From: Cyanophora paradoxa CCMP329
Taxonomy: Eukaryota; Plantae; Glaucophyta
Length of the DNA stretch: 64,000 nucleotides
Direction: 5' to 3'
Assembly (NCBI GenBank): GCA_004431415.1
Contig: QPMI01000549.1
Location: forward strand, 1-64,000
Shown here: piece after piece, positions 1 to 64,000 of the stretch
Numbering within the stretch: position 1 is the first letter of the stretch
How the letters are laid out: each line of letters starts with the position of its first letter
The notes under the pieces: generated by a model
Database searches by the model: none
Told to the model about the DNA's origin: nothing
What the model saw: only the letters and a program-made list of their open reading frames with translations
Program-made: the position numbers and the translations under genes

Positions 1-651
1 TCGGCGACCGCCAGGCCCTGGTACCGAGTACTCCGGGGCAATCGCTAGCGCGAACCGTCGGACGACGGACGCGGCGCCGGCGATCGCTTAAAAAAGGCCC
101 CGGCCCGATCCGAGCCCATGGCCGGCGGGCATAGTGAACATAGTGCCAAAATGTCGCCCCGAAATCACGGTTTTTAGAAGGATCGGAAGAAAGCGCGCCC
201 AAGCAGGACCGAGGGGCGGTTCCGGCACGTACCTACTGACTCAGAGCTGCTTGCGCTGGGCCCGCCGGCCGACGCCATGAGACCCGGTTGAGAGCTCGAA
301 TCCCTGCGCGCCGCCTTACAGCGGCCGAGGATGGGGCGAAGGCTGCAGAATTCGATGATGTGCACCTCGGACAAGCGAAAGCGCGTAGCTAGCGCGCCGC
401 CGGCGCCGCGGGTGAGCCGATGAAGCCAGCGATGTGTACTCCTCGCGTGCGCGGGCGCGGCGACGTCGCCTGCCGGGCGGGCGTGGCGCCGCGGGCTGAG
501 CACGGCGCGCGCACGGCAGTGCACATGCGCATCGGGCGGTGTTGACGTTCGCGCGCTGCAGCTGCATGCATGGCGCCGGCCGGGCGCGCGGAAGTTGGTT
601 TTTTTTGCTATTCGTCCCCCCTGCGCTTCTCCCCCCCCTTCATTCCCCCCG

Positions 652-675
652 AAGTTAGCCACCGGTGGCTAACTT
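652..675. repeat. Perfect 24-bp palindrome AAGTTAGCCACC/GGTGGCTAACTT
   Basis: Read directly; it lies near the 3' end of the unknown minus-strand gene. Confidence 0.9.
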
Positions 676-765
676 GCGATCGAAGGGTACAGGGATCACC
701 CTCCTGAAATTGATCTCTTACAAAACCAACGCTGTCGTAGAACCCTACACTATCTGCAAGCGGAA

Positions 766-3700
766 TCAGGCAATCTGCAGTCCTACGAAAGCCTTGCACC
801 GCTGCAGGAGCCCTTTTGCCTGCTCTTCGTTCGCGAAGATGTCAGGATGCCCGCGCGGGGCGCGCGGAACCACTCTGTGGAGGCGGCCACAAATGGTGCG
901 CATGCTGTGGGATCGCGCAGGTGGTGGCCACTGCACACCACCCGGCCCCAGCGCGGGGAAAACAGGACCTCCAGGACGCGGTCGACCCGGCACTTCGCTT
1001 TGAAAGTAGACCCAGCGGTCGTGCGCGCGTTCATCTGGTATGCTGGATCAGAGAGCTCGACGATCGCATGCACCACCCTGCAACCAGTGTCATGATCGGC
1101 ACGCTGCGCAACGACACCGTTACAGATAGAAAAAGGAAAGGAAAGGAAGAGAAAGTAAGAAAGAGAAGGGGGGAAGAAAGACAGAATGAAAGAAAAGAAA
1201 GGAAAGGACGCACGGCCAGTGGTCCCACTCCAGGTTCTTGAAGCTCTTCAGGATGTGCATGATCGCCTCCGGCGTAACGTTCACGTCGTCGAGCCGTCGG
1301 ACTTCGCATGCGACGGTGCATGCACCTAGGCCTTGCCGGGCCGTGCACGCCAGGTCTCCGTCGTTGGGTGGGAGTCGGGCAAGAACCTCCACGTATGCGC
1401 GCACTGCAGGGCTCGAGGCTCTCGCCCCGCGCACCGCAGTTGCGATTTCCGCAACGCTGTCGCGCACTGAACGATAGCCGTTCTCCTCCCGCGTCATTGC
1501 GGGAAACATGTGCAGCTTCGCCTTCAGGGTGGTGCTCATCTGGTTAAGGAAGCGGTTCTCGGTGTTCGCGACTCTGCGACGAGAAATCAGAAAAGACCGC
1601 TGACAGAGGACATGACGGGCGGGGGTACACATACCGTCTGTAGAGCAAGGAGAGGAGGGGTATTGGAATGGGGCGCTCGGCTGTTCCCATCCACACGGCC
1701 TTGTTCCGTCGCGTGTACGGTGGGCGGACGTACAGCTCGACCTCTTGCTCCACCTCCTCCATAATCCCCTGCGCATTTGGCTGCGAATTGCGTGAGCCGC
1801 CGCGACGACGATGGCGCCAGGAACGTGCTCACCTCCTGTACTTTGTCGACCCTCACCTTGAACGCGGTCGCCCCCAGTTCGTCCACCTCCGGATACTCCT
1901 CTCCGGAGCTGTGGGATCGGTCCCCGCGGTTCAAGAGGCGGTGATTGGGGACGTCCGACTTTGCACCGATCTGCTCCAGCGCCGCTGTGACTTGCTTCAG
2001 CGCTGGCATGCTGTTGTGTGATACACGGCCTGTCCCGTACTTCTCCTGCGTCGAAGTTCAGTTCATGTACGTACCCCCCCCACGCTCCCTTACCCCCCGG
2101 GCGCACCACTATCTCGGGCTTGGAGCGTATCCTTGTGAAGGCCTCGTTCTCCGGGTCCTCGCGATAGACAGCCGCCGGATTCGCGAGCGCCTCGTGGCAC
2201 GCCTGCCAAGAGACCGAAAGGCAGGCACGGTTCGGTTGTGGGTTAATCGCTAGGGGGTATCGAAGATTCTGTACCTTCAGCGGCCTCGGTGCTGGGTGGG
2301 GGGCTGCTCCGGGGTCCTCCCCGGCATCCCGCCTTGCCTCCCACTGAGCTCGGGCCCTCCTTGCATCTCCGTGTTCATCCTCGTCGATTGCCAGTGCGAG
2401 ATCGACGAGGCCCTTGAAGATGAGCTGGTTGATGGTTGTTGCCCACCGTCGGAATCGAGCGATGCGGACAAGGCTTGAGAAGAAGATGCCAATGGAGATG
2501 CTGCTCGCTGGCCCGGCAAGCAGGCGCAGGACCTCCATCCCACTCGTGCGGATGCGCTGCAAAGCCTTTTCGTCGATTGGTCTGCCGGCGCCGCTGTTGA
2601 CGTTCTTGTTTCCTGTTCCCGACTGGCACTTCTCCACCAGCCTCTTGACTTCTTCGAACTCCGAGAGACCCGCCCGCGCCTTTCTCTTACGCCCCTTCTC
2701 TCTTGGCATCTCTTGCGCCAACATGTCCTCCACAGCCGCTGCCGTAAGCTCGATACATGCATGCAACCTGTGACAGGAAGATCAGATCAGAAACGATGGC
2801 GTACCCCCCCCCCCCCCGCGGCCCCCCGCGCACCAAAGTTGGAGTGACTCGCCTTCGCTTGTCTGCTGTTGCGCTGACTGAAGTAAGCGGATCAGACTTC
2901 GGACTGCTCCTTTGCTTCTTCTGTTGTGCCTAGATTTAAAGCTTGCTGGCTGAGCCCGAGAGTTGCCTGCATGCGTGGCAGATTGACTTGGGCCTGACCA
3001 TTCTTAACCTGAGCGTGAAGTTGAGCTCGACGAAGTACAAGATTTAGATGAAGAATGTCACCTCCAGGAATGCATCGCAAGAGACTGAGCTCGAGCTGGC
3101 TCGCGCTCCATATCTGCCTCTGCAGGTCGCCAGGCAAGAAGTTGTGTGAGCACCGCTGCAGCTGACCGGATATCGCCTCGGACAGGAGCTGCAATGCAGT
3201 TAGACCACAACGAAGCGCCACTTAGCAGTCATTCAAATGCAACTCACAGTAGAATCAAGCGACTCGCCGCCTGACTGACCAAAGAAGTACGCTCGATCCA
3301 TTGGGAGAGGTACAGCTTCGATTGTACAGCATACGAGCGGCTATCTGCACGAGGCGCTGCGGGTTCCTGGAACTCCAGAGCCAAGATTACCTGCACACAA
3401 AGACACAATCAGCAGATGCAGCAAGCAGCAAGCATGTCAAACTTGCCAGGTCTATTTCACGCAATCTCCTCTCACGGGCGTCAGATCTTGTTCTTGTAGA
3501 ACCACTTGGCTCGCTCCTTTAGCCAATCGTGATGCTTGTCTCGCATTTCCTTGTCCACTTCGCATTGCCCGTGCTCGCCTACAGAACCAAGGCCAAGAAA
3601 TGCGCACTGCATCGGCATTCAGTACATTCACACGATGGAGAACACTAGAAGCTCACATCAATGTCAATGAGTTTCCTCGTAATGCGAAGAACTCTTTGTC

Positions 3701-4201
3701 TCGTCACCGTTGCCGTCGTTTACATTGCGTGCAGCCTCTTGCTGGCGTGTCGACTCGAGCGCCCCTAAGATCATATTCAGAACAGAATCGCAAGATAAGT
3801 TGCAGTAGAACTGCACCGAGCTCAGAATTGCTTCAGAGCATTGAGCTCGTCCAGGGTCCGGTCCCGGGCCGGTTCGCCGCGAAACCGCACTCGGCAAGAC
3901 CTAGCCTGAGCTTGAGCCGCCTGTGCTGTTATCTCACGAGCATGAGCTGACATCATAGGTACTCTGACAAATCCGTGCACCAGATCGAGCCAATCAACAC
4001 AACTTTGAAATATGTCGCTCGCTGTTCTCCATTCGTTTCCACGAACAAGTCCCGCAGCGCTTGCAAGGCTTGAGGTGGGGGCAAGTTGATGAGAACGCCC
4101 TCTACGTAGTGCAGCATGGGGTCCAAAGCTGCACAACATATGAGAGATGCAGCAGTTAGGCCTCCGGGCTCGTGCACCAACATCGTGGCGGCGGTGTACA
4201 C
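766..4201 (-). CDS. Multi-exon gene (or degraded, possibly TE-borne gene) of unknown function; boundaries uncertain, may extend to ~5450
   Basis: Several protein-like, non-low-complexity minus-strand segments separated by GT/GC..AG introns: ORF 1120-2766 (EDMLAQEMPREKGRKRKARAGLSEFEEVKRLVEKC...), 1587-2009, 2892-3221, 3953-4201. Visibly lower GC than neighbouring housekeeping genes, with apparent frameshifts. No domain recognised. Confidence 0.35.
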
Positions 4202-4204
4202 TGG

Positions 4205-4430
4205 GTCCGGGGCCGGGGGAGGGGCAGGGCCGGGGGAGGGCAGGGCCGGGGGAGGGGCAGGGCCGGGGGGAGGGGCGGGGTCGGGGGGAGATGGAGGGGC
4301 GGGGCCCGGGGGATGGGCGGGGTCGGGGGGAGGGGCGGGGCCGGGGGGAGGGGCGGGGTCGGGGGAGATGGAGGGGCGGGGCCCGGGGGATGGCGGGGTC
4401 GGGGGAGGGCGGGGCCGGGGGGAGGGGCGG
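4205..4430. repeat. G-rich ~18-21 bp minisatellite (gggggaggggcRgggYcg), G-quadruplex-prone; second copy ~12499-12728
   Basis: Tandem units visible directly; reads PGPAPP/PDPAPP on the minus strand. Confidence 0.85.
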
Positions 4431-4830
4431 GCAGTACCCTCTCCCGCGTCGCACGGCCCCCGCCGCGCCGGTCAGCGTGGGGACAAGCTCAAGGCTGGAG
4501 CGAGCGCCGCCGCTTGCCGTGCTGCCCCGAGCCGCCCCGAGCCACCACCCGCCGTGCGGCCGCCAGAAGGGGATTGGGAGTGAGCTGGAGGTCCACTCCA
4601 TCTCTTCCTCCCAAAGAGAGTGCTCCTGGGGTCGACATGCTGCGGAGTCGGGCATAAGACACCGAAAAGCAGCGATCGCTTGCCAATGAGAAGGCGGTGG
4701 ACGTCAAGCCCGCGGCGACCGTTAGAACTGAGAACCCAGAAGCGTCGCCGGCCCAGCAGCTCTTTGTTAGAGTCGGACTCGCTGGGTATGGCGCCGAACA
4801 CAAAGCGATCGCCGAGCAATGAGAAGGCTC

Positions 4831-5431
4831 TATGCGCGGGGCAGATCTAGCGATCCAATTGAATAGGGAATCTCTATGCGAGCAAGCTCGCAGCGCTACG
4901 GGAGGCGGGCACGCACTGCAGGCGTTGCGTTGGCTGGTGCGACGAACTTGAAGCAGCTCCTGTGCAGCGATCGCCGGTCTATGCGCGGGGCAGATCTAGC
5001 GATCCAATTGAATAGGGAATCTCTATGCGAGCAAGCTCGCAGCGCTACGGGAGGCGGGCACGCACTGCAGGCGTTGGCGTTGGCTGGTGCGACGAACTTG
5101 AAGCAGCTCCTGTGCAAGCGATCGCGGTCTATGCGCGGGGCAGATCTAGCGATCCAATTGAATAGGGAATCTCTATGCGAGCAAGCTCGCAGCGCTACGG
5201 GAGGGCGGGCACGCACTGCAGGCGTTGGCGTTGGCTGGTGCGACGAACTTGAAGCGCTCCTGTGCAAGCGATCGCCGGTCTATGCGCGGGGCAGATCTAG
5301 CGATCCAATTGAATAGGGAATCTCTATGCGAGCAAGCTCGCAGCGCTACGGGAGGCGGGCACGCACTGCAGGCGTTGGCGTTGGCTGGTGCGACGAACTT
5401 GAAGCAGCTCCTGTGCAAGCGATCGCCGGTC
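4831..5431. repeat. 151-bp tandem repeat, 4 units
   Basis: Unit tatgcgcggggcagatctagcgatcc...caagcgatcgccggtc starts at 4831, 4980, 5130 and 5281. Confidence 0.95.
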
Positions 5432-5444
5432 AGATTCATTTGGG

Positions 5445-6625
5445 GCTAGCACATGTACATGTACAGGACAATTCAAGTGGCTCGAATTCAGTGATTCATG
5501 ACTATTTCGCCACCAAGTCGATTTTTTTATTTGGACCGGCCGGTCGCTGGCGCCAATGGCAAGCCGCCGGCCCGGCGCCGGGCCGGCGCCGGCCTGGCGC
5601 CAAGCCGTTGAAGCCGTCCGGGGGCTCCGGGCCCGCGGCCGCGGGCCCCGGCCCCCGGGGGCGATCGCTATCCGCGGCCGGCGCCGCTAGTACTAGTGGC
5701 CGCGCGCCGCGGCGCGGCCGCATGGCATGAAAAAATTTGCTCGGATCATCGGATAGGTCCGGCCGCGGCCAGCTGCAGGCAGGAGGGGGTTAACGTTGCC
5801 CTCCTCCCGGCCCACGCGCTGGCGCGGCCGCATGGCATGTTAGCCGGCGCATGTTACATTGCGCAGGCAAGATTAAGCAAGACCACAAGACTAATTATAA
5901 GCAAGACTAAGCCGGGGCCGGCATGCGCAGCCGGCGAGGGCCGCATGCGCAGCTGCGCATGCAGGGGCGGCCGCCGGGCTACTAGTACGTATACTAGTAC
6001 TACGTATACCTAGCTATAGCCTGGCAGGGCTACCGGTAGTGCCTAGCTATAACAAAGTACCGGTATACGTATAGCCTGGCCGCGCGCGCGGCCAGATGTA
6101 AGCTATTGCTTAATCAAGCGCTAGCCCGGCGGCCGGGCGGCGGGCGCCAGCCATTCATGTCACTTGACATTTCAAGCTAGGGGCTCGTGCTGAAAAACAA
6201 GTTTTTTCGATTCATGAATTTGTAACGCTCGCGATTATCAAATCAATCCGAGTCAATCGCACTGCCGCAGTAGTACGCGGCAGCCTCAGCCGGCAGGCGC
6301 CGGCAGCACGGCTGCAGGCTGCAGCTGCAGGCCAGTGTGCAGGCACTGCCGCAGTGCAGGGCCTGCAGCTGCAGGCTGCAGGCTGCAGCGGCAGTACATT
6401 ACTGTACATGCAGCCTGCAGCCTGCATGCGCAATGCGCATATGATGTACATAACTCTGCGGCGTACGCGTGAGGCTCAGCTTGGCAGTGCAATGCTCTGC
6501 AAGTTTGCAACCAGGCTCAACGGCTCGGGCCGCTCGCCGAGTCGCTCAGAAATTTTGTTTCGCATTGCAGGAGTCGGCGCAGCTTAGCGGCAGCCCCTAG
6601 TACGTACTAGTACTTGTAGCTGCAT
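5445..6625. other. Non-coding region saturated with short palindromic words (second copy ~13452-14642)
   Basis: For example actagtacgtatactagtactacgtatacctagctatagc (5981-6020) and runs of ctgcag/gcatgc/tgtaca (6310-6450). No credible coding frame. Confidence 0.7.
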
Positions 6626-6870
6626 CCGCGCAGGGGCCGATCGCGACCTTCGGCAAGTCGACGGCAACCTTAAGTTTCGGATTCGCACCGGCGCAGCGAC
6701 ACGGACATTCGAGCTTCGGAAGTGCGCTCCGCGATCCGCAGATCCGGTGCCCCCGCATCCCTCCGCAAGGCTTGCGAGTCGGAACGCGCGAAGCAGCAGC
6801 TTGCGGTGTGCAGCCTGAGCTTGGAAACTAAGCATGCGGGCCCATCTTCTTCCCTCGGTCGGGGGCGGGG

Positions 6871-9189
6871 ATGCCCGCGGCAGGCCCTCGGGGCGCTCCT
6901 CCTCCTGCTCGGCCTCGGCCGCGCGCATGTCCGGCCACGTCGCCCCTCCGCCGACTCCTTCACTGTCACGTGCGCAAGCGGCCTGCCGCCCTGCGCGGTC
7001 ACATATACTGCGAAAGGCTACATGCACACGCGGCGCGTAATAACCGGTTGAAGCGGATGCGTCGAGTTTCGTCGAGAGAGTCAGAATGCATATTTGCAAA
7101 TGGCTTAGATCAGGTCTGATTCCTGATGCGCAGCCCTCTACAGGCACGAAGGTAATGCGCAGCAACTGCGACGCGGCCAAGGCGGTCACTCCGGCCGACG
7201 CATCTCGCTTGGGCTCTCCACGGGGGTGAGCTCCATGGCCAGCGTCTCAAAATTCACTTGCCCCTCATGCGGATATCCGATGATCGAATTCGAGCGCAGC
7301 CCTATACCGTCGACGTTACGGCACTCTCGTGCTACAGCTCACAGACTCGGCTCACGCGAAGTCAATCCTGGTGCGTTCGGAGCCTTCAGATTCGAATTCG
7401 CTTGATTATATATATGCGAGCTCTCCATGCAATGATAATTATGCACTCAAGCTTCAAATTCCACAAAACAGATCAAAGACGCCAGCGGGGCCAAAGTGAA
7501 CCAGAAAGACTTATGACACCGTCACGAAACTTTCTTCGGTGAATACGGGAGGATTCAGGGGTCGGCGCGAAGGCGATCAAGGCGCGCTTCTGCTATTCTT
7601 CTGTGCCCGTGCACGTGTTTACGCCACTGAGCCACACATTGCTTTGCATTATTGTTGCAGGGCTTTTGCTATGGAGACCAGCTGTTCGCCGTCGGATATT
7701 ACGGCGACTTCGGAGAAGGGAAAGAGTGCTCGTCCTGTCAGCTCGGTGCTCACCGTAGGGGTTCTTTCAGGCGACGAAGACCCGCTCTAAGGTGCGGAGA
7801 CTGCAGTTATAAACTTTTGATAAAGAGAGCCGTAGCTGCCCTCTGCTCAGATACGGGGGCTCCTCCCATTGTGAGCGCCTGAACAAGGCCGAGCTGTACG
7901 GTGGACAGGCGCTGAGTTACAAGCTGGCGTGCACAACCGCCACTCTGAAGACGTCCCGGGGCTTCCGGATCCGTCGAGTACACGTGCGAATAATTTAAAT
8001 GATTCGCAGTTGGTATACGTAGGTCTGAAGCTTTTTATCTGCTTCTGTACATGTGCAGAGTGACTCGAAGAAAGAGCGGGGAGACCGGGAGCGGTTGTTC
8101 CGACACTTCAATTGTCATGCCGCCTGAAGACGCAAGCAAGTTTGGCGTCCCTCTCTCTGTGCGCCCGCATGTACAGCTTTAGGAAACTTGCACTAACGCA
8201 AACATTGTTTTTAGCCGTGGTATCTTCCGTTTACCTCGGACACTTGTGTCAAGCAGCCGCGGACCTCGGCAAAAGCGGTACGCGCATTTTTTTCGTGATC
8301 AAAATTAAATCACTTCAACGTCATCTGTAAACTTGCAATTGCGCTCGCCCAGGTCCGGGACTCGACTGGCGCCGTGCACGATCTGACAACTGTCCTCTTC
8401 CCTACCATAAGGCCCGAGTCGGAGGTCCGGATTCTTATCAAAAGGTGCAATGCGGCGCCGGCGCATTATTAATGTCCTGTGTCGCTCTAGATCTAGATCT
8501 AGATTTGTTTAATTTCGATTCCTTGTTCGCGCAGAGTTTCTGCGCCGGCGATGCCTACATCACTATGACTTTCACAGACGCGGCCTGCACTGATATTTCA
8601 CGTGGACCTGCTCCGTATGGTAGAGCCGCACCCTGGCCGATGGCTGGCATGTGAGTCGAATCGTCGCAATCGCAACGTTTCATCGATATACCGTATGTAT
8701 AATTCGATTTTGTGCTTAGGTCGGGCGGCCCGGGCGACTGTCGTCCCCTAGGGTTCAGGGCCAAAGAATTCACGGATGCAACCGACGGGAAGAGCGTGGC
8801 GCTGCACGGCAAGGCCGTCTGCAAGATCGTGGGCGCCGGCCCCGGGTCCGCGGCCGGGCCCTCGGGCTCCTCGAACTCGACCGAGAGCTCCTCGAGCTCC
8901 GGCCTCTCCGACTCCGCCAAGCTCGGCATCGGCCTGGGCGTCGGCCTGGGCGGGTGCGCCCTGGGCCCGCCCTCTAATATACATGAACGCGCTTGCACGA
9001 AATATGAAGATCTAAATTTCATCTCGAGCCTGTCGCGCATCCTTTAATTTGGCGGGACGCAGGGGCGCTCTCCTCATCCTCGCCGGCGTCGGGGCCTACT
9101 GCCTGGCCAAAAAGAAGCGCGAGCCGCGCCTCAGCTCCAAGCCCCACGGCGGCTCCGCCGTCCCCCCGCCCACTTCCCCCACCCTGTAG
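6871..9189 (+). CDS. Type I single-pass membrane protein: signal peptide, two related Cys-containing ectodomain repeats, Ser-rich stalk, TM helix, short basic tail (copy 1, frameshifted as assembled)
   Basis: Signal peptide MPAAALGALLLLLGL (clearest in copy 2). Spliced exons PYTVDVTALSCYK..|IKDASGAK..|GFCYGDQ.. and PWYLPFTSDTCVK..|VRDSTGAV..|SFCAGDA.., then SSNSTESSSSSGLSDSAKLGIGLGVGLGG|ALLILAGVGAYCLAKKKREP...PTL* with TAG at 9187-9189. Confidence 0.7.
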
Positions 9190-9666
9190 GCCTAGCTTCA
9201 GATCCCGCCGCGGCAAGCTTAAGGTACCGGTGCTATAGCCGTATACGTGCAGTATACGTAGGTTGCCACGCCCTGACCCTGCCAACGCTAGCTAAGGTTG
9301 GAAATTAAAAGCAGATGCTAGAGCAGCCTATCGCTATAAATATTGTTCGAATTCGATCCGATGATCAGCGAGGAGCAGCTCCTCGGCCCCCATTGACTCA
9401 GTGATATCGGTCACGCATATGCATATAAACGTTGATGTGTGCAATGTTTCATCGATGGACAGATCTAGAATTGTCATCTATGGGTTCTCACTAAGCCGCT
9501 GAGCAAGAATTACACTGTGACACGACTATACACTGAGAAGATTTAGACTCCCGAGTAAGAAAGAAAGATAAACAAGAATAAATTACGCATACGCATCCAA
9601 ATACAACAATGAACGATGCCGAGCGGTGCCACGACCAGCTGCGGATCTATTCTATAGTACAATTAA

Positions 9667-12178
9667 TTAGAAGCCTCCCGCGCGGACAGACCGGCGCGGG
9701 CAGCGGCGCACGCCGCCGTGCGCGTGCCACGGGCGCGCGCACGCGTGCACGCGCGGCTGGCCATGGCCTGCGTTCGGGCCGGCCCCGCGGGGCGCGAAGG
9801 GCGGGGCGGCGGGGTTGAGGGGCCGGCGCGCTGCGGCGCTGGCGGCGGCGGCGTGCTGCCGCAGGGCCGCTGCAATCGCCTCTGAAGAGAAGGGCACCTG
9901 CGGGGCGGAGTCAGGCGGGCCAGAAAGGGGTACGGCGGGATTCAGGGGGGCGCGCCTTGAGCTTCTTGGGGCGCGGGAGCGCGGGGCGCGGGGGGCCGGC
10001 GGGGCGGCGGCGGCGGCGGCGGCGTCGGCTTGGGCGGCGGCGGCCCTCGCTTCGAGCCCGAAGGCCTCGCAGAGGCCGGCGAGCGCCCCGGCCGCGAGCG
10101 CCCCGGCGGCCTCCGCCGGCGTCGGGAAGACCAGCAGCGCCCTGCGAACGAAGGGCGAGGCGAGGGTGAGGGGCGCACAGCTCCGAGGGGTCCGAGGGGG
10201 AGGCCGGGGGCACCTCGAGGACTCGAGGACGAAGCGGCGGATGCCGGGCGGGGGCAGCTGCGCCAGCGCCGCCGCCAGCGCCGCCGCCTCCACGCCGCCG
10301 CCGCCGCCGGCCCCGGCCCCGGCCCGGCCCCGCCCGCGCCTCGAGAAGCACGCCGCACGCGCCCGCCCTCGCCACCGCCTCCTGCCGCGCCGCGCGCCCC
10401 GTCAGCTCGGCCCCGCCGCTCGGCCAGCGCCCCCGCGCGCGCCGAGGAAGGAGCGCACTTCGAAGTCGCAGGGCCCGGCGCGCTGCTCCCGCGCGGCGGG
10501 CGCCGGCGGCGCCGGCGGCTCCGCGGCCGCCTCCGCGGCGGCCTCCTCCCCGCCGGGGCCGGGGGGCGTGCCCGGGCGGCCCCGGGGCTGCTTGGCGGGT
10601 ACAGGGCGGAGAGGGGCACGCCGGCGGCGACGCAGGCCGCCTCCACGTCGCCCCGCGCCTCGGCCCCCGCCTCCAGCGCCTGGTGGGCGGGCGGGTGGCG
10701 GGTTCTCGTCAGCGCGGGGGGCGGGGCGGCTCGGTCGGGCCGGCGCGCACGCACCGCGCGTGCAAGCTCGAGGAGACGCCTGCGGCAGGCGGCGGCCTCG
10801 GCGGCCGCCGCGGGCACGCTCGAGAGCGGCGCGAGGCCGGCGACGGCCGCCGCGAGGGCCCCGCGGTCGGCCCCGGCCCGCGCCTCCCGCCCGCGGGAGA
10901 GCAGCGGCTCCAGCGCTCCCGCGAGCGCCTGCGCGAGATCCGTCTCGGCCGAGGGCGAGGCGGGGCACGGGCGCCGTGGCGCGCGCACCCGCTCCGCCTC
11001 TGCCGTGTCGAGCTCCGCGTCGGCGCCGGCGGCGCGGGCGGCGGCGAGGCGGCCCAGAGGCTGGCGGGGCAGGCGGCGGCGCGCGCCTCGCGCAGGGCGG
11101 CCGCGAGGGCGCAGCGCGCGCGCAGCCGCGCCAGGCGGGCGGGGTCCGGGTCCGGCAGGAGCTCCCCCGAAAGCCCCTCGAGCCGGGCGCCGTCCCCGGC
11201 CCGCGCCGCCGCCTCCGCCTCCGCCCACGCCCGGGCCTGGCGTGGCCCGGTCAAGCGAGCGCGGGAGGGGGAGGGAAGGGGCCGCGGCGCACCGCTTCGG
11301 CGGCCGCGCTCGCTCCGCGGCGGCCGCCTCGAGCTCAGCTTCTTTGGCCCCCGCCTCCCGCGCCCCGCGCAGCGCCGCCTGAAGCCAAGGGCGCGTTTGA
11401 GAGGACTCGCGAGTGGCGGGGCGGGGCAGGCGGCGCCGGACCTCGAAGCGACGGTCGGCGGCCGGGTCGAGAGGCGCCTGGCTCGCGGCCTCGCGGACCG
11501 CGCGCAGCGCGGCCTGCAGAGGGGTCGGAGGTGAGGCGAGCGGGGCGGCGAGGGGGTACGGGGCGGGGACCTGGAGCCGCCGGAGGAGGCGAGGGCGGCC
11601 GGGGCGTCCCCCACCGGGGCCCCCGCCTGCGCTCCCCGAAGTCAGCCGCGCGCAGGCCGCGGGCCCGGCCCGGCCCGGCGCGGGCGGGGGGGCGGGCCTG
11701 GCGGGCGGCGGCGAGGGCCGGCTCGACTCGGTCCGGGTCCCCGCTCGCCAGCGCGGCCCGCAGCGCGCGCTCCGCCGAGTCCTGCCGGCGCGAGGCTCTG
11801 CGGCCGGCGCCAGCAACGGGACGGAGCCGCGCGCACCCGCCGGCGCTGCGCAAGGGCCCGCTTTCGCTCCTCCCGCTGCTGCTCGGACGCCTCGCGCGCC
11901 TGGGCCTGCCCCCTCCCCTCGGTCACGTGGGGAGCGGTGGCTGGACGGCCGAGGGGCGTACCCGGCAGGTCTCGCAGGCCCCGGGCGCCTCGGGGCACGT
12001 GCCGGAGGGTCCCGGCAGCGGCCCGCACTCCGCGCCGGCGCCGGCCGGCTCCACGTCGACGGCCTGTCCGAGGCAAGGCGGGGCGGCACGAGTCAGCCGC
12101 TGCGTCTTACACGGGCCGCTGGGCGCCGGGCGGGCGCACGCGGGGGCCCCAGAGGCGGGCGAGGTCGTCCGCCAGCGC
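9667..12178 (-). pseudogene. 5'-truncated duplicate of the 3' half of the ankyrin-repeat gene
   Basis: Near-identical to 17670-20183 but cut at the duplication junction, so it lacks the ankyrin exons and the start codon. Confidence 0.65.
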
Positions 12179-13140
12179 ACTCGGCAAGACCTAGCCTGAG
12201 CTTGAGCCGCCTGTGCTGTTATCTACACGAGCATGAGCTGACATCATAGGTACTCTGACAAATCCGTGCACCAGATCGAGCCAATCAACACAACTTTGAA
12301 ATATGTCGCCTCGCTGTTCTCCATTCGTTTCCACGAACAAGTCCCGCAGCGCTTGCAAGGCTTGAGGTGGGGGCAAGTTGATGAGAACGCCCTCTACGTA
12401 GTGCAGCATGGGGTCCAAAGCTGCACAACATATGAGAGATGCAGCAGTTAGGCCTCCGGGCTCGTGCACCAACATCGTGGCGGCGGTGTACACTGGGTCC
12501 GGGGCCGGGGGAGGGGCAGGGCCGGGGGAGGGGCAGGGCCGGGGGAGGGGCAGGGCCGGGGGGAGGGCGGGGTCGGGGGGAGATGGAGGGGCGGGGCCCG
12601 GGGGATGGGCGGGGTCGGGGGGAGGGGCGGGGCCGGGGGGAGGGGCGGGGTCGGGGGGAGATGGAGGGGCGGGGCCCGGGGGATGGGCGGGGTCGGGGGG
12701 AGGGGCGGGGCCGGGGGGAGGGGCGGGCAGTACCCCTCTCCCCCGCGTCGCACCGGCCCCCGCCGCGCCGGTCAGCGTGGGGACAAGCTCAAGGCTGGAG
12801 CGAGCGCCGCCGCTTGCCGTGCTGCCCCCGAGGCCGCCCCCGAGGCCACCACCCGCCGTGCGGCCCGCCAGAAGGGGATTGGGAGATGAGCTGGAGGTCC
12901 ACTCCATCTCTTCCTCCCCAAAGAGAGTGCTCCTGGGGTCGACATGCTGCGGAGTCGGGCATAAGACACCGAAAAGCAGCGATCGCTTGGCCAATGAGAA
13001 GGCGGTGGACGTCAAGCCCGCGGCGACCGTTAGAACTGAGAACCCAGAAGCGATCGCCGGCCCAGCAGCTCTTTGTTAGAGGTCGGACTCGCTGGGTATG
13101 GCGCCGAACACAAAGCGATCGCCGAGCAATGAGAAGGCTC

Positions 13141-13441
13141 TATGCGCGGGGCAGATCTAGCGATCCAATTGAATAGGAATCTCTATGCGAGCAAGCTCGC
13201 AGCGCTACGGGAGGCGGGCACGCACTGCAGGCGTTGGCGTTGGCTGGTGCGACGAACTTGAAGCAGCTCCTGTGCAAGCGATCGCCGGTCTATGCGCGGG
13301 GCAGATCTAGCGATCCAATTGAATAGGGAATCTCTATGCGAGCAAGCTCGCAGCGCTACGGGAGGCGGGCACGCACTGCAGGCGTTGGCGTTGGCTGGTG
13401 CGACGAACTTGAAGCAGCTCCTGTGCAAGCGATCGCCGGTC
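13141..13441. repeat. 151-bp tandem repeat, 2 units (duplicated copy)
   Basis: Same unit starts at 13141 and 13291. Confidence 0.95.
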
Positions 13442-14880
13442 TTCATTTGGGGCTAGCACATGTACATGTACAGGACAATTCAAGTGGCTCGAATTCAGTG
13501 ATTCATGACTATTTCGCCACCAAGTCGATTTTTTTATTTGGACCGGCCGGGTCGCTGGCGCCAATGGCAAGCCGCCGGCCCGGCGCCGGGCCGGCGCCGG
13601 CCTGGCGCCAAGCCGTTGAAGCCGTCCGGGGGCTCCGGGCCCGCGGCCGCGGGCCCCGGCCCCCGGGGGCGATCGCTATCCGCGGCCGGCGCCGCTAGTA
13701 CTAGTGGCCGCGCGCCGCGGCGCGGCCGCATGGCATGAAAAAATTTGCTCGGATCATCGGATAGGTCCGGCCGCGGCCAGCTGCAGGCAGGGAGGGGGTT
13801 AACGTTGCCCTCCTCCCCGGCCCACGCGCTGGCGCGGCCGCATGGCATGTTAGCCGGCGCATGTTACATTGCGCAGGCAAGATTAAGCAAGACCACAAGA
13901 CTAATTATAAGCAAGACTAAGCCGGGCCGGCATGCGCAGCCGGCGAGGGCCGCATGCGCAGCTGCGCATGCAGGGGCGGCCGGCCGCGGGCTACTAGTAC
14001 GTATACTAGTACTACGTATACCTAGCTATAGCCTGGCAGGGCTACCGGTAGTGCCTAGCTATAACAAAGTACCGGTATACGTATAGCCTGGCCGCGCGCG
14101 CGGCCAGATGTAAGCTATTGCTTAATCAAGCGCTAGCCCGGCGGCCGGGCGGCGGGCGCCAAGCCATTCATGTCACTTGACATTTCAAGCTAGGGGCTCG
14201 TGCTGAAAAACAAGTTTTTTCGATTCATGAATTTGTAACGCTCGCGATTATCAAATCAATCCGAGTCAATCGCACTGCCGCAGTAGTACGCGGCAGCCTC
14301 AGCCGGCAGGCGCCGGCAGCACGGCTGCAGGCTGCAGCCTGCAGGGCCAGTGTGCAGGCACTGCCGCAGTGCAGGGCCTGCAGCTGCAGGCTGCAGGCTG
14401 CAGCGGCAGTACATTACTGTACATGCAGCCTGCAGCCTGCATGCGCAATGCGCATATGATGTACATAACTCTGCGGCGTACGCGTGAGGCTCAGCTTGGC
14501 AGTGCAATGCTCTGCAAGTTTGCAACCAGGCTCAACGGCTCGGGCCGCTCGCCGAGTCGGCTCAGAAATTTTGTTTCGCATTGCAGGAGTCGGCGCAGCT
14601 TAGCGGCAGCCCCTAGTACGTACTAGTACTTGTAGCTGCATCCGCGCAGGGCCGATCGCGACCTTCGGCAAGTCGACGGCAACCTTAAGTTTCGGATTCG
14701 CACCGGCGCAGCGACACGGACATTCGAGCTTCGGAAGTGCGCTCCGCGATCCGCAGATCCGGTGCCCCGCATCCCCTCCGCAAGGCTTGCGAGTCGGAAC
14801 GCGCGAAGCAGCAGCTTGCGGTTGCAGCCTGAGCTTGGAACTAAGCATGCGGGCCCATCTTCTTCCTCGGTCGGGGCGGG

Positions 14881-17194
14881 ATGCCCGCGGCAGCCCTCGG
14901 GGCGCTCCTCCTCCTGCTCGGCCTCGCGCGCGCATGTCGGCCACGTCGCCCTCGCCGACTCCTTCACTGTCACGTGCGCAAGCGCCTGCCGCCTGCGCGG
15001 TCACATATACTGCGAAAGGCTACATGCACACGCGGCGCGTATAACCGGTTGAAGCGGATGCGTCGAGTTCGTCGAGAGAGTCAGAATGCATATGCAAATG
15101 GCTTAGATCCAGGTCTGATTCCTTGATGCGCAGCCTCTACAGGCACGAAGGTAATGCGAGCAACTGCGACGCGGCCAAGGCGGTCACTCCGGCCGACGCA
15201 TCTTCGCTTGGGCTCTCCACGGGGTGAGCTCCATGGCCAGCGTCTCAAAATTCACTTGCCCCTCATGCGGATATCCGATGATCGAATTCGAGCGCAGCCC
15301 TATACCGTCGACGTTACGGCACTCTCGTGCTACAAGCTCACAGACTCGGCTCACGCGAAGTCAATCCTGGTGCGTTTCGGAGCCTTCAGATTCGAATTCG
15401 GCTTGATTATATATATGCGAGCTCTCCATGCAATGATAATTTATGCACTCAAGCTTCAAATTCCACAAAACAGATCAAAGACGCCAGCGGGGCCAAAGTG
15501 AACCAGAAGACTTATGACACCGTCACGAAACTTTTCTTCGGTGAATACGGGGAGGATTCAGGGGTCGGCGCGAAGGCGATCAAGGCGCGCTTCTGCTATT
15601 CTTCTGTGCCCGTGCACGTGTTTACGCCACTGAGCCACACATTGCTTTGCATTATTGTTGCAGGGCTTTTGCTATGGAGACCAGCTGTTCGCCGTCGGAT
15701 ATTACGGCGACTTCGGAGAAGGGAAAGAGTGCTCGTCTGTCAGCTCGGTGCTCACCGTAGGGGTTCTTTCAGGCGACGAAGACCCGCTCTTAAGGTGCGG
15801 AGACTGCAGTTATAAACTTTTGATAAAGAGAGCCGTAGCTGCCCTCTGCTCAGATACGGGGGCTCCTCCCATTGTGAGCGCCTGAACAAGGCCGAGCTGT
15901 ACGGTGGACAGGCGCTGAGTTACAAGCTGGCGTGCACAACCGCCACTCTGAAGACGTCCCCGGGGGCTTCCGGATCCGTCGAGTACACGTGCGAATAATT
16001 TAAATGATTCGCAGTTGGTATACGTAGGTCTGAAGCTTTTTATCTGCTTCTGTACATGTGCAGAGTGACTCGAAGAAAGAGCGGGGAGACCGGGAGCGGT
16101 TGTTCCGACACTTCAATTGTCATGCCGCCTGAAGACGCAAGCAAGTTTGGCGTCCCTCTCTCTGTGCGCCCCATGTACAGCTTTAGGAAACTTGCACTAA
16201 CGCAAACATTGTTTTTAGCCGTGGTATCTTCCGTTTACCTCGGACACTTGTGTCAAGCAGCCGCGGACCTCGGCAAAAGCGGTACGCGCATTTTTTTCGT
16301 GATCAAAATTAAATCACTTCAACGTCATCTGTAAACTTGCAATTGCGCTCGCCCAGGTCCGGGACTCGACTGGCGCCGTGCACGATCTGACAACTGTCCT
16401 CTTCCCTACCATAAGGCCCGAGTCGGAGGTCCCGGATTCTTATCAAAAGGTGCAATGCGGCGCCGGCGCATTATTAATGTCCTGTGTCGCTCTAGATCTA
16501 GATCTAGATTTGTTTAATTTCGAATTCCTTGTTCGCGCAGAGTTTCTGCGCCGGCGATGCCTACATCACTATGACTTTCACAGACGCGGCCTGCACTGAT
16601 ATTTCACGTGGACCTGCTCCGTATGGTAGAGCCGCACCCTGGCCGATGGCTGGCATGTGAGTCGAATCGTCGCAATCGCAACGTTTCATCGATATACCGT
16701 ATGTATAATTCGATTTTGTGCTTAGGTCGGGCGGCCCGGGCGACTGTCGTCCCTAGGGTTCAGGGCCAAAGAATTCACGGATGCAACCGACGGGAAGAGC
16801 GTGGCGCTGCACGGCAAGGCCGTCTGCAAGATCGTGGGCGCCGGCCCCGGGTCCGCGGCCGGGCCCTCGGGCTCCTCGAACTCGACCGAGAGCTCCTCGA
16901 GCTCCGGCCTCTCCGACTCCGCCAAGCTCGGCATCGGCCTGGGCGTCGGCCTGGGCGGGTGCGCCCTGGGCCCGCCCTCTAATATACATGAACGCGCTTG
17001 CACGAAATATGAAGATCTAAATTTCATCTCGAGCCTGTCGCGCATCCTTTAATTTGGCGGGACGCAGGGGCGCTCTCCTCATCCTCGCCGGCGTCGGGGC
17101 CTACTGCCTGGCCAAAAAGAAGCGCGAGCCGCGCCTCAGCTCCAAGCCCCACGGCGGCTCCGCCGTCCCCCCGCCCACTTCCCCCACCCTGTAG
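14881..17194 (+). CDS. Type I single-pass membrane protein (copy 2, frameshifted as assembled)
   Basis: Duplicate of 6871-9189; its indels fall at different positions from those in copy 1. Confidence 0.65.
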
Positions 17195-17666
17195 GCCTAG
17201 CTTCAGATCCCGCCGCGGCAAGCTTAAGGTACCGGTGCTATAGCCGTATACGTGCAGTATACGTAGGTGCCACGCCCTGACCCTGCCAACGCTAGCTAAG
17301 GTTGGAAATTAAAAGCAGATGCTAGAGCAGCCTATCGCTATAAATATTGTTCGAATTCGATCCGATGATCAGCGAGGAGCAGCTCCTCGGCCCCCATTGA
17401 CTCAGTGATATCGGTCACGCATATGCATATAAACGTTGATGTGTGCAATGTTTCATCGATGGACAGATCTAGAATTGTCATCTATGGGTTCTCACTAAGC
17501 CGCTGAGCAAGAATTACACTGTGACACGACTATACACTGAGAAGATTTAGACTCCCGAGTAAGAAAGAAAGATAAACAAGAATAAATTACGCATACGCAT
17601 CCAAATACAACAATGAACGATGCCGAGCGGTGCCACGACCAGCTGCGGATCTATTCTATAGTACAA

Positions 17667-20600
17667 TTAATTAGAAGCCTCCCGCGCGGACAGACCGGCG
17701 CGGGCAGCGGCGCACGCCGCGTGCGCGTGCCACGGGCGCGCGCACGCGTGCACGCGCGGCTGGCCATGGCCTGCGTTCGGGCCGGCCCCGCGGGGCGCGA
17801 AGGGCGGGGCGGCGGGGTTGAGGGGCCGGCGCGCTGCGGCGCTGGCGGCGGCGGCGTGCTGCCGCAGGGCCGCTGCAATCGCCTCTGAAGAGAAGGGCAC
17901 CTGCGGGGCGGAGTCAGGCGGGCCAGAAAGGGGTACGGCGGGATTCAGGGGGGCGCGCCTTGAGCTTCTTGGGGCGCGGGGAGCGCGGGGCGCGGGGGCC
18001 GGCGGGGCGGCGGCGGCGGCGGCGGCGTCGGCTTGGGCGGCGGCGGCCCTCGCTTCGAGCCCGAAGGCCTCGCAGAGGCCGGCGAGCGCCCCGGCCGCGA
18101 GCGCCCCGGCGGCCTCCGCCGGCGTCGGGAAGACCAGCAGCGCCCTGCGAACGAAGGGCGAGGCGAGGGTGAGGGGCGCACAGCTCCGAGGGGTCCGAGG
18201 GGGAGGCCGGGGGCACCTCGAGGACTCGAGGACGAAGCGGCGGATGCCGGGCGGGGGCAGCTGCGCCAGCGCCGCCGCCAGCGCCGCCGCCTCCACGCCG
18301 CCGCCGCCGCCGGCCCCGGCCCGGCCCCGGCCCCGGCCCGCGCCTCGAGAAGCACGCCGCACGCGCCCGCCCTCGCCACCGCCTCCTGCCGCGCCGCGCG
18401 CCCCGTCAGCTCGGCCCCGCCGCTCGGCCAGCGCCCCCGCGCGCGCCGAGGAAGGAGCGCACTTCGAAGTCGCAGGGCCCGGCGCGCTGCTCCCGCGCGG
18501 CGGGCGCCGGCGGCGCCGGCGGCTCCGCGGCCGCCTCCGCGGCGGCCTCCTCCCCGCCGGGCCGGGGGGCGTGCCCGGGCGGCCCCGGGGCTGCTTGGCG
18601 GGGTACAGGGCGGAGAGGGGCACGCCGGCGGCGACGCAGGCCGCCTCCACGTCGCCCCGCGCCTCGGCCCCCGCCTCCAGCGCCTGGTGGGCGGGCGGGC
18701 GGCGGGTTCTCGTCAGCGCGGGGGGCGGGGCGGCTCGGTCGGGCCGGCGCGCACGCACCGCGCGTGCAAGCTCGAGGAGACGCCTGCGGCAGGCGGCGGC
18801 CTCGGCGGCCGCCGCGGGCACGCTCGAGAGCGGCGCGAGGCCGGCGACGGCCGCCGCGAGGGCCCCGCGGTCGGCCCCGGCCCGCGCCTCCCGCCCGCGG
18901 GAGAGCAGCGGCTCCAGCGCTCCCGCGAGCGCCTGCGCGAGATCCGTCTCGGCCGAGGGCGAGGCGGGGCACGGGCGCCGTGGCGCGCGCACCCGCTCCG
19001 CCTCTGCCGTGTCGAGCTCCGCGTCGGCGCCGGCGGCGCGGGCGGCGGCGAGGGCGGCCCAGAGGCTGGCGGGGCAGGCGGCGGCGCGCGCCTCGCGCAG
19101 GGCGGCCGCGAGGGCGCAGCGCGCGCGCAGCCGCGCCAGGCGGGCGGGGTCCGGGTCCGGCAGGAGCTCCCCGAAAGCCCCTCGAGCCGGGCGCCGTCCC
19201 CGGCCCGCGCCGCCGCCTCCGCCTCCGCCCACGCCCGGGCCTGGCGTGGCCCGGTCAAGCGAGCGCGGGGAGGGGGAGGGAAGGGGCCGCGGCGCACCGC
19301 TTCGGCGGCCCGCGCTCGCTCCGCGGCGGCCGCCTCGAGCTCAGCTTCTTTGGCCCCCGCCTCCCGCGCCCCGCGCAGCGCCGCCTGAAGCCAAGGGCGC
19401 GTTTGAGAGGACTCGCGAGTGGCGGGGCGGGGCAGGCGGCGCCGGACCTCGAAGCGACGGTCGGCGGCCGGGTCGAGAGGCGCCTGGCTCGCGGCCTCGC
19501 GGACCGCGCGCAGCGCGGCCTGCAGAGGGGTCGGAGGTGAGGCGAGCGGGGCGGCGAGGGGGTACGGGGCGGGGACCTGGAGCCGCCGGAGGGAGGCGAG
19601 GGCGGCCGGGGCGTCCCCCACCGGGCCCCCGCCTGCGCTCCCCGAAGTCAGCCGCGCGCAGGGCCGCGGGCCCGGCCCGGCCCGGCGCGGGCGGGGGGCG
19701 GGCCTGGCGGGCGGCGGCGAGGGCCGGCTCGACTCGGTCCGGGTCCCCGCTCGCCAGCGCGGCCCGCAGCGCGCGCTCCGCCGAGTCCTGCCGGCGCGAG
19801 GCTCTGCGGCCGGCGCCAGCAACGGGACGGAGCCGCGCGCACCCGCCGGCGCTGCGCAAGGGCCCGCTTTCGCTCCTCCCGCTGCTGCTCGGACGCCTCG
19901 CGCGCCTGGGCCTGCCCCTCCCCTCGGTCACGTGGGGAGCGGTGGCTGGACGGCCGAGGGGCGTACCCGGCAGGTCTCGCAGGCCCCGGGCGCCTCGGGG
20001 CACGTGCCGGAGGGTCCCGGCAGCGGCCCGCACTCCGCGCCGGCGCCGGCCGGCTCCACGTCGACGGCCTGTCCGAGGCAAGGCGGGGCGGCACGAGTCA
20101 GCCGCTGCGTCTTACACGGGCCGCTGGGCGCCGGGCGGGCGCACGCGGGGGCCCCAGAGGCGGGCGAGGTCGTCCGCCAGCGCCGCGATCGCCACGCCGT
20201 CCCCGGCTGCCCCCTGCCGCGAGGTCAGCGAGAGGCGGAGGAGGAGGAGGAGGGGGAGGAGGAGGGGGAGGGGGGCGCACGGAGGCGGCGGCCGCGGAGC
20301 GGAGGCGGCGGAGGCAGAAGTCGAGGACGGGCCTCCGGACCGCGGCGCCGCAGCCGGCCTCCATCGCCAGCCGCTCGCACAGGCCCCGCACGCACCGCAC
20401 CGCCTGCCCGGCCGTCAGGAGGCGCGCACGAGGCTGGACGGGTGCAGAGCGGGGGCGCGCGTCGCGGGTTTTGCCGTTGAGGGGCGTCTCGAGGCAGAGG
20501 CGGGGCGCGTTCGCGAGGGCCAGCTCCGGGAGCGTGCGAGCCGCCCCGTCCATCTGCGGACCCGGGCGGATCGAATCAGGAAAGGTTCAAGGCCTAGGCC

Positions 20601-22703
20601 CCGGGGCGGGCGCCCGGCGCACGGAGTGGAGCGGGGAGACGGGCCCGGCCTCCGCGCAGAGGCTGCGCGGAGTTCGCGCCCCGCTCAGCGAAGACTGCGG
20701 AGGGAGGAAGCGAGGAGGGGCGCAGGCGCACGAGGCGCCGGCGGCGAGGAGCGCGTCGACGACCTCGAAGCAGGAGCCCCAGCACGCCGCCTGCGCACGC
20801 CGCCGGGCCCCCAAGTCAGAGGGGCAGGGCCGGTCGGATCTAGAGGTCAGAGAAGCGGGTGCCTGCTGGAGCGGGGTGCAGCCGTAGCCGTTGCGGCGCT
20901 CGAGGTCGGGGCGGCGGGCGAGGAGGGCGGCGAGCGGGCGGGCGTCGCCGTAGGCGTCGCAGAGGCGGCACGCGAGGTCCAGCGCCGAGAGGCCCCCGTC
21001 CCTGCCCCCGCGGAGTCGGATTTCAGAGCCTTGAGAGCGAGCGGCGGCGGCGCGGGGGCCGCAGTAGGCCCCCGTCCCTGCCCCGGCGGGGTTACTAGCT
21101 GAAGCAGCGACATGTTACTAAGAGCCTTCGGCTTGACCATTTAGAGCCTTAAGAACGAGCGGCGGTAAGGACGAGGGTTGGGAGCCTTGAGAGCGAGCGG
21201 GGGCGGCGCGGGGGCCGGGCGCACGGGTCGGCGAGGACGGGGTCGATGCCGGCGTCCAGCGCCGCCTCGACCGCCTCCAGCGCCCGCCGCGAGGCCGGCC
21301 CCCGCGCGTGCTCCGGGATGAGCTGGCGGTGCGCGTTCGTTCGCCGAGGGTTCGAGGGGAGGGGTACGCGGCGCACGTGGACGGAGGCCTCGAAGACGCC
21401 GAGGAGCTGGGAGAGGGGCGGGACACGGCGCCCGCAGCCGCAGGCGAGGCCGCAGGTGCAGACGGGGCCGCTCCAGTCGGCGGGGCCGGCGGCGTACGAC
21501 GAGGCGTAGGCGGCCAGGGTCGCCCGCACGAGCGCCGGCGAGCCCGAGGCGATGGCCCCCGCCAGCGGGCCCCCGCTCAGCGGCGACCTGCGCGGCGGGC
21601 GCGTAAGGGGAGCAAAGAGATAGGGGGTACACGGGGGGCGCGCCCGCCGGCGAAGCCGTTGCAGACGGAGAGGCACGTGGTGAGGACGCGGGCGCGGGGT
21701 ACAGAGATGGACAGGGGCCGCCCCGCGCCGCCCAGGAGGACGGAGACCAGCCGGGCCCGCCGCTCCTCCGACTCGGCCAGCGCGGCCCTGCGGGAGAGGC
21801 GGCGCAGGTCAGGAGGGCGGCGCTGCGGGCGCGGGCTCCGGGGGCCGCGCGATTGCACCAGAAGCTGCGGGGGTGGTCGCGGGCGGCGCCCCAGAAGCCG
21901 CGCTCGGTGCAGTAGGTCGCGGCGACGGGCCCGTGCGCCGAGTAGAAGTACGCGAGCTCGACGGGGCTCATCCGCACGCGCCGCCCGCAGCAGGGGCCCA
22001 CGTCGGGGTCGACGGGCGGCCCCGGGCGCGCGGGGTCGGCCCCCGCGGCGAGGAGCAGGGCGACGATGCGGAGGAGCCGGGGCAGGTCCCGGTCCAGCGA
22101 GGCGGCGTCAAGGCCGCAGTACGCCGGCGCGTGCTGCTTCACCAGCGACGGCGCGCCGGCCGCCGCCGCCTGCCGCGCGCGGCCGGGCGTCAGAGGTGCC
22201 GGCTCGGAGCCGCGGGCGGGCCGGGCCCGCGCGCGCGGGCACCTGCCGGCGGGCGGAGGCCTTGCGGGGGGCGCCCTCCGCGTTCGCCGCGAGGCTGGCC
22301 CAGAGGCCGCCGTACGCCTGGTCCACGAAGCGACGGACCGCGAGCCTGCGCGTGCGCAGCGAACGGCGGGCGCTGAGCGCGCGCGGCCGCCGGATCCGGC
22401 CCCATTCGAATCCGCGCACCAGAGCGGCGTGCAAGTGTAGCGGTCCGCGGAGGGATCGCCGAGCGCGGGGCCGTAGAGCGAGAGCCCCGTGTACGGCTTC
22501 ACGTCGTGCACCTCGTCGGCGAGCTGCGGGCTCGTGCGGAGGAACTCCTCGACGTACGCGTCGTCGGCCCGGAGGATGGCGGCGAGGAGCGAGGAGCGCG
22601 TCCATGTCTTCGAGCAGGCCGGCTCACACGCGCCGCCCAGGCGCTGCGGCCGCGCGGCGGCCGCATGGCAGCAGCTCGAGCACGCGGGAGCGGCGGGCGC
22701 CAT
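17667..22703 (-). CDS. Large multi-exon ankyrin-repeat protein with Ala-rich helical C-terminal half (3' end approximate)
   Basis: Ankyrin-like segments SSLLAAILRADDAYVEEFL, IVALLLAAGADP, GLSALDLACRLCD..PLAALLARRPDLERRNGYGCTPLQQ|AACWGSCFEVVDALLAAGAS (about 21000-20730). Candidate ATG at 22703 (MAPAAPAC). Confidence 0.6.
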
Positions 22704-23257
22704 CGAGCGGTGCGAATGCGCTCGCTGGAGCGGAGGCGATGGCTGGGTATCGCACGCATGATGGGCTGCGGTCCTGCGGATCGTCGATCCTTTCCGAAGC
22801 GGCTGTACCCCGCCAGCGCGGGTGCTTCTGCGAGCCTGCGCAGCTGCAGCTCTAGCTAAGCTCGAGCTCGGGGCATCTTCTCGGCTAGCTTCATGCACGC
22901 CTCTGCAGCTGACTTGCCTGCCCCAGAGCCGACGTCGACGTCCTTTTCGGCTTAGCGGCCCCGGCGGCGGCGGCGGGGCCGGCGCTCCGGATCCCTCGAG
23001 CTCCCTCGCCCTCGCCGAGTCGAGCCGCTGATCATGAGCTTCATTCAGGGCTCGAGCTCGACCAATAGCGAGGAAACGTTAACGCTGATCGTGCGCATGC
23101 GCAAGCTCACAGCAGATTAATCGATATCAGAGAAATTCTTTAGCTACGGCTATCAGAACAGACCGCTGTCATAGTATGTTACATTTAATTATCTGTAGAA
23201 TCCGAAGGCGCCGGACACGCAACCGCGCCGGTACTATCGATCTTTAAGCGCGCCGGC

Positions 23258-24908
23258 TTACGCGCAGCCAGCGGCGACGGGCATGGCGGAGGATCGCCGC
23301 ACGCCGGCCGCCGAGACCCTTCGGGCGCCTGCCGCCAGAGCGCCCGCCGTGGCCCGCCGCGCGCCCTTCGCCGCCGTCGCCGCGGATGCCCGTCGCTCGC
23401 CCTTCGCCGCCGTCGCCGCGGATGCCCGCCGCTCGCCCTTCGCCGCCGTCGCCGCGGATGCCCGCCGCTCGCCCTTCGCCGCCGTCGCCGCCGACGCCGC
23501 CGCCGCCGCTGCCGAGGGCCGCCGGGCGCCCTCCGCCTTCGAGCGGAGCCCGCGCGAGCTCCGCCGCCGCGCCGCCGCCGCCGCCAGCAGCGGCTCCTCC
23601 AGCGCGTCGTACCCCTCCCGCGCCTTCGCCGCCGGGGCCCGGGGGCTCAGCGGCTCCAGGAACTCCGCCAGCCGCGCCCCGTACCCCTCGCTCTGGGGTG
23701 GGGGGGGGAGATGGTTCAGCGGGGGTATGCGGCTCGGAAGGCTGTGGGTGCGGCGGCACCTGGTCCTTCAGCAGGGCGACGTGGCGGCCCGTGGCCCAGC
23801 GCGCGACGGAGGCGTCGGCCCCGCGCTCCCTCCGCTCGACGACGAGCGCCTCGACCTAAAAATAGACGCTGAGCGCGGGGGGGGGGTACGCGGAACGTCG
23901 GGGGGGGGGCGGGCCGGGCCGCACCACGTCGCAGTTGCAGAACTCGTCCTGGTCCGAGACGAGGTACAGCTCCCTCCGCCCCGCCTGCGGGGGTACCGCG
24001 CTCAGCCCCGCGCCGCGCAGCGTACCCCGGGGGCAGCGCGGCGCGGCGCGGCACGGCGCGGGGCGCACGGGGGCGGAGCGGAGGTTCCTGAGGTACTGCT
24101 CGCGGCGCCCGTTGAGGAACAGGTCGGCGGCGAGGACGGCGAGCCCCGCCGCCGCCACGAGGTAGGGCACGGGGTTCAGGCCCGCCCCCGCCACCATCGC
24201 CCTGCCCATCGTCGAGAGCAGCAGGTCTGCGCGGGGCTCAGGAGAAGGAGGGCGAGGGAGGGGAGGGGCCCCGCGGACCGCAGGGGGCGCAGTCGAAGAC
24301 GATTGCGGCGATGCGCGGCGCGAGGGACTCGAACGGCTGCGCGGGCGAAAGCGAGTCAGCGCGGCGGTGGGAGAGGGAGGAGCGGGGGAGGGGAGCGCGC
24401 CTGCCCGGGGCGCGTGAGCTCGAGGATCTGCTCGTAGACGAACGTGCCGCCGTTGGAGAGGCAGTGGAAGACGAGCGGGCGGCCCTTCACGTACAGCTCC
24501 TCGCTGAGCGCTCGCAGCACGCTCGCCGCGTACTCCCGCATCAGCCTCCGCGAGGGCCAGACGCTGCGCCGGGGCTCGGCCAGGGCTGGGCGGCTGGCTG
24601 GGGCGGGGCGGGGCGGGGCGGACACGGCGAGCGGCGGCGCGATGGAGAAGGAGCACTCGAAGCCGCGCTCTTGGTACCAAGCCGCGTACTTGCTGAGGTT
24701 CCGCATGCTCGCGCTGCGAGGGGCGCGCGTTCGCTTTGTTGGCTTTGGGCGGCGCAGGCTCCGCGCACCCGAACCAGCCGAAGAGGTGGACGAAGGGCCT
24801 GCTCTCCGAGGGCGTCTCGGCGCACTCGGGTCCGAGCCTCACGTCCATGCCCAGCGCCCGGGCCCGCGAGGCGAAGGAGCGAGACAGGATGAGCGGGCTG
24901 GTCGACAT
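23258..24908 (-). CDS. DUF829/TMEM53-family alpha/beta-hydrolase-fold protein
   Basis: Family motifs in the expected order: VHLFGWFG, LSKYAAWY, LVFHCLSNGG, IVFDCAP, ELYLVSDQDEF, RHVALLK. Stop TAA at 23258; start at 24908 or 24848. Confidence 0.8.
23362..23491 (-). repeat. 36-bp coding tandem repeat (SAATAAKGERRA x ~3.5) in the DUF829 C-terminal tail
   Basis: Units start at 23362, 23398, 23434 and 23470. Confidence 0.85.
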
Positions 24909-25205
24909 CGGTGCGGGCTCGCTGTCGGCAATCTCGCTGCTGAGCACAAGCTATCTGAGAATGGGACCGAGCGCTCGGCTACCGAAGCGGGCGGCATTGC
25001 TGAGCTGGAACCGCGCGCCTTGCCGCGCCGCGCCGCGCGCTCCTCAGCTGCGGCGCGGGCGCGCGCGCAGACCTGCATGGCCCCTTAAGCTTTTCGCGGC
25101 CGCACGGGACCGGCGCGCGATGACAGGAGGGGGGTGAAGCCATCGTTCGCCCTTACCCCTCATTTCGGGCGCAGCGGACTCTCAGTTCGTCGTACCCAGC
25201 GGAGG

Positions 25206-27700
25206 ATGGCGTTCGTCGCTCCCATCGTGGCCGCGGCCGGCGGCAATGGCGCCTCTATCGCTCAGGCTACCATCTGCCGCAAGCCCGTGCGCTCCCCACC
25301 CCCGTAGCCGCCGTCGCGACCCTAGGTCAATTATCGGCGGAGGCGGTCGCTGGAGAGTCCCAGCGCGGCCGGAAACAGCAAACATTGATAGGCGACTGAC
25401 CTTCCGCCCCCAGGCGCTCTCCCGCGGCTTCGGCGGCGTGAAGGTGCAGGCCCGTCGCGGCTTCTTCGGCAGCGGCGTCGCCGCCGCGGCGGCTCGCAAG
25501 CAGGCCGGGTCGTCCGAGAGCTTCGCTCAGGGGTAGGCAAGCGCCGCGGACGCTCGCCGCGTAGCTGACGGCCCTTCGGCAGCATCCGTATGATCAGCAC
25601 GCCCCAGCAGTCCGTCGCGTCGCCGTCGGTCATCGTGGTGCGTGGCGGTAGCTAGCTGCCGCCTCTGCCGCGGCCGGACGCTGGTTGGCCGATTGGCGTC
25701 GCCGACGGGACGTGCGGCGCAGAAAAATCCGATGACCATGACCGAGAAGATCATGGCTAAGAAGTCGGGCAACTCGCTGGTGAAGCCGGGCGACAACGTG
25801 TGGGTCAACTGCGACGTGCTGATGACGCACGACGTGTGCGGCCCCGGCACCATCGGCAACTTCTACAAGGAGTTCGGGCGGGACGCGAAGGTCTTCGACC
25901 GCGAGGGCGTCGTGCTGATCCCCGACCACTACATCTTCACCGCCGACGAGCGCGCCAACCGCAACGTCGACATCCTGCGCGACTTCGCCAAGGAGCAGAA
26001 CATCAAGTACTTCTACGACATCACCGACCGCTCTGACTTCAAGGCTAACCCCGAGTACAAGGGCGCGCCCCTTCTTTTCGCTTTCCTCCGCTTCCCTCCT
26101 TTCTTTCTCTCTTCCTTTCTGAGCGGCCGGCGCAGGCGTGTGCCACGTCGCGCTGGCGCAGGAGGGCCACTGCCGGCCGGGCGAGGTGCTCCTCGGCACC
26201 GACTCGCACACCTGCAACGCCGGCGCGTTCGGGCAGTTCGCGACGGGCATCGGCAACACGGACGCGTCGTTCGTGATGGGGACGGGCAAGATCCTGCTCA
26301 AGGTCCCCCAGACGATGAAGTTCGTGCTGGACGGCGAGATGCCGCCCCACCTCCTGGCCAAGGACCTCATCCTCCACATCATCGGCGACATCTCCGTCGC
26401 CGGCGCCACCTACCGCACCATGGAGTTCTCGGGCAGCGCCGTCGAGCGCATGACCATGGAGGAGCGCATGACCCTCTGCAACATGGTCATCGAGGCCGGC
26501 GGCAAGAACGGTGTGTCCCTCTCCGTCCTCTCTCTCTTCTCCTCTCCTTCTCACCCCCCCGGCAGGCGTGATCGCGCCGGACCAGACGACGTACGAGTAC
26601 GTGTGCAGCCGCACGGACAAGCCCTTCGAGTCCTTCTACTCGGACGAGGACGCTGGCTACCACAGGCGAGCTCCCGCCCCTGTCATCCTCTTTCCCGCCT
26701 ATCTCTCTTTCAGCGCCCTCCCCTCCCCTCCTCCCCCCTCCACCTTTCCTTTCGTTCCTTCCTTTCTTCCGCCCCGCCTGAGCTCCTCTCGCCGCAGCGT
26801 GCGCCGGTACGACGTGTCGAAGCTGGAGCCCGTGCTCGCCAAGCCCCACAGGCGCGCCGCCCGCCCGCCCGCCCTCCTCCTCGCGCCCCCGCCCTCGCTG
26901 AGCGGCCGCGCAGCCCGGACAACAAGGGCCTCGTGTCGGAGGTCAAGGGCACGCACATCGACCGCGTCTACATCGGCTCCTGCACCGGCGGCAAGGCGCG
27001 CGGCCCCCGCCCCGCCCTCTTCCGTCTCCTCTCCTCCGAGCCGGCAGCTGAGGCCCTCGCAGACCGAGGACTTCTACCACGCCGCCAAGCTCCTCAAGGG
27101 CAACAAGGTCAAGGTCCCGACCTACATCGTCCCCGCCACCCAGAAGGTGCCCCGCCCCCCAGCCTGCGCGAGCCGCGCACCCCCCGTCCGGGCGCGGCGT
27201 CCGAACGGGTATCCCCCGCAGGTCTACTTCGACCTGTTCAAGGTGACCATCGACGGCGAGACCCTCGCCGAGATCTTCGAGAAGGCGAGCCGCGTACCCC
27301 GGAGTCCTCCCCCTGGCCCCCCGCCCCTGCTGACGTACCCCCCGCAGGCGGGCACCATGGACCCGGCGTCGCCGTCGTGCGCGGCGTGCCTGGGCGGCCC
27401 CAAGGACACCTTCGGCCGCATGAACACCCCCGAGGTGCGGGGGGTACACCGTCTCCGGGCCGCGCGGGGGGTGCCGACGCTCCGCGGCGCGCAGGTCTGC
27501 GTCTCGACGACCAACCGCAACTTCCCGGGCCGCATGGGCGAGAAGACCTCCCAGGTGACCCCGTACCCCTCCCGAATCGCCGCCGTACCCCCCCGCCCTC
27601 AGAGCCGCCGTACCCCCCGCAGGTCTACCTCGCGTCGCCGTACACCGCGGCGGCCTCGGCGATCGCCGGCAAGATCGCGGACCCCCGCGACTACATGTGA
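25206..27700 (+). CDS. leuC: 3-isopropylmalate dehydratase large subunit, plastid-targeted; 13 exons
   Basis: Transit peptide MAFVAPIVAAAGGN... followed by aconitase-family motifs MTMTEKI, THDVCGPG, IPDH, GTDSHTC, YIGSCTGGK, SCAACLGG, STTNRNFPGRMG, YLASPYTAAASA. All 12 introns splice in frame to TGA at 27698-27700. Confidence 0.95.
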
Positions 27701-28789
27701 GGCGTACCCCAGGCCCGCGCCCCTTTCTCCTCCCCGCCCCCTCGGCAGGCCCCTCCCCCTGTGTTTAGCTCCCGCAGTGTAGAGCCCAGTGCCCCTTGAC
27801 CCGAGATCTCCTCCTTTTGCGATTGCGAGGGGTAGGGGCTCTTTAGGGGCTACAAGACAGGACAGCGAGAGGCGGTCAGGTGGCCGGGCTGCGGGGCTCC
27901 TCTTTCGAGCCGGGCTGCCAGCGCTAGCGCCTGCACTTCCAAGCAAGTGCAGCGCGCGGCGCGCGGGGCCCGCGACCGGGCAGGGGGACTCGCGCGATCG
28001 GGGGGGGGGGGGGGGGGGGGGGGGGGGCGGGCCACGATCAAAGTCCTGTAAGCCATCCGCAAAGCAGGGTACGGCGATGTTTGCAGGGGTACAGCTTTGC
28101 AGTGACTTCGGGGTACTGTACGCTTAGAAGTCGCCGCCAGAACGGCAGCCAGCGGCGCCGTCGGCGAAGCATAGCGACGCAGAACTTCAGAACAGCAGCC
28201 AGCGGCGCAGTCGGCGACTAAAAAAGGTATGTGCCACCGTCCGCAGTGTCGGCGTCGTTCGCGGTGCCAACTCGGTCATGATCAGCGCCCGCGGCCGCGC
28301 GCCCGGCCCGCCTACAGTGAGCTGGCAAGGAGGTGCACGGTCCGTCGCCTCGCTGGTGGCCGTGTACGCGGCTGGCGTGTTTCGAGTGGTGAAGTTCGCG
28401 GGTACGCGGCTCCGGGCGGCGACTTGCCGCAGTGCAATTGCAATCACTAGCACCTAAAAGCACGTTCCGAGGTGCGCGACGGGGCGCCGACGTGCGACGT
28501 GCGCGACGTCGCGGCGCCAGACGCGACGTGCGCGTGCGTCACGACCTTCGGAACGCACAGAATGGAGCCATTGTGCGTCCGGGTCAAGACGTGGAGTCAA
28601 GTCGACGTTGAGGTCTGTAACGCACGCGCCGGCCGCGCGCCGGCGCGCCGCGATCAGTAGTACTCGTTCTACCGCGAGCCCCGCTCCTTTCCCGCGGCTC
28701 TCTGACGTCGGCGTCGACGGTCGCAGGCTGGAGCCCGGGCGGTACTCAAGTTGACAGGCTGGAGTTCGGCGGACGGCCGATCGCGAGGC

Positions 28790-31700
28790 CATGGCAAGCC
28801 GAAGGGCGTGGAAGACCCAGGAGAGGTGCGCGGCGCTCGCCCCCCCCCCCCCCCCCCCGGCCGCGGGTCATGCTTCGTAAACCCTGCAGCTTACGGGCCG
28901 CTCTCCAGGATATCGAACGAGTGTGGTATATTTACCACTGCCCCCCGCAAGGTCGATGCGCTCGATGTACCAGGTGAGAATTTATATATAAAGATTTATA
29001 TTCTCAGCTCTTATATTAGGCCCGCGCTCTCTTAACATGATCTGGCTGCACGCAGGCCCGATTTCCCGCAATGGGATTGCACATCCCGATGCACGTGCCA
29101 GCAGTGCGTGGAGGCGCTCTCACCGGCTGCCGGGCCGACGGCGCGCTTCTGCGCCGACTTCGGCCACCACCTGGAGGCAATGATCCTCATCAGAACGGAC
29201 GATAACAGCCGGGGCCTCAGCCTCTGCTTGGCCGAGTGGCAGGTTCGTGCACTCCGCGACACTTCCTGTTCACGATCACACCTGGCACGCTGATCTGACA
29301 AGCCATGGCGCGTGTCAGAGCGAGCTTGAAGACTGCGTCGCAAAGCGGGGCACGGAGGGCCTAGCGTCGGTTGCCCTCGCCCTGCGCCTCGCCCGCCACT
29401 CCTACAAACTCGGCTTAAAGCCACATGCCCTAGAGCTCTACCGGGTGCTCTCCCTGACCCCAAAACACCCCGACACTATCGTGATTATCGTGAGTCAACC
29501 CGTGCATACAGCGCTTCCTCGCGCCCCGCCTGTTGGAGAATCTCGAAGAGCGGCGGGACGAGCTCCTTGGCACCGTCTCTTCGGACGCTCTCATCATTCA
29601 CGTGAACCTGTACGCGGCCCTCTGCTTCGATTCCAAGGCCGACACCGACCTCGCCGCTGCCAAGAAGGCGTTTTTGGTTTGCCGACTCTCCGCTGAATCC
29701 ATCATCACTTAATGAGTCACCGCCGATAGAATCACTCGCCGCCGATAGATGGATTTATATAGATTCCGCTGATTAAATCTCTCTGTATTCCAGGCCGGAC
29801 TGGGCATCATTCGGCAGCTGCAGCAAGCGCTTCTTCTGGACGCCAACAATGACTATCGCGAGATACGTATACTGGACTTGCACGCGCGTACGTGTGGTAC
29901 TTTCTGGCGCCTTGCAGCAGTGTCCCTCTGCCTAAAGGAGCGAGAAGAAGCGTGGAAGTACATTCAGGTTCTTACTTAACATTGCTTTCCGTCATGTGAG
30001 CTTATTTTTTATTCACGCACGGCGTGCAGCTAGCGGTGAAGAGCCACCAGGACTCGGACATATACGCGAAGGACGAGCACAGAAGTCAACTTCGGCGGCT
30101 CACGACCTCGAGCTCGCGCTGTTGCTTGTCGGGTAACATCGTCGTGAATCTCGCGGCGCAGTATGACGCTGCAGGCCTTCGAAGCAAAGCGGGAGAGATC
30201 TTTCAGGCGCGTGCGGCCTCAAGGTTAACGTTGTCGATCGCGTATCGACTTGATCGTTTTGCGGATCGCAGCTGAATTTGGAGATCGCGGAGCAGGCGTG
30301 CCAGGAATGCAGCGAGAAAAATGTTCTAGTTGATGCATTGTATTCACTTGGAAGTTATTACTTGGACACGGATGCGAGGGCGGACCGAGCCGAATCATAC
30401 CTGAAGGTTGGCTCAGCTTCATGCAGGAATCTAGCGCGATTGATGCCGCTCATTCTCTCTCACCGTGCAGCGCGCGTTGATCGAAGCAGAGCGAAGGTTT
30501 GAGTACGAAAAATCAATCCAGACGGACCTCGCGGTTATCCTGCACAACCTTGGCATCGCGTGCATGAATAACAGCCGCTTTGGCGAGGCCGCGACATTTC
30601 TCCGTGTACGCTGTTCTGGATTGTTTCCGATGTGTGTGGACACCCCGGCCAATGACGCGATTGCCTGCAGCGTGCCCTTGACATTTATGAAGAATTGTAC
30701 GGGCTGGTGCACAGTACAGTCGAGCACGCCCTGGCTGATTCAAATAGGCTTGTCACCGAGGATCCGCGGAATTATTTCTATAAAGCCTACTACGGCCAGG
30801 CAAGTCGCCAAAAACTCCGAATTCCAATGCGCTCTGCGAGGCTGATCATGATGCATGTATATGCATGATATTCGATGTTCATGTCAGAAACTTCTCGCCT
30901 TCATCCAGCAGGCAGGGAGAATGCCGGAATGCGTCAGCGCAGGCAACATGCCCCTGGCCGACTTTGTCAAAGTGAGTCTGCCCCTCAGGGCCTCAATCCA
31001 TCGCGAATGGGGTTTCGATCAAATTAAATGTTCATGGAATTCGTTCACGCAGGTGGTGGAGCGTGATCTTGCACGCTGTCGCCGGTTGTCTCTCGATCGC
31101 AAGGTCCCACATGACCGACTGCAGCTGTCGAGCAAGCTGGAGGAGCGGAAGCGAGCTCGGGAGGACGCAAAGCGGGTGGAGGCGGAGCGGGAGCGGGCGC
31201 GGCGGGAGGCTGAGCGCGCTGAGCGAGCCGAGCGCAACGCCGCGGATAGGGCATGCACATTTCGCTGCTGTCTCAAATCTACGATGTCGATAGTGCACTG
31301 ACGGCGCGAGCAGGAAGCAGCTCTCAAGAGCATGAACGCGTCCAATTGGGCCCGAGCCCGCCAGATTTTGAGCGCTCTGCTGAAGGTTTGGCCCTTCGCC
31401 TTCATCTTTCGGCGTTGAAGTTTTCTCTCGCCATCGCTGATCGGACTGGACGCACGTGCAAAGCGGTCACCCGATGATGTGGAGGCACGCCTGCTCCGCA
31501 TTGGTGCGCTTCTGTTTCTCTCAGTTAGTTCACGACGCTGCCGGCGCCTCAAACCCCAAGCAGGGTGCATGGCGGGAGCGGGCCAGCTGGAGGCAGCATT
31601 ACGGGAGGCAGAGGCCTGGGAGCGCGAGCTTGTCCCCACGAACTCTATATCTGCGACGGCCGCGGATTTGCTCGCAAAGTAAGCCGCCTGATTGAACCTG

Positions 31701-33279
31701 CCATCTTTGCTTACCGCAGCTGGCGGCGGCAGAGTCCGGCAGGAGCGTCAGAAGGCAGAGGCTGCGCTCCGTGAGCGGCGGGAGGCCGAAGAGAGGGCGG
31801 CGGAGGAGGCCCGCCGCCTCGCGGTCGCCGAGGAGCAGCGGCTCGAGGAGCGGCGCCGGGAGGAGGCGCGGCGCCGGGAGGAGGCGGCGCGGCGGGCGGC
31901 GGAGGAAGATCGGCGGAGGGCGGAGGAGGAGCGGCGTCGCCAGCACGCGGAGCTCGCACAGCGTCTGCGGGAGGTGAGGCTGGAGGCCGCTGACATCAAT
32001 GCAGCGGTGGCTCCGGCGGGCGATTGCGCGGAGCAGCGCCGGCGCCCGTGCACACGTGCCCACCCTCTGCTCAGTCGAGCGCGGCCTCACTCACCCACGC
32101 AGGTCCGAGCCAACAGCCCCACCTGCGGCCACCGCCGACGCACCCCCTTCCGCTCTGGAAGAGGGCGTGCTCGAGTGCGCCATTTGCCTGGAGTCGGCGC
32201 CTGCCGCTGGCGGCCCCTCCGCCGTATCTCTCCCCTGTGGCCGTGCGCCCCGCTCCGTCGGGCCGCCCCTATAATCCACCGCTCGCCGACGTTGACAACA
32301 CGCCGCCGCAGACCGCTTCCACGGGCGGTGCATCGCGACGTGGCGGGCGAGCCCGCTGGGGACCAGCTGCCCGGAGTGCCGCGCCCCTTTCTCCCCTGCG
32401 AGAGCCACTCCTGACCCCGCGCCCCCAGAAGCCCTCCCTGCCGCCCCTGCACCCGCCGCCCCCACAGCCGCGGGCTCCGCCACCGGCGCCCTCGAGCTCG
32501 CTCCTGTCCCAGCGCCGGCGGCACCCGTGCAGGCCGGCCCCGGCCCTCTCCCCATCGAGGAGCTGGCTGGGGAGCTGGATGGGGCGCACCATGCGGCCCC
32601 TTCCATCCCGTCGGCGGCCCCTGTCTCCTCCGCTCCGCCGGCCCCTGCCACTTTCGAATTCGCACCCCCCACCTGGCTCGCCCCTGCCCCTCTCTATCCC
32701 GCCCTCTCGTTCGCCCTACCCCCTCCTTATCCACCCGGCCCCTCCGCCCCGCTGCCGTACCCCCCTCCGCCTCCTGCGTCTGCACCCCTCCCGGAGACGC
32801 CTCCCGGCTACCCCCGGGTGGCTTCCTCGGCGCCGGCTACCCCCGCTTCCGCCCCTCTTCCTCCGGCGGCTTCTCCCGTCGCTCCCGCTCCGCTTGCCGC
32901 GCCTGGCGCGGGGCCACCGGGCTTCCTCTTCCCTCCGACCGTCTCTGCCGGCCTTGCGCCGGCCCCGCCCCTTGCCGCCCTGGCACCGTACCCCTGCCCT
33001 CCCGCAGCCGGTCCCTTCGCCCCGCTGCCGTATCCGCCTGTGCTCCCTGGGTACGCCCCCGCTGCGCGCGAGGGGAGGGCCCTGGGGTTCTTTCCCGCCG
33101 CCGGCCGCCCCCCGCTCGCCCCGTCTTCTGCTCCGACGGCCGCCTCCTCGTCCTCCGCGCCCCGTCCCACGCGCCCCTACCTGCCCCCCGGCGGCCCCCC
33201 GGCCCGCCCCACGCGCCCCTACGACCCCTTCAACCGCGGCGCCGGCGCCGGCCCTTCCCCAGCCTCGCCCCCGGCGTGA
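28790..33279 (+). CDS. TPR / coiled-coil / RING-H2 putative E3 ubiquitin ligase, paralogue A (start uncertain, probably further upstream)
   Basis: Exons WDCTSRCTCQQC..FC; TPR-like VDALYSLGSYY and LAVILHNLGIAC; E/R/A coiled coils; RING-H2 CAIC..CG|HRFHGRC..W..CPEC (32176-32379); Pro-rich tail to TGA at 33279. Confidence 0.8.
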
Positions 33280-34859
33280 TGCTTCCGTAGCCAATTTATA
33301 CGTACTGTTCGATAGCTTCTATTTCGATTTCGAGATCGAATTGGTGGTCGGAATCAATATTGCGCATGCCCACAGCTAGCCTAGTAGAGCTCGAGAGATC
33401 ATCGGATGAATTCGAAGGAGGAGCTCGATCGAGAGTTCGGAGCTCGATCGCGAGGCCAGCAGCAGCGGGTATGCAACTGCAGCGCGGCGCGCGGGGCCGG
33501 GCCGGGCTCAGCGGCTAGCTATAGCTAGAGCGCTCGAACACTGTGACAGGGAATTCGAAGCTCAAAACGGTGGGGGGGGGGGGGGGGGAGGGTATGGGTG
33601 CACTCGGCTCACTGAGTGCGTCGGTCGCACTCACTGAGTACGCAATCCCTCGGTGAGCGAGCTGGATCAGTGCGTCATTCTCAGTGCCTCCTGTTGCCGC
33701 CGGGGCGCCCGGCCACACTCTGCGCGGAGCGAGCTCGAGGTGCGCATCGGCAGCGAGCGCGCGGCCGCCGCGGCCGCGGCCTGCCGCCGACATGGCTGGT
33801 AGCGCCTCGAGATCGATGCAGATCCAGGCCTAGGAGAGAGCGCGCGCCGCTGCGCAATTGCAACCGCAACCACGTGTAACCGGCGATCGTCCACGTCCAC
33901 GAACGAGCGCCGACCACGGCGTCGATCCAGGTGAGCGTTCGGAACCGCCGGCGTGCGCCCCCACGCGCGCCCGGCGTGCGCGGTGCTGCGAGTCGCTAGG
34001 CCGCGCGCGCCGGGCGCCCGCGCGTACGCGTGGCCGGCTTCTGGGGCCGGCCATTCGATTCTCATCATATCAATCGCGCAGGCGTTCCGAAGTTCTGCGC
34101 GGAGGGCGGCACGCCAGACTCATTTCACGGGGCGCCGATCCGGGATCCAGGTGAGCGTTGGCATTCGGATCTAGGCCTAGGCCTGCTACGGCGCGCGCCT
34201 CCGCGCGCGCCCGGCGCGGCGCTGCGCCGCGGCCGCGGCCGCGCGTGCGCGGGATGCCGGGCCGCGGAGTTTTAGGGCCGCGCGTGACAACGGATCACAG
34301 TATCACACGATCGAGCTGCCATACATATGCCGCACCGGCGTCAAGTTCGGGCAGAGACGCAAGAAGCTCACGATGATCAGAAGGTACACGCGCGCTCGCA
34401 GCTTCCCCGGGCGACGGCCCAGCAGCGCTAGCGCTAGCCGGCCAGCTGATCATTGGATCAAACAAGGATTCAGCTGCAGAGGAGGGTCCGAGCGCGAGCA
34501 TCCAGCATAATCAGCTGCAGGCGCCGCCGGCCGCGGCAGCGGCCCCCGCACCTTTCGTCTTCAGCGCTGGTGGCCGCGCTCCCCATGTCCAGGTGCTTTT
34601 TAAGTGTACCCCTTGAACTGAAGTGCTCGTCTGTGCACTCAGATATTAATTCCACCCTTCCGCCGCGGGGCAGAAGGGTCAGCAGCAGCCGCCCCCGGCG
34701 CCGGGTCCTTTCGTATTCAGCTTCGAATTCAGCGAGAGCGCTTTTCAGGAGGTTGTAATTGTGTCCTGCCACCTGATGCTTTACTCTGCAGCTGACGGCG
34801 AGGCTTTCAACCATTCGCGCAGCAGAGCACGCGCACGCTGCCGTGCGGCGGGGGGCAGG

Positions 34860-37800
34860 TGAAAGAGCACGGCGAGGGGCAGGCAGCGCAAGCCCGGGAG
34901 AAGGACGAGGAGGAGCTCGAGGACCGGAGCAGGAGCGCGGGCGGGAGATACGAGGCGGGCGACGAGGCCGAGCTCGAGGCGTGCGGAGAGGGCGAAGGCG
35001 ACGGCGATCGCGAGGGATGTGGTGCACGTGGGCAGGTGCCCGCGGTGCCTTCAGCGTTAACGTCTCCGAGACCGCACCTGGCCTTCGCGCTTCGAATTCC
35101 CCTGACTGTCATTCAAAATGATTTATTTATGCGTATGCCTGGTGCATTGTACAGGAACTGGATACGGATACGGACTGCCGACGCGCTGAGTGCCTCAGGC
35201 CTAGGTGCGTCGAGCGGCCGAGCTCCGTATTGTTTGCAGTATCCAGCTGCTGCAGGCCTAGGGTCCCCGGATCGGCGATGGGGAGGCCTAGCGCTGAGAA
35301 TTCGAACGATTTCCTTCTAGTTCTAGATCTAAACCTGGATATTGTTAAGGTTATGACATCTGATTGCCTTCTCCCTGTCGCGCAGCCAGGAGCCCCACCC
35401 CATCTTGCGGCTGCCACCCCATCAGTCGGCCACGGGGCCGCCGTGTCAGCAGCGGACGCCCCCGGAGCCAGCGCCTCTCGCGCTCGCTTCGAATTCTCAG
35501 GTGCATGCTTATTCTAGCCTGTTAGCCTGTTATCTCTCTGATGGCGAGGATTGTGTGTTCTGCGCATGCACCTGTACATGTGCAGGGCATGCGCACACGC
35601 ACACAGTCCAGTGGCAAGGAGGACCAGGTGGAGGACGAGCACCGTGAGAGCCGGGGTGGGGAGGGCGAGGAGAGCGATGAACTCGAGGAGGACGGCGGCC
35701 CGGGCGAGGGAGATCGCGGGGGCGAGGAGGGGGAGGAAGGAGAGGAAGACGAGCCCTCTGACCCGGAGGAGGGAAGCGAGGGCGACCACGAGGACGACGG
35801 AGAGGTGCCGCGCTTCACTTAAGCCGTGAAGCTTTCCTTTGTCAGGGGAGCGTCTTGACATCGCATTCAGGGATCAGAAATATCTTGCGATTGCGTTGAA
35901 TGCCTCAGGTGCGTCCGACCGTATTTTATTTCTATATATACACTCTGGTCATGATTATGTGGGTTCGTCGACATCCTGCCGCGCATATGCGCAGCCCCGA
36001 GCCCCGGCCCTGGGCCTGCGAGTACCGCTGCACGTGCGAGCAGTGCGAGGAGGCGCGCTCTCCGACGGCTGGCGCGGCGGCCGGCTTTTGCGAGCATTTC
36101 GTGGACTTTTTCGAAGACACGGAGGTGCCCGAATGCGGCACCGCAGATGCTGACAGCTGCAGGGCTCGCTGGCAGGTATGCGTTATAGAATTCTTTCGTT
36201 TCAAATTCAGAGCGTAGACCCATCGTTTTGATCACAATATCCGTGGCCGCAGGACGAGCTGGACGAGTGCGTGGCGAAGCGGGGCGAGCAGGGCCTGGCC
36301 TCGGTCACTTACGCCCTCCGGCTTGCAAACCTCTTCTTTGGGTACGACATGAAGTCGGAAGCACGCGCGCTTTACGAGGTGTGTTGAAGCCTTATTTATA
36401 TATTCAATGTCAATTGGATGCCTTTTCATCTCACGATCAAGCGCAGTGCTTTCTTGCGCCCCGTCTTCTGGATCCGGACGAAAGGAGGCGGGGGGAGCTC
36501 CTCGGCGCCGTCTCACCAGACGCTTTAGAAGAGCACGCGCAGCATTACGGTGTTACGCACTTGGCCGCCGGAGATTTTGCCTCCGCCAAACAAGTGTATC
36601 AGGTGCGACAGCGAGCCAACGTCTCCAATTCGTTCAGAATTATTGTAGAGCACAATTTTAACTTTATATCGAGAATCCTAGGGTCTACGTCGATTAATCT
36701 CGACTTCGTCTGCAGGCTGCGCTCGACATTTCCATGCGGCTTGCGAAGGGCCGATATGCCGCCGACATGCTCGGGATTCTATCTAGAATCTGCTTGATGT
36801 TGAAGGAGCCGGAAAACGCTTGGCGATACCTCCAGGTGCGCCTGCTGCAACTATCGTGTGGATTGTAATTTCGCGCTCTATGTTTCGTTGGCTCAGCCGC
36901 TTCTCTACTATAAATAGCAGCTATATATATCTATCGCACTATCTAAATCTCTACTATTGATATTTAATGCACTCATGTACTCGCAGTTGCACCTACAGAG
37001 CGAATGCAATCCAAGAAGAAACCGCTGCCATGAAGAGAAGTTTCTTATCCACATGAGAAATCTGGCTGAACAATACTTGGACGCGGGCCTCCAGCGCGAG
37101 ATGGAACCAATTTTGAAGGCGCGAAGTTTACTCCAGCTAGTGTTCTGTGAATGTGTCCCTCGACAAAACGCGTACGGTTCTCTTACATGTTATTTACGAT
37201 TGCGTACACGCAGCTGTATCTGGAGAGCGCAGAAGGGGCTTGCGAGACGTGTCTGGAAGCCAATGTCTTTGGCGTGGCGCTAAACGCGGTTGGCGTCCTC
37301 GCCATGAATGCAGGCCTCGGTCTGGATAGATCCGAGTCTTATCTGAAGGTTATATAATTACCGAAAATAGACGCTACGTATATACACAGTCTCGCTGACC
37401 ACTTGCAAAACTATCACAGCGCGCACTCGCCGAAACGAAGAAGAGGCTTGGAGGCGAGACGGGTGAAGCACTAGCAGTCGTCCTGTGCAATCTCGGCGTG
37501 ATGTTTCATGGAACACGACGCTATGCAGAGGCTGCTGATGTTCTTCATGTTTGCGATTTCCGTCCTTGTTTTTCTAGCTGTAGATCCGATTAACATCGCC
37601 GATTAATTAATATTTTGCAATTGCAGCGCGCATGCATCGTGCACGAGGCAACTTTCGGACTGGCTCACGAGGGGATGGAACAAGTCCTGAAGAGTCTCTT
37701 TCTGGCACTCTCCAGAATGCGATTCCAAGATCTTGATCAAATGCAATCGCTGCTCGAGTTTTATTTGCAGGTGGGCTGCTCGTTTTCATGTGCACGTGCG

Positions 37801-40800
37801 AAATGATCGCGAATTATATGTGTTCATTTAATTAGCTACAGGCGCACGTGTAGCCTTCAGAGGCGCTGACACCACGTGTCAGAAACAGTTGGCTTTCACC
37901 AAGCTGACGGGAAAGGAGCCTCCGCAAGGCCTAGATGGCCTTGAAGTGAGAAACGCGATTGCGATCCATTTCGACCGCTTCAATCGTTTTGCGATCCCGA
38001 TCGCGATTAATTTCTTGTTCAGGCGATGGGGCGCGCATCTCTTGTTCTCTCAGCGCTAGCGGCACCTGCAGCTGCGCGCGCGAGCGAAGGAGGCCGGCTC
38101 TCGGGCAAGCTGGAGGAGCGGCGGAGGAAGCTGGAGGAGGAGAGGCGCGTTGAGGCGGAGCGCCAGAGGGCGCGGCAGGAGGCCGAGCTCGCCGAGCGCG
38201 CCGAGCGCGACGCCGCGGACCGCGTGCGCCTTTTCCAATCCGCGGCGCCTCGGTTCCTTTGATTTATTTCGCCCCTGTGCGATTTCCGTTTGGCGAGCAG
38301 AAGGCGGCAGTAAAGCACATGCGAGAGTCGAACTGGGCCCGAGCCCGCCAGCTGCTGAACGCCCTGCTCAAGGTGCGAACCGGGCGGTCTTTCATTCTAC
38401 TTTGATGCGCACTGCGACCTTCTGACGTCCCGGGCCGTTGTCGCAGCGGTCGCCCGGGGATGTGGAAGCGCGCCTGCTCCGCATCCGTGCGCTCTTCGAT
38501 GTGATTATTTCACAATTTCCTGGTCGTCCATGTAAGTAATATCGCTCCCCGAGCAGAGTGCATGGCGGGGGCGGGCCAGCTGGAGGCGGCCGCGCGGGAG
38601 GCGGAGGCCTGGGAGCGCGAGCTCGCCGCGGCGGCCTCGAGCTCAAGCTCGGATGCCAGCATCGATCTGCTCGCAAAGTGCGCTGCGGCTGCCTCATGTG
38701 TTTCTATCTATTATAAACTATTCTGTGCTTCTCTAAGGGCTCCGTGTCTTGGAGGGCTAAGATCGAGCGCAGGGTCCGGCAGGAGCTGCGGCGGACGCGG
38801 GCCGCGCTCCAGCTCCAGCAGCGGCGGGAGGCCGAGGCCGAGGCCGATCGCGAGAGAGAGGCGGCGGAGGAGGCGCGCCGCCTCGCCGAGGAGCAGGCGC
38901 GGCGCGACGAGGAGGCCGTGGCCGAGCGGAGGGCGGCGGAGGAGGCCCGCCGCCTCGCGGATCAGGAGCGGCTCGAGCAGGAGCGGCGCGACGGGGTTGA
39001 GAGGCGCGGAAAGGAGGCCGCGAGTCAGGCGGCGGCGGAGGCCGAGCAGCAGAGGCGGGCAGCCGATCACGAGGAGGCCGCGCAGGCGCGACTGCGCGTG
39101 CTTTGCATCCGTGCGTTCTTGTTAATTGCAATGGAATATTAATACTCGTTTTTAATTAACCGAAACCTCACGCCCCGCGGCCGTCCAGAGTGCACGGCGG
39201 GGGCGGGGGCGAGCGACTTGGAGGGCGCCGCGCGGGAGGCCGAGGCCTGGGAGCGTGAGCTCGCAGCCTCGGATGCCGCGACTGATCGCGATCTGCTTGT
39301 GAGGTGCGCCATTTAAATTGCAGAAATTATATATTGCATCGCCGGAGGTCTGAGCCTCAGCTTTAGGGTTCGGCAAGAGCGGCAGAAAGCGGAATCCGAG
39401 CTTTTCCAACATGTAGAGCGGGAGCTCGGGGCTGAGATGAGGGCCGCCGAGGGGGCTCGCCAGCGGGCGGAGGATCCGGAGCAGCGGACGAGGCAGGAAC
39501 TCGGAGTGCGCGAGGAGGAACGATTCCGAGAGGAGGCTGCAAGGCGCGCGTACGCGGCGCAGGCTGCGCAGCGACGAGCTCTCGCGTCCGTGCCCGCCGG
39601 GTGCGCCCAGTTCCGGATCCCACCAAGACGCTTATGCCCTCGGCGTGCGATTAAATCGTGCCCCGGCGCCTGCATTCGCAGCTGGCGATCGTGGCAGGCC
39701 TGCAGGCACTTTGCGCGGGGCTTTTGCGCGTTCGGCGCCCGCTGCCGGTTTGCGGTCCCGCCCCCCGAACTCAGAGCGCGAGCCTCACGCCTAGTCGCCC
39801 CGGCCCGCCTGCGCAGGTTCTCCCACGCGTACGGCTACATGGGCGCGTCTGCGAGCCTGGTGCGGCGCGAGGAGGGCGACAACTCGAGAGGCCGGCTGGA
39901 GGCAGGGTGGCGGCGCGACGAAGAGCAAGCCATACCTTACGGCGACGAAGTCCGAGATCGGTACCTCTGCCAGCACCTCTGCCAGCCTCTCTAGACTGAC
40001 ATCTCTAATCATGGCATTCGGCCCAGCCATGACAGGAGTTGTTCTGATGGTTCTGATGGTCATATGCGTGGCGCGCAGGCTCGGCGGCGGGGCGGCGGCG
40101 CCATCTGACGGCCCCACCCGCGATCGCGAGGCGGGCGAGTGCGCCATCTGCCTCGAGCCGCTGCTCTCCGGCTCTGGCCCCTCCGCCGCCCCCATCCCCT
40201 GCGGCCGTGCGCGGCAGATGTCGCCCGCTCTTTTGCCCTCCATCGGCGCTAACGGCCCGCTTCTGCAGACGAGGGTCAGTTCCACGCGCTGTGCATCGCC
40301 ACGTGGCGGGCGGACCCGATGGGCACCACGTGCCCCGCGTGCCGCGCCCCCTTCGAATTCGCCCCCGCCCTCTCCGCTGCCGCTTCCGCCTCCGCCTCCG
40401 GTCCCAGCGGCCCGCCAGCAGCGGCCTCCGCTTCGCGCGCCCCTCGCCCTGCTTCTGTCCCTCACCCGGCGGCCTGCTGCAGTGTTGAAGTTGACGCTGG
40501 CGCCTCCGCCGCTTCCTCTGCCTCGGCGTCGACGTCTGTTGGCCATGGCCTGGCGGCCGTGGCCGTGCCAGCTGTAGCCGCCGTCGATGCCGTCGCGCCG
40601 GCGCCGCATCTAGGGCTGCCGCCCGGCTTCTCGGCGCCCCCGTCCCTCCCGTGCCCCGCCGCCCCTACCGGGCCAGCCTCGAGCTCAGCGGCGGTTGCCG
40701 CCTCCGACTGCAAGTCTGAGGGGCCCCTCGATGGCCAGCCGCGGACCTCGGAGCTCGGCGGCCCTCCCTTTCCCCTCGAGCTCGCCTACGCTCCGCTCGC

Positions 40801-41548
40801 TTCTCATTCGGCCGCCCCGCCGGCCGCCTCGAGCTCCAGCAGCTGCAGGGCGGGGCCTGTAGCTGCACGCACCCCCTTCGAGCCGCCGGCCGCGTCGACG
40901 TCAACGTCGCGCTCGGGGGCCCCATGGCCAGCGCCCTCGAGCTCGAGCTCCCGGCCGCCCCTGCCCCCCGCCTCCTCGAGCTCCTCCCCGCCCGCGCCCG
41001 CCTTCCCGTACCCCGTTTCTCCCTCCGCCCCCCCAGCGTCTCTTCCCTCCCCGGTGCCGCACTCGAGCTCCTTCCCCGCCTACAGTGCAAGTGCTCCGCC
41101 GTACCCCCCCGTGCCTCTTTACTTCTTTGAGAACGCCACCACCCCGCCTGAGGGCGTGATCGGCCCCCTGCTGGATGCCGCGCTCCGCTATTACCCGCTT
41201 CCTCCCCCAGCGACGAGGCCTCTCCCCGCCCCCGCCGCGCCGGGCCCCATAGTGGTGCCTGCTGCGTCCGCCGGCGCCGCTCGAGTTCCACTTTCAGCTC
41301 CCCCTGCGGATGTGGCGCCCGGTGCCTGTGGCGGCCCCGCTCTTGCAGCCGTGTTTGCCGCCCCTGTCTTCCTGGATTCGCCCCCCGGCTACCCCCGGCC
41401 CTCAGCTCCGTCGGCAGCTGTGAACTCGGCACCCCGCCCCACGCGGCCGTACCTGCCCCCCGGAGGCCCGGTCGCCCGTCCCACGCGCCCCTACGACCCG
41501 TTCAACCGCGGCGCAGGCGGCCCCTCCCGCACCTCCCCGCCACGATAA
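34860..41548 (+). CDS. TPR / coiled-coil / CCCH / RING-H2 putative E3 ligase, paralogue B (start uncertain)
   Basis: Acidic exons, WACEYRCTCEQC..FCEHF, TPR exons colinear with A, a duplicated helix + coiled-coil module, CCCH finger CRHFARGFCAFGARCR|FSH (39701-39826), RING-H2 CAIC..CG|HEGQFHALC..W..CPAC (about 40140-40343), Pro-rich tail. Confidence 0.8.
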
Positions 41549-41810
41549 AAAATTGAATTAATGTTCTAGTCGTATGCTATGATGCCATGAACGTCAGAAT
41601 ATAGAATTGTATTCATGGAGTGAACTGTATTTACAAGGAGGACGGCAGCGAGCTTCGTCGCGAGTCGATAATTAGTTACAGAGACACGGGCCAGGGTCGA
41701 TAGAAATCCGGACCGAATCGAAGACGGAATTCGATGAACGACGGAATTGATCATGAGGGACCGGACTTCGACCGGTACCGGATTTCGTAGGGCAGCGCTC
41801 AGCGGGCGGA

Positions 41811-43092
41811 TTAGGAGCACACGGTGTACTCGCTTGGGTCGCTCTCCCCCTCGTTGGGGCTCCCCACGCACTTGCCGTCCTTCACGCAGCCGCCCACGAA
41901 CTTGCCGGCCCCATTCTCCCACTTGCAGCACGGCTCGTCCGGCTGCAGGCGCGGAAATCGCGATATCGATCAGTTTGCTTCTTTTGGAATGATCAGAATC
42001 GGAAGTATATATAAGAGACGGGCGCACCTTGCAGCAGCCGAACTTGTCAGCGTGCGTGCCGGCGCCGTGGCCGCAGCCTGGAGGGCAGCACTTCTGCCCG
42101 CTGTTGCCTGCGAGCGAAATTCGAATGCCCATATGCATCAAAATTGGGGGCAGTTATTATCAGCGCCCAGCAATCCGTGCCCCAAGCAAAGATCCCGGAA
42201 CGTACCGCGGCAGGGTCCGCCGGGCGTGCAGACCTCGTTGTCGTCTCCGCCGCCCTCGTTCTTGCACCTGCGAAAATACGCCTTGAATATTTTACGAACT
42301 TCGATCTTATCTTCGATCTTGGTAGGTTAAATTATAATCAATGCATATGTTTGAAACGCGATCGCAGTCTTTGCGCACTTGCCATTCTTGCAGACTTGGC
42401 CATCGGGGCAGCAGGTCCCCGCAGCACTTGCTCGGCTCGCAGCACTGCCCGTTGCAGCAGATTTTGCCGTCGGCGCAGCAGTCGGAGCCGCAGCACTCCT
42501 GATCTGCATACTCACCAGGGTTTTAATAGTTGTGTGCATGCAGATCAATTTATATTAAAAGCGTGACGCAAGAACCACGCACCGTTATTGCAGCAGGCGT
42601 GCTCGCAGCACTTCGGATGATCTGCGAATGAATCAGAGAGTCAGCTAGCACTGGAATTTGGCTAGTATACGTACTGCGAATGAACATGGCCATAAAATAT
42701 TGATTACAACACACATTTCGGACAGCAGCCGTCGCCATTCCTTCCGAAACCGCTGGGGCAGCAGACCTCTCCGAGCAAGATATCCTCTGCGAATTTGCGT
42801 TCAACTGCGATTAGCCACACGTAGCATCTCCCGCTGAAAGAACGGTATCGATTACCCTTGCGGCAGCAGTGATCGTCCCCCTCCGTGCAGCATTGCTTCA
42901 AGACTATATATATACGCAGGGCAGGCGGGAAGATTGGTTAGCAAGACGGCGATCGAGATAACAATGGATCTGCGAAGCGTGCGCACGGCCACACGCGGTG
43001 CCTCCGCACAGGCCCCCAGTCGCCGAGACCGCGGCGAGAACGGCCAGGGCGGCGGCGGCGAGGAGCAGCTTCTTCGCGACGGTCGAAGGCAT
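41811..43092 (-). CDS. Secreted cysteine-rich protein with paired-Cys (CC) repeats, multi-exon
   Basis: Signal peptide MPSTVAKKLLLAAAALAVLAAVSA; exons KQCCTEGDDHCCRK, EVCCPSG..GCCPK, HPKCCEHACCNN, QECCGSDCCADGKICCNGQCCEPSKCC, PDEPCCKWE..YTVCS* (TAA at 41811). One apparent homopolymer frameshift near 42420. Confidence 0.75.
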
Positions 43093-43210
43093 TTCGACTG
43101 CGCGCGAGCGGAACGCGGACCGTCGCTGGTTTAGAAAGCGAACGCAGTGAGGTCTTCTAGGCGCTGATTGATATCAGCGAAACTTTTGGATCGGAAAGAG
43201 CTCGAGGGTC

Positions 43211-43560
43211 GAATTCGAATTTCTAGGTAACCGCCCGCGAAACTTTCGCTCGTCGCGCGAGGAAGCATACTTGTACAATCTAAAATCATGAGCAACATGC
43301 GGGGCGCGCGGGGCGCGCGAAAAACGCGTAAGTGCAAAAGCGCGCGCGCCCAGATCCAAATCCCCGCGCGTCGCTAAGAGTCAGAAAGCGAGTGCAGCTG
43401 CAGAGAGTATCGGAGATAGGATCGAATTTCTAGGTGTCCTTCCGCAGAATTTTCGTTCGTCGCGCGCGAGATACTTAAAAAATCTAGATCTGTGCGAAAC
43501 GCGCGGGGCGCGCAGAGCGCGCGAAAAACGCGAAAGTGCGAAGGCGCGCGCGCCTGGAGG
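43211..43560. repeat. Diverged ~140-bp direct repeat upstream of the Cys-rich gene
   Basis: cgaatttctagg...tcgtcgcgcg...gcgcgcgaaaaacgcg.aagtgc.aa.gcgcgcgcgcc occurs at about 43216-43350 and 43424-43554. Confidence 0.7.
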
Positions 43561-44162
43561 GCCGACGTCGACGCCGGCGCGCGCGTCACTAGTACTCGCG
43601 CGCCCGCGCGGGCGCATATCGCTAGGACTGACGCTATAGCGATCACAAGCGGGAAGGCGCACCGGCGTGGAGCGAGATTGCCGATGAATTGGATGGAGTG
43701 CGAAGGTAGTTGGAAGGTGAAGCGCTTTTGGTCGCCCTGTTGGACCGAAGCCAAAAAAAGGCTGGAGAGCTTTAAGACGAGAGAGCGGGGATCTGGATCC
43801 GGAGGTGGTGGTATATATGGGTTGGTATAACAAGGGAGGTAAAACGAGCTTCGAGGGAGGACCAAGGCCCTCGCGATCGGCAGGCAGCCTATGATAGATT
43901 GATATGATAATTTGTATGAAGGGCGCCGGCCTTCCTTCGATTACCCCAAGTCCTTCCTTCCCCTCATCGCTTCCGAAGTTCCATGGCCAGTTGACGCCGG
44001 AGTTCCAGCTCTCCCCGGCGGCCCGCAGCGCCGGCGGCAGCGCCAGCGGCCCTTCCGCAGCGCCGGCGGCCCTTCCCGCACTTCCCCAACATGACGCGCT
44101 TTTGTGAGGGGGAATCGAAAGAAAAATTATCGGAGAGTCCGTATCAATTGGCTACGGAAGGA

Positions 44163-47100
44163 TCACGCCGGGGGCGAGGCTCGGGAAGGGACGACGCCGG
44201 CGCCGCGGTTGAAGGGGTCGTAGGGGCGCGTGGGGCGGGCCGGAGGGCCGCCGGGGGGCAGGTACGGGCGCGTGGGGCGGGGCGCGAAGGACGAGGAGGC
44301 GGCCGCGGGAGCGGGGGGCGGGGCGTGCGGGGGGTGGCCCGACGCGGGAAGGATCCCCGGGGCTCTCCCCTCGCGCGCAGCGGGGGCGTACCTAGGGAGC
44401 ACAGGCGGATACGGCAGCGGGGCGGAGGGACCGGCTGCGGGAGGGCAGGGGTACGGTGCCGGGCCGGCAAGGGGCGGGGCCGGCACAAGGCCGGGAGAGA
44501 GGGGGGGAGGGGAGGGGAAGCCCCGGGGCGGCCCCCCGCGAGGCTCGGCCAGCGGGGCGGGATTCGGAGCGGCGGGAGAAGCCACCGGAGGAAGAGGGGC
44601 GGAAGCGGGGGTAGCCGGCGCCGAGGAAGCCGCCCGAGGGTAGCCGGGGGGCGTCTCCGGATCCGGGAGGGGCCCATATGTATGGCCATACGCGGGAGGC
44701 GGAGGGGGGTACAGCAACGAGGCGGAGGGGCCGGGTGCATAGGGGTACGCTTCCAAGGGCGGCGGAGCAATGGAGACGGGGGGCGCCGACGGGATTGAAG
44801 GGGCCAGCACCTCGAAATTTAATGGGCCCAGCAGGGTGGATGCGACGGGAGGCGTCTCTTGGAAGTTGCCGACCGGAGCAGCGCCCGCAGGAGAGAAGGG
44901 AGCGCGGCACTGCGGGCAGCTGGTGCCCAGCGGGCTCGCCCGCCACGTCGCGATGCAGCGCCCGTGGAAGCGGTCTGCGGCGGCGTCAGTGAGCCTCGGA
45001 GCGGCACAGGGGCGGGGCGGGGCGCACGGCCGCAGGGGAGGCTGGCGGTGGCCGAACGCATGGGGGCAAGGCAGATGGCGCACTCGCCCTCTTCCTGGGT
45101 GGGGCCGCCGGGAGACGGCGCCGCCGATCCGCTAGCGCTGCGAAAGAAATTAGCCCGTACATATGCATAATAATAAAATCACGTAGGGGTAATCCGAGCC
45201 TCGCACCGGGTCTGGCGATCACCGGCCGCGGCCGCAGCAGCGCCTATCTTCCGCCGGCCCTGCTGCTCCTCACGCCGCTGCAGAACCTGCGAGCTAGCGC
45301 TGGCCCGCCGCTCCTCCTCCGCCCTCCGCCTGTCGTCCTCCGCCGCCCGCCGCGCCGCCTCCTCGAGCTCCCGGCGCCGCGCCTCCTCCCGGGGCCGCTC
45401 CTCGAGCCGCTGCTCCTCGGCGGCCGCGAGGCGGCGCGCCTCCTCCTCCGCCAGCGCGGCCTGCGCCTCGGCCTCGGCCTCGCGCTGCTGCTGCTCAAGC
45501 GCGGCCCGCGCCTTCAGCCGCTCTTCCCGCAGCCTGCCGCTGAACCTCAGCCCTCGAAGATAGAGATGTTGCAGCGTGAACGTGCATTAACGGAGCATTA
45601 GTATGACAAGAGAATTCGAAGGAAGGGCGGCGCACTTTGCGCGGAGATCGATGTTGGCATCTGAGCTTGAGGCCGCTGCGGCGAGCTCGCGCTCCCAGGC
45701 CCCCGCCTCCCGCGCGGCCGCCTCCAGCTGGCCCGCCCCCGCCATGCACTCTGCGCGCGGAGCACGATTACTTGAATGGACGCCCAGAAAATCTAGATCC
45801 TAGAGTGAATGGTAACGAAACGCTCACGGATGCGGAGCAGGCGCGCGTCCACATCCCCGGGCGACCGCTGCGAAGACGGTCCGGGACATCAGAAGGTCGA
45901 AGCGCGCATCCAATGGGATATCGCAATTAAGGGCGACGTCGAAATGCGCATCGATATATCAGATTAGACTTAAAGATAGAACTAAAGACCGCGCGGTTCG
46001 CACCTTGAGCAGGGCGTTGAGCAGCTGGCGGGCTCGGGCCCAGTTAGACTCTCGCATGTGCTGGACTGCTGCCTTCTGCTCGCCAAACGAAAATCACTCG
46101 GGGGAAGAATAATAAAGACGAGGCGCCGCGGAAACTGAAACTTGAAAGGGCGCGCACGCGGTCGGCGGCGTCGCGCTCGGCGCGCTCGGCGCTCTCGGCC
46201 TCCCGCCGCGCCCTCTGGCGCTCCGCCTCGGCGCGCCTCTCCTCCTCCAGCTTCCTCCGCCGCTCCTCCAGCTTGGTCGCGAGCCGGCCTTGTTTGCGTT
46301 CACGCGGGAGTGCAGGTGCAGGTGCAGGTGAAAGCGCGAGAGATGCACGCGCCATTGCCTGAACAAGATATAAATCGCAGTGGAGATCGCGAAACAATTG
46401 AAGCGGTCGAAATGGATCGCAATCGCGTTTTGCACCTCATGATCAAGGGCCCCTAGGCCTTCCGCAGGCTCCTTTCCCGTCAGCTTGGTGAATGCAATCT
46501 GTTTCTGAAACGTTGCAATTATATCAGCGTCATTGAAGGCTAAATCTATAGCTAGTTCTATAATCATGTATAGCTCGCGATCATTCGCACACGAGCGCAT
46601 GAAGACGAGCAGCCCACCTGCAAATAGAAATCGATCAGCGATCGATCCGGGACTTGCATTCTAATGAGTGTCAGGAAGAGTTTCGTTAGGTAATGTTCCA
46701 TCCCCTCGTGAGCCAGTCCGAAAGCTGCCTCCCGCATGATGCATGCGCGCTGAGTTGGAATCCGAGGATCGGTAAATCCTTTTTAAGCGACACTAACAAT
46801 GCATGGAAACCGCGCACACGAAGAGAAGCGGCGGCATCTTCGTAGCGCCACGCTCTAATGTACAGCGTGCCGAGATTGTTCAGGATGATTGCAAGCGATT
46901 CGGAGTCCTCTCGATCGGCTCCAGAGCTCCCCTCCGTTTCGGCAAGAGCGCGCTGTTTATTTTACAAGCAATCAGCCAATCAGCAATCAAGAGCGCGCTG
47001 TTCGATTTGCAAGCGACACGGCGATCATGCAATATTAATCATCGCAAGGTTGCTAATAATAATTATATATAAGGAACGGAATAGAAATGCGGTACCTTGA

Positions 47101-49056
47101 AATACGATTCGGCTCTCTCCAGGCAGAGGTCCGCCTCAGAGAGGAGGAGTCCGAGCGAGTTTAGCATCACGCCGAGGACATTGGCCTTCTGGCACGCCTC
47201 ACAGGCCCCTTCTGCGATCTCCAGATACAGCTGCGCATACATACACGATTGCTATAAAACGCGATAATCCAACTCTTTAATCCTAATAAACGGATGACGT
47301 TGAATTCGAATGCGGAGTACCGAAATAACGACTCCGAATAGAATTAACATGTACCAGTAAAGTCAGACCGATCGCACCTGTAGAATCGGTTCCGCTTCGC
47401 GATGAAGGCCCGCTTTGAAGTATGATTCTATCAGATGTTTGATATGCTTACAAACATTCTCTTCATGGCAGCAGTATCGTCGCTCTTCCCGTTGTAGCTC
47501 TTCCAGCTTGCTTTCGCGTCGTAGTTTCAACTGTGCGCCAAATATAATTATATAAGCCGATCCTTGAGGCAGCTTGGACACAAGTATATTGAAAAGAAGA
47601 AGAGAGAAGCACAGGCTCTATAATGACTGCGCACAAAAACGACAGCTGCAATGTACGTGCACACCTGCAGGTACTTCCAGGCGTTTTCGTGCTCCTTCAA
47701 TTTCATACAGATTACAGATAGACTCCAGAGCACGCAATTGGAACCAGCTCTTCCGGACGATCCGTTCACATGCCGCATGGAAATGTCGAGCGCAGCCTGC
47801 AGACAAACTCAATTAATCAATCACGTCGAGCTGTATAATTAATCAACGAAGACGAAGTGTCGAGCTGTATAATCAATCACGTCGACATCATGATCAATCA
47901 TAAAACAAATCGCCGACATCGGCTCGCACCAGGAACGTTTGTTTGGCTGAGGCATAATCTCCGGCGGCCGCATGCGTGTCTCCGTACTTCCGCGCAAAGT
48001 CGACAAGCGCTCCTGGGGAGGCGGCCCCAGAGAGTTCGCCCCGCCTCCTCTTGTCCAGAAGGCGCGGGGCGAGGAAGCGCTGCGCATGCACGATTAATAT
48101 TGAGCTGAGAAGGCTTGAATTTAAGCAGCAATCAATTGCACGTTTCCGTCGCATGCACATGCGCACCTCGTAGAGCGCGCGAGCTTCCGCCGTCATGTCG
48201 TACTTGAAGAGGAGGTGCGCGAGCCGGAGGGCGTAAGTGACCGAGGCCAGGCCCTGATCGCCCCGCCTCGCCACGCAATCGTCGAGCTCGCGCTGTGGCC
48301 ACGAATGTTGTGATCAAAACGATGGATCTATACATACTTTGGATTAGAAACGAAATAAATCCAATGTCAAACCTGCCAGCGAGCCCTGCAGCTGTCAGCC
48401 TGCGTGCTCGCGCGGTTTGGCGCAGCCATTGCTTCACAAAAGTTCACGAAGTGGGAGCAGAAGCCGGCCGCCGCGCCGGCCGTCGGAGAGCGCGCCTCCT
48501 CGCACTGCTCGCACGTGCAGCGGTACTCACAGGCCCAGGGCCGGGGCTCGGGGCTGCGCATATGCGGCAGGACGAACTTACATAATCATGTTTGAAGGGG
48601 ATATATAGAAAGAAAATACGATCGGATGCACCTGAGGCATTCAACGCAATCGCAAGATTTAGATGTGTCCGATTCCTGAAGGTGATGTCAAGACCTTCCC
48701 CCGATAAAAGGAAAGTGATGCGCGGCACCTCTTTGTCGTCCTCGTGACCGTCCTCGCCCCCTTCCTTCAAGGGCTCGCTGTCCTCGCCGTCCCCGCCCCC
48801 GCAATCTTCCTCGCCCGGGCCTCCGTCCTCCTCGAGCTCGTCGCCCTCATCGCGCTCCCCACCCCGGCTCTCGCCCTGCTTGTCCTCCTCGTCCTTCTCA
48901 TGGACACATGCATGATGCCGATCACGCGGTGGCGTTTGCCCCACGAGGCCTCCGTGTCCCGCCGGCGCCTCGAGCTCCTGCTTTCCCTTGCTCTCCCTCA
49001 GAGGGCGCGGAGGCGCTGGGGCCGGGATATAAGTACCCGGGGGGCGGCCGACGGCG

Positions 49057-49087
<31 letters not shown>

Positions 49088-49250
49088 ATCATGATTCGAT
49101 TGCCCGGGCTGCTGACAGGGCATGTGCACCCCCTCGCGCCCGCCATCCTCATCCTCGTCGTGATCGCTGTGATGACTCTGCTTGTGACGATTGCGATCAG
49201 ATGGTTGCCGCCGCCGCCGCCCGGGCCAGGCGGGCCGCGGTAGCGCTAAC
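44163..49250 (-). CDS. TPR / coiled-coil / RING-H2 putative E3 ligase, paralogue C (inverted; start uncertain)
   Basis: N-terminal exons nearly identical to B (PEPRPWACEYRCTCEQCEEARSPTAGAAAGFC). RING ECAICLAPMRSATASLPCG|HRFHGRCIATWRASPLGTSCPQC and tail closest to A. TGA at 44163. Confidence 0.8.
49058..49087. repeat. (CTG)10 microsatellite
   Basis: Read directly; would encode a poly-Q, poly-S or poly-A run at the 5' end of paralogue C. Confidence 0.9.
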
Positions 49251-49968
49251 ATGTGCGCATACACATTGTAAACGCACCAGCATCTTAAGCTTCTCGTGAT
49301 TGCGTGCCGATTTATATATATGATGAGGCGGCATGCATATGACGCTTCTGCCTAGATTCGTTTGACTCAGTGATGCGCCAGCTGCAGCTGCAGCCCCACG
49401 CATGCACATGCGCAGCTTGAGCAATTGGATGGCCGCGCCGCCGCGCGAGTGCGCGGAACGCCTGCGGCTTTGGTCAGGATGCCGGCCGCCGCGCGTGCAC
49501 GCGGCCGGCCGCAGCCGCGGCGCGGGCCGGGCCTGCGGCCGCGGCCGCGGCCGACGCCGACGCCGTTGGCGCGCGCGCGGCCGGCGCGGGGGCGCGCCGA
49601 AGGCCGGGCACGCGCCTGGAATCGCTCTGGAGCGAAGCGCCCGTCCCCAACTTGACCGCGCCGCGGTCTGCGGCGGCGCCCCGCGCGCGGCCGGCCGCGG
49701 CCCGCGGCCGCGCCGGCGCCGGCGCCGGCCCGTCCTAGCCTGGGCCTGCATCTGGTCGTGAGGCGAGCTCAACATGAAGATACCGCAGAAATCACGGGCC
49801 TTCGCCGCGCGCAGTCGACGTCCGCGACTGCGGGCTCCCGCTCCGCGCGCGACTGGCCTGGCCGGCGCGCGCGCCCGACACTTTTACTCAGCGGTAATTC
49901 TGCGCTGTCGTCAAAGGCGATAACTCCCCTCAAACCGGCGCTGTAGATCTCGCGCTGCAGCTGGCGCG

Positions 49969-50194
49969 ATGAGTCCCGTACTGTACCCCCGGCCCCTCCC
50001 TGGGTCGTACGCGTGGCTGCGAGCTCGAGGGCGGCCGCGGGGAGGGGGTTCCAGCATCCGCCTCGAGCTCGAGCCGCGCGCCCCGCCCGGGGCCCCGCGC
50101 GCCCCTACCGGTTGCCTGCAGCCCGCCCCGCGCGTCCCCGCGTCCCTTCGAATTCAACCCCTTCAACCGCGGCGCCAGCCCCGCCCGGAGCTAG
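49969..50194 (+). pseudogene. Degenerate remnant of the TPR-RING family C-terminal tail
   Basis: Reads PVLYPRPLPGSYA.. and then, after a frameshift, ASSSSRAPRPGPRAPLP..PP..PRPFEFNPFNRGASPARS*. Shares ccccttcaaccgcggcgcc with paralogues A and C. Confidence 0.55.
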
Positions 50195-50312
50195 AGGCTC
50201 CGAGTGCGTGCGCCCGCTCCCCCCACCAGTAGCCCGTACCCTGAAGCTGCGCGTATACGTACGCACGCGCCGTCCTGTCTTTGAACGGGCCGCGGGCGCA
50301 ACGGCGCGCCCC

Positions 50313-51964
50313 TCACATCCCCGCGTGGGCGTTGAGCCAGGCGAGGCGGCAGAGGATGAGGAGGGCCCCCGCCATCCCCACGTAGAAGTACTTGTTCTGC
50401 TTGAACTGCCCGCCCCGCCCGTCAGGCCCGGGGGGGCGTGGGGTAGGGGGGCGGGGGCGCGCCTGCTGCCGGCGGTAGTTGCGGATGTCCTCCATGAACT
50501 TCTCCTCCTGGGGGGGGCGAGGTCGAGTTAGGGGGTACAGAGAGCAGAAGCATGGGAGAATTCGAACCTTCTCGCGGGCCTCGCGGATGCGCCGCTGCCG
50601 GTCGTCCTCCTCGTGCAGCGGCCTGGCGGGGGGAAGGGGGGGGGGGTGTTAGGGGTACAGAGGAAGCGCAAAGGGGTACGTAGAAAGGCGGGAGGGGGGT
50701 ACGCGCCTGCCCTCCTGGTACCGGATCCACTTCTCCTCGAGGCTGCTCAGGTCCGGGATGGTCGGGAACCTGTTGGGGCACGGGATTCAGGGGGCGGGGT
50801 ACGGAGAGCCGGCGCCGGGGCAACTCACTCTTGGTCCTCGACGGGCGGCGCGTCGAGGACCTGCAGGGCGCGTGAGGGGGAGGGGGTTGGAGCGCGAGGG
50901 GGGGTACGGCGCGCCTCGAGCAGCTGCATCGCGTACTGGCGGGTCTTGGCGGTGGGGTGCGCCGTGAGGATCCGGTACACCTGCCCGGGGCGGGGTACGC
51001 GATCGGATCCCGAGCGGGATACGCGGCGCCGGCGGGGGAGGGGGCGCGCCTTCTTCGCCTCGTCCGTCCTGCCGACGTTCTGGAGCCCCATCCCGAGCCA
51101 GAGGCTGTGCGCGCGCGCCGCGTCGGCCGCGTGGGCTCGGGTGGCGCCGCGGGGGCCAGGGTGGGGGGGCGCACCCGGCCTCGCCGCCGATGTCGGAGTT
51201 CTTCTTCACGAGCCGCAGCGCCTTCTTGCACGCCTCAATCGCCTCTGCCGCGCCGCCCCGGCCCGCGCTCGCTCGCGGCGGGGCGGGGCAGGGCGCGGCG
51301 GCTGGGGGCGATGCGGGCACCTTCGTATCGCGAGTACTCGAAGAGCAGCTGCGCCTGCCGCACGTGCTCCGACGCCTCTGCGCCCGGCCCCGCGTCGGCG
51401 CCGGCGGCGCGCGTGAGCGCCGCGCCCCGCGCCGCACCGGCGCGCTGGCGCTTGAGGATCTCGCGCTCCGCGTCCGTAATGCCGTACGTGGTCGTCGTGG
51501 ACGACTTCAGGTACCTGCGCGGCGCTCGGGGGACGCGGCGGAGGCGCGCGGCGGCGGGCGCACTCCGGCGTCGCCTGCGACTCGACGCCGCTGCTCCGGT
51601 CCGTCTTGTAATCCATGCTCTCCAGCTTCCGCTTCTGCTTCTCCGCCGACTGCGGCGACTGCGGCTGCTCCGCCTGCTCCGCGGCGACGAAGAACCGCGC
51701 CGGGCGCCCGTGTGTGCGGCCGGGGCCCGCCCGGGTCACCGCCGCGCGCCGCCGCAGCGGCTCTGAAGGCGCGCAGCGGAGACCGACGGCCGGAGCGACG
51801 TCGCACGCCGGCGCCGGCAGGGGCCTGTCGCACGCGGCGGCATGATGAGCGCGAGGCCGGGAGCGGCGGACAGGCGGAGAAGCCGATTTTGTCCTTGCGC
51901 ACCTGCTGCGGAGGCCGCCGCGCGCGGAGTGCGCCTGGAGGGCCACCGCGAAAGCCGCGTCCAT
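50313..51964 (-). CDS. Plastid-targeted TPR-like protein of the conserved cyanobacterial/plant type with a C-terminal TM helix
   Basis: Transit peptide MDAAFAVAL..; exons AQLLFEYSRYE|EAIEACKKAL..DIGGE|..LWLGMGLQNVGRTDEAKK|VYRILTAHPTAKTRQYAMQLLE|VLDAPP resemble the GGE-x2-W..HP..R.QA..L..L.AP signature (recalled, not searched). TM YFYVGMAGALLILCRLAWL. Confidence 0.7.
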
Positions 51965-52024
51965 CTTTTCTCTACCCACCGTCTCTGGGGGGTAGAGGCA
52001 CAGAAATTCGACCGGCAGCGGAGA
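51965..52024. promoter_or_regulatory. Putative 60-bp bidirectional promoter / overlapping 5' UTR interval
   Basis: Lies between divergent ATGs at 51964 (-) and 52025 (+), each starting a Phe-type transit peptide. Confidence 0.5.
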
Positions 52025-54588
52025 ATGAGCGGCGCGTTCGTGGGCAGCGCTCTCGCCCCCGGGGCCAATAGGAAGAACCCGCAGATCCAGGCCGCCGCCC
52101 TTCGTGCGTCGTCCTCGTCGGTGTTCGGCGCACGCTCTCTGCCTCGGCACACCCAGCGTCTCGCCTCCGCGGATGGCTCGAGCCGGCAAGTCTCTTTTGA
52201 GTACAGCGGCGGTCCGCGGGCCTCGCACGACATCGATACCGCCGAGGACATCGGAATCTGGGCCCTCGGCCTCACCGTCAAGTTTGTTGAGACCTTGACT
52301 GGCGCATCGTTGTTCGGCCTGCACGGCAAGCCTTCCAGCAAGTCCAGGGACGCCCCCGCGTCCGCGCCGGCCCAGCCCAAGCCGGTTGCTGCGGCGGCGC
52401 CCCCGGCGAAGCGGGAGGAGGCCGCTCAGAAGCCGGCCGCTCCTGCCGCGCCCAAGCAGGATGCCAAGCCCGCCGCTGACCCGAAGATCGAGGTGCGAAC
52501 TCCGGATCACACTCCACAGTGCCGTTGCCGGGTGACGGTTGAAGCGCTCACGGAGCGGCGCCGGCGCAGGATTTCCGCGAGAAGCTGAAGGCGCGCGTGG
52601 ATGTCGAGGAGGCGGTGCCGGACATCTCGCCCGAGTACCAGTTCGGGAAGGACGCGCCGAAGGCGGTCGCCGAAGCGGTGGCGAGCACGTTCAAGGACAT
52701 CTCGCGGGACGAGGCGGAGGCGATGGTCGAGCGCGGCATGGACAGCGCCGTGCAGCAGATCAAGTACCACAAGGAGCTCGCCCTCGAGGCGCTCCCGCTT
52801 CTTCTTCCTTCCTTTCCTTTTCCTTTTTGTGAGACCGGGGCGCAGGCGGAGAAGGCGGAGAAGAAGCTCGCCGAGGAGCAGGCCAAGGCTGCGGCAGAGG
52901 CGGAGTTGAAGGCCAAGGCGGCAGCCGAGGCGGCGAAGGCCAAGGCGGAGGCCGAAGCCAAGGCCAAGGCGGAGGTGGAGGCCAAGGCGGCAGCCGAGGC
53001 CAAGGCGGCAGCTGAGGCCAAGGCAGCAGCCGAGGCCAAGGCGGCAGCTGAGGCCAAGGCAGCAGCCGAGGCCAAGGCGGCAGCTGAGGCGAAGGCAGCG
53101 GCAGAGGCTAAAGCCAAGGCGGAGGCGGAGGCGAAGGCAGCGGAGGCCAAGGCGAAGGCGGAAGCAGAGGCCAAGGCCAAGGCAGAGGCCGAAGCGAAGG
53201 CGGCGGCTGAGAAGGCGGCGGCTGAGAAGGCGGCGGCTGAGAAGGCGGCGGCTGAGAAGGCGGCGGCTGAGAAGGCGGCGGCTGAGGCCAAGGCAGCGGC
53301 GGAGGCCAAGGCCAAGGCTGAGGCTGAAGCCAAGGCGGCTGCCGAGGTCAAGGCGAAGGCGGAGGCCGAAGCTAAGGCCAAGGCGGCAGCTGAGAAGGCG
53401 GCGGCTGAGGCCAAGGCCAAGGCGGAAGCGGAGGCGAAGGCGAAGGCGGCGGCGGCGGCAGCGAAGAAGGAGGAGGCGGCGACGCCGGAGGAGCTCGGGG
53501 GCATGGACGTCATGCGGCAGGCCCTCGAGGTGCGCCCGGGGGCGGGGCGGGGCGGGCCGCGCGCTTCGCGCCTCGGGCCCCCGACGGAGGGGCGGCGGGC
53601 AGGTGCGGGAGTCGCTGGAGAAGGGGCGGGAGGCGGTGGCGGGGGACATCCCTGGGCTCGCCGAGACCGGCCCCGGCGCCGCCAAGGGCACCGCTCCCGA
53701 GGCGCGCCCCGCCCCGCCTCGAGCGCCGCGGAGCGTGGCATCGAATCCAACGGGCGGGCGGGGGGCAGGTGCTGGAGGAGGTGGCGGGGGCGCTGCGGGG
53801 CGCCGTGAAGGAGGCCTTCCCCGACGCCGACGCCGCCAAGGCCCGCCCGCCCGCCCCGCCCCGCCTCCGGGGCTGACGCGCGGGGGCGGGGCCGCGGCGC
53901 AGGTGGCGGAGGCGGTCTCGCGGAAGCTGGAGGAGATGGAGGCCGGCGACAGCGAGCTCCAGGACCTCGTCGAGAAGGTGGGCGATCGCTCCCCCGCCCG
54001 AGCGGCGGGCCCGGGCCGGGCTCGCCTGAGCGCGCGGCACGCAGGCGCCCAAGGCCCAGGCCCCCGCCCCGCCCAAGGTTCCCTCTCTCTCGCCCCGCCC
54101 GGATCGCGCGCGCCCCTAACGGCGGACCCGCAGTCCGCGGCCCCCAAGCCCGCGGCGCAGGCCAAGGTGCCCCGTTCCCTCCTACAGTCCTCCCCTTTCT
54201 CTTTCCGCCCCGTCTAATGGCTCTGCAGCCCGCGGCCCCGGCGGCGCGCAAGCCCGAGCCGGCCAAGGCCGCGGCCCCGAAGGTACCGCCCTTCCCTCTC
54301 CTCTCCCCCCGCCACCTCGTCCGACCCCTCGTCCTTCCTCCCCGCCGCAGCCCGCCGCGTCCGCCACCGTCCAGGTCCCCCTCCCCTCCTCTCCCCTAGA
54401 ACTGCGCCGCCTCCGGCGGCTGAACCCCCGCGCAGGCGGCGGCGGCCGCGGTGCTCCCGCCGACGAAGACGCCGATGAAGTCGCTGGAGCAGAAGTTCCT
54501 CGAGAAGGAGATGGAGGAGGAGCGCCGCAGGAAGGAGAAGGCCGGCAAGAAGAGCAACGCCAAGCCCAAGGGCAAGAAGGGCTTCTAG
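52025..54588 (+). CDS. Plastid-targeted Ala/Lys/Glu-repeat (TolA-like low-complexity) coiled-coil protein
   Basis: Transit peptide MSGAFVGSALAPG..; ~200 aa of AEAKAA/AEKAA repeats (about 52846-53470); tail SLEQKFLEKEMEEERRRKEKAGKKSNAKPKGKKGF* with TAG at 54586-54588. Confidence 0.75.
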
Positions 54589-55049
54589 CCCGCCCCGCCC
54601 AGAACCCGCGATTTTGATTTTGTCCCGCCCGCCCGTTTTTGACGAGTTGTTTAGAAGACTTTTTCGACCTAGCTGTAGCTTTGCAGTTTCTTTCACTTTC
54701 AAGGTTCGATGGATTTGTGCCCCGTAAATCCCGTAGCGATGACAGCTTAGGCGTTGTAACTTTGTCGCGTGTTGTGCACTAATCGGTAGCGAGAGTGGCG
54801 TGTGTAAAGTTCGGATCTGCCCTATTGTCGCGGCGCCTTAGTGGTCTCTTCCCCGGCCCATCGTGCACGCGCACACTGCAACTTTGCAAATCAAACTTGC
54901 CTGACTCGGCATAAAGTTCGTCTCAAACACGACAGGTCTCGAGCTCTAGATCTACCTAGCTACATCGATATGCATGCTATGAACATCGCGGGGCCCCCGC
55001 GCCGCCGACAAGCGGAGCCCCTCGACACGGGCGCCGGGGGGCCGGGCCC

Positions 55050-55899
55050 CTACTCGGCGACGGGCCACCGGAGGAGCACGACGTACTTCTCCTCGCCGGG
55101 GTACTTCGCGTGCAGCTCCACGCACCCGGGCGAGCCCCCGAGGCCGCAGCCCGGGTAAAGCATCGCCCGCCCCTCCCAGAGCTCGGGCCCGGCGCCGCCC
55201 TGCCCGTTGGCCAGCGGCTGCCGCCCGCCGGCCGTCGCCACGGCCACCTCCGCCGCGCCCGGCGCCAGCAGCTTGAAGCCGTGCCACGCCCCGCCGGCCG
55301 CCCCGGCCCCCGCCCCCGCCTCCTCCGAATCGACCTCGCCCGAGTCGAACCGGATGCTGCCGGTCTGGAGGGCGCCCTCGGGCGGGGCCGGGGCGTCGAG
55401 GGCCCAGGCGCGCAGCGGGCCGCCCAGGGGCGCGTAGAGCAGCGCGCCGCGCCGGTGGAAGGCGGCGGTGGGCTCGGGGAAGGCGAAGGGGGCGCCGACG
55501 GCGCCCGAGGCGCGGACGCGGTAGTCCAGGGCCCACTCGCCGTCCGCGAAGACGCGGAGGACGTAGGCGCCCGGCCGCGGGAAGAGCGCCCGGATCGTGT
55601 GCTGCGTCCCCTCCCGCTGCGCGAAGCAGAGCGAGGCAGGGAGCGCCGTCGGCCCGCCCTGCGAGCCCTGCAGCCCTCCCGCCGGGCCCTGCACCGCCGG
55701 CACGGGCTCCGGCGGCGGCGGCGGCGCGGCCGGCGCCCCGCCGCCGCCGCCACCGACGGCGGCCGCGCGGCGGAGGGCGCCGGGGCGCCTGAGGCCGGCC
55801 TCGAGGCCGGTCGCGAGCGCTCGCCCTCGGCCGAGGAGCCCGGGGCCCCCGCCGCCTCCGCCTCCGCCTCCGCGCGGGCGGCCGCGGCCGCCGCCTCGG

Positions 55900-55930
<31 letters not shown>

Positions 55931-58900
55931 CTCGGCGGCGGCGGCCTCGCGGAAGGAATCGACGTCGACGAGGGCGGCCGAGAGGCGCGCCTCGGGCGGG
56001 GCCAGCAGGCTCACGATCACGCTCCGCCCCGCCGCGATCTCCGCCTGCGCCCCCGCGCGCGCGCCCCGATCAGAACGCGGAGCTTGGAGCAGGAGGGACA
56101 GGGCTGGGGCGGGCGGACCCCCGGGTGGGACCAGAGCTTGAGGCGGGCGCGCCAGAAGCCGGGCCGGAGGAGGGGCCCCGCCTCGTAGTCGGGGCGGGCG
56201 AGGGGCGGGGAGAGCATCTGCCACGTCGACTTGTCGGGGAAGTGGTCGAAGCGGAAGGTCGCCGCCGGCGTCAGGAAGTAGTGCGGCGCGAACTGCGCGG
56301 CCGCGTCGGACCGATCGTGTGGGCGGGGCGGGGCGGGGCCCTCGGACCTTGCGGACGGCGCGGCCGGCGGCGTCGATGTGGGAGGAGCCCCACATGCAGT
56401 CCACGAACCGCCACTTGCCCTCCAGCTTGATCTGCAGGGGCGAGGCGCGAGTGAGGGCCCGCCCCGATCCGAGCCGGGCCGCTTCGAGGCCGCGCACCGC
56501 GTTCCAGGAGTGCTTGCCCGTCTCCCGGCCCCGCGGCGCGGCGGCAGCGGCGGCCGCTGCCGCCGGGCCCGCTCCCGGTGCCGGCGTCGGGGCGCCGATG
56601 GCGGGGGCGGCGGCCGGCGCCGGCCCGTTTCTCCTCTCCCCGCCGGGCGTGTCGATGTACCTGCGACAAAACAAAAGCGTTTCCGCACAGCCCCTCAAAC
56701 GAAAGAAAGCGGGAGCTGCGCACCCGTAGCCGCAGGACTCGCCCTTGATCGTCGTGCACTCGACGCCCATGCCGCCGGCGAGGCGCTGGAAGATGGCGGC
56801 GTACCCCTCCGAGAGGGCCGTCCGCCGCTGGAACACCGCGTCCGCCGTCTGCTCCGGCGGGGGCCCCGCCGCGGGGGCCGACGCCGGGGGGGAGGAGGCG
56901 GGGCCCTCGACGGGCGCCAGGGGGTACGAGGCGGAGAGGGCCCTGAAATCGATGGAAATCTGCCCCCGGGCGCGAATCGATCAGCTCCCCCACTCCTGCC
57001 TTCCGCCCCCGCCCTGCCCTCGCGCACCTTGGTGGCGACCCAGCGGAAGGCGGCGCGGCCGCGCTCCGCCGCGTTCTTGCATGGGCCCATCAGGTACTGC
57101 CCCAGCGCGTCCAGGCTCTGCGGGGGTACACGGTTGGCCGTCTGAAAATAGATCGTGGCGGGTGGGGACGACGGACCCGCTCGGCGCGCGCGGGGATCTT
57201 GTCGACGTGTGCGTCGATGAGGGCGAAGCGCGCCGCCGTCGCCTCATCCACGCCGGCCTGCCGCGCGGCCGGTCAGCGACTTCGCAAGGGAGCGAGAGAG
57301 CAGAGCGCAGAGCGGACCGGGGGCGGGGCGGGGGCGGCCTCGCCCTCCTCGTCCTCGGCCACGTCCTCGAAGGCCGGCGGGGGCGGCTCCGCCGCCTCCG
57401 GCCCCGCCTCGGGCGGCTGCGGCCCCTCCTCCGGCGGCGCCGCGGGGGCCGCGGCCCGCTCTTCCGCCGCCGCCGCCTCATCCAACGCCTCCTGAGCATC
57501 CGACTCGGCGGGGAACGGCCTCGAATCCTCCTCCTCATCCGCCGCCGCCTCCTCCTCCCCGGGCGCCGGCTCGGCCTCGGGCTCCGGGGGCGCCTCGCGG
57601 GGCGCCAGGGAGGCGCGGAGGGTGGAGACGAGGGCGGCGGAGCGCGCGAAGGGCGCCGCGGCGGAGGAGCCGGCCGACCGCACCGACGCGATGGTCGACA
57701 CCATCGGCTTGCCCTGCGCGCGGCGTGAGCCCCAGCAGCGGGGCAGGGAACGCGGGGCGGCGCACGGAGATGTCGCGGGTGTCGGGGCGCGGGGCGTGGG
57801 CGAGCGGGGCGTGCGGGGGCGGCTTCTGCGGCTCCCCCAGCGCCAGCGTCGCGAAGGCCTGCGCCCCGGCCCGCTGGTACCGCTCCGCCTCCGGGGAGCC
57901 CAGGGGGTACAGGGCCCCGACGTCGTGCAGCAGGTCGACCACGAACTCCTCGAAGCGGGCGGGGTCGCCGTCCTCGCGGCCGCGCCCCGCGGGGATGCGG
58001 ACGACGTTCCAGCAGTGCTGTGCGTGGGCGCCCGCGAGGTGCTCGCTCCGCTCCAGCCGCACCAGCAGCGAGCCGGCCCCCGCCAGGCCCGGGTCCGGGC
58101 CCAGCCCGCCCCCGCCCCCGCCTCCGCCGCCGCCCCGGTCCCGCCGCCGCCGCCGCCGCCTTGGCCGCCTCAGCCGCCTTCGGGTCGGGCTTGGCCGGCT
58201 TGGCGGCGGGGTCCGGCGGGGGCGGCGCGGCCACGGCCGGCGCCGGCCCCGCCGTCAGCGGGGCCGGGCTCGTGGGCCCGAACAGGCGGTCCGCCAGGAC
58301 CTGTGCGCCAGGTCAGCCCGGGCGGGGTTCGCGCGCGTTTGGGGGGTACAGCGGACCTTGAAGAGGAAGGCGCGGTGGCGGGAGTGGCCGCGGGAGAGGG
58401 CGCCGATGGGGAGGACGTTGGACTTGACGAGGGCCTTGTAGCGTGGCGCCGCCTGGTCCACCTCCGCCAGGAGCGCCTCGTAGTCCTCGTACGCGCGCGC
58501 CCCGCCCAGCATCTCCGACACGAACCGCGCAACGCGGGTCACCCGCGCACGCGCCCCGGCCCCCGCGCCTTCCGGGGTCGGGATGGGCGTGGCCGGCATC
58601 GGGGGCGCCGGCGAGGGCGTGAGGCCGGCGGCGGCGGCGGCGGCGCCGCCGCCGGTGGAGGCGAGGGAGGCCTTGCGGTTGGCGGCGGGGTGGGCGCCGG
58701 CGCCGGCGGTGGAGGGGGTGGGGAGGGGCGGAGGGGGCCGGGTGGAGGGCCCCCGAGGCGGCCATGAGCGCCTCGCGCTCGGCGGCGCGCGTGGCGACGG
58801 CGAGCGCCGCCACGTACTGCTGCAGCCGCGGGTCCCGCCTCGAGTCCGCAAGCAGCACCTGCGCCGCCCGGCCCGCCCGGCTCAGCTCCGCTTCTAAGCG

Positions 58901-61900
58901 CGGGCGGGCGGGGGCGGGGGCGAGGGCGGGGTCGGGACCTCGGGGCCGGAGTCGACGGGGGCCTCGGCGAGGGCCTCGTAGGGGGCCCAGGGCCGGTCCG
59001 GCGTCAGGTCGTAGAACCCGTCCGAGGTCACCTGCGGGGCCGGCGGCGGCCTCAGCGCGTGCGCCCGGCGGACTTGGCGGGCGGGCGGGCGGGCTTGGCG
59101 GGCGGGCGGGCGGGCGCACGGCCTCGTAGGGGAGGCGGCCGCGGAGCCAGAGGGCGGCGCTCGGGTTCTGCCGCAGCAGCCGCCCCAGCGCCGTCCGCGC
59201 GAACTCCGTCAGCGGGCCCCCCTGCGAAGACGCGAAGGCTCAGAGGGAGTTCGATGAGAGGTTCGCCCGCCCTCCCTCCCGCGCACCTTCTTGGTGTGGC
59301 TCGCGTACTCGGCCATGAGCTCCAGCGCGCCGCTCCTGCACAGCTCCATCGCGCTCTCCGCTGCATGCCGGGCTCAGAGCGGGTCGGGGCGGGGCGGGGC
59401 GGGTGGAGGGCGGGGCGGACGGTCGCGGGACTGGGCGGCGAGGGCCATGCAGGCGGCGCGCTGCAGGGCCGCCCCGCCCGCCGGCTCCGCCAGCACCTCC
59501 ACCAGCCTGGAAGAGGGGAGGAGACGTCAGGGGCGGGCGAGCGGGCCCGCGGCCCGTGCAGCGCACTTGGGGACGCCGCCGGCGTCGCGGATGGCGGCGC
59601 GGGTCTCCGGGTCGTGGGCGAGGAGGCCGAGGGCCGCGAGGGCCGTCTCGGGGTCCCGCGAGAGGATCTCCAGCAGCGGCGGCACCGCCCCCTGCACCCG
59701 CATCTCCTCCCGGCACCGGTCTGCAAGGAAGGACGGACGGTGAGCGGGGAAGGAGCGGAAGAGGGGCGGGAGGGCGGCGCGCGGTCGTAGGCGGCGGTGG
59801 CGAGGGCCTGCGCCGCGCAGGCGACGACGGTGGGGTCCTCGTCCGCGAGGCGCGCCACCAGCGCCCCGATGCCCCCGCGCTCCAGCAGCTCCCCGCGCGA
59901 CCCGTCTGACGCGGCGGCGGAGGAGACGGGTGAGAAGGGGAAGAGGAGGGTGGGGGCGGGGCGGGGCCGTCGGGCGCACGGTCCTGGGCGCAGTTGAGGA
60001 TGGCGCCGACGGCGGCGCGGCGGAGGTCGAGGCCCGGGGCGGGGAGCAGCGCGAGGAGGCGCTCGAGGCCGCCGGCCGCCCGCACCGCCCGCCGCGACTC
60101 CGCCTCCTGCGCGCAGTTCGCCTGCGGCTCCGCCGTCAGACTCGGGGCGGCGCCCAGGGGAGGGGCGGGGCGGGGCGGACGAGGGCGACGCAGGCAACGG
60201 CCTTGACGTCGTCCGCCTCCTCCTCCGTGAGGAGGCCTACCAGCGCCGCCACCCCGCCCTTCGCACGCACCTCCGCCCGGCTCCCGCCTGCCCGGGGGGG
60301 AGGAGCGAGGGTCAGACGGGGGCCGCCGCGGGGCGGGGCGGGGCGGGGCGGGGCGGGGCGGGCGCGCCGTCGGCGAGGGTGAGGGTGGCGAGGAGGCGCG
60401 CCGCGTTGCGCCGCAGCTCGGCGCCCGCCTCGCCCTGCGGCGCCGCGCGGAGCGGCCGTGAGCGGAGAAGCGGGCGGGCGAAGCGGTGGGGCGGGCGGCC
60501 GGGCCGGGGGCACCTGCTCGGCGAGGAGGGCGAGGACGTGGGGGATGGCCCCCAGCTCCCGGATCCGCACCCGCGTCTCCGCTGCGGCGGAGGGCGCGTG
60601 GGCGTTGGCGGAGGAGGGCGCGGTGGAGGGGCCGGGGGCACCGTCCTCGGCGAGAGCGGCGAGCGCGAGCGCCGCCGTGCCCCGCGCCCCCGTCTCCCAC
60701 ACCGCCTTCCGCTCCTCGTCCGCCTTTGCCGCCGCCGCCGCCGCCGCCTCCGCCTCCGCCGCCGCCGCCGCCGCGGCCGCGGCCGCCTTGGCCGACTCGG
60801 CGTCGGCGGGCGTGCCGGGCTTGCCCTTCCCGTCGGCGGGCGTGCCGGGCTTGCCGCCCTTGGCGTCCTTCGCCCCGGTCGCCTTCGTCTGCCCCGCCAG
60901 CGCCGCCACGGGCTCCTTCAGCTGCGCCATCGGCGGGGCCGCTGCCGCCGCCGCCGCCGCCGCCGCCGCCTTCGCCGCCGCCGCGAGCTTGGCCGCCTCA
61001 GCCGGGGGCAGGGGCGGCGGGGGCGGCTGGGAGGGCGCGTCGGGGGCCGGCTTGCCGCTGTGCGCCAGCACGGAGACGACGACCTCGACGCCGCCGACGG
61101 CGCGGACATCGGCCCGGTTGCGGTAGTCCAGGCAGGCCGCCGCCAGGCAGCGCAGCGCCTTGGCCCGCACCTCGGGGTCCGTCTCCTTGTACGAGGCGCG
61201 GCGCACGAGCGTCGCGATGAAGCCGCGCTGCCGCAGCTCCGTGCGCGCCTCGCCGCCGGCCGGCCCGTCCGCCGCGTGCGCCAGCGCCAGCATCGCGTCC
61301 GCCTGCAGCTGCCGGTCCCCGTACAGCTCCGACGCCATGTCCATGAGCGGCTGCAGCCCGCCCCGCTTCCTCACCCCGTCCGCCACTTGCGCTGCGGGCG
61401 CGGGGCCTCACGCCGGCGCCGGTGCCGCGGGGCGGGGCGGGGCGGGGGCGCCGCCGCACCGTCGAGGAAGCCGTGCATGGCGATGGCGACGACGCCCCGC
61501 GTCAGCGCGTACAGCGCGTCGTCCGCGGGCGGCTCCGCGAGGTAGCCGGCCAGGTACTCCACCACGGACTTCGCGCGGAAGTCCGGCCGCGACTCCGCTG
61601 CGGGGCGCGCGTCAGGCACCCGCACGCGCGCTGCGCCCGCCGCTCCCCGCCCCCCCGCACCGTCCGCGGCCAGGACCATCAGGTGCTGAGCCGCCTCGAG
61701 CGCCGGGGCGGGCTCGGCGGCTGTCGCCTTCTTCACGGTTTCGATCGCAGCGCTAACGCCGACCGCCCGCGCCGCCAGAAGCAGCTCCTCTGCGCGGGGC
61801 GTGGGCGGGCGCGAGGGCACTCCGGCGCATCGCCCGTGCGCACCCTCCGAGTTCTTCTTCTCATTCTTGGCTCCCTTACCACCCTTGGCATCCTTCCCTT

Positions 61901-62036
61901 TCGCGTCCTTACCCGCGTCCTTGCCCTGCGGGGCACGCGGCGATAGGGGCGCGCCGGTGTGAGCCGCGAGCGTGCCGGGCCGGTGCAAACGCTCCGAACA
62001 CCGCAGGCTCACCTTATCCGCCGCCTTGGGCGGCAT
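55050..62036 (-). CDS. ARMC3-like protein (armadillo repeats + EDR1-like domain) fused to a KY/hillarin/Cyk3-type transglutaminase-like domain and a C-terminal beta-rich region
   Basis: Start MPPKAADK; ARM-type repeats (VRAVGGVEVVVSVL, IRELGAIPHVLALL, VRAKGGVAALVGLL); EDR1-like DGFYD..SNVLPIGALSRGHSRHRAFLFK|VLAD..HCWNVV..VVDLLHDVGALY; then RAAFRWVATK|I..ALSEGYAAIFQRL..G..HSWNA|IKLEGKWRFVDCMWG..HYFLTP..DHFP...WQML. Linker exons splice in frame. Confidence 0.8.
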
Positions 62037-62412
62037 CTGGGCTGTAGCTATGCCGGCTCGGGGGCCGGCTTCGTCTGCCCTAAGTTCGTCTTTGGTGTGT
62101 ACCCGTCTCACAGCTCAACCCCCCAAACCTAACGCCGCACCAGGTGCTCCAGGAGCGCCGCATCCAGCGCAAAGACGTTCTATTCAACAAACTAGACGCA
62201 CACGCACGAGCCTTTGCGCAGCCAGTGCACCTTCGTCGACATCGGTCCTCGCACCGGCCGAGCTGGGATTAGCCATTCAGGCGGCTTCCGGAGGCCGAGA
62301 GAGCCCTTCCCTGAGCTTTCCGAGCGGAACCGAGGCAGCGGTGTGCTTAGCTAGAGCCCCAGAAATGAGGTAGCGCACTCGGCCAGCTGCAAGCGTTGCA
62401 AAGCGGTGAGAT

Positions 62413-64000
62413 ATGCGGCCGGGGTCGCAGCGTTCCTCGCGGGGCGCTTCTCCCTCGCTCGTGTCCACGGGCGCCTTCCGCTCGGACTTCGAGCCCCGGG
62501 AGGTCAATCCGCGATGGCACGAGACGCGCACGGCGGAGGAGGTCGCGCTCGCCCGCCGGGCGTACAAGATCGTCAACAAGAACCCCACGCCCGCCAGCGC
62601 CCGTGCGCCCGCCGCCGCCCCGCCCCGCTCGCCCCCCCGCGACCCGCGGCGCTGACCGGGCGCTAGGCCTGCCGCCTGAGGGCGTGCGGCCCGGGACCAC
62701 GGCGACAGGCCGCCGGCCGACGAACATCAACGCGCTGAGCATGCCGGGCCCGGGCGGGGCGCGGCGGCCCCACTCGATGGGGACGACGGGCGTGACGGCC
62801 GAGTCGATCGGGTGGTCCCCCAGCACCACATTCCCCATACCCCTCGTCGCCCAGAGCCTCCCCCAGGGCGCCCTCCGCCCCTCCACGTCCATCGGCCTCT
62901 CCTCCGTCGCCCTCGCCGCCGCCGCGCCCCCCTCCGGCCCCCCGCTCCCGTACCCCGCCACGCGCTTCGGGGGCGTCCTCACGCCGGCGGACATGGCGAA
63001 CGAAGTGGCGCTGCGGGAGCTCGCCATCAAGGCCCAGCGCATGGCCGACCGCCTCCAGGGCCTCGAGTCCGCCTCCGAGGTCCGTACCCCTGCTCCCTTC
63101 CCCCCCCCCGGCGCCCCTACCCCGCCCCTCACGGCCGCGCCCGCCGGCAGGCGATGCGGGAGGCGGGGCTGGCGTCGTCGGGCAACACGAGCAAGGCGGC
63201 GCCCGAGTGGGCCGACCGCCTCAACAGCACCTTCGGCAACATCAGCAGGCGCGCCCTCCCTTCTTGTACCAAAACACACGTTGAAGTGAACGCGCCCTCC
63301 CCCCCCGCAGCGCGCTGGACAACCTGCACACGGTGTTCTTCGCGGACGAGGCGCGCCGCAGGGAGAGGGCCGTGGTCACCATCCAGGCCTACACCCGCGG
63401 CTTCCTCGTCCGCCTGCGCCGCCGCCGCGCTCTCGAGGCCATCCGCTCCTGGCGCCGCCGCCAGCTCGCAGCCCTCCAGGGGCCCATCGCCGACTGGCTC
63501 CGCCACCGCGAGGCGCGCCCGTACCCCCGCCGCCCCCCCCCGCGCCCGCCGCCCCCTTCTGACGGTGGTGCAGGTGGTGCACACGAAGATGGGGCTGATG
63601 CGGGGCCGGCGGTCGCGGCGGCTGCTGCGGGCGGCGCTGACGGCGTGGTCGCGCTGGACGCGCGCCGTCGCCCCCGTCCGCAACGAGTGCCGCCGCAACG
63701 CCTTCGTCCTCATCCAGGTGCCCCCCCGCCCGCGGAGCGCCCGCCCGCTCCGCGCCAGCAGCGACGGGGCCCTTCGAGCGTTGACGCGCCTGCGCGAGCA
63801 GAAGCGGACGCGGGAGAGGACGACGCTGGTCTTCCGGCGCTGGTTCGAGGTGGCGACGGGCCCCCGCAACAGGCACCGCATGCTCGAGGCCTACCGCCAG
63901 CGCCACTCCCGGTCCGCTTGCTTAGCCCGGGCCTGAGTGTAGGCCTCAGCCGCCGGGGCCGACTGGCGGGGCGCGTGCAGGGCGGAGGCGCGGCTGCGGG
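62413..64000 (+). CDS. IQ-motif protein with Sfi1-like Trp-containing helical repeats (runs off the window)
   Basis: IQ motif TIQAYTRGFLVR; repeats LLRAALTAWSRW, TTLVFRRWFE, EAIRSWRR; introns splice in frame. Confidence 0.55.

Follow-up and report, generated by a model that had tools for sequence, protein, structure and literature searches.

Three intron-rich genes of the glaucophyte Cyanophora paradoxa, termed here A, B and C, probably encode members of a modular RING-H2 ubiquitin ligase family about 30 strong and so far known only from this species. They lie within a 64,000-nucleotide stretch of contig QPMI01000549.1 (the window; Table 1), in which the sole flank given a name is an aconitase-family gene at ~26.1–27.8 kb.

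Organization of the cluster

Genes B and C share ~72% nucleotide identity across blocks of 1.2–1.7 kb (E = 0), and the tails of A and C are 86% identical over 632 bases, a paralogy of A, B and C that, as judged from these alignments, is far beyond chance. In a global B/C alignment, introns 1–15 of the 17 introns of C coincide in position with introns of B, with GT..AG boundaries and one GC..AG. The exon series of A matches those of C and B with clean splice sites, and GC..AG introns occur in both A and B, one of them being common to the two genes at the same position. The GC content of introns is 0.46–0.54 as against 0.68 for exons, in agreement with the AT-richer introns described in the first-pass annotation of this DNA. 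The three full paralogues and degenerate fourth tail that it listed are all present, although the tail, real, is tiny (93 bases): it retains 73% nucleotide identity with the tail of A over 94 bases, interrupted by one 1-base and one 6-base indel, and no further family module was found near it.

Table 1. Positions of the genes and their parts in the window
Feature	Position	Strand	Remarks
Gene A	28791..33279	+	Intron-rich paralogue, 18 inferred exons, ~1090 aa
A, first exon with ATG; second exon	28791–28825; from 28890	+	Inferred
A, variable TPR-like half, seven exons	29319..30799	+	Exon-by-exon alignment to B/C, 36–46% aa identity
A, conserved central TPR unit between two coiled coils	31314..31678	+	78–83% aa identity to B/C, dN/dS 0.18–0.30
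A, RING-H2 CAIC..CGHRFHGRC..CPEC	32173..32391	+	Split by phase-1 intron 32243–32311
A, conserved C-terminal motif	~33160–33279	+	Counterpart of C motif
Gene B	34327..41548	+	Intron-rich paralogue, ~1600 aa including annotated N-terminus
B, second copy of 115-base central-TPR exon (internal duplication)	39189..39303	+	Matches the C exon in length and phase
B, CCCH zinc finger CRHFARGFCAFGARCRFSH	39697..39825	+	Pattern completed over inferred intron 39748–39816
B, RING-H2 variant CGHEGQFHALC, two extra residues	40137..40356	+	Split by intron 40207–40268
B, conserved C-terminal motif	~41429–41548	+	Counterpart of C motif
Gene C	44163..49183	-	Public gene tig00021098_g18178, encoding protein P0002 of 1093 aa; 19 or more coding exons
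C, Cys motif with a pair of CxCxxC units (SCDCVEC..WACEYRCTCEQC) spread over two exons	48373..48675	-	
C, variable TPR half, kinesin-light-chain-like TPRs	46618..48292	-	Family profile and fold matches
C, conserved central TPR unit, three small exons	45636..46075	-	95% aa identity to B, dN/dS 0.25
C, RING-H2	44895..45085	-	Intron 44975–45027, RNA-supported (junction 44974/45028)
C, conserved C-terminal motif APRPTRPYLPPGGPPARPTRPYDPFNRGAG	44163..44282	-	Also in A and B
Relic of fourth tail, frameshifted	50094..50186 (93 bases)	+	Likeness to tail of A

Gene models

Gene C is transcribed. Three RNA-like runs show twelve of its GT..AG junctions, of which the DNA run has none; the other junctions were placed by frame, depth and contig ends. 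The 18 exons so defined form one frame, in which the Cys motif is followed by the TPRs and coiled coils and finally by a canonical RING-H2; this 5′-incomplete model has 1063 codons in one open frame and equals the annotated 1093-aa protein save for one alternative exon segment. Because the junctions are seen in RNA only and one frame runs through all 18 exons, TPR and RING are parts of the same gene, as the first-pass annotation had them, and not of separate ones. C is annotated but unnamed in the public gene set, with MLSHH as its N-terminus.

The open frame of A comprises 1071 codons over 17 exons with intact splice sites (GT/GC..AG, at positions as in C); its 5′ end and every junction were placed from frame and splice sites, without RNA, and no protein model of A is among the matches of any family search. 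That of B comprises 1390 codons over 21 exons, also with intact splice sites; its 3′ introns were placed without RNA, and fifteen introns are backed by conservation with C. The annotated N-terminal model of B (P0001) maps to 34327–35906, and the public annotation splits the gene, cutting it short after 499 aa. The GC..AG introns of A and B may be the reason for this broken annotation.

Domain architecture

The domain order proposed initially for all copies stands for the Cys motif, TPR-like exons, coiled coil, TPR, coiled coil, RING-H2 and Pro-rich tail, but the acidic linker is missing from the model of A, whose predicted N-terminus is short and contains one full CxCxxC motif only, and among the three genes a CCCH finger was found in B and in neither A nor C. 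B opens with a long acidic disordered N-terminus, followed by the Cys motif, TPRs, a coiled coil and the central TPR; the central-TPR/coiled-coil unit is then duplicated (84% nucleotide identity between 39186–39267 and 38554–38629) and precedes the CCCH finger, the RING-H2 variant and the tail. Four cysteines of the Cys motif (C23, C25, C28 and C43) are the same in every aligned family member, and the motif has no Pfam match.

The nature of the variable half is indicated by a search of PDB sequences with the family profile, which retrieves the TPR domains of the kinesin light chains KLC1 and KLC2 (E values of 4e-12 to 2e-10). The AlphaFold model of C, computed from a shallow alignment of 8 sequences, has a mean pLDDT of 76.5 and consists of ~20 helices paired in hairpins and two helices of ~50 residues; used as a Foldseek query, it matches the TPRs of KLC, LGN and OGT with a probability of 1.0 and TM scores by target of 0.45–0.55, KLC and LGN being among the best. 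In single proteins the Pfam TPR scores fall mostly under cut-off (C: TPR_10, 25.5 versus 27.5), with some relatives above it (P0004, TPR_8, 34.4; P0017, TPR_12, 53.1), and the central TPR of C is near threshold for TPR_19/TPR_16.

The RING-H2 zinc-ligand pattern is present in all three genes, as CAIC..CGHRFHGRC..CPxC in A and C and as a variant of non-standard H-x4-H spacing in B, whose two-residue insertion recurs in five other family members. The zf-RING_2 profile (PF13639) scores 34.6 bits in gene C (P0002) against a cut-off of 27.3, and 27–35 bits in relatives; scanned exon by exon, the RINGs of A and B give weak partial Pfam matches only. Family RINGs keep the Ile of CAIC, the Trp of CIxTW, the Pro and Arg of CPxCR and the eight zinc ligands. 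The CCCH finger of B reaches 21.1 bits with Pfam zf-CCCH (PF00642; cut-off 20.5) in the unspliced ORF, and those of the paralogues P0007 and P0010 30–45 bits, members of the family carrying none, one or two fingers. At the end of the Pro-rich tail, which holds PY-like and DPF-like short motifs, the terminal motif RPTRPY..DPFNRGAG (RPTRPY..RPTRPYDPFNRGAG) is constant in the family and present in its members alone; neither this motif nor the N-terminal double CxCxxC matches anything known. Pfam scans of the family gave no match to U-box, B-box or Rapsyn_N (PF10579, E up to 0.1), and none to NB-ARC, NACHT, TIR or death-fold modules, an NTPase domain being found in 0 of the 16 members scanned.

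Distribution, selection and mosaicism

Queries with the N-terminal exons, the central TPR, the C-terminal motif and the constant half matched C. paradoxa proteins only. All 12 clusters returned by an exhaustive profile search are from Cyanophora, as are all matches of three word searches (13, 8 and 23). By these searches the family comprises ~30 loci and is so far known, in the databases searched, from C. paradoxa alone, in line with the lineage-specific expansion suggested at the outset; its tandem clusters occupy at least five contigs. The C. paradoxa genome paper (PMC6704402) does not mention it.

Amino-acid identity among A, B and C is 36–56% in the N-terminal half (up to 81% between B and C) as against 78–95% in the central TPR and 90–93% in the C-terminal motif. 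Together with proteins P0015–P0022, in which other TPR N-termini are joined to the same constant half, so that at least two kinds of N-terminal half exist, this contrast upholds the division into variable N-terminal and constant C-terminal halves drawn in the first-pass annotation. Pairwise dN/dS follows the same division, as had been expected there, being highest in the TPRs (0.39–0.72) and lowest in the constant parts (0.12–0.30; 0.12–0.15 for the C-terminal motif in pairs with B), and in each pair the RING, central TPR and C-terminal motif are well below 1. Local TPR windows reach 0.85–1.15, none clearly above 1, in a comparison of three coding sequences that gene conversion confounds; no region exceeds 1.

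The two halves of C differ in their affinities. In the tail, amino-acid identity is 74% between A and C versus 38% between B and C, and in the N-terminal TPR region (RELDD..KYLQ) 70% between B and C versus 46% between A and C; a tree of the N-terminal module pairs B with C with a support of 100/100. On these comparisons C is a mosaic of a B-like N half and an A-like C half. The relic tail, the duplication within B and the mosaic C give substance to the birth-and-death envisaged for the cluster, and show recombination in it as well.

Proposed function and alternatives

In the model that we favour, the variable N-terminal TPR solenoid, of kinesin-light-chain type, would bind a substrate or ligand, and the two long coiled coils around the conserved TPR unit would mediate dimerization or oligomerization, in the way that those of CHIP, rapsyn and TRIM proteins do. 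The one or two CCCH fingers of a subset may bind RNA, and the Pro-rich disordered tail with its family-wide end motif may be a docking site for a partner or sorting factor shared by the family. The RING-H2, with its zinc ligands and E2-contact residues kept, is predicted to be an active E3. The conserved RING Ile, Trp, Pro and Arg are the contacts that activate E2~ubiquitin, and their conservation argues for catalysis. As to history, an inverted duplication may have given rise to B and C, A being the older paralogue; gene conversion or recombination between A and C would account for the likeness of their 3′ halves, B would have undergone its internal duplication, and one copy would have decayed to the relic.

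Such a family might serve innate surveillance as a TRIM-like one-chain repertoire, in which TPR halves would detect non-self proteins and the RING would then ubiquitinate the target or trigger signalling; the CCCH-bearing branch would form an RNA arm reading non-self RNA, and tandem duplication with exon-level recombination would diversify the repertoire. We consider this role, RNA arm included, rather unlikely. It would fit the ~30 loci in one species and none elsewhere, the tandem clusters on at least five contigs, the two or more kinds of variable sensor half on a constant effector half, the recombination mosaics, internal duplication and decayed copy within the cluster, and the top dN/dS of the TPRs, with windows near 1. 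However, dN/dS is clearly above 1 in no region or window, the family has no NB-ARC, NACHT, TIR or death-fold module, and the same genomic pattern is known in expansions of F-box and BTB E3 adaptors, not all of which are immune.

It is improbable that the cluster consists largely of drifting or dying duplicates, with only some copies, such as C, functional and A and/or B unexpressed or pseudogenes: the B annotation that ends at 499 aa, the lack of a protein model of A among the search matches, the adjoining relic and dN/dS values of 0.7–1.0 in TPR parts would suit it, but the 1071 codons (17 exons) of A and 1390 codons (21 exons) of B are open with intact splice sites, GC..AG introns may account for the broken annotation, and all pairs have dN/dS values well under 1 in the RING, central TPR and C-terminal motif. 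A rapsyn-like scaffold, in which TPRs and coiled coils self-associate and anchor while the RING is mainly a binding or neddylation module, has the order of TPR, coiled coil and RING-H2 in its favour (PMC10494853), along with the long coiled coils, the Pro-rich tail with PY-like and DPF-like motifs, and the presence of rapsyn clusters among language-model look-alikes (0.84–0.85, a lead only). We hold it to be highly improbable, given the absence of Rapsyn_N, the MLSHH N-terminus of C, which lacks a Gly2 for myristoylation, and the family-wide conservation of E2-contact residues; many copies with variable TPRs also suit many targets better than one role.

Comparison with known systems

The modular RING-H2 ligase family proposed here does have analogues in rapsyn, CHIP and TTC3, contrary to the initial view that its architecture belongs to no named family. 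In rapsyn, a TPR array and then a coiled coil precede a C-terminal RING-H2 that has E3 activity (PMC10494853). Rapsyn (RAPSN) is, however, an N-myristoylated, single-copy animal protein of 412 aa with a Rapsyn_N domain, whereas the Cyanophora proteins are ~900–1600 aa long, number ~30 copies and have neither Rapsyn_N nor, at the N-terminus of C, Gly2, the two features on which identity with rapsyn was rejected; beyond the rapsyn plan they add a second coiled coil, the central TPR, the N-terminal Cys motif, the optional CCCH and the long Pro-rich tail. CHIP combines in one chain a TPR substrate-binding domain, a dimerizing coiled coil and a C-terminal, E2-recruiting U-box. CHIP/STUB1 is described as joining TPRs to an E3 (PMC4638040). 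Its three TPRs clamp chaperone C-termini, and it is a conserved single-copy gene whose U-box is zinc-free, unlike the zinc-binding RING-H2 of the family; with this RING-H2 and no U-box match, a CHIP-type U-box ligase was discarded. TTC3 and DZIP3 are animal ligases with N-terminal TPRs, coiled-coil regions and a C-terminal RING-H2. By description they resemble the family in these three elements, but they are not an expanded family, and they are absent from the profile and Atlas search results. Makorin, Roquin, RNF113 and Unkempt have the CCCH-RING combination, as do B and a subset of the family, in which CCCH lies directly upstream of the RING, but they lack TPR/coiled-coil halves, and in the family the CCCH is optional. 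An NLR/STAND receptor was set aside, with no NB-ARC/NACHT NTPase in the 16 members scanned.

Glaucophytes are one of three primary-plastid lineages, and to our knowledge next to nothing has been learned about protein turnover or defence in the group. Swappable TPR sensor halves on a constant coiled coil–RING–tail half would represent a compact example of E3 specificity diversification, with the terminal motif and double CxCxxC as testable handles on the family; if not defensive, its members would offer a ready panel of related substrate receptors for mapping. TRIM proteins combine a variable target-binding domain with a RING and a coiled coil. They too have expanded in tandem in particular lineages; their variable domain is the fastest-evolving part, and many of them act in innate immunity. 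Their domain order is the reverse of that of the family, in which the RING is C-terminal to the coiled coils, and they have a B-box and PRY-SPRY where the family has TPRs and no B-box match, on which grounds TRIM membership was rejected; if the Cyanophora family is defensive, RING-based surveillance would have evolved in a primary-plastid lineage independently of animal TRIMs.

Gene C encodes its TPR region and RING-H2 domain in one transcript

RNA data show that C, the minus-strand member of the three neighbouring paralogues A, B and C, is a single spliced gene running from an N-terminal TPR region to a RING-H2 domain. In a sequencing-run search, seven RNA-like runs share about one-third of the sampled words of 43900-50300, and four older runs share 39-89% (70-89% for the best two). 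Three RNA-like runs, as contigs, and one DNA run were aligned to 44000-49999. Twelve joints with CT..AC ends, corresponding to GT..AG on the minus strand, are each present in all three RNA-like runs and absent from the DNA run. One of them, 44974|45028, divides the RING, and unspliced ORFs therefore yield only fragments of a RING match. Placement of the other five junctions relied on splice consensus and reading frame, together with contig ends at 47930 and 46618 and the depth per bin. The resulting model comprises 18 exons from 48987 to 44163 in a single open frame of 1,063 codons and is identical to the annotated protein P0002 (1,093 residues) apart from a single stretch of 19 residues that is alternatively spliced; the genome annotation (tig00021098_g18178, three isoforms) adds an upstream exon. 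The claim of the first-pass annotation that TPR and RING belong to one gene thus holds for C on the basis of RNA junctions, a single frame and an annotated product; separate TPR and RING genes are not seen here. Two isoform differences were also observed: RNA contigs retain the whole 153 bases of one exon from which isoform t1 drops 57, and a later donor in t3 adds nine residues (VGCSSSCAR).

The structures of A and B were modelled by comparison. In a global alignment of B and C, the first 15 introns of C match B introns in position, 14 of them GT..AG and one GC..AG. In B, the 115-base central-TPR exon occurs twice, as does the coiled-coil exon that follows it, and the 3' part of the gene, compared with C, contains a CCCH finger completed across an inferred intron and a RING longer by two residues. 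A shows an exon series matching that of C and B with clean acceptors and donors; it most likely starts at ATG 28791, with a splice at 28825|28890, which gives a short N-terminus devoid of an acidic stretch. At the inferred junctions, A (1,071 codons modelled) and B (1,390 codons modelled) are open throughout, and B reaches about 1,600 residues with its annotated N-terminus. The annotated model g18175 covers the first 499 residues of B and stops inside an intron. Three donors of A and one of B are probably GC; two of these, at 30207 and 37119, occupy the same intron position, where C has GT. Such GC..AG introns may explain the shortened annotation of B and the lack of a protein model for A in every search. 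The joined models were used to check frames, to align the genes, to compute dN/dS and to build trees; whole-protein searches used the database entry of C.

Positions of features in the window
Feature	Position	Strand	Remarks
8-kb tandem duplication (span 3886-20183)	5128-12178 and 13139-20183; 3886-5130 and 12176-13442		~99% identity
84% GC stretch, one per copy	10-12 kb; 18-20 kb
150-base short internal repeats of the 8-kb copies	near 4829-5431 and 13139-13442
Aconitase-family gene	26138-27782	+	Pfam Aconitase, E 4e-42; one exon-sized ORF; directly upstream of A
Gene A	28791-33279	+
Probable GC..AG introns of A	30207, 30800, 31251	+
Gene B	34327-41548	+	annotated N-terminus starts at 34327
Probable GC..AG intron of B	37119	+
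Second central-TPR exon of B	39189-39303	+	coiled-coil exon follows from 39367
RING variant of B	40137-40356	+
Direct repeat	43215-43554		~135 bases, 79% identity; convergent B-C intergenic region
Gene C	49183-44163	-	annotated start codon near 49183
Exon shortened in isoform t1	47378-47530	-
Later donor of isoform t3	46590-46617	-
Relic tail	50094-50186	+	73% identity over 94 bases to end of A (nucleotide search)
Pro-rich coding-like repeats	52870-53493		tandem array

Domain content and predicted structure

Pfam searches with single exons of A, B and C returned almost nothing, because introns split the RING and the TPRs. In full-length database proteins of the family, zf-RING_2 exceeds its curated cut-off (34.6 against 27.3 for C), TPR families score near or above theirs, and CCCH fingers exceed theirs in a subset. 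Consistent with a TPR assignment, a family profile covering the first 580 residues hits KLC1 and KLC2 TPR domains in the PDB sequence set (E 4e-12 to 2e-10). The AlphaFold model of C residues 140-720 (mean pLDDT 76.5) displays paired helices, a 52-residue helix, three helices corresponding to the central TPR and a further helix of 50 residues, and its top Foldseek matches are the TPR solenoids of KLC, LGN, OGT and CTR9. At the N-terminus, the Cys motif consists of two CxCxxC units, and four of its cysteines are invariant in the family alignment; a Tesmin/CXC-type domain was considered and rejected, as the motif has no Pfam match to any family.

Family comparison shows that the RING retains all zinc ligands as well as an Ile, a Trp, a Pro and an Arg. 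In other RINGs these four residues touch and activate the E2, and by analogy they would do so here. A variant, CGH-xxxx-H/C-xx-C, in which the spacer from zinc ligand four to ligand five is longer by two residues, occurs in B and in the relatives P0007, P0016, P0017, P0019 and P0022, with Cys instead of His as fifth ligand in P0007 and P0022; since it is common to several members, it represents a subfamily trait rather than decay. In A, B, C and most relatives, the last 40 residues contain a doubled RPTRPY followed by DPF (NPF in the relic), which recalls, purely by resemblance, short endocytic or WW-type docking motifs.

Variable and constant parts, and the mosaic composition of C

The TPR regions have diverged far more than the central TPR and the C-terminal motif. 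When B and C are compared in sliding windows, dN/dS rises to 0.85-1.15 within parts of the TPR and is never clearly above 1. The expected direction, with a relaxed TPR and a constrained RING, is thus borne out, with no clear sign of positive selection.

Conservation between paralogues
Region	Identity A-C / A-B (aa)	Identity B-C (aa)	dN/dS
TPR regions	36-46%	56-70%	0.39-0.72
Central TPR	78-83%	95%	0.18-0.30
C-terminal motif	90-93%	90%	0.12-0.15 in pairs with B; 0.43 A-C

Pairwise values indicate that C resembles B from the Cys motif through the central TPR and resembles A in its second coiled coil, RING and tail (identity 74% A-C against 38% B-C, with tracts of low dS). The tree of the N-terminal module pairs B with C (100/100 support), and family members from other contigs are at least as close to this pair as A is. 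As the tree from RING to C-terminus gives no resolution, the mosaic nature of C rests on the pairwise values. A similar modularity is seen in relatives P0015-P0022, which share the central TPR, coiled coil, RING and tail and have other TPR N-termini lacking the Cys motif and the LASV..RLA or FLAPRL signatures.

Genomic setting and extent of the family

The window is GC-rich, with exons at about 0.68 GC and AT-richer short introns at 0.46-0.54. Its comparison with itself shows extensive paralogy across 28.7-50.2 kb: B and C align in opposite orientation at about 72% nucleotide identity in blocks of 1.2-1.7 kb, A and C at 86% over 632 bases of their 3' ends, and A and B through shorter matches. 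The reported fourth, degenerate tail proved real and small: its match to A spans the RPxRPY..PFNRGA motif, and indels of one and six bases break the frame. It was found by nucleotide search only, tblastn of tail peptides against the window being swamped by Pro-rich noise; when central-TPR and RING modules were searched against the window for further remnants, matches beyond the three genes were no more than noise. Apart from the aconitase-family gene, long ORFs of the flanks at 21-25 kb and 50-61 kb have no Pfam match. Elsewhere in the window, the 8-kb tandem unit reflects a segmental duplication of very recent date or else an artefact of the assembly, and a short direct repeat and a Pro-rich array were also noted.

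A profile built from two TPR-like exons in the N-terminal part of each of A, B and C, with the C row read through an in-frame 87-base intron, retrieved 12 clusters from 1.84 billion representative proteins (10 with E below 1e-10), all EukProt entries from Cyanophora paradoxa. The central TPR of C gave 13 matches, its C-terminal motif 8, and a 14-member profile of the constant half 23 among the 8,000 best candidates, again all from C. paradoxa. Profile and word searches, in which glaucophyte sampling is thin, list no match outside this species. Together the searches give about 30 loci among the matches listed, with tandem groups of at least five on tig00021127, four on tig00000204, three on tig00000670, two on tig00021094 and three in the window, in agreement with the proposed lineage-specific expansion.

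Proposed function and comparison with known systems

The best-supported reading is that A, B and C belong to an expanded family of self-contained, predicted RING-H2 ligases, whose TPR halves would pick targets, whose coiled coils may assemble the ligases, and whose CCCH-bearing branch probably also binds RNA. The cluster grew as copies were duplicated and inverted, paralogues recombined with one another, and one copy decayed. The genomic pattern is compatible with a possible immune-type role, but also with ordinary substrate-adaptor families.

CHIP combines TPR, coiled coil and U-box; TTC3 contains TPRs and carries its RING-H2 at the C-terminus. With rapsyn, they provide precedents for a domain architecture that the first-pass annotation did not recognise from any named family. 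In rapsyn, seven TPRs and a coiled coil precede a RING-H2 that has E3 activity (PMC10494853), an order like that of the present family, and rapsyn clusters are among the family's nearest language-model look-alikes, with scores below 0.9 that make them leads only. Membership in the rapsyn, CHIP, TRIM or NLR families was rejected, as the defining features of each are lacking. The C. paradoxa genome paper makes no mention of RING, TPR, ubiquitin or zinc-finger families (PMC6704402), and the family itself was found nowhere described in the open-access literature searched. Nor did that literature yield a description of its characteristic features: two coiled coils flanking a conserved TPR, a double CxCxxC head, a conserved terminal motif, and an expansion of this size and modularity.
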